This document shows, piece after piece, positions 1-39,658 of a stretch of 39,658 nucleotides of DNA. Both the position numbers and the translations under genes were made by a program. Positions within the stretch are counted from its first letter, which is position 1, and each line of letters starts with the position of its first letter. Origin of the DNA: Macrostomum lignano (lineage: Eukaryota); NCBI GenBank assembly GCA_002269645.1, contig NIVC01001947.1:1-39658 (forward strand). Direction: 5' to 3'. The notes beneath the pieces were generated by a model that was not told where the DNA came from, ran no database searches, and saw only the letters and a program-made list of their open reading frames with translations.

Positions 1-67
1 GGGGCGCAGGCGCCGCGAATAGGCCGCGAGGCCCCTATCGCAACCCCAAGGTAAAAGAGCACAAGGA

Positions 68-5175
<5,108 letters not shown>

Positions 5176-5456
5176 TCAAGTTAAATGCTTGCTGATCATT
5201 CTTAAGCCCATATGCTCTTCTGGCCGCAACTCCCGAGGAACAAAAAGAAATTTTAGCTGCCAGATTAAATTTAAGTGACACTGCGCAGACAAACTTCTGA
5301 AAAGAGTAAACACTCTACTTTTCACAACTTTAATTTTGAGTGACATATCTAGTCACTTCTAGTAGCTGTGGCTAAAACTAAAAAGGCTCAGGCCAGTACC
5401 AATTAATGACAAAGTTAGGATCTACTACTGTATCTGAAGCCACCGAAAATTTTTGT

Positions 5457-8400
5457 TCAGTCGTCGACTCCGATAGACATCTCCGACCGACGCATCTGAA
5501 TGCCGAGCACCATCTTCTCGGCGATATAGCGGTAGACGCTCAGCCAGGCCTTCTGAACCTCACGGGTGTACAACGGGCCCAGCTTCCGCTCCATCGCATA
5601 GTCTATGGCCGGCCAGAGGCGCTGAAATGTTTTATTTGATTCGATTTTTTTACTATGATTCATAGGCGTAGGAGCGTTTCAAAATGTGGGGGGCCAGGTC
5701 AGTGGCGGATTTAGGGGGCTGGGGCGCATAGGGTGCACGCCCACTGTCGAGTTAGATTTTTCTATTTTTATGGAAAATGCACATTATCATGCACCAATTA
5801 TTTTTAGAATCGGTGTTGTCAGCACTCATTTTAGCGTTGCAGGCACTCTTTTAGCGCCGTGGGCACTCATTTTAGCGCCACAGCCCTTATTTTAGCGCCA
5901 CAAGACCTCATTTTTGCGCTGCAGGCACCCATTTTAGCGCCACAGGCACCCATTTTAGCGCCGCAGGCACTCATTTCAGCGCTGCAGGCGCTAGCGCCAC
6001 AGGCACTCATTTTAGCGCCGCAGGCACTCATTTCAGCGCTGCAGGCACTCATTTTAGCGCTGCAGGCACTCATTTTAGCGCCGCAGGCACTCATTTTAGC
6101 GCCACAGGCACTCATTTTAGCGCCACAGGCACTCATTTTAGCGTCACAGGCACTCATTTTAGCGCCGCAGCCACTCATTTTAGCGCCGCAGGCACCCATT
6201 TGAGCGCTGCAGGCGCTATGTTTTGTGGCCCTGCAGCAAAATGTATTTATGCAAAGCAGCAAAAATAAAAATAAGAGTAAAAAATAAACAAAAAATTTAC
6301 ATTTTGCAGTTAAAATGTGGAGGGGCCATGGCCCCACTGTTCCCCCGTTCTTACGGCTATGCTACGCTCGTATGATTTAGTCTACTACTAGTATTAACAA
6401 CTTTTCAGTAGATACAAAATTGATTTTTAACTACAGTTATTTAAGCATTCAGACAAATGAGATAATGTTGACTAGATAGGCAATTTCATAAATATGGCCT
6501 ATACTAGCCTAATGTAGTTAAAGTATTTTATTCTACTTTAATGAAGGCTCACTACTGAGTGTAAAGACAATCACATTATTATTTATTTGCATGTATTTCT
6601 TATTAGAAAGGTAATTCATACCAGAAGAAGAATATTGGGTGCTGCCTCCTATCAAAAGCATTTACAAGTGTTTTGTTGAAAAATGAAAAACTCCATTCCC
6701 CGTAAACCTGTCTAATAAAAATTTCCCAAGAAACATAGTTCCCATCCTCCTACTTGAATAGCCCTTGCTCTAACACTAACCTAAACCCTAACCTAACCTA
6801 AATTGTCCTGTTTCATGTGCTAACTGATAGTCTCTGTGGGTTTTAACACTGGGGGGAAGACAAGGCAAGTATACAGATAGTGCACGTTCGTATTTGGAAA
6901 ATCCGCATCGAACACTCCAACACTACTTGATATTTGCATCTAAGTGGGGGGGGGGTAAATATATGCAGATATCTGATATAATTTCAAATATGTCTTCAGC
7001 TCCGAGAGCTGATATGGCATATCAATCCGATTAGCCTTGGGATTATTATCAAGTCTTTAAGCGTCATTTGGATGTACAGGAAAAGACAGCAAGGTTAACA
7101 TTATTGCTCTGTATTTAGACTCCCACAGATGCAGAATTTTCTGATCCTCATAAGAAGATGAAAGTTGATGAGAGTGAAATTATGATCATTACTGAAAAAC
7201 AAGTGAGCTAAGCTAATAATTAAGACTCAAAAGTTGCATCTTCATATTAGGTTTCTTTTTTGAGCTTCACGGATGTAACTGAGACGTTAATGCATCCAGA
7301 AATCTGCGAGGCGTCAGGCAGTCTTGCAATGAGATCAATCAATAACAAAAATCAAACTTCTCTCTCAGGAACTGCAAGCCTAGACTTGTAACTCGAAACA
7401 ATTCACGATGATACAATAAACAATCAATACTGCGTGTCTTATGCATCTCTATGCTTTATGAAACTTGTGGCTATAGCCTACAAGTAAAAACTACGAGTAG
7501 GTTACAGCCGATCAATGGGATGCCGTCTTAGAAGGCCGTTCGTTCAGCCTCAAATCTCAATGCAAAGCAAACCCGTTTGAACTGGAGCAGATTAAAGGCA
7601 ATAAAATGTCTGCACTGATTTTTGGACACGCCCTTGGGCTACAATGGATTGCTAGGGAGTTTTTAATAGGATGTTGCACCACACAATATTAATCCTGCAA
7701 TTTGACTCAAGTGAATATTTTGGTACTCAAGTCCTAAATGAGGCAATGCACATCCAATTTAATTACTACTTTAGTTCTCGTATGCAATAAATTCTATGCA
7801 TGCTCCTTTCCGAAAGTAAATGCATATCTACTGGACAAACTTCAGTGTGCACTGTTGTTCCTTTATCAGTGCGAGGCCAGTTTAATATAAGTGAGTGGCC
7901 CCAAATGTTAACGTACGTACACTGGCGCGTTTGTCGGATTGGCGGTCTGTACATTCAAGAGACGAGAGTCAATGCGAACGGCCTCTCCGTCAGCGAATGT
8001 ACATTCAAGAGACGAGAGTCAATGCGAACGGCCTCTCCGTCAGCGAATGTACATTCAAGTGACGAGAGTCAATGCGAACGGCCTCTCCGTCAGCGAATGT
8101 ACATTCAAGTGACGAGAGTCAATGCGAACGGCCTCTCCGTCAGCGAATGTACATTCAAGTGACGAGAGTCAATGCGAACGGCCTCTCCGTCAGCGAATGT
8201 ACATTCAAGTGACGAGAGTCAATGCGAACGGCCTCTCCGTCAGCGAATGTACATTCAAGTGACGAGAGTCAATGCGAACGGCCTCTCCGTCAGTGAATGT
8301 ACATTCAAGTGACGAGAGTCAATGCGAACGGCCTCTCCGTCAGCGAATGTACATTCAAGTGACGAGAGTCAATGCGAACGGCCTCTCCGTCAGTGAATGT

Positions 8401-10281
8401 ACATTCAAGTGACGAGAGTCAATGCGAACGGCCTCTCCGTCAGTGAATGTACATTCAAGTGACGAGAGTCAATGCGAACGGCCTCTCCGTCAGCGAATGT
8501 ACATTCAAGTGACGAGAGTCAATGCGAACGGCCTCTCCGTCAGCGAATGTACATTCAAGTGACGAGAGTCAATGCGAACGGCCTCTCCGTCAGTGAATGT
8601 ACATTCAAGTGACGAGAGTCAATGCGAACGGCCTCGCCGTCAGTGAATGTACATTCAAGTGACGAGAGTCAATGCGAACGGCCTCTCCGTCAGTGAATGT
8701 ACATTCAAGTGACGAGAGTCAATGCGAACGGCCTCGCCGTCAGTGAATGTACATTCAAGTGACGAGAGTCAATGCGAACGGCCTCTCCGTCAGAGAATGT
8801 ACATTCAAGGGAAACTAGCTCTTACCATCACGTGCTCAGGACGAACGTGAAAAGCGCAGTGGGCCTGTCCCAACGCTAGCAGAACCGAGTTCAGCACCAG
8901 GGCGTCTTCTAGGCAGTCGACAGCGGCGCCCAGCGCCTGCATCACAGCTTCGCCATGCTTTTTCAATTTCTCGGGATCTGGCTCGTAGTCTGCTGACGCG
9001 GCGGCGTTGTTTTCATCTGAGCGAGCCAGAAGCTTGCGGAACAGGCTCCTCATTGACTTGTCCGTCTCGAATAGCCTGATGAGGTTGACGAGTGTAATAG
9101 GAATATTGTACGAGCTCAAATAAAATAGTCTAATTAGAAAACAGTTGTCTAGAGAGACTGAAAAGTTTTAAATTAATTTCTAATTGAGCACATGTCAGCT
9201 TTGCATGCTTTTTGCGACTTCAACTTTGACATCGAGTAGCCCTGCCTGGCCTTACGAGCGCATAACCTTCGATAACCCCGTCAGGGAAGCCTGACTTTTA
9301 GTAGAATTTTATTCTTCGCTACCCAGCGGACACAGCAGTCAGTGCAGTTGATTAAGCAGCATTTCTCTTTCATCTGCTCCAGTCTCGACCGTCCAGCCAT
9401 CTATTGGCCTTGAGAAGGGAAGCCACATTCGGATTGGCTATCCCCTTTGTGTAACTGGCAGAGAGGAACTTGAAGCACGACCGATCTTAAAAGCTTCCGA
9501 TTCTAAATTTTCTTACAACTTTCACGCTAGGAGTTTTGTTAAAAGTTTCCGCTGTATCAGGATGTAACACTCGCGTTATATGAAAAAATTGAAAGTTAAA
9601 TTTCGCTTTAAAATGCGAGTTAGAATATTTAAATTTATAAGCACTTCACAGCCGATTTTTTACCCGAGGCTGTCGAACGCGCGAAAATTGCAACAAATTA
9701 CCATTCTTCCTACTAAAATGCTTACATAAATCTTCAATATAACTCACACCAGCTCGATATTCATATATCAGAAGCCTGGAGGTGAGATCAGCGCGTTTTT
9801 CAGCGAATTAGACCTTCAAAAATTTTTTTTCATAGAACGCCCATAGAACGGGAGAGTTGAGTTCCCAACAACGCCTAAATTACTGGGGTGTTATGGAGCA
9901 TCGAATTCACACTGTGCAATCAAGTTTCAAGTTTCAATCAATGAATAATAATTAAATATTATTATTAAATATTGTTAGTAGTTGTCAAAAAGCAAAAACG
10001 GTTTCCCCGTCCAGGTGGTCAAGTGACACAGTGCTTTAGCCACCCTGCCCCTGTTCGCATGGACTCCCACTCTCCCATATTTACTTTGGCACCCACCGGA
10101 TAAACACGAGCGCGCCAGTTCCGGCCAGGTCCTCGCAGACGCGGGCCCAGGTGCTCCTGACCAGGGCCATCTGGTCAGGGCTCAGCCGGTCGCCAATCTG
10201 ATCGTTCAGCCGTCTCTCGGCGGCCGATTCCGACGCAGCAACGGCGCCGTGGTGCGCCTGCTTGGCCTGAGCGCAGCCCAT
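5457..10281 (-). CDS. Globin, 199 aa, N-terminal MGC acylation motif (globin X/neuroglobin-like); exons 10281-10097, 9075-8826, 5621-5457
   Basis: GT-AG introns at the canonical globin positions B12.2 (VFIR|LF) and G7.0 (HVM|RLW). CD1 Phe (SLF), distal His E7 (LKKHGEAV), proximal His F8 (GQAHCAF). Exon lengths 185+250+165 = 600 nt, in phase. Confidence 0.92.
5661..6361. mobile_element. hAT-like MITE with imperfect TIRs and an internal 21-bp tandem array
   Basis: Left end CATAGGCGTAGGA versus reverse complement of the right end CATAGCCGTAAGA. The 8-bp flank CTATGATT on the left reappears on the right as CTA[cgctcgta]TGATT. An 8-bp TSD is typical of hAT elements. A CAGTGGCGGATTTAGGGGG terminus-like segment is nested at ~5699. 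Confidence 0.6.
5822..6215. repeat. 21-bp minisatellite (GCACTCATTTTAGCGCCRCAG)n, ~18 copies
   Basis: Read directly; it produces the LILAPQA and MSACGAK pseudo-ORFs. Confidence 0.95.
7948..8808. repeat. 50-bp tandem satellite, ~17 near-identical copies, in globin intron 2
   Basis: Unit GTGACGAGAGTCAATGCGAACGGCCTCTCCGTCAGYGAATGTACATTCAA, period 50, no spacers. Confidence 0.97.
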
Positions 10282-11164
10282 CTTACAGCTCCTCGTTGGA
10301 ATTCTTTTGTACTCTGCTTAATTGGAAATATCTTCTTTTGCCAGGTCTAGCTGTCAGTAGAAGACGGGCTCTCATATTGAAAAGCCCCGTCTCAAATCAG
10401 GGAGCGATGCTGCTGATTGGCTGTCTGCAGAGGAGGCATCGCTTGCCAATGGTGCAAAAGTACTCCATGAACACTGTCTGTGTAGGCTTGAGTTTGAACA
10501 AGCTAAGGTCAAAAGTAGTAACAGGCCGTTACTACTTTTCGTTATCGTTCTATTCGGCTAGACAATCTGTTGATAAACCAACAAATTTTGTTACAGAAGT
10601 GGTCTCCAGCCTCTGTGCCTTTCTCGGGTGGCCGATTTAGAAAACTATTGCAATAGTATACGCCACAGCGCCTATAGGGATTAATGAGATTAAGCGGAGG
10701 CGAGTCTCCAATGAGATGGAGAAGACAGAGGGCGAGAGAGCGAGGCGGAGATCCTGGCTGAGAGTAAGGGCCATCAAGCGGGAGATACGGTCGGGATTGT
10801 ATTACCGCGAGAGATATGAGGCTTGGCTTGGCTCGCTGGCAATGAGAGGCCGGGCGGCATCGATTCATTTAGTAAGAGAAAAATGTCTCGCGAAACGTGA
10901 GCTGGCCCTGCCAAAGTATTTATAGTCTCTGCCGCTATCGCTACGGATTTCTTATGGCCACGCGAGACGGAGTCGACCTCGGTGCATGGGCGTCGAGATC
11001 TAGAAGCAGAGCCTCCAAAACCCCCGTTTCAGACAACTGCAGTCTATCCTATTTTACTAAGCATAATATAACTACTGGTCATGAGATTCTGAGTCTTAAT
11101 TTTTACAATTGTCAACAAAACGATTGATAGGAACATGAAATTTATTAAGTGAAAATACTGTCTG

Positions 11165-11436
11165 TGGCGCTGAATTGGCGCTAAATCTCACCTGTAGCGC
11201 TGAATTGGCGCTAAAATCTCACCTGTAGCGCTGAATTGGCGCTAAATCTCACCTGTAGCGCTGAATTGGCGCTAAAATCTCACCTGTAGCGCTGAATTGG
11301 CGCTAAAATCTCACCTGTAGCACTGAATTGGCGCTAAAATCTCACCTGTAGCACTGAATTGGCGCTAAAATCTCACCTGTAGCACTGAACTGGCGCTAAA
11401 ATCTCACCTGTAGCACTGAACTGGCGCTAAAATCTC
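11165..11436. repeat. 30-31-bp minisatellite (GCRCTGAATTGGCGCTAAAATCTCACCTGTA)n, 9 copies
   Basis: Read directly; each unit carries CACCTG, and the GCG-type units carry a TAGCGC...GCGCTA inverted pair. Confidence 0.95.
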
Positions 11437-12354
11437 ACGTGTGGTGCTCAAATGACTCAAAAATATCAGGCCGTATGAATAAAGTCTGTAAGAACTTGCA
11501 AGTTCCGCCTTTAAATTTGAGACGGAGCAGCTGCTCAAGTCTGGGAATTCTGCGTCTCTGGTCAGGTCGGAAGACTGGCGATCCGGATAAAGTTCCGTTG
11601 AGCGGGAGCTTATTTCGGAAAGAGTTCTGCCGTGTAGAAATATAAAGACACTCATCTGATTCAAACTGACCGAGGTTTTACTCAGCCTCTGAGTCTTTGA
11701 TTGAAATCCAGAGCAACAACTTTGAGCAAATTCTCTAGATCAAGTTGTTTTCTCAGAAGTCACCGCTCCGTTTATTCATACAGACTTGAGACCGAGATGA
11801 AACTACTTGGTTTCATTTTATTGCTGAATATCTGTAAATTATGCAATTCACTCATTTAAAAATCATTTGGTTTTGGCAAAAGAAACTGACTGTCTCTGGA
11901 CCTCTAGCGCTCCCCCTCCCTACTCCTGCCTGAGCTTACAAGAGCTATAGGGAATTAAGTTCTACCAAAACTGCACAGCAAACGGACAGGAAATTTTCTG
12001 CGACCGCGACAGCTGTTTCGGCCTGTCTTCTTTTTGTATCCGCAGCTTAGGTCGAAGAGCCACTGGCCTGCGCTGGGAAGAAAAAATTTTTCGCTTGGAG
12101 CTGACTGTTAGCTGCAGTCAGTAGCGCAACTGTGCCTGCATATTGGCAAGTGTAGACTGCATCAGCTGTTGCTGCCGCTAAAAACCACCCCGTGCGGGTA
12201 GGGAGAGGAAGGGAAGGAGAAGACACGGCCAGCGCAGTATAAATCAAGCAGCAATATTCGACTGCTGTTCTTTCTAATCTTTCTATTTTCTTCGCACAGC
12301 AACTTTGCCAGAGAAGAGCCCAGCTATTGGTAAGCACAATGCACTGAATTACTG

Positions 12355-13232
12355 TTGGGTCTTAGTGTTCCAGTCTTGGTTCCTACAGCATGGGGTCTTA
12401 GTGTTCCAGTCTTGGTTCCTACAGCATGGGGTCTTAGTGTTCCAGTCTTGGTTTCTACAGCCTGGGTCTTAGTGTTCCTGTCTTGGTTCCTAAAGCCTGG
12501 GTCTTACTGTTCCAGTCTTGGTTCCTACAGCCTGGGTCTTACGAGCGTACTGTTCCAGTCTTGGTTCCTACAGCCTAGGTCTTAGTGTTCCTGTCTTGGT
12601 TCGTACAGCCTAGGTCTTAGTGTTCCAGTCTTGGTTCCTACAGCCTGGGTCTTACGAGCGTACTGTTCCAGTCTTGGTTCCTACAGCCTAGGTCTTAGTG
12701 TTCCTGTCTTGGTTCGTACAGCCTAGGTCTTAGTGTTCCTGTCTTGGTTCGTACAGCCTAGGTCTTAGTGTTCCTGTCTTAGTTCCTACAGCCTGGGGTC
12801 TTAGTGTTCCAGTCAATTAGTTCCTACTGCATCGGTCTTACTGTTCCTGTGTTAGTTCCTACTACTTGGGTCTTACTGTTCTTGTCTTGATTCTTACAGC
12901 AGGGGTCTTACTGTTCTTGTCTTGATTCTTACAGCAGGGGTCTTACTGTTCTTGTCTTGATTCTTACAGCCTGGGTCTTGCTGTTCCTGTCTTGATTCCT
13001 ACAGCCTGGGGTCTTAGTGTTCCAGTCTTGGTTCCTACAAACTGGGGTCTTGCTGTTCCTGTCTTGGTTCCTACAGCCTGGGTCTTACTGTTCCTGTCTT
13101 GATTCCTACAGCCTGGGGTCTTACTGTTCCAGTCTTGGTTCCTACAGCCTGGGGTCTTACTGTTCCTGTCTTGGTTCCTACAGCCTGGGTCTTGCTGTTC
13201 CTGTCTTGATTCCTACAGCCTGGATCTTACTG
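12355..13232. repeat. 35-36-bp minisatellite (GGGTCTTASTGTTCCWGTCTTGGTTCCTACAGCCT)n, ~25 copies
   Basis: Read directly; the unit is internally dimeric (GTCTT...GTTCC twice). Two units carry an 8-nt insertion. Confidence 0.95.
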
Positions 13233-14211
13233 TCTTTTACCAATTACTAAAGCCTGTTCAATGCTTAGCAGCTCTGTTTCTGTTGTCAAGGTAGTGACTA
13301 AGTCATCTGACGCCTGTTTAACGCGTAGCTGATGTGCACTTTATTAATTTGTTTACTCACTCTCGCAGCATGATTTGACACGGCAAATACAGACTATTTA
13401 CCTAAGCAATTATACTCTTTGAGTGCAGACTAATTCATTGTCAAATCAATAATTCGAGGCAATTAACAAAGCCTTTCCAGTGTGCAATCGAGACGAAAAG
13501 AACTTGTTGCCAACAGTGATAAACCGTGTGAATTGTAACACTTTCGAGTTAGAGTAGGAATGGCTAAGAGGCAATTGTGAACCATCTTCTAACGTGTAGC
13601 TACTAGCGCTAAGAGTGTAACACGAGAAATTCGCATCCTATAGACTTAGGAAGGTGCGTAGGAAGGTCGCATCCCGATCGTGACTGGAGAAACATCTGCA
13701 GCAGATTGAATCAGATTTCTTCGCGTGACTTTACTGCAATTCTCAGACGATTGCAAGCATTAAAGTATTAAAGCGGAAGGATTTTTTTAGAATAAAAGAT
13801 GTCGGATCAAACTGCTTTTGTCTAGCAAACTTTAGGCTAACTGAACTTTACTGAAGTCGAGATATCGTTTCGTTTCCTTTGCGCATTTGAAGCGGCTACA
13901 TCATGCAAAAATCAGTCTACTATAATACCCAAGAACCAAACCCTAGTGGCATAGCAACTATTGGAAGTAGACAAATATGAGCTATCTACATCACACTAAA
14001 TGCTCTGGCAAAGTTTGGTCGTTGTCACCATCGGAACATCTATAATTAAGGAGAACTACCACATCCTTTAGTAGACATTTTACCTGTTTTGAAATGAATC
14101 TTGAAGCCTTAACATTTTTTTCCTTCATGACATACCGGACAACTTTAGAAGCTTGTAGATGTGGACTACCTAAAAAGTCATATTTGTTATATAAAAAATT
14201 GCTATATCGGG

Positions 14212-14445
14212 ATCTCTTAGACATCGGGATTCGGGATTTACATCAGGATTGCTAGACATCGGGATTCGAGATTTATATAGAGATTGCTAGACATCGGGAT
14301 TCGAGATTTATATAGAGATTGCTAGACATCGGGATTCGAGATTTATATAGAGATTGCTAGACATCCGGATTCGGGTTTTACATCGGGATTGCTAGACATC
14401 GGGATTCGGGATTTACATCGGGATTGCCAGACATCGGGATTCGGG
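14212..14445. repeat. 35-bp minisatellite (AGACATCGGGATTCGAGATTTATATAGAGATTGCT)n, ~7 copies
   Basis: ACATC(G/C)GG recurs every 35 bp from 14221 to 14431; the array ends ~100 bp upstream of the SLC3 ATG. Confidence 0.9.
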
Positions 14446-14546
14446 ACGGGATCCCGTCGGAGGCCTTCATCAAATTAACCGCGCAGCAATTTATTGATTC
14501 GAGTATCTCGCACCTGCCCGCAGTTCGCTAAGCGATTCATTTAGCA

Positions 14547-16478
14547 ATGGTAAAAACGCCACCGACCAGCGAGCAGGATCCTGAGCAGCCGCCTACTCAA
14601 CATGTCGACGACGATGCCGCTGATGCGCTGCCTCTGGTGGAGATCGCGGACCCATCGCGCAAAAGTGAGCACCAGAACGAGCAGCGCCAGCCAGCGCCGC
14701 AGCTCTCCGGACTCACGAGAGAGGAGCTCGAGGCCTACGTCAATGACCCGTTTTGGCGCCGGCTCCGCCTAGCAACCCTCTGCCTGTTCGCTGCCCTGTG
14801 GCTCTGCATGTTCGCAGCGGTCATTGTCATTGTGGTGGCCTCGCCAAAATGCCCGCCCAGGCCTCCCAGGCAGTTCTGGCAGCGGCCCGTCTACCGCCTG
14901 CAGCTGGCCGCATTCGCCCCTGCAACCAACTCGGATCCGAGCGCGGTTGGCAGCCTGGCTGGGCTGGCCAACCGACTGGCGTACCTGCGCGACACCCTTG
15001 GCATGTCCAACTTCCTCATTGGCGGCGGTGTCAACCCGGTCGGTCCGGCGTCCGGCTGCCCGACCGACTTTGCCGCCATCAGGCCGCCACTGGGCCGACT
15101 GAGCGACCTGAGCGCTCTGGCTAAGAAGGGCCGCAAGAAGGGCTTCAATCTGATACTGGAGCTCGACCTCAGCCAGGCCGATCCCGCTTGGTCGGACAAG
15201 CCCGACGACTTCATCAAATCGCCCTGGCCTGGAAAATCCAGCCGCGACTCGAAATTGGCCTGGAGCAACGAGCAGCTTCATCTTCCGCGCTCCACCTGCA
15301 ACTCGCTGAATGTCAGCTCGCCAAGCGTCCGATCGCGTCTCGGCGCCGCCCTAACCGCCTGGCTCGACGCCGGCGTCTCTGGCTTCCTACTAAACAACGT
15401 CGCTTTCATGGCACCAACAGTCGCGGACAGCCCGCCGATCCCAAACTCCGATTGGTTCGCCAGCGATCCCGTGCCTCATCTGTATAGCAACTCGAGCGTC
15501 GAATTTGTGCGCTGGGCACGAGGGCTGCTGAATCAGGAGGCCGACCGCCTCGGCCGTGACTTAGCGCTGTTCGTTGATCCCGGAAACACTGGATTCTCCC
15601 AGCCGCCCGACCGTCTGGCGGCCTATCTAGCAGCTGGAGCGCACGCCGTGGTCAGCGTCGGGCTCGGCCGGCCGTTGAGCGAAAAATCTCCCGCTGGTGC
15701 CGACTCTTCCAACGCACGCCGTCTCGTCGAGTCCGTGATGGCCGCCGTCGGAAGCAAATTCGAAGGCGGCGTCATTTTCGCCACCGCTTGGCCGAGCCTT
15801 CGCCGTCCGACGGACCCGATGCTGACCGCCTTGTCGCTCACCCTGCCGGGAGTGCCGTGTCTCTACTACGGCCAGGAGCTGGGCATGGTTCACGTGCCTG
15901 GCGTACGTTTCCAAAGCAACTCGTCTTTACTGTCAAGCTACCTGCCCGGCAACGACTCCACGGATCCATCAGAGACGCCAATGCAATGGTCCGGCTCCGC
16001 CGCTAACGCCGGCTGGCTAAAGAACACTAGTTCCCGACTTGACTGGGTGGACCTGCAGCCACGTGCCGCCGACATCCGGGCTCACAACTTGCGCCGCTTG
16101 GCCGCCTCCGGCCATCCAGCCTCGGCGCTGCAATTCGTCCGCGATCTTCTAGGCCTGGTGAGCAGTCTTGAGTCGCTACAGTGGGGCCGAGTCGACTTCC
16201 TTCCGACTCCGGCGGGCAGCTCGGCCGGCCTAATAGCTTTCCGACGCCGTGCGGTTCGCTTCCCGGCTGTGTTCGTCGTCAGGAACCCGGGGGCGGTGTC
16301 GGCTACAGTGGACCTGACGGCTGGCGAAGCCGACAGCGGATCAGTGACCGGCTCGCTGAAGCTGATTTACTCTGGCGGAGGCGGAGCCGGCGGCGCGTAC
16401 GAAGTTGGCCAGTCCTACAGGCTGGATAGGGTCTTCGTGCCGGAATTCAGCACGCTGGTGTTTCTGGCTGACTCATGA
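14547..16478 (+). CDS. SLC3A2: SLC3 heavy chain (4F2hc/CD98hc-like), 643 aa, single exon
   Basis: SGLTREEL...DPFWRRLR followed by one TM helix and SPKC (the Cys that links to the light chain) matches the SLC3A2 N-terminal signature. GH13-like ectodomain (GVSGFLLNNV, LTLPGVPCLYYGQELGM, TPMQW) lacks the catalytic Asp. AATAAA at ~16630. SLC3A2 versus SLC3A1 orthology is not resolved. Confidence 0.88.
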   Translation: MVKTPPTSEQDPEQPPTQHVDDDAADALPLVEIADPSRKSEHQNEQRQPAPQLSGLTREELEAYVNDPFWRRLRLATLCLFAALWLCMFAAVIVIVVASPKCPPRPPRQFWQRPVYRLQLAAFAPATNSDPSAVGSLAGLANRLAYLRDTLGMSNFLIGGGVNPVGPASGCPTDFAAIRPPLGRLSDLSALAKKGRKKGFNLILELDLSQADPAWSDKPDDFIKSPWPGKSSRDSKLAWSNEQLHLPRSTCNSLNVSSPSVRSRLGAALTAWLDAGVSGFLLNNVAFMAPTVADSPPIPNSDWFASDPVPHLYSNSSVEFVRWARGLLNQEADRLGRDLALFVDPGNTGFSQPPDRLAAYLAAGAHAVVSVGLGRPLSEKSPAGADSSNARRLVESVMAAVGSKFEGGVIFATAWPSLRRPTDPMLTALSLTLPGVPCLYYGQELGMVHVPGVRFQSNSSLLSSYLPGNDSTDPSETPMQWSGSAANAGWLKNTSSRLDWVDLQPRAADIRAHNLRRLAASGHPASALQFVRDLLGLVSSLESLQWGRVDFLPTPAGSSAGLIAFRRRAVRFPAVFVVRNPGAVSATVDLTAGEADSGSVTGSLKLIYSGGGGAGGAYEVGQSYRLDRVFVPEFSTLVFLADS

Positions 16479-17177
16479 AGGATCTTGGCTCTCGGCGAAA
16501 AAAAAGAAATACAATACATTGACTCAATTAGGAGGGCTAGAGCTAGAGAAGAAAAATGACAGTTCATCAAAAGCAGACACTTTGCCCCTCCGAAAGTCCA
16601 TACAGCGGCTTAATTAGAGAAAGTATCCGAATAAAAAAATGGCGCACTCCGTGCAAACCACCTTTTTGGCCATCTCGTTCTCCGGACTAATAAGTTAAGA
16701 TCGTGACAGATGTGACATTTGCTGACTCAGTCTTTTGCTAATCCTTTCACTGGCTTGAATCTACGCTTGTAAGTAAAGAATTCAGCTGACAGAAAAGACT
16801 AATTATAAACTGGTTTAATTCGACATCGAGAGCGCGTCTGGGTTTAATACTCGCCAGATTTGCTATTTATAAATCATAACCAAAGCTGCAATGTATTGTT
16901 TAGTAATTGGCACGAAATTTACGTTAGTACTTACTAATAGTAGACCACTGTTTCAAATGAAGAAGTTTATGTTAAGTTAGTTATAGGTTACTTATATATG
17001 AACAGTAATAGCAGCGGTTTGAGATCGCAGTGCATACGCAGAACAAGCGAAACAATAGGTAACAATCCAAATTACCAGACCTGAACCTCGCGATCCTTTG
17101 GTAGCATTTCTAAGAAGCAGTTTGTAATTTAAGACAAAATATTTAATTTGCGAAGAAGATAAAAATACATATTGAAA

Positions 17178-17585
17178 ACACGGACTACTTAAGCAGGAGG
17201 ACATAAATTGTCTTAGTCGTTTCAGTTTCTTAGAAAATTATAGATGTTTTTACCGAAAAAATACATTACGGAGATAGGAGGTTTTCATTTTTTCGGTGCA
17301 AAAATTTGTTATTGCTTTCGATAGGAGGCAAACCCTTCGTTTATCTTTTAAAATGTCTTGCCTTTCTCATAGCCCTATTGCTATTCCTAGAGCTAGTACG
17401 GTCTACAAGCTAGTACAAATTTGTTACAGTCATTAAGCTAAAAATAATAAAATCGATTCGTAAAGCCAATGAGTCGAACTGTGCCATTTTTATGATTTTT
17501 AGACACAGTTTTTGACACTTGTACCATTGTACGTAGGATAAAAAGCTAAAATAGAATCCTAAAGCTAAATAAACAAAAAGCTCTT
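17178..17585. mobile_element. Degenerate, internally deleted copy of the foldback/MITE family seen at 34809-35520
   Basis: Shared blocks such as TTTCTTAGAAAA...CCGAAAAAATACAYTACGGAGATAGGA...TTTTCATTTTTTC...GATAGGAGGCA and TACGTAGGATAAAAA...ATAGAATCCTAA. Confidence 0.7.
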
Positions 17586-17867
17586 ACTCAAGCAGTCCTT
17601 GACTGGAAAGTGTATAGTCAATGCGCTATTACATTTTAATAGGAAGTGGTAGCAGGTCAACCAAATTTATGTGGATATTGTCGGCTAGAAAAAAGCTATC
17701 ACAAGGCGTGCCGCCCATCCTACTCTCTGAATTCTGAACAGTTTAAACATCCGTTGCTTACTGACATGTAAATATGTTTCTGATTGATATTCAAAGCCTC
17801 TACTAGCGTATTTGGCACGCGAACAAATGTTTCAGACGCGAGCCGACCAGAATCCCCAATTAAGGTT

Positions 17868-19712
17868 TCAGTTGTTGGTTGGCTGGCCGCCTCCGCTGCC
17901 TTCGCCACTTGTCGGTCCGTAAGACGTCGGCGGCGAGCTTCCAGTTGAGCCCGCCGAGGTGAGTGGCGTATTCTGGCTGGGCGGCGGCATCATCGGCTGC
18001 TGCTGCTGCATCACAGGTTGGGGAGCGGGCATGGCTGATGGCATCGGCATCGCTTGCTGGCTGGCTAGGGCCGCCTGGGCTTGCAGATCCATGTAGCTGC
18101 GGCCCTTTGCTTTAGCGAACGAAGCGTTCCGGAAGCTTTTAATAAAGTAGAGCAGAGCTAGGCCTAGGATAAGTGTGCCTGAAGAGAGGATTATGGGTGT
18201 GGGGTCGGTTGATGTTGTTACCAGCTGTTTTCCTGCTCTCGGGGGCCCACCCAAGCAACAACTCCAACTTTCATATCGTGAAGACAGTAAGAAAACTTCA
18301 TGCTGCACATAACCTCAGAACCTCATAAGCTTTAAAATTCACATTAAATAAAAAATAGTTTTCGCTGATTTGTTGTTTCGAGAATACAAAATTGACTGAC
18401 ATAGTGATAGTGCAGATAGCCCGGCCTTCAACCGAGACTGGCTCAACCACCTCGGGCCCAACCCGTCCCTGGACGACGCTTGCCGGCCGAGAACATCCCA
18501 CGGCTCATCCGGTTCCTCCGAGCCACCAAACGAGCCTCCGTCTTTCCTACCGGAGACAACGCTGCAGACAGGACCGGCAGACCTCCCTGACCGGCCCCGC
18601 GCCCTAGCCTATGCGGGCCTTTTAGGGATTAGTGGAATTGGCGACGCTCGCCTCCCCGCTGCGTCTTCGGACCGCCCTGCAGCTAAGTCAAGTAAGTCAA
18701 GATAGTGCAGATAGAGAAGTATCAATAGATATGCTTTTACTCTACTAGTAGTAGTTCAGGCTGGGGAAATGTTACTAGTGGAGACATACAAGGGGTTGGG
18801 AGTTTCTTTACATGTACAAACGTATTGCCATGCCTCAGAAATAATACTTTGAGACTCTCAGTATGAAGTTTCGAGCTTTTGAAGCGCCCCGCAAACGCCT
18901 TACCTGACAGCACAGCCTTCAACACGCTCGAACTTTGGTCGTTGTTGCGCAAGAACAGCGGAATCGGTAGGGCAATGTACAGAATTGTCTTCCGCCAGCA
19001 GTCGATCCACTTGATTGCCCGCCAGATCATGCAACAGCAGCTCATGTCGCTGCGTGTTTTCAATTTGAGTAGAGATTGAGAAGGATATCGGAGTTGGTTG
19101 CAGTGGTTTCCTCACACCCTCATATTTTTATTGCATAAATGAACTAAGCAATTAGATGTGTGCCTCTTTTTTTAATCAGCACGTCACGAGATCTTCACTC
19201 ACTCGCAGCAGTTGCACTTGTCGAACAGCCAGACAGATTCCAGAAAGGTCAGCAGAACTGTGATGCCTCTGAAAATTAAAATAAGTCGATATTCAGCGAC
19301 GCCAAGGTGATTATATAGAATTGTTTCATTATTCTATCACAATATAACAAACGGAACGCATTATCTTACAGCAGGTACCAGCCGTTGATTGTGTGGTACT
19401 TCTCTACCGTCAGAATGCTTATCATCATGATGTAGAGACCTGTCAGAAGGGAAAGAATCTGAGATTCAGATGTGGAAATCAAAACGTTTTGCAAATGCTG
19501 AAGGCTAGACATCGCAAGTCTGTAAGACATGTCTGGGAAGTAATCTAGCCTTTTATTTTTGGCAATAGAAATGCCATAAAATTCTTCCCGAGCTTCGGCC
19601 TCAGGCCCTGCTTTTACTTACAAACGACAACAACCAGGCCTGCCATGCGGCACAGCATGGTGATGTACTTGAAGCAGCAGGTTCTGTCCTCTTCTAGCTC
19701 GATAAAACGCAT
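17868..19712 (-). CDS. TMEM72: TMEM72/Flower (Cg6151-P)-like small multi-pass membrane protein, 227 aa; exons 19712-19622, 19439-19370, 19268-19203, 19049-18904, 18178-17868
   Basis: All junctions are GT-AG and phase-consistent (91+70+66+146+311 = 684 nt). Motifs LCRMAG, GWYLL, LESVWL, WIDCWRKTILY and SGTLILGLALLYF align by eye with TMEM72 as recalled (TCRLLG, AFYLL, CEGAYF, WLGCFQKFLAY, GSMLIITGLAYF). P/Q/S-rich tail. Confidence 0.72.
18420..18700 (+). mobile_element. 5'-truncated LINE (281 bp) with 14-bp TSD, in TMEM72-like intron 4
   Basis: GATAGTGCAGATAG at 18406-18419 and 18701-18714. The insert encodes (C)PAFNRDWLNHLG...ENIPRLIRFLR with one slip, resembling the ORF2 tail of the big element ([13 protein letters not shown]...[11 protein letters not shown]). 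It ends in a short-repeat tail AAGTCAAGTAAGTCAA. Confidence 0.85.
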
Positions 19713-20556
19713 GGTTGAATGAACTTAATTGTTTCTGTTACAGTCCTATCGATCAAGAATCGTGTACCGATTTCCACTGTAGCTGACGAAATCCGCCTTT
19801 CCTCACGGCTTCTGCAGTTTTTTTGCCCGAATTTGAAGGCTCAGTTGGGAGGTGGGCCGGTTGAGTTGGGCGAGGATCGCATGAGGCACTCCTGAAATCT
19901 CTGTCTTTTGTCTCCGCACACTATTTCATTACTATAGCCACCCTCACTCAACCCGCTCGCCTTGTTCGTCTTCGCAGTCATGCCACTGCGAGTTAAACGC
20001 GCTTTTCTATCTCTCAGCTGTCTCCCTCCGCGCGCTTAGCCAAACTTGATCAAAGGCAAACAAATCTTCCAGTTCTGGAAAGAGAAAATCAATCAATTCA
20101 CAGACTATGAGGGGGAATAGGGTTTTAGCGGAGCAGCCCACTCAATCTGTGCTCTGTCCCTTTAGCTCCTGAATAGAAGCAACGCAGTAACTGGACAAAA
20201 GTGATCTGGCTGACTTGCTTTGCAACGGCCATGCAAACTAAACTTTTGTTCCTCGAACTGTACTGTTATTTTCTGATTCATTTCATACTAGTGTAATCTA
20301 AGTAATTTCTGTGGGAAGTTCTTCGTCGGGAACAAGCTAGTAAAGCACTCTTACGAGCGTATTGGTCTTAATATTTAACTGCAATTCAATAATTTTTAAC
20401 GACATTTTATTTTTCCTGAAAAGAAATGACGCGATTTTTACAAAACCGAAAAAAAGAATAGTCAGTTCAATGATGCAAAGAGTCATGGAGAATTGCTTTT
20501 ACTAAGTAATTTAGTCAATTGGATCAATATAAAGCAAGTTTTCAACGTTTCAAGTC

Positions 20557-25686
<5,130 letters not shown>

Positions 25687-26484
25687 TCTGTTTAGTCTGT
25701 TATAGAACACTCGGCAGTCTTAGCGGCAGAAAAAAGCTCCAGGAGTCTTAGTGCTGCAGTACAGTTTGATGCAGAAGCTATGAAGATGCTGTCGGGGCAC
25801 AACTGGAGTGCTTGGTTGGCACGCTAATGACGTTGTCGCCGTGGTATGGAGCGGGGGTGGGCGTTTGCGACCTGTCATTCAGACTATTGGCTAGATGATG
25901 ATGCGGTCGGTAACAGGCTGTTGGACGGATGCTAGCGGTGGGAGGGGAAAGACAGAGAGAGGTTGGGGAAGAGTAAGCTATGGCCTGAACTGGGGAAGAG
26001 GGAGGTACGAAGCTGCGGTGGATGTCAGACTGAGCTGTATAAAACTTCTGCTCACAAGGGGGAGAAAATATTGTCGGGAAGTGTTTGAGCAAGCTGAGTT
26101 GGCGGACCTTCCCAACGGGTTATGCTATGCTGTGCTGGGCTGGAGGAAATGGTTGGAACGAGCAGTATTGAGGTATGGGGCTTTATTGACCTGTGAAGTA
26201 GTTCTGAGAATTTTTGCTTTCTAAGCCACATGTAACTGCTGTTGCTAACTGCATCCAGGTTGCTCTGAGGCTAAAACTCGCTTTGAAATATTGTTTCCAT
26301 AACTGTTAATGCATGTATTGTTAAAACACGTTTTGCAAAATATTGCAACAGTTTTAAATATGAGCTATACTCGTATTTTCTCTGACTGTGAACGATCTTT
26401 GAATGAATTTTAATGAATTTAAATCAACTCATTGTAAAATAAATTTTGCTTTGTAGTCCGGAAATATAGTTAAAATCTTACCGA

Positions 26485-26850
26485 CTTCAAGAATCTGTCA
26501 GTGCAACTCTCTCGCACTTCAGTAATCTGTCAGTGCAACTCTGCCCCACTTCAGTAATCTGTCAGTGCAACCCTGCCCCAATTCAGTAATCTGTCAGTGC
26601 AACCCTGCCCCAATTCAGTAATCTGCCAGTGCAACTCTGCCCCACTTCAGTAATCTGCCAGTGCAACTCTGCCCCACTTCAGTAATCTGCCAGTGCAACT
26701 CTGCCCCACTTCAGTAATCTGCCAGTGCAACTCTGCCCCACTTCAGTAATCTGCCAGTGCAATCCTGCCCCACTTCAGTAATCTGCCAGTGCAATCCTGC
26801 CCCACTTCAGTAATCTGCCAGTGAAACTCTGCCTTACTTCAGTAATCTGC
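26485..26850. repeat. 32-bp minisatellite (CTTCAGTAATCTGYCAGTGCAACTCTGCCCCA)n, ~11 copies
   Basis: AGTAATCTG recurs with period 32, between the Ly6-like stop and the nAChR start. Confidence 0.95.
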
Positions 26851-27729
26851 TCTATAATCTAGTTTGGAAATATATGCCAGTTGCCAGTATAAATTATCAA
26901 TATGTAAAAAATATTAACAGTAGGTCAAAAAGTACGATTAAACTACAAAACTATTGTAGTCAAGAAAGCAAGAAAGCAAGAAAGCAAGCGTGACAAAATT
27001 AATAAATATATGTATATATATAATAAAACTGAAAATTAAAATGAAACATTTTCGAGCGAAAAAAACGAGACATCTACATGTACATTATATGCCCTTCTTA
27101 ATCTAATTTTAACGTCTGTCCTGTACACAGCTACTAGATTAACCTATAGCTGGGCCACTCAGCACATTTACATGCAAGCTACTTTCAGTTCAGTAGTAAG
27201 TTAAACAGAAGCATTTTAATGAATTTTAAAGACAAGGCCTTTTTATTGGCTCTTACCCCCCCCCCCCAAGCTTAAACTCTCAAACTCCACACGGAACCTC
27301 TACCCCTGGACCGCCACCCAATTTTTATTACCTTCCTCGGTTGTTTCAGCCATTAATAGTGTCAGTGGCCAATGTACATTATGGCTGAACCAATTAGAAA
27401 GCTGTTTACGCCTGCAGACGGCTTCTAAGCTTATCAAAGTCAGTTATTTCAGCTGCCTTTATTATAAAATAGCTTATGTATTCTTCATTGCTACTGAATT
27501 GAAAGTCGAAAGCTGTTTTGCTAAGTATATATGCCTGAGTGGCCCATCTATTATTCTAGTAATCTGTGGTTCTGAACCAGTTTCCCCTCTTAGAAAAGAC
27601 TCAAATATATTAGTATTATTTTTATCATACGCTCGTATGTAAAACAAAAGCAACCGCTGTTTAAGAAAAGAAAAGCTAATTCTATTAAAATTCTAGCAAG
27701 AAAAAAGTTTTTCATCAATAACTTCGAGC

Positions 27730-30700
27730 CTACAAGTCGATGAACGAGTCTTTCGTGGTCTTCGGGTGGTACGGGTACGGCCGGAAGGAGCGAATCAGGA
27801 CTGGCGCATTGCAGTCATCCGAGGCGCACTCTTGGCATTTGAAGCCGCTCTGCTTTCGGCGACCGGACTGACATTTGCCGCAGCCGCCGTTGTATTCCTG
27901 CCATTTTGCAGGGGAGGGGGATGGAGGGGAGACTGGTGAGGGAATGGCAGTTAGGGGAGTGAGATAGAGGGATAAGTGAGAGTGGCAATCAGTGTGAGAT
28001 GTAGTAAGCCAGAGTAAAGATGGAGGGAGAAAGTGACATGACGAAGATGAGACGGAGGAAGATGGTGAGATAGAGGGAGAGGGAGTGAGATAGAAGGAGA
28101 GAGTGAGATAGAGAGATAAGTGAGAGTAAGAGAATGAGTGTCAGATAGAGTGAGCCACAGTTAAGATAGAATGAGAGAGTGAGGTGGAAGGAGAGAGAGT
28201 GAGATAGAGGAGAGAGTGAGATAGAGAGATAAGTGAGAGTGAGAGAATGAGTGTCAGATAGAGTGAGCCACAGTTAAGATAGAAGAGAGAGTCAGATGGA
28301 AGGAGAGAGAGTGAGATGGAAGGGAGAGATTGAGATGGACGGAGAGAGTGAGATAGAGAGAGAGTGAGATGGAGGGGGGATGATATGGAGGGAGAGAGTG
28401 AGATGGAGAGAGAGGGTGAGATGGAGGGAGATAGAGACATGGAAGGGAGAGAGAGTGAGATAGAGGGAGAGGGTGAGATGGAGGGAGAGAGTGAGATAGA
28501 GAGAGAGGGTGAGATGGAGGGGGGATGATATGGAGGGAGAGAGTGAGATGGAGAGAGAGGGTGAGATGGAGGGAGATGGTGAGATGGAGGGAGATGGTGA
28601 GATGGAGGGAGAGGGTGAGATGGAGGGAGAGGGTGAGATGGAGGGAGAGGGTGAGATGGAGGGAGAGAGTGAGATAGAGAGAGAGGGTGAGATGGAGGGA
28701 GATGGTGAGATGGAGGGAGATGGTGAGATGGAGGGAGAGGGTGAGATGGAGGGAGATGGTGAGATGGAGGGAGATGGTGAGATGGAGGGAGATGGTGAGA
28801 TAGAGGGAGATGGTGAGATGGAGGGAGAGGGTGAGATGGAAGAAGAGGGTGAGATGAAGGGAGAGGGTGCGATGGAAAGGAGAGAGAGTGAGATAGAGAG
28901 AGAGAGAGATGGACGGAGATAGAGACATGGAAGGGAGAGAGAGTGAGACATGGAGGGAGAGGGTGAGATAGAGGGAGATGGTGAGATGGAGGGAGAGGGT
29001 GAGATGGAGGGAGATGGTGAGATGGAGGGAGAGGGTGAGATGGAGGGAGAGGGTGAGATGGAGGGAGAGGGTGAGATGGAGGGAGATGGTGAGATGGAGG
29101 GAGATGGTGAGATGGAGGGAGATGGTGAGATGGAGGGAGATGGTGAGATGGATGGAGAGGGTGAGATGGAGAGAGAGGGTGAGATGGAGGGAGATAGAGA
29201 CATGGAAGGGAGAGAGAGTGAGATAGAGAGAGAGGGTGAGATGGAGGGAGATGGTGAGATGGAGGGAGAGGGTGAGATGGAAGGAGAGGGTGAGATGGAG
29301 GGAGAGGGTGAGATGGAAAGGAGAGAGAGTGAGATAGAGAGAGAGAGTGAGATGGACGGATATAGAGACATGGAAGGGAGAGAGAGTGAGACATAGAGGG
29401 AGAGGGTGAGATGGAGGGAGATGGTGAGATGGAGGGAGAGGGTGAGATGGAGGGAGAGGGTGAGATGGAGGGAGATGGTGAGATGGAGGGAGAGGGTGAG
29501 ATGGAGGGAGATGGTGAGATGGAGGGAGATGGTGAGATGGAGGGAGATGGTGAGATGGAGGGAGAGGGTGAGATGGAAGGAGAGGGTGAGATGGAGGGAG
29601 AGGGTGAGATGGAAAGGAGAGAGAGTGAGATAGAGAGAGAGAGTGAGATGGACGGAGATAGAGACATGGAAGGGAGAGAGAGTGAGACATGGAGGGAGAT
29701 GGTGAGATGGAGGGAGAGGGTGAGATGGAGGGAGATGGTGAGATGGAGGGAGATGGTGAGATGGAGGGAGAGGGTGAGATGGAAGGAGAGGGTGAGATGG
29801 AGGGAGAGGGTGAGATGGAAAGGAGAGAGAGTGAGATAGAGAGAGAGAGTGAGATGGACGGAGATAGAGACATGGAAGGGAGAGAGAGTGAGACATGGAG
29901 GGAGAAGGTGAGATGGAGGGAGATGGTGAGATGGAGGGAGATGGTGAGATGGAGCGAGATGGTGAGATGGAGGGAGATGGTGAGATGGAGGGAGATGGTG
30001 AGATGGAGGGAGAGGGTGAGATGGAAGGAGAGGGTGAGATGGAGGGAGAGGGTGAGATGGAAAGGAGAGAGAGTGAGATAGAGAGAGAGAGTGAGATGGA
30101 CGGAGATAGAGACATGGAAGGGAGAGAGAGTGAGACATGGAGGGAGAGGGTGAGATGGAGGGAGAGGGTGAGATGGAGGGAGATGGTGAGATGGAGGGAG
30201 ATGGTGAGATGGAGGGAGAGGGTGAGATGGAGGGAGAGGGTGAGATGGAGGGAGATGGTGAGATGGAGGGAGATGGTGAGATGGAGGGAGATGGTGAGAT
30301 GGAGGGAGATGGTGAGATGGAGGGAGATGGTGAGATGGAGGGAGATGGTGAGATGGAGGGAGAGGGTGAGATGGAGGGAGAGGGTGAGATGGAGGGAGAT
30401 GGTGAGATGGAGGGAGAGGGTGAGATGGAAAGGAGAGAGAGTGAGATAGAGAGAGAGAGTGAGATGGACGGAGATAGAGACATGGAAGGGAGAGAGAGTG
30501 AGACATGGAGGGAGAGGGTGAGATGGAGGGAGATGGTGAGATGGAGGGAGAGGGTGAGATGGAGGGAGAGGGTGAGATGGAGGGAGATGGTGAGATGGAG
30601 GGAGAGGGTGAGATGGAGGGAGAGGGTGAGATGGAGGGAGAGGGTGAGATGGAAAGGAGAGAGAGTGAGATAGAGAGAGAGAGTGAGATGGACGGAGATA

Positions 30701-32519
30701 GAGACATGGAAGGGAGAGAGAGTGAGACATAGAGGGAGAGGGTGAGATGGAGGGAGATGGTGAGATGGAGGGAGATGGTGAGATGGAGGGAGATGGTGAG
30801 ATGGAGGGAGATGGTGAGATGGAGGGAGAGGGTGAGATGGAGGGAGATGGTGAGATGGAGGGAGAGGGTGAGATGGAGGGAGATGGTGAGATAGAGGGAG
30901 ATGGTGAGATGGAGGGAGAGGGTGAGATGGAAGGAGAGGGTGAGATGGAAAGGAGAGAGAGTGAGATAGAGAGAGAGAGAGTGAGATGGACGGAGATAGA
31001 GACATGGAAGGGAGAGAGAGTGAGACATGGAGGGAGAGGGTGAGATGGAGGGAGAGGGTGAGATGGAGGGAGAGGGTGAGATGGAGGGAGATGGTGAGAT
31101 GGAGGGAGAGGGTGAGATGGAAGGAGAGGGTGAGATGGAGGGAGAGGGTGAGATGGAAAGGAGAGAGAGTGAGATAGAGAGAGAGAGAGTGAGATGGACG
31201 GAGATAGAGACATGGAAGGGAGAGAGAGTGAGATGGAGGGAGAGGGTGAGATGGAGGGAGAGGGTGAGATGGAGGGAGAGGGTGAGATGGAGGGAGAGGG
31301 TGAGATGGAGGGAGATGGTGAGATGGAGGGAGATGGTGAGATGGAGGGAGAGGGTGAGATTGAGAAAAGGGAGTGAGAGACAAGAAGACGAGAGAGTCGC
31401 AGCGTGAGAGCATTGAAAAAGCCCTGCTTGGGTGAAGAGATAAGGAGAGTATAACGATGCAATAGATGCAGTTAGGAATTAAAAGTGAGTTTGAGTTTCT
31501 CAAAAAATCAAGGCGGGATGACTTGACAGCACATGCATTAGAGTTTAAGAGCTTAAGCAAGTCTAATTCAGACTTGGAGATGACAGTGAGCAAAACTCAC
31601 CATGTACACCAGCGGAATCACATCGTAGTTCTCGATGCCTTTGTACCGATCGGCCATGTTGAAGTAGGAATTCTCGTCATCTCTGCCAATAGTCTTGGCG
31701 ACCACCAAGAAGCACTTGTTCACACTTCCGTGACATTCCCGAGATCGAATCTTGCCGTGCTTCAGGACGCCTTTCAGATAGAAGGTGAGGCACTTCATCG
31801 AGCTCCCCCGGCTGCGAGGAATCAGTGCAGTGAAGAGTGGCTTCAGTAGGGACCGTTGAAATATTACACACCCTGTCTGACTCTCCCTGACACCCTGTCT
31901 GACTCTCCCTCACACCCTGTCTGACTCTCCCTGACACCCTGCCAGACTCTCCCTGACACCCTGCCAGACTCTCCCTGACACCCTGTCTGACTCTCCCTGA
32001 CACCCTGCCAGACTCTCCCTGACACCCTGCCTGACTCTCCCTGACACCCTGCCTGACTCTCTCTGACACCCTGCCTGACTCTCCCTGAGACCCTGTCTGA
32101 CTCTCCCTGACACCCTGCCTGACTCTCCCTGACACCCTGCCAGACTCTCCCTGACACCCTGCCAGACTCTCCCTGACACCCTGCCAGACTCTCCCTGACA
32201 CCCTGCCTGAGTCTCCCTGAGACCCTGCCTGACTCTCATTGACTGACACCCTGTCTGACGGTCATTGTCTGACACCCTGCCTGAGTCTCCCTGAGACCCT
32301 GCCTGACTCTCATTGACTGACACCCTGTCTGACGGTCATTGTCTGACACCCTGTCTGACTTTCATTGACAAATTGCTGTCGATCTTTCATGGACAGACGC
32401 TTTGTTTTGCCTGCCTCTGAAGTTTTTCAAACTCGATCATCTGTTACACGCTTATCGTAATTCTTACCGAATATGCTGCAGAATATTACGAGAGCCAGAG
32501 ACCACTTGACAGTCAACAT
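27730..32519 (-). CDS. Secreted Ly6/uPAR (three-finger)-like protein, ~143 aa; exons 32519-32468, 31811-31601, 27897-27730; one extra G needed at ~31805
   Basis: Signal peptide [17 protein letters not shown]. Mature domain has 8 Cys: [15 protein letters not shown].....GGCGKC...[11 protein letters not shown], ending in the LU-domain C-x4-CN motif. The exon 2-3 junction is in phase. The exon 1-2 junction is 1 nt out of phase unless GGGGG is GGGGGG. No hydrophobic GPI signal. Confidence 0.7.
27905..31380. repeat. 3.5-kb purine-rich 18-bp satellite (GAGATGGAGGGAGAKGGT)n with higher-order blocks, in Ly6-like intron 2
   Basis: Runs of the 18-mer punctuated by a recurring ~75-bp block (GAAAGGAGAGAGAGTGAGATAGAGAGAGAGAGTGAGATGGACGGAGATAGAGACATGGAAGGG). 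Confidence 0.97.
31866..32368. repeat. 22-bp minisatellite (GACTCTCCCTGACACCCTGYCW)n, ~22 copies, in Ly6-like intron 1
   Basis: Period 22, read directly. Confidence 0.95.
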
Positions 32520-32776
32520 GTTGTCTGACTCTTTAATCTTTAGTATATTTAAGTTGTAGTGAAGCTATATTAATTAATGCTAGTGTTTTAAATTTGGAGA
32601 TAAGCTTCCCATAGTATATTAAAAACTACTGCAGCCTCTTCGGCAAATCGAATGCACTTTGTCTATGTACAAAGTTAAGAGTTTCTAAACTAATGTTTGA
32701 CCAAAATAACTTTAAAATAAACTTTTCAGTTATTTAATTATCATTATCATTGTCATTTCATTGAGAGCCGTTTGAA

Positions 32777-32900
32777 TGCGCCATTTGAGGTGGGTGGGTG
32801 CCATCTCATTTGAGGTGTGTGCCATTTGAGGTGCGCCATTTAAGATGGATGCCATTTGAGGTGGGTGCCATTTGAGGTGGGTGCCATTTAAAGTAGGTGC
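32777..32900. repeat. Short degenerate array of GCCATTTGAGGTG(G/T) units, ~7 copies
   Basis: Read directly; a further copy lies at ~33097. Confidence 0.8.
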
Positions 32901-33594
32901 TATATGCTCCCTTATTATTGCAAACTCGTAAGCAGTCCGAAAACAACACTGGTAATTAAAAGGGCGTTTATTATTCGTAAATTTTATCTTTTTGGTAATT
33001 TTTTATTTAGCTAAAGGGGGTTAGAGGGGGTTGTGGCCTAGTGGTTACTAGCCAAAAATAAATGCGGCTGCGAACGAAATCAAACCCTGGCACATGCCCC
33101 ATTTGAGGTGGTTAAAACAAAAAGTGCAAAATTTGAAACTTTATCAAAATCGAGGATATATTTATGCCAATATGTACATGTACATATTTAACCCTTTCTT
33201 CTCCACAATAGAGTTGTTAGAGTCAGGCTTAAAAACAAAAAACTATTTAGAAATCATAACAGAATAAAACTATTAACAAAATAATTAAAGCACTCTTCAA
33301 GAAGTTCATACAGCAAATATACATGTAGCTTTAAATCAAATAGATTAATAAAGTGCATATAGCTCGATCGTACCAGTCTTCTATACACAGAACTTGAAAT
33401 ACGCTTGTTGAAAGTTGAGCAGATCAAAATTGTGAATTGGGTATCCATGGCTGATTAAACATTCATACATAAAATAAGCATTACACTTCTAATGTTCTAC
33501 TAACAGTGTTGTCCGAGTAAGTAGTCTACATGGACAACTAAAAACTAGTAAGACACTACACTCGCAAGATCGTGAAAATTTCACCGTTTGCATC

Positions 33595-34240
33595 ATTGAA
33601 TCCTAAGGTCCAAGATTGTATCATTTAATAGTAAGGTCTAAGATTTTATCATTGAATAATAACGTCCACGATTGTATCATTGAGTAGTAACGTCCACGAG
33701 TATGATTGAATAGTAAGGTCCACGATTGTATGATTGAAGGTCCACGATTGTATCATTGAAGGTCCACGATTGTATCATTGAAGGTCCACGATTGTATCAT
33801 TGAAGGTCCACGATTGTATCATTGAAGGTCCACGATTGTATCATTGAAGGTCCACGATTGTATCATTGAAGGTCCACGATTGTATCATTGAAGGTCCACG
33901 ATTGTATCATTGAAGGTCCACGATTGTATCACTGAAGGTCCACGATTGTATCATTGAAGGTCCACGCTTGTATCACTGAAGGTCCACGATTGTATCATTG
34001 AAGGTCCACGATTGTATCACTGAAGGTCCACGATTGTATCATTGAAGGTCCACGATTGTATCACTGAAGGTCCACGATTGTATCATTGAAGGTCCACGAT
34101 TGTATCACTGAAGGTCCACGATTGTATCATTGAAGGTCCACGATTGTATCACTGAAGGTCCACGATTGTATCATTGAAGGTCCACGATTGTATCATTGAA
34201 GGTCCACGCTTGTACCTCGTATCATTGAATAGTAAGGCCC
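33595..34240. repeat. 22-bp minisatellite (GAAGGTCCACGATTGTATCAYT)n, ~28 copies
   Basis: Period 22, with CATT/CACT alternation in the right half; ends ~140 bp past the aquaporin stop. Confidence 0.96.
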
Positions 34241-34379
34241 ATGGTTTATAAGTGTAGTGCCCTTCTACTTTAGTTGTCCATGCAATGCCACCTGTTTTAA
34301 TACTTTCTGTAAGCACTGCTACAGTGGTTTATAGATTAAATTGCAGAGGAATAAGTAAAATTTCAGCCATAGGCGGCTG

Positions 34380-37300
34380 TCACAGCTCTGTCATGCTGGT
34401 GTCGGTGGTTGTCATTCGTTGACGCCAGTGCTTCTCGCCCGTCTTCGCTAGCGACGAGCCCTTCTTGGTCTGCGACGCGGTCTCAGGGTCGGTGCCGTCG
34501 TCGTCGTTGTCTTTGTTTTTGTCCGCTGGTCCAGCCTCGACGCTCCCGTTGGCTTCGCACTGGCAGATTTGGCAGCGGCTGCCCTGAGCGTCGTTGCCCT
34601 TCTCAGTGTTTTTCTCATCGCCTGTCAGCATGAAGCTGCCTTTAAATAGCAGCGCGTAGCAGATGCCGCTGAGGCCGCCGCCACAGGACGGCCCGGCGAT
34701 GTAAACCTGAAACAATCCGTTTTTATTAAGCAAAAATGAATTTGTCAAAAGGGAGTTCGAATGCGTCAGGCATGAAATAAACCAACGATAGTGCTATATG
34801 GTTAGAAAAGCTTTCAAGGACGACTTAAGTAGAAAGACGGGAAACCTCGTTTCTTAGAAAAGTTTTGAAGGCACTTTTTCCCGAAAAAAATACACTACGG
34901 AGATAGGAAGTTTTCATTTTTTCAGCACAAAAATTGTTATTGCGTTTGATAGGAGGCAGATCCAGTGTTCATCTTTTGATATGTTGTGCCTTTTTTATTG
35001 CTCTATCGATATTTATAAACCTTTTCGTTCAGAAAATTAGGATTCTATGTTAATTTTTTATTCTACGTATATTTCCTGTATCTAAAAAATCACAAAAATG
35101 CATGACACAGCTCCAATATTTGGTTTTATGAATCTATTTTATCATCTCTGTTACAAATATTTGCTACACAGTCGGGTAAGAATGATAAAAAAGACTCATG
35201 AAGCTAAAGAGCCGAGCCGTGGCATTCTAATGTATTTCAAGCACAAGACACGCGAAAATATACGTAGGATAAAAAATTAACATAGAATCCTAATTTTCTG
35301 AACGAAAAGCTTTATAAATATCGATAGAGCAATAAAAAAGGCACAACATATCAAAAGATGAACACAGGATCTGCCTCCTATCAAACGCAATAACAATTTT
35401 TGTGCTGAAAAAATGAAAATTTCCTATCTCCGTAGTGTATTTTTTCGGGAAAAAGTGCCTTCAAAACTTTTCTAAGAAACGAGGTTTCCCGTCCTTCTAC
35501 TTAAGTCGTCCTTGAAAGCTACATGTTACTGGGGTATCGTAGAAAAAATGACTTCGAATTCGACGGAGTGACATAAGTCAGTTTAGTTTTACTACGTCTA
35601 TGGAGAAATCCGATTCTGCAAGCAACAGAAATATCGCCACAGTGAGTGAATTTCGTGAACAGACGCTCAGAATTTGACTGGTGAGATAGGTCAAGCAGTG
35701 CATATGGCAAAAAGTAAAAAGGTGACTTCAGATTCGACAAAATAAGTGAAGTGTCCCTACAGTCGGCTTGTATTTATGTCTCTTATGTCTCCCTCTCTTC
35801 CCTCTTTTCTGCCACTCTTGTTGCAATCCTTAGACATGCCTTACATAAGTTTTCAATATCGAATGCATACGGACATATACACGGATATATTAGACTAATT
35901 GACATGCTATACTTTGCGTCATAATGCCACAAACTTTATCATTTCGACTAGCGTTGATTTACTTGGGTAGCAATGTTCTTCAGTTGCGAGTTGATCTTTA
36001 AGATCCTGTACGAATAATTAAAACAGACACTTAGCTGGGAAAATGGGAAAATCTCTTTATACAAAATACACAGGGGTGATAGCATTTTCCGTGGCTATAG
36101 TATTTCTCTAAAATCAAAGCCAGGACCATTGTATATAGCCACAGTATATACAGTGGTCCTTGAATCAAAGTCGATCATGTTGAAAAAACAGCTCAGACAA
36201 AACGTATAATAGCTTCAGACGACACGATACTCTAAATGAATTAATAACAAATTGCCTGTTTTGCTATAAAATCTGGGTCTCACGTCACGACCCCACATTG
36301 GGGCGCTTTCATTAGGCCGAAATTTCACTTCGCCGAAAAGCACTCTCACTTGACCGAAACTTCACATTGCCGAAAAATCATTTTAGCAGCATCATTTCTA
36401 TGGTCGAAAGGGGATGTGAACTTTGCCACTCTGCTACCAAAGTGGAAGCACGATATGGTCACTCAGTTTTTTGTATGGAATATTTTCGACATTTCTGACT
36501 TCATTTGAGAGTGAACTCTGATTGCTTATTATTTTCATTGCATTTTCTGTCTGAGTCGGATGGACTTTTAAGTTATAGAGTGTTTGTATGTTTTTTATGG
36601 CTCCTTTGAAAGCATGCAGATTTGCCTGGATTCCGATTCGTAGAGTATGCATGGCTCTAAGATTCACTTTAATGTTACCATGTTAGTTTCGGCCTAGTGA
36701 AGTTTCGGCCTTATGAAAGAGCGTGCTAGTCATTTCGGAAAAGTGAAGTTTCGGCCAAGTGAAAGAGGCTGCTAAAATGATTTTTCAGCAATGTGAAGTT
36801 TCGGCAATGTGAAGTTTCGGCCTAGTGAATTTTCGGCCTTGTGAAAGCCCCCCCCCGCTGTCCCCCCACATTAATTTGGGAAAATTGAAGTTGTCGTCGC
36901 CAACCTCTCTGAGGGCCAACCCCCAAAAGGCACAGAGAATGTACATGCCTGACGATTAGAAATTCAAGGTCGCGGTACACCCTGTGTGAGCGTGTGCATG
37001 AGTGCGGGCCTGTGTACAGAATTAGCGCTATTGAATTCGCTTAGGAGTCAACGGAACGGGCAGGATTGCCTCACCGCTGGGTGTGGGACGATGTCGCTGA
37101 AGGCGTTGTGCCAGGGTGCCCGCAACAACCCTCGGGCAAACTTTTGTTGAAATTTTAACATACTCCACACGCTGCAGTAGTTCTTGAATGAACAGCCATG
37201 CACGTACCCAAAGCTGATCGTACCGACCGCTGGCAACGGCTGGCCCCAGCGTCCTGATTGGGTTCATGCTTGAGCCTGACAACACTGCCTGTAGTGGAAA

Positions 37301-38409
37301 GTGATTAATAAATAAACGATCGTAGAATATTTTCGTTGTACAGTTGTACTGGCTGTTTAGCTGGGAACATTACGAGTGTACTCAACGTAAAGGTCAACGC
37401 AAAGTATAGCTTTTCTGATATTATCATGAAAGAGAACTTGATGAGTGTGGTCCTAGATGAACCACCATTCACGTGGGTTGTTAAATGGCGCATGGCCCAT
37501 CTGTCTTGACCCTATGGTGCGCTGCACAAGAAACACAAGATGCCGGTTTTGAAACTTAATGAACGAGTAAACAATAAACAGGATTCAGTCCTGGTCTAGC
37601 ATATTCTCCACGATCCTTGTCCTGGAGCTGAACTTGCGCGCTCATGGCAGTGACAAATGTGAGCGTTGCTTCCATCCTTTCTTCCTGCGTCACTCATGGC
37701 TAGAAAAAACTTTCGAATAAACTATTCTGCGACTCCCTACAACCCGACAAATTCCTCAATCAATCAATTTTTGACGGTAGTTTGCTCTCGTCAATAATTT
37801 TTAGGGTTTACCAGACTAGAGAGCCGTAGTGAACCAAATGGATGCGGCGACAGACTTCGCGACCACAAAGAAATGAAATTACAGCTTTGACCCTTCTGCG
37901 TATTTTTGTTTGGACTAAATTCAATACATGAAAAAGGCAGAAAGAAGCTATTGGTAAAGTAGTAAGTACCCTTTGATCCATAATGTCCATGAAATGCTAC
38001 AGAACGATGCTCAGTGAAGCTATTTGCCATCGAGACCAATGCGCTCACCCCGGCGAAGATGCAGCAGCTGACTTGCAGTCCGGCAGCCAGCGACATGGAG
38101 CCTGTCTGGTCAAATCGCAGACGGTCTGTGCATGCTATCACCGGTAGAACCATCGCGAAGGTGAGCACCAGCTCCATGCCGAACGCTTGCGCCGGGTGCG
38201 TCAGCGTGGGATTGAACGAATTAATTCCGAATGAGGTAACGTTGTGCAGCTGGAACGGAGTCAGCAACTTCAGCAGCAGTGCGCCGGCAACGCCACCAGT
38301 GCACTGCATGGGTATGTACAGCAGAGTGCGGATCAGCGACACATTGCCTGCGGGGCGAAAATCGCGTGACAGGTCTATCTGTCTATCTATCTATCTATCT
38401 ATCTATCTG

Positions 38410-38444
<35 letters not shown>

Positions 38445-38784
38445 GTCTATCTATCCATCTATCTATATATGGCTCACCTGAGACAAAAAAGCCCAGTGTA
38501 AGCGCCGGGTTGATGTGGGCCCCGCTGATGTGTCCCAGGCTCCAAACAACGCACGCTACAATCAGGCCTGAGGTGAACCCGGCCCGCAGCACCTTGGCGT
38601 CAACCGAGAAGCATTCGCTGCCATCGGACTGATGGGGAAGTCGATGTTGGGCGCGCAGCAGAAGAACACGCAGCAGCAAGGAGCCAACGCACTCTGCTAG
38701 GCAGGCCCGCCACAGGCCGCGAGACCGCAGATCGCGACTCGAGCTGCTGACCATCCGTCTCAGGAGGCGGCTGGCAGCCGTCAT
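34380..38784 (-). CDS. Aquaporin (MIP family), 337 aa; exons 38784-38478, 38347-38049, 37288-37208, 34706-34380
   Basis: ACLAECVGS, GHISGAHINPALT (NPA1), QAFGMELVLTF, SGSSMNPIRTLGPAV (second motif NPI), WVYIAGP. GT-AG junctions in phase (307+299+81+327 = 1014 nt). Confidence 0.92.
34809..35520. mobile_element. Foldback/MITE-like element, ~712 bp, with ~267-bp terminal inverted repeats, in aquaporin intron 3
   Basis: 34809-35075 is the near-perfect reverse complement of ~35254-35520, with only a few mismatches seen and a ~180-bp spacer. Both ends read AGCT; no longer TSD found. Confidence 0.85.
36300..36863. mobile_element. MITE-like element with inverted ends and repeated TTTCGGC motifs; candidate 9-bp TSD (Mutator-like)
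   Basis: GGGCGCTTTCATTAGGCCGAAATTTCAC ... GTGAATTTTCGGCCTTGTGAAAGCCC. An internal inverted block AAAAATCATTTTAGCAGC / GCTGCTAAAATGATTTTT is present. CCCCACATT occurs at 36291-36299 and 36864-36872. Confidence 0.6.
38373..38468. repeat. (ATCT)n / (GATA)n microsatellite filling most of aquaporin intron 1
   Basis: About 24 copies within a 130-nt intron. Confidence 0.97.
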
Positions 38785-39658
38785 GCGGAAACGAAGAAGT
38801 CCGGACCGTCTCTTACGCGTACCGAGGCTGCCTGTCCGGTCCCTCTTCGAGTTAGAAGAGGCTTAATGGCGTTCCGAATGCAATCTACGGCCGAATAAAT
38901 AGCAATGCAGAAGCCTGTTCTGGGGCTTGCAGTACAGCTGCTAGCTATATGGAGAAGCGCAATGGAATACGGCTGCCTTGGCGTTTGTTTAAGTTATAAA
39001 AAACGGTGTCTCAGAGTATACTAGAATGGCAAGTTACAATCGCTACTCAGCTAATTTATTGGCAATAAAAGTGGCCAGCTTTGGTCTCTTACTGCGCTGA
39101 GATCTCCCTCTTGTTTTTCATTTTAGCTGACGACAAAAAAATGAAATCAAATTAAAGACTAGCTAACTTAATATTGTCCACCGTAGCGGCTCAGAATGCT
39201 TTACGCTCGTACTATAAATAATTTTATGGTAATGCAACAGGTTGAGACTTGTGGTCGGTTAATATAGACCCCACGACTGTTAATTGTTGAAAGGAAAAAA
39301 GGGCATTAACTTGTTGCTATATATACCTGCTATATGACCTGCTTTGGTTGCAGTAAGTTGTCTCGTTAACAGTTATTATCTGACTGAGCTATTTGTTGGC
39401 TCTTTAGCTGCATGTCATGTCAAAGCGATACCATTTTTTTGAGTTTGGAAGATACTGAAAAACTAGATCCTATTGCTGTTAGGAAAACTCCCCAGTAGAT
39501 TTACGCTCTGCTCACTGTTCTTCACTGTGCATATCACTCGCGACAGCATACAGTTGTGGCTTATCACTGACCGGGGCGAGTCAATATTGTTCGGAATTTT
39601 GCGTCAATCAATTTCGATTTTGACACCCATCAAACTTCTTAAGTCCACGCAAAGGAGA

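What the first reader, a model, noticed from the sequence alone, without database searches (positions are those of the whole stretch)
6363..39211. Recurrent TA-CGAGCG-TA insertions: candidate excision footprints of an unseen CGAG-ended Tc1/mariner transposon
Seen: the 10-mer TACGAGCGTA or its reverse complement TACGCTCGTA occurs exactly at 6363, 12540, 12653, 20352, 27628 and 39202 (five independent sites). Rough chance expectation is below 0.1 for the whole window on both strands. Variants also fit TA + pieces of CGAG...CTCG + TA: TACGAGTA (7492, 24215), TACTCGTA (26368), TACCTCGTA (34213), TAGCTCGTA (24052), TACGCGTA (38814) and the CpG-decayed TACGAGTGTA (37371); the shorter variants are individually weaker. 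All exact copies are non-coding; one 9/10 match lies in LINE ORF1 at ~4539. Three sites have internal empty-site controls showing insertion with TA duplication. Established: Tc1/mariner elements duplicate TA, and Minos (ends CGAG...CTCG) leaves TA-CGAG-TA or TA-CTCG-TA footprints. Inference: a Minos-like element left a dominant, longer 6-nt footprint (CGAG+CG) at very high density. This implies massive past cut-and-paste activity, or a site-marking process, although no element copy is seen here.
Basis: partly seen in the sequence, partly recalled or inferred. Interest (0 to 1): 0.82.

Follow-up and report, generated by a model that had tools for sequence, protein, structure and literature searches.

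The report
Recurrent TA-flanked transposon excision scars
A flatworm genome window carries the same 8-base insertion (CGAGCG plus a duplicated TA) at five unrelated non-coding places, most likely scars left when a cut-and-paste transposon jumped out; this is a known phenomenon seen at unusual density, and the transposon itself was not found.

Summary
TACGAGCGTA or its reverse complement occurs 6 times, representing 5 independent events, against 0.02 expected. The flanks are unrelated except for two copies in one duplicated block of a minisatellite. It is the only non-repetitive 10-mer in the window that recurs in independent contexts.

Two internal empty-site controls show an insertion with TA duplication. 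One is TA to TA-CGAGCG-TA in the 35-bp array. The other is TA to TA-CCTCG-TA in the 22-bp array.

Decayed copies (including CpG-to-TpG changes) and shorter TA-CGAG-TA forms are modestly enriched. This argues against an assembly artefact. The pattern fits excision footprints of a TA-targeting Tc1/mariner-type element with CGAG... ends.

No such element or transposase lies in the window. Seven Macrostomum lignano loci (151 kb) contain no exact copy, so genome-wide "massive activity" is not shown; a local-hopping trail or a lineage-specific burst is equally possible. Minos membership is untested, and the dominant scar has 6 nt where Minos leaves 4.

M. lignano paralogues show analogous TA-GGCC-TA micro-insertions with empty sites, so such scars are common in this genus.

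Verdict: a new member of a known kind, of moderate interest.

The parts
6363..6372 (-). Exact scar TA-CGAGCG-TA (read on the minus strand), about 25 bp beyond ORF 5867..6337(-), the highest-coordinate ORF in the LINE region
   Evidence: flanks have no paralogue in the window
12540..12549 (+). Exact scar inside a 35-bp minisatellite unit. The neighbouring unit 12498-12532 is the identical empty site (GGGTCT-TA-CTGTTCC).
   Evidence: the filled unit equals the empty unit plus CGAGCGTA
12653..12662 (+). Copy of the 12540 scar, made when a 113-bp block of the array was duplicated (109/113 identical)
20352..20361 (+). Exact scar about 200 bp downstream of ORF 20560..20976(-), which lies just below the nicotinic-receptor exon 21446-22138(-)
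27628..27637 (-). Exact scar in AT-rich non-coding DNA
39202..39211 (-). Exact scar about 340 bp beyond ORF 38434..38862(-), upstream (in gene orientation) of the minus-strand aquaporin exon
34213..34221 (-). Variant scar TA-CGAGG-TA (plus strand TACCTCGTA) in the last unit of the 22-bp array 33715-34214. Other units read ...TTG-TA-TCATTG.
   Evidence: 7-bp insertion with TA duplication relative to about 22 empty units
7492..7499 (+). Short form TA-CGAG-TA (Minos-type length)
   Evidence: this 8-mer class occurs 3 times against 0.60 expected
24215..24222 (+). Short form TA-CGAG-TA
26368..26375 (-). Short form TA-CGAG-TA (plus strand TACTCGTA)
37371..37380 (+). Probable decayed scar TACGAGTGTA (second CpG changed to TpG)
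16762..16771 (-). Probable decayed scar TACAAGCGTA (first CpG changed to CpA)
9253..9262 (+). Possible decayed scar TACGAGCGCA (T to C in the right-hand TA)
17801..17810 (+). Possible decayed scar TACTAGCGTA (transversion); weakest of the one-mismatch set
24052..24060 (-). Possible variant TA-CGAGC-TA; at chance level on its own
   Evidence: 1 observed against 0.18 expected

Best explanation
The TA-CGAGCG-TA sites are donor-site scars (excision footprints) of a TA-inserting, cut-and-paste DDE transposon of the IS630/Tc1/mariner type whose inverted-repeat ends begin CGAG(CG).

Shown: each testable event is an insertion of a constant short core plus a second TA at a pre-existing TA. The core is the same at unrelated loci, occurs in both orientations, and has mutated and shorter relatives.

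Inferred: the element inserted at TA and duplicated it. The transposase later cut with a stagger that left a few terminal element bases on each flank. End-joining of the two overhangs then fixed TA + terminal bases + TA.

The 10-mer is a near-palindrome (TACG-AG-CGTA against TACG-CT-CGTA). That is what the heteroduplex repair model, which I recall from Arca et al. 1997 (paper not held), predicts if identical ends CGAGCG...CGCTCG leave 6-nt overhangs. These would pair at 4 of 6 positions, with a 2-nt central mismatch resolved either way. An alternative is 3 nt retained from each of two slightly different ends (CGA... and ...GCG).

Two things cannot be decided from this window. One is whether the scars come from a genome-wide burst or from repeated local hops of a few copies along this 33-kb stretch. 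The other is which Tc1/mariner clade was responsible.
For: - Recurrence far above chance, with unrelated flanks.
- TA duplication with a constant core at two independent internal empty-site controls.
- Both orientations occur, 2 plus and 3 minus among independent events.
- 13 of the 21 TACGAG/CTCGTA hexamers in the window are followed by TA (or a decayed CA) within 0-4 nt.
- TACGAGTA/TACTCGTA occurs 3 times against 0.60 expected.
- One-mismatch copies are enriched, 11 against 1.13 including the 6 exact, and two of them are CpG transitions. The 12540 scar also predates a block duplication. The scars are therefore real and of different ages.
- The Minos end reads TA-CGAGCC (PMC3680223), and Minos leaves a characteristic 6-bp footprint (PMC3386967).
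- Independent analogue: M. lignano paralogues differ by TA to TA-GGGCC-TA and TA to TA-GGCC-TA micro-insertions at three sites.
Against: - There is no element, TIR pair or transposase ORF in 39.7 kb, so the identity of the core with element termini is unproven.
- As far as I know, a 6-nt core is longer than any canonical Tc1/mariner scar (2-4 nt per overhang), and 4-nt CGAG/CTCG overhangs offer no microhomology that would favour CGAG+CG.
- Scars far outnumber element copies locally, which is unusual for neutral fixation.
- There are no exact copies in 151 kb of M. lignano.
- Only two of the five-plus events could be polarised as insertions.
- The exact sites are oddly evenly spaced (P=0.006, post hoc), which the model does not predict.
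Confidence: 0.65

Rival explanations
1. These are scars of programmed or near-complete excision. A TA-bounded element family would be removed systematically, either in somatic cells or by a domesticated or hyperactive transposase, so the sequenced DNA shows only scars while the elements survive elsewhere (for example in the germline).
For: Scars greatly outnumber element copies in the window: at least 5-6 polarised or exact events against 0 elements. One scar form dominates strongly. The exact sites are evenly spaced.
Against: There is no evidence of germline/soma differences. Decayed copies and a scar duplicated inside a minisatellite show that the scars are inherited and ageing in the germline, not remade each generation. 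As far as I know, no programmed DNA elimination is known in flatworms.
Confidence: 0.06
2. A short templated micro-insertion from a process other than transposon excision. Examples are repair synthesis copying a fixed template, extremely truncated retroelement insertions, or another TA-specific nuclease.
For: The parent element is unseen. The 6-nt core does not match known canonical Tc1/mariner scar lengths.
Against: A constant core with exact TA duplication at unrelated sites, and a graded CGAG, CGAGG, CGAGCG series, is the signature of staggered transposase cuts. Polymerase-theta style insertions copy local flanks and would differ from site to site. Truncated LINE copies would vary in length.
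Confidence: 0.1
3. A technical artefact of sequencing, polishing or scaffolding (adapter, barcode or ligation-junction remnant).
For: The inserted string is identical each time and the exact copies are rather evenly spaced. The related M. lignano assembly loci have none.
Against: The insertions are at TA with TA duplication. Mutated copies exist. One scar was duplicated with its 113-bp block. From memory, the string matches no common Illumina, Nextera, PacBio, ONT or Hi-C junction sequence.
Confidence: 0.03
4. The motif is part of a dispersed repeat or MITE, or is a chance recurrence.
For: None beyond the two copies in one tandem array.
Against: Flanks share no similarity. Expectation is 0.02 or 0.014. 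Permuted-core controls are empty.
Confidence: 0.01

Closest known systems
Minos (Tc1-like, Drosophila hydei) excision footprints
   Same: TA target duplication. The element end reads TA-CGAGCC (PMC3680223), sharing CGAGC with the motif. A characteristic short footprint is left on excision (PMC3386967). A near-palindromic scar in either orientation is what the heteroduplex repair model of Arca et al. 1997 predicts (own knowledge; paper not held).
   Different: The Minos scar is 4 terminal nt + TA (6 bp added). Here the dominant scar is 6 nt + TA (8 bp added), and position 6 is G, not C. No Minos-like element or DD34E transposase was seen. The host is a flatworm.
Sleeping Beauty, Tc1, Tc3 and Mos1 canonical footprints
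   Same: Cut-and-paste at TA with staggered cleavage. NHEJ leaves TA + a few terminal bases + TA (PMC2874221). One dominant 'canonical' scar occurs alongside minor variants.
   Different: Those scars carry 2-3 nt per overhang (for example the SB footprint given in PMC2874221). Being short and AT/CA-rich, they are invisible against genome background. This core is 6 nt with two CpGs, which makes a natural census possible.
TA-GGCC-TA / TA-GGGCC-TA micro-insertions in Macrostomum lignano (found here)
   Same: Short GC-rich core inserted at TA with TA duplication, shown against paralogous empty sites, and clustered within about 1 kb.
   Different: The core sequence differs, so presumably the element family differs. 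None of these loci carries CGAGCG.
Ciliate IES excision (Paramecium TA-bounded IESs descended from Tc1/mariner)
   Same: TA-bounded elements removed en masse by a transposase-derived nuclease.
   Different: Paramecium excision is precise, leaving a single TA and no scar, and it is somatic. Here the scars are heritable and decaying.

Membership tests
Tc1/mariner (IS630-Tc1-mariner) excision footprint | Scar flanked by a duplicated TA at a site that was originally a single TA | tested here: met
   12540/12653 against empty units of the same array; 34213 against about 22 empty units. The other four exact sites have no comparator.
Tc1/mariner (IS630-Tc1-mariner) excision footprint | Scar core equals the terminal nucleotides of the element's inverted repeats | not testable with these tools
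The M. lignano loci have no TACGAG...CTCGTA TIR pair.
Tc1/mariner (IS630-Tc1-mariner) excision footprint | Same scar in both orientations, near-palindromic with a central asymmetry (heteroduplex/NHEJ of identical ends) | tested here: met
   2 plus and 3 minus independent events. TACGAGCGTA and its complement differ only in the central 2 nt (read directly from the sequence).
Tc1/mariner (IS630-Tc1-mariner) excision footprint | 2-4 nt retained per overhang | tested here: inconclusive
   The dominant core is 6 nt. This fits 3+3 from unequal ends, or a 6-nt stagger, which I have not seen described. The 4-nt form TACGAGTA occurs 3 times against 0.60 expected.
Tc1/mariner (IS630-Tc1-mariner) excision footprint | DDE/D transposase-encoding or MITE copies with TIRs present in the genome | tested here: inconclusive
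   Absent from the window's non-genic ORFs of at least 70 aa outside the LINE and the satellite (Pfam) and from TIR-pair searches. The genome-wide search could not be done.
Minos specifically | Ends CGAGCC... and a 4-nt + TA (6-bp) canonical footprint | tested here: not met
   The dominant scar is CGAGCG + TA (8 bp added) and its sixth base differs from the Minos end in PMC3680223. Resemblance only.
Dispersed repeat / MITE fragment | Homologous flanks around the motif | tested here: not met
ISL2EU / PIF-Harbinger scars | AT or TWA target duplication | tested here: not met
   The duplicated dinucleotide is TA, and the next bases are G, C, T, T and A, not a TWA pattern. TSD definitions are from PMC4482050.
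Programmed DNA elimination scars | Element present in germline DNA and absent from somatic DNA at the same site | not testable with these tools
   No read data are available. Decayed and duplicated scars argue against it.

The most novel reading that the evidence does not exclude
A flatworm Tc1/mariner-type transposase cuts 6 nt inside its ends and has removed essentially every local copy. It leaves a uniform, countable 10-bp scar at kilobase density. This would amount to a near-complete purge, or a programmed excision, of a TA-bounded element family, with the scars serving as a fossil record of every former insertion.
Probability: 0.08. Interest if true: 0.8.

Novelty: new member of a known kind. 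Interest (0 to 1): 0.45.

Why it matters
Excision footprints are textbook, but they are almost never visible in bulk because typical scars (TACAGTA and the like) are too short and common. A 6-nt, two-CpG core makes each scar recognisable on its own. In this genome one could therefore count past excisions directly, date them by decay, compare them with surviving copies, and ask how often cut-and-paste elements leave rather than stay.

If the density holds genome-wide, it implies tens of thousands of small insertions in non-coding DNA near genes from a single family. If it is local, it documents a local-hopping trail in a natural genome.

The scar also predicts the termini of an undescribed Macrostomum transposon, possibly with an unusual cleavage stagger. 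That could interest people developing transgenesis in this model flatworm group.

Tried and rejected
- **Chance:** rejected by dinucleotide shuffles, a Markov model and permuted-core controls.
- **Dispersed repeat:** rejected, because the flanks are unrelated.
- **Element in the window:** none found. There is no TACGAG...CTCGTA pair within 8 kb with at least 18/30 TIR matches, and no transposase domain in non-genic ORFs. Only globin came up there; LINE EN/RT, SLC3A2-like, nAChR and MIP came.
- **Same-species data:** all three homology searches found no identical proteins, so the source assembly is not in the collections. The LINE RT is 97-98% identical to M. lignano proteins, but the genes are only 50-56% identical, so the species stays unresolved (Macrostomum lignano or a relative).
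- **Orthologous empty sites:** the only shared synteny, a globin plus SLC3A2-like pair with L001, is too diverged (about 50% aa) to align non-coding DNA.
- **M. lignano survey:** 7 loci, 151 kb, with no exact copy. TACGAGCTA and TACGAGCCTA are present, but at chance hexamer frequency.
- **M. lignano DD37E/MS mariner:** its TIR starts CTGGG, so it is not the source.
- **Literature:** the 10-mer appears only in unrelated primer-type contexts, and no paper describes such scars in Macrostomum. Arca et al. 1997 is not held.
- **Rfam and tRNA scans of the window:** nothing found.
- **CCACTGTAGC recurrence:** dismissed, since two of its four sites are coding.
Full report
**1. Observation**

TACGAGCGTA or its reverse complement is present exactly at 6363(-), 12540(+), 12653(+), 20352(+), 27628(-) and 39202(-). 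One hundred dinucleotide-preserving shuffles gave a mean of 0.02 and never more than 1.

Sixty-base flanks are unrelated. BLAST of 300-bp contexts against the window finds paralogues only for the two copies inside the 35-bp minisatellite 12356-13233. Those two copies lie in adjacent 113-bp blocks that are 109/113 identical. They are therefore one event that was later duplicated, which leaves five independent events.

- A de novo scan of all 9-12-mers, counting only occurrences with dissimilar flanks, ranks this 10-mer first among non-homopolymer, non-tandem words (5 contexts against 0.014 expected).
- Of the 60 composition-matched strings TA + permutation(CGAGCG) + TA, only the real one recurs. 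All the others together occur once.

**2. What the sites are**

The 35-bp array provides a clean internal control. Unit 12498-12532 reads TGGGTCT-TA-CTGTTCCAG... The units at 12533 and 12646 are identical to it except that they read TGGGTCT-TA-CGAGCG-TA-CTGTTCCAG.... That is an 8-bp insertion at a TA, with the TA duplicated.

A second, independent control is the 22-bp array 33715-34214. About 22 units read ...CACGATTG-TA-TCATTG..., and one (33966) reads ...CACGCTTG-TA-TCACTG. The last unit reads ...CACGCTTG-TA-CCTCG-TA-TCATTG. This is a 7-bp insertion with TA duplication, and its core on the other strand is CGAGG.

Both polarisable events are thus TA-duplicating insertions sharing the core start CGAG.

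- Of the 21 TACGAG/CTCGTA hexamers in the window, 13 are followed within 0-4 nt by TA or a decayed CA: CGTA six times, TA three times, and GTA, CTA, TGTA and CGCA once each.
- TACGAGTA/TACTCGTA occurs 3 times against 0.60 expected. The other short forms are individually at chance.
- One-mismatch 10-mers total 11, including the 6 exact, against 1.13 expected.
- The non-coding mismatched copies are TACGAGTGTA and TACAAGCGTA (CpG transitions), TACGAGCGCA (a transition) and TACTAGCGTA. The fifth one-mismatch copy, at 4539, lies in a LINE ORF and is probably chance.

Mutated copies, plus a scar that predates a block duplication, mean the insertions are genuine, heritable and of mixed age. They are not an assembly artefact.

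**3. Surroundings and source organism**

| Region (strand) | Content |
|---|---|
| 1 to about 6340 (-) | LINE with endonuclease and RT domains in several broken ORFs |
| 8808-10317 (-) | Globin gene |
| 14547-16478 (+) | Intronless SLC3A2/4F2hc-like ORF |
| about 20560-24667 (-) | Nicotinic-receptor-type channel exons |
| about 37000-38860 (-) | Aquaporin |

The window also holds more than a dozen minisatellites and a 3.3-kb G/A-rich satellite.

The LINE RT is 97-98% identical to two Macrostomum lignano predicted proteins. The best matches of the cellular genes are also M. lignano, but at only 52-56%. The globin plus SLC3A2-like pair is syntenic with M. lignano locus L001 at about 50% amino-acid identity. 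The window therefore comes from M. lignano or a related macrostomid. The exact assembly is not in the searchable collections.

No transposase domain was found in non-genic ORFs of at least 70 aa outside the LINE and the satellite. No TACGAG...CTCGTA pair within 8 kb has TIR-like complementarity. Rfam and tRNA scans are empty.

**4. Related sequence**

Seven M. lignano loci were fetched from GCA_002269645.1: L001-L007, 151 kb in two paralogue groups, roughly 55 kb non-redundant by my estimate.

- None has an exact TACGAGCGTA. At the window's density, about 7 would be expected in 55 kb. The density is therefore lineage-specific or regional.
- TACGAGCTA and TACGAGCCTA do occur there, but the hexamer is at chance frequency.
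- Alignment of the paralogues revealed three analogous events with another core:
  - L001:13535 reads GAG-TA-GGGCC-TA-CTAT where three paralogues read GAG-TA-CTAT.
  - L001:13570 has TA-GGCC-TA plus a 5-bp duplication, against an empty TA.
  - L003, L004 and L006 (about 13897) read TA-GGCC-TA where L001 has TA.

TA-duplicating micro-insertions with short constant GC-rich cores are thus a recurrent feature of Macrostomum DNA. This independently supports the footprint reading.

**5. Mechanism**

Established: Tc1/mariner elements insert at TA and duplicate it. [quoted passage not shown] The Minos end reads TA-CGAGCC (primer TACGAGCCCCAACC..., PMC3680223), and Minos leaves a characteristic 6-bp footprint in Drosophila (PMC3386967 citing Arca et al. 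1997). I recall the heteroduplex repair model from that paper, but I could not read it.

Inference: the scars derive from an element whose ends begin CGAG.

The dominant 6-nt core needs explaining. With 4-nt CGAG/CTCG overhangs, no partial overlap pairs, so CGAG+CG would not be a favoured product. Two models remain:

- **6-nt stagger.** Ends CGAGCG...CGCTCG cut 6 nt inside would give overhangs that pair at positions 1, 2, 5 and 6, with a central AG/GA mismatch. Resolving that mismatch either way yields TACGAGCGTA or its complement. This matches the single near-palindromic motif seen in both orientations.
- **3+3.** Three bases are retained from each of two unequal ends (CGA... and ...GCG).

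The CGAG and CGAGG forms would be trimmed products, or scars of a related 4-nt cutter. Only the element's termini can decide between the models.

**6. Scale**

- The absence from M. lignano loci, and the lack of any element here, fit a lineage-specific burst followed by loss.
- They fit equally well a trail of repeated local hops by a few copies along this 33-kb stretch on the sequenced haplotype. From my own knowledge, local hopping is typical of Tc1-like elements.
- The five exact sites are more evenly spaced than random TA sites (minimum gap 6177 bp, P=0.006, post hoc). The regularity vanishes when all 15 footprint-like sites are pooled. I leave this unexplained.

**7. Rivals**

- **Programmed or somatic elimination.** This would explain scars without elements, but it conflicts with the decayed and duplicated scars.
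- **Non-transposon templated insertion.** It cannot easily give a constant core with exact TA duplication and a CGAG series.
- **Technical artefact.** It is contradicted by the decay, the duplication and the TA specificity.
- **Dispersed repeat or chance.** Both are excluded.

**8. Verdict**

Minos membership, genome-wide scale and the 'site-marking' idea are not supported by anything tested here.

The phenomenon is known, and this is a new instance. It has one possibly unusual feature (the 6-nt canonical scar) and an unusually legible signal. Interest is moderate, at 0.45.

Noticed in passing
L001:13535-13543, L001:13570-13577, L003:13897-13904 (also L004:13900 and L006:8950): M. lignano paralogues differ by TA-GGGCC-TA and TA-GGCC-TA micro-insertions at sites that read a single TA in the other copies. 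L001 has five TAGGCCTA / TAGGGCCTA / TAGGCCCTA strings within about 600 bp. These are probably scars of another TA-targeting element with GG...CC ends.
   Followed up: partly
window 6363-39211: The five independent exact scars are unusually evenly spaced (gaps 6177, 7812, 7276 and 11574 bp; P=0.006 against random TA sites, post hoc). The regularity vanishes when the weaker variants are included.
   Followed up: partly
window 1-6340 (minus strand): LINE with endonuclease (Exo_endo_phos_2) and RT domains split over several ORFs. Part of the RT is 97-98% identical to M. lignano predicted proteins, although the window's cellular genes match M. lignano at only about 50-56%. A 21-bp tandem array (5822-6214) lies at its presumed 5' end and shares the string GGCGCTAAAA with the 31-bp array at 11162-11442.
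   Followed up: partly
window 28055-31364: A 3.3-kb G/A-rich satellite (18/36/54-bp periods, GC skew up to 0.94) creates spurious ORFs of more than 1000 aa on the minus strand. Arrays 71-76% similar occur in M. lignano loci (for example L003:1040-2183 and L005:12472-13437).
   Followed up: partly
window 8808-10317(-) and 14547-16478(+); L001:2298-4296 and 10001-11965: A globin gene next to an intronless SLC3A2/4F2hc-like gene. The pair is conserved in M. lignano at about 50% amino-acid identity, so it is either an old segmental paralogue or a distant orthologue. No closer match to the window's copy appeared among the M. lignano proteins in the collection.
   Followed up: partly
window 7948-8809, 11162-11442, 14218-14446, 26484-26850, 31868-32369, 33588-34214: Unusually many minisatellite arrays (units of 22-50 bp, some 96-98% homogeneous) fill the intergenic DNA. 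M. lignano loci show the same architecture, with large copy-number differences between paralogues.
   Followed up: no
window 25044-25472 and 38374-38470: A long (AGTT)n microsatellite of about 106 copies, and a (TCTA)n run in the aquaporin gene region, upstream (in gene orientation) of the minus-strand MIP exon 37791-38342.
   Followed up: no
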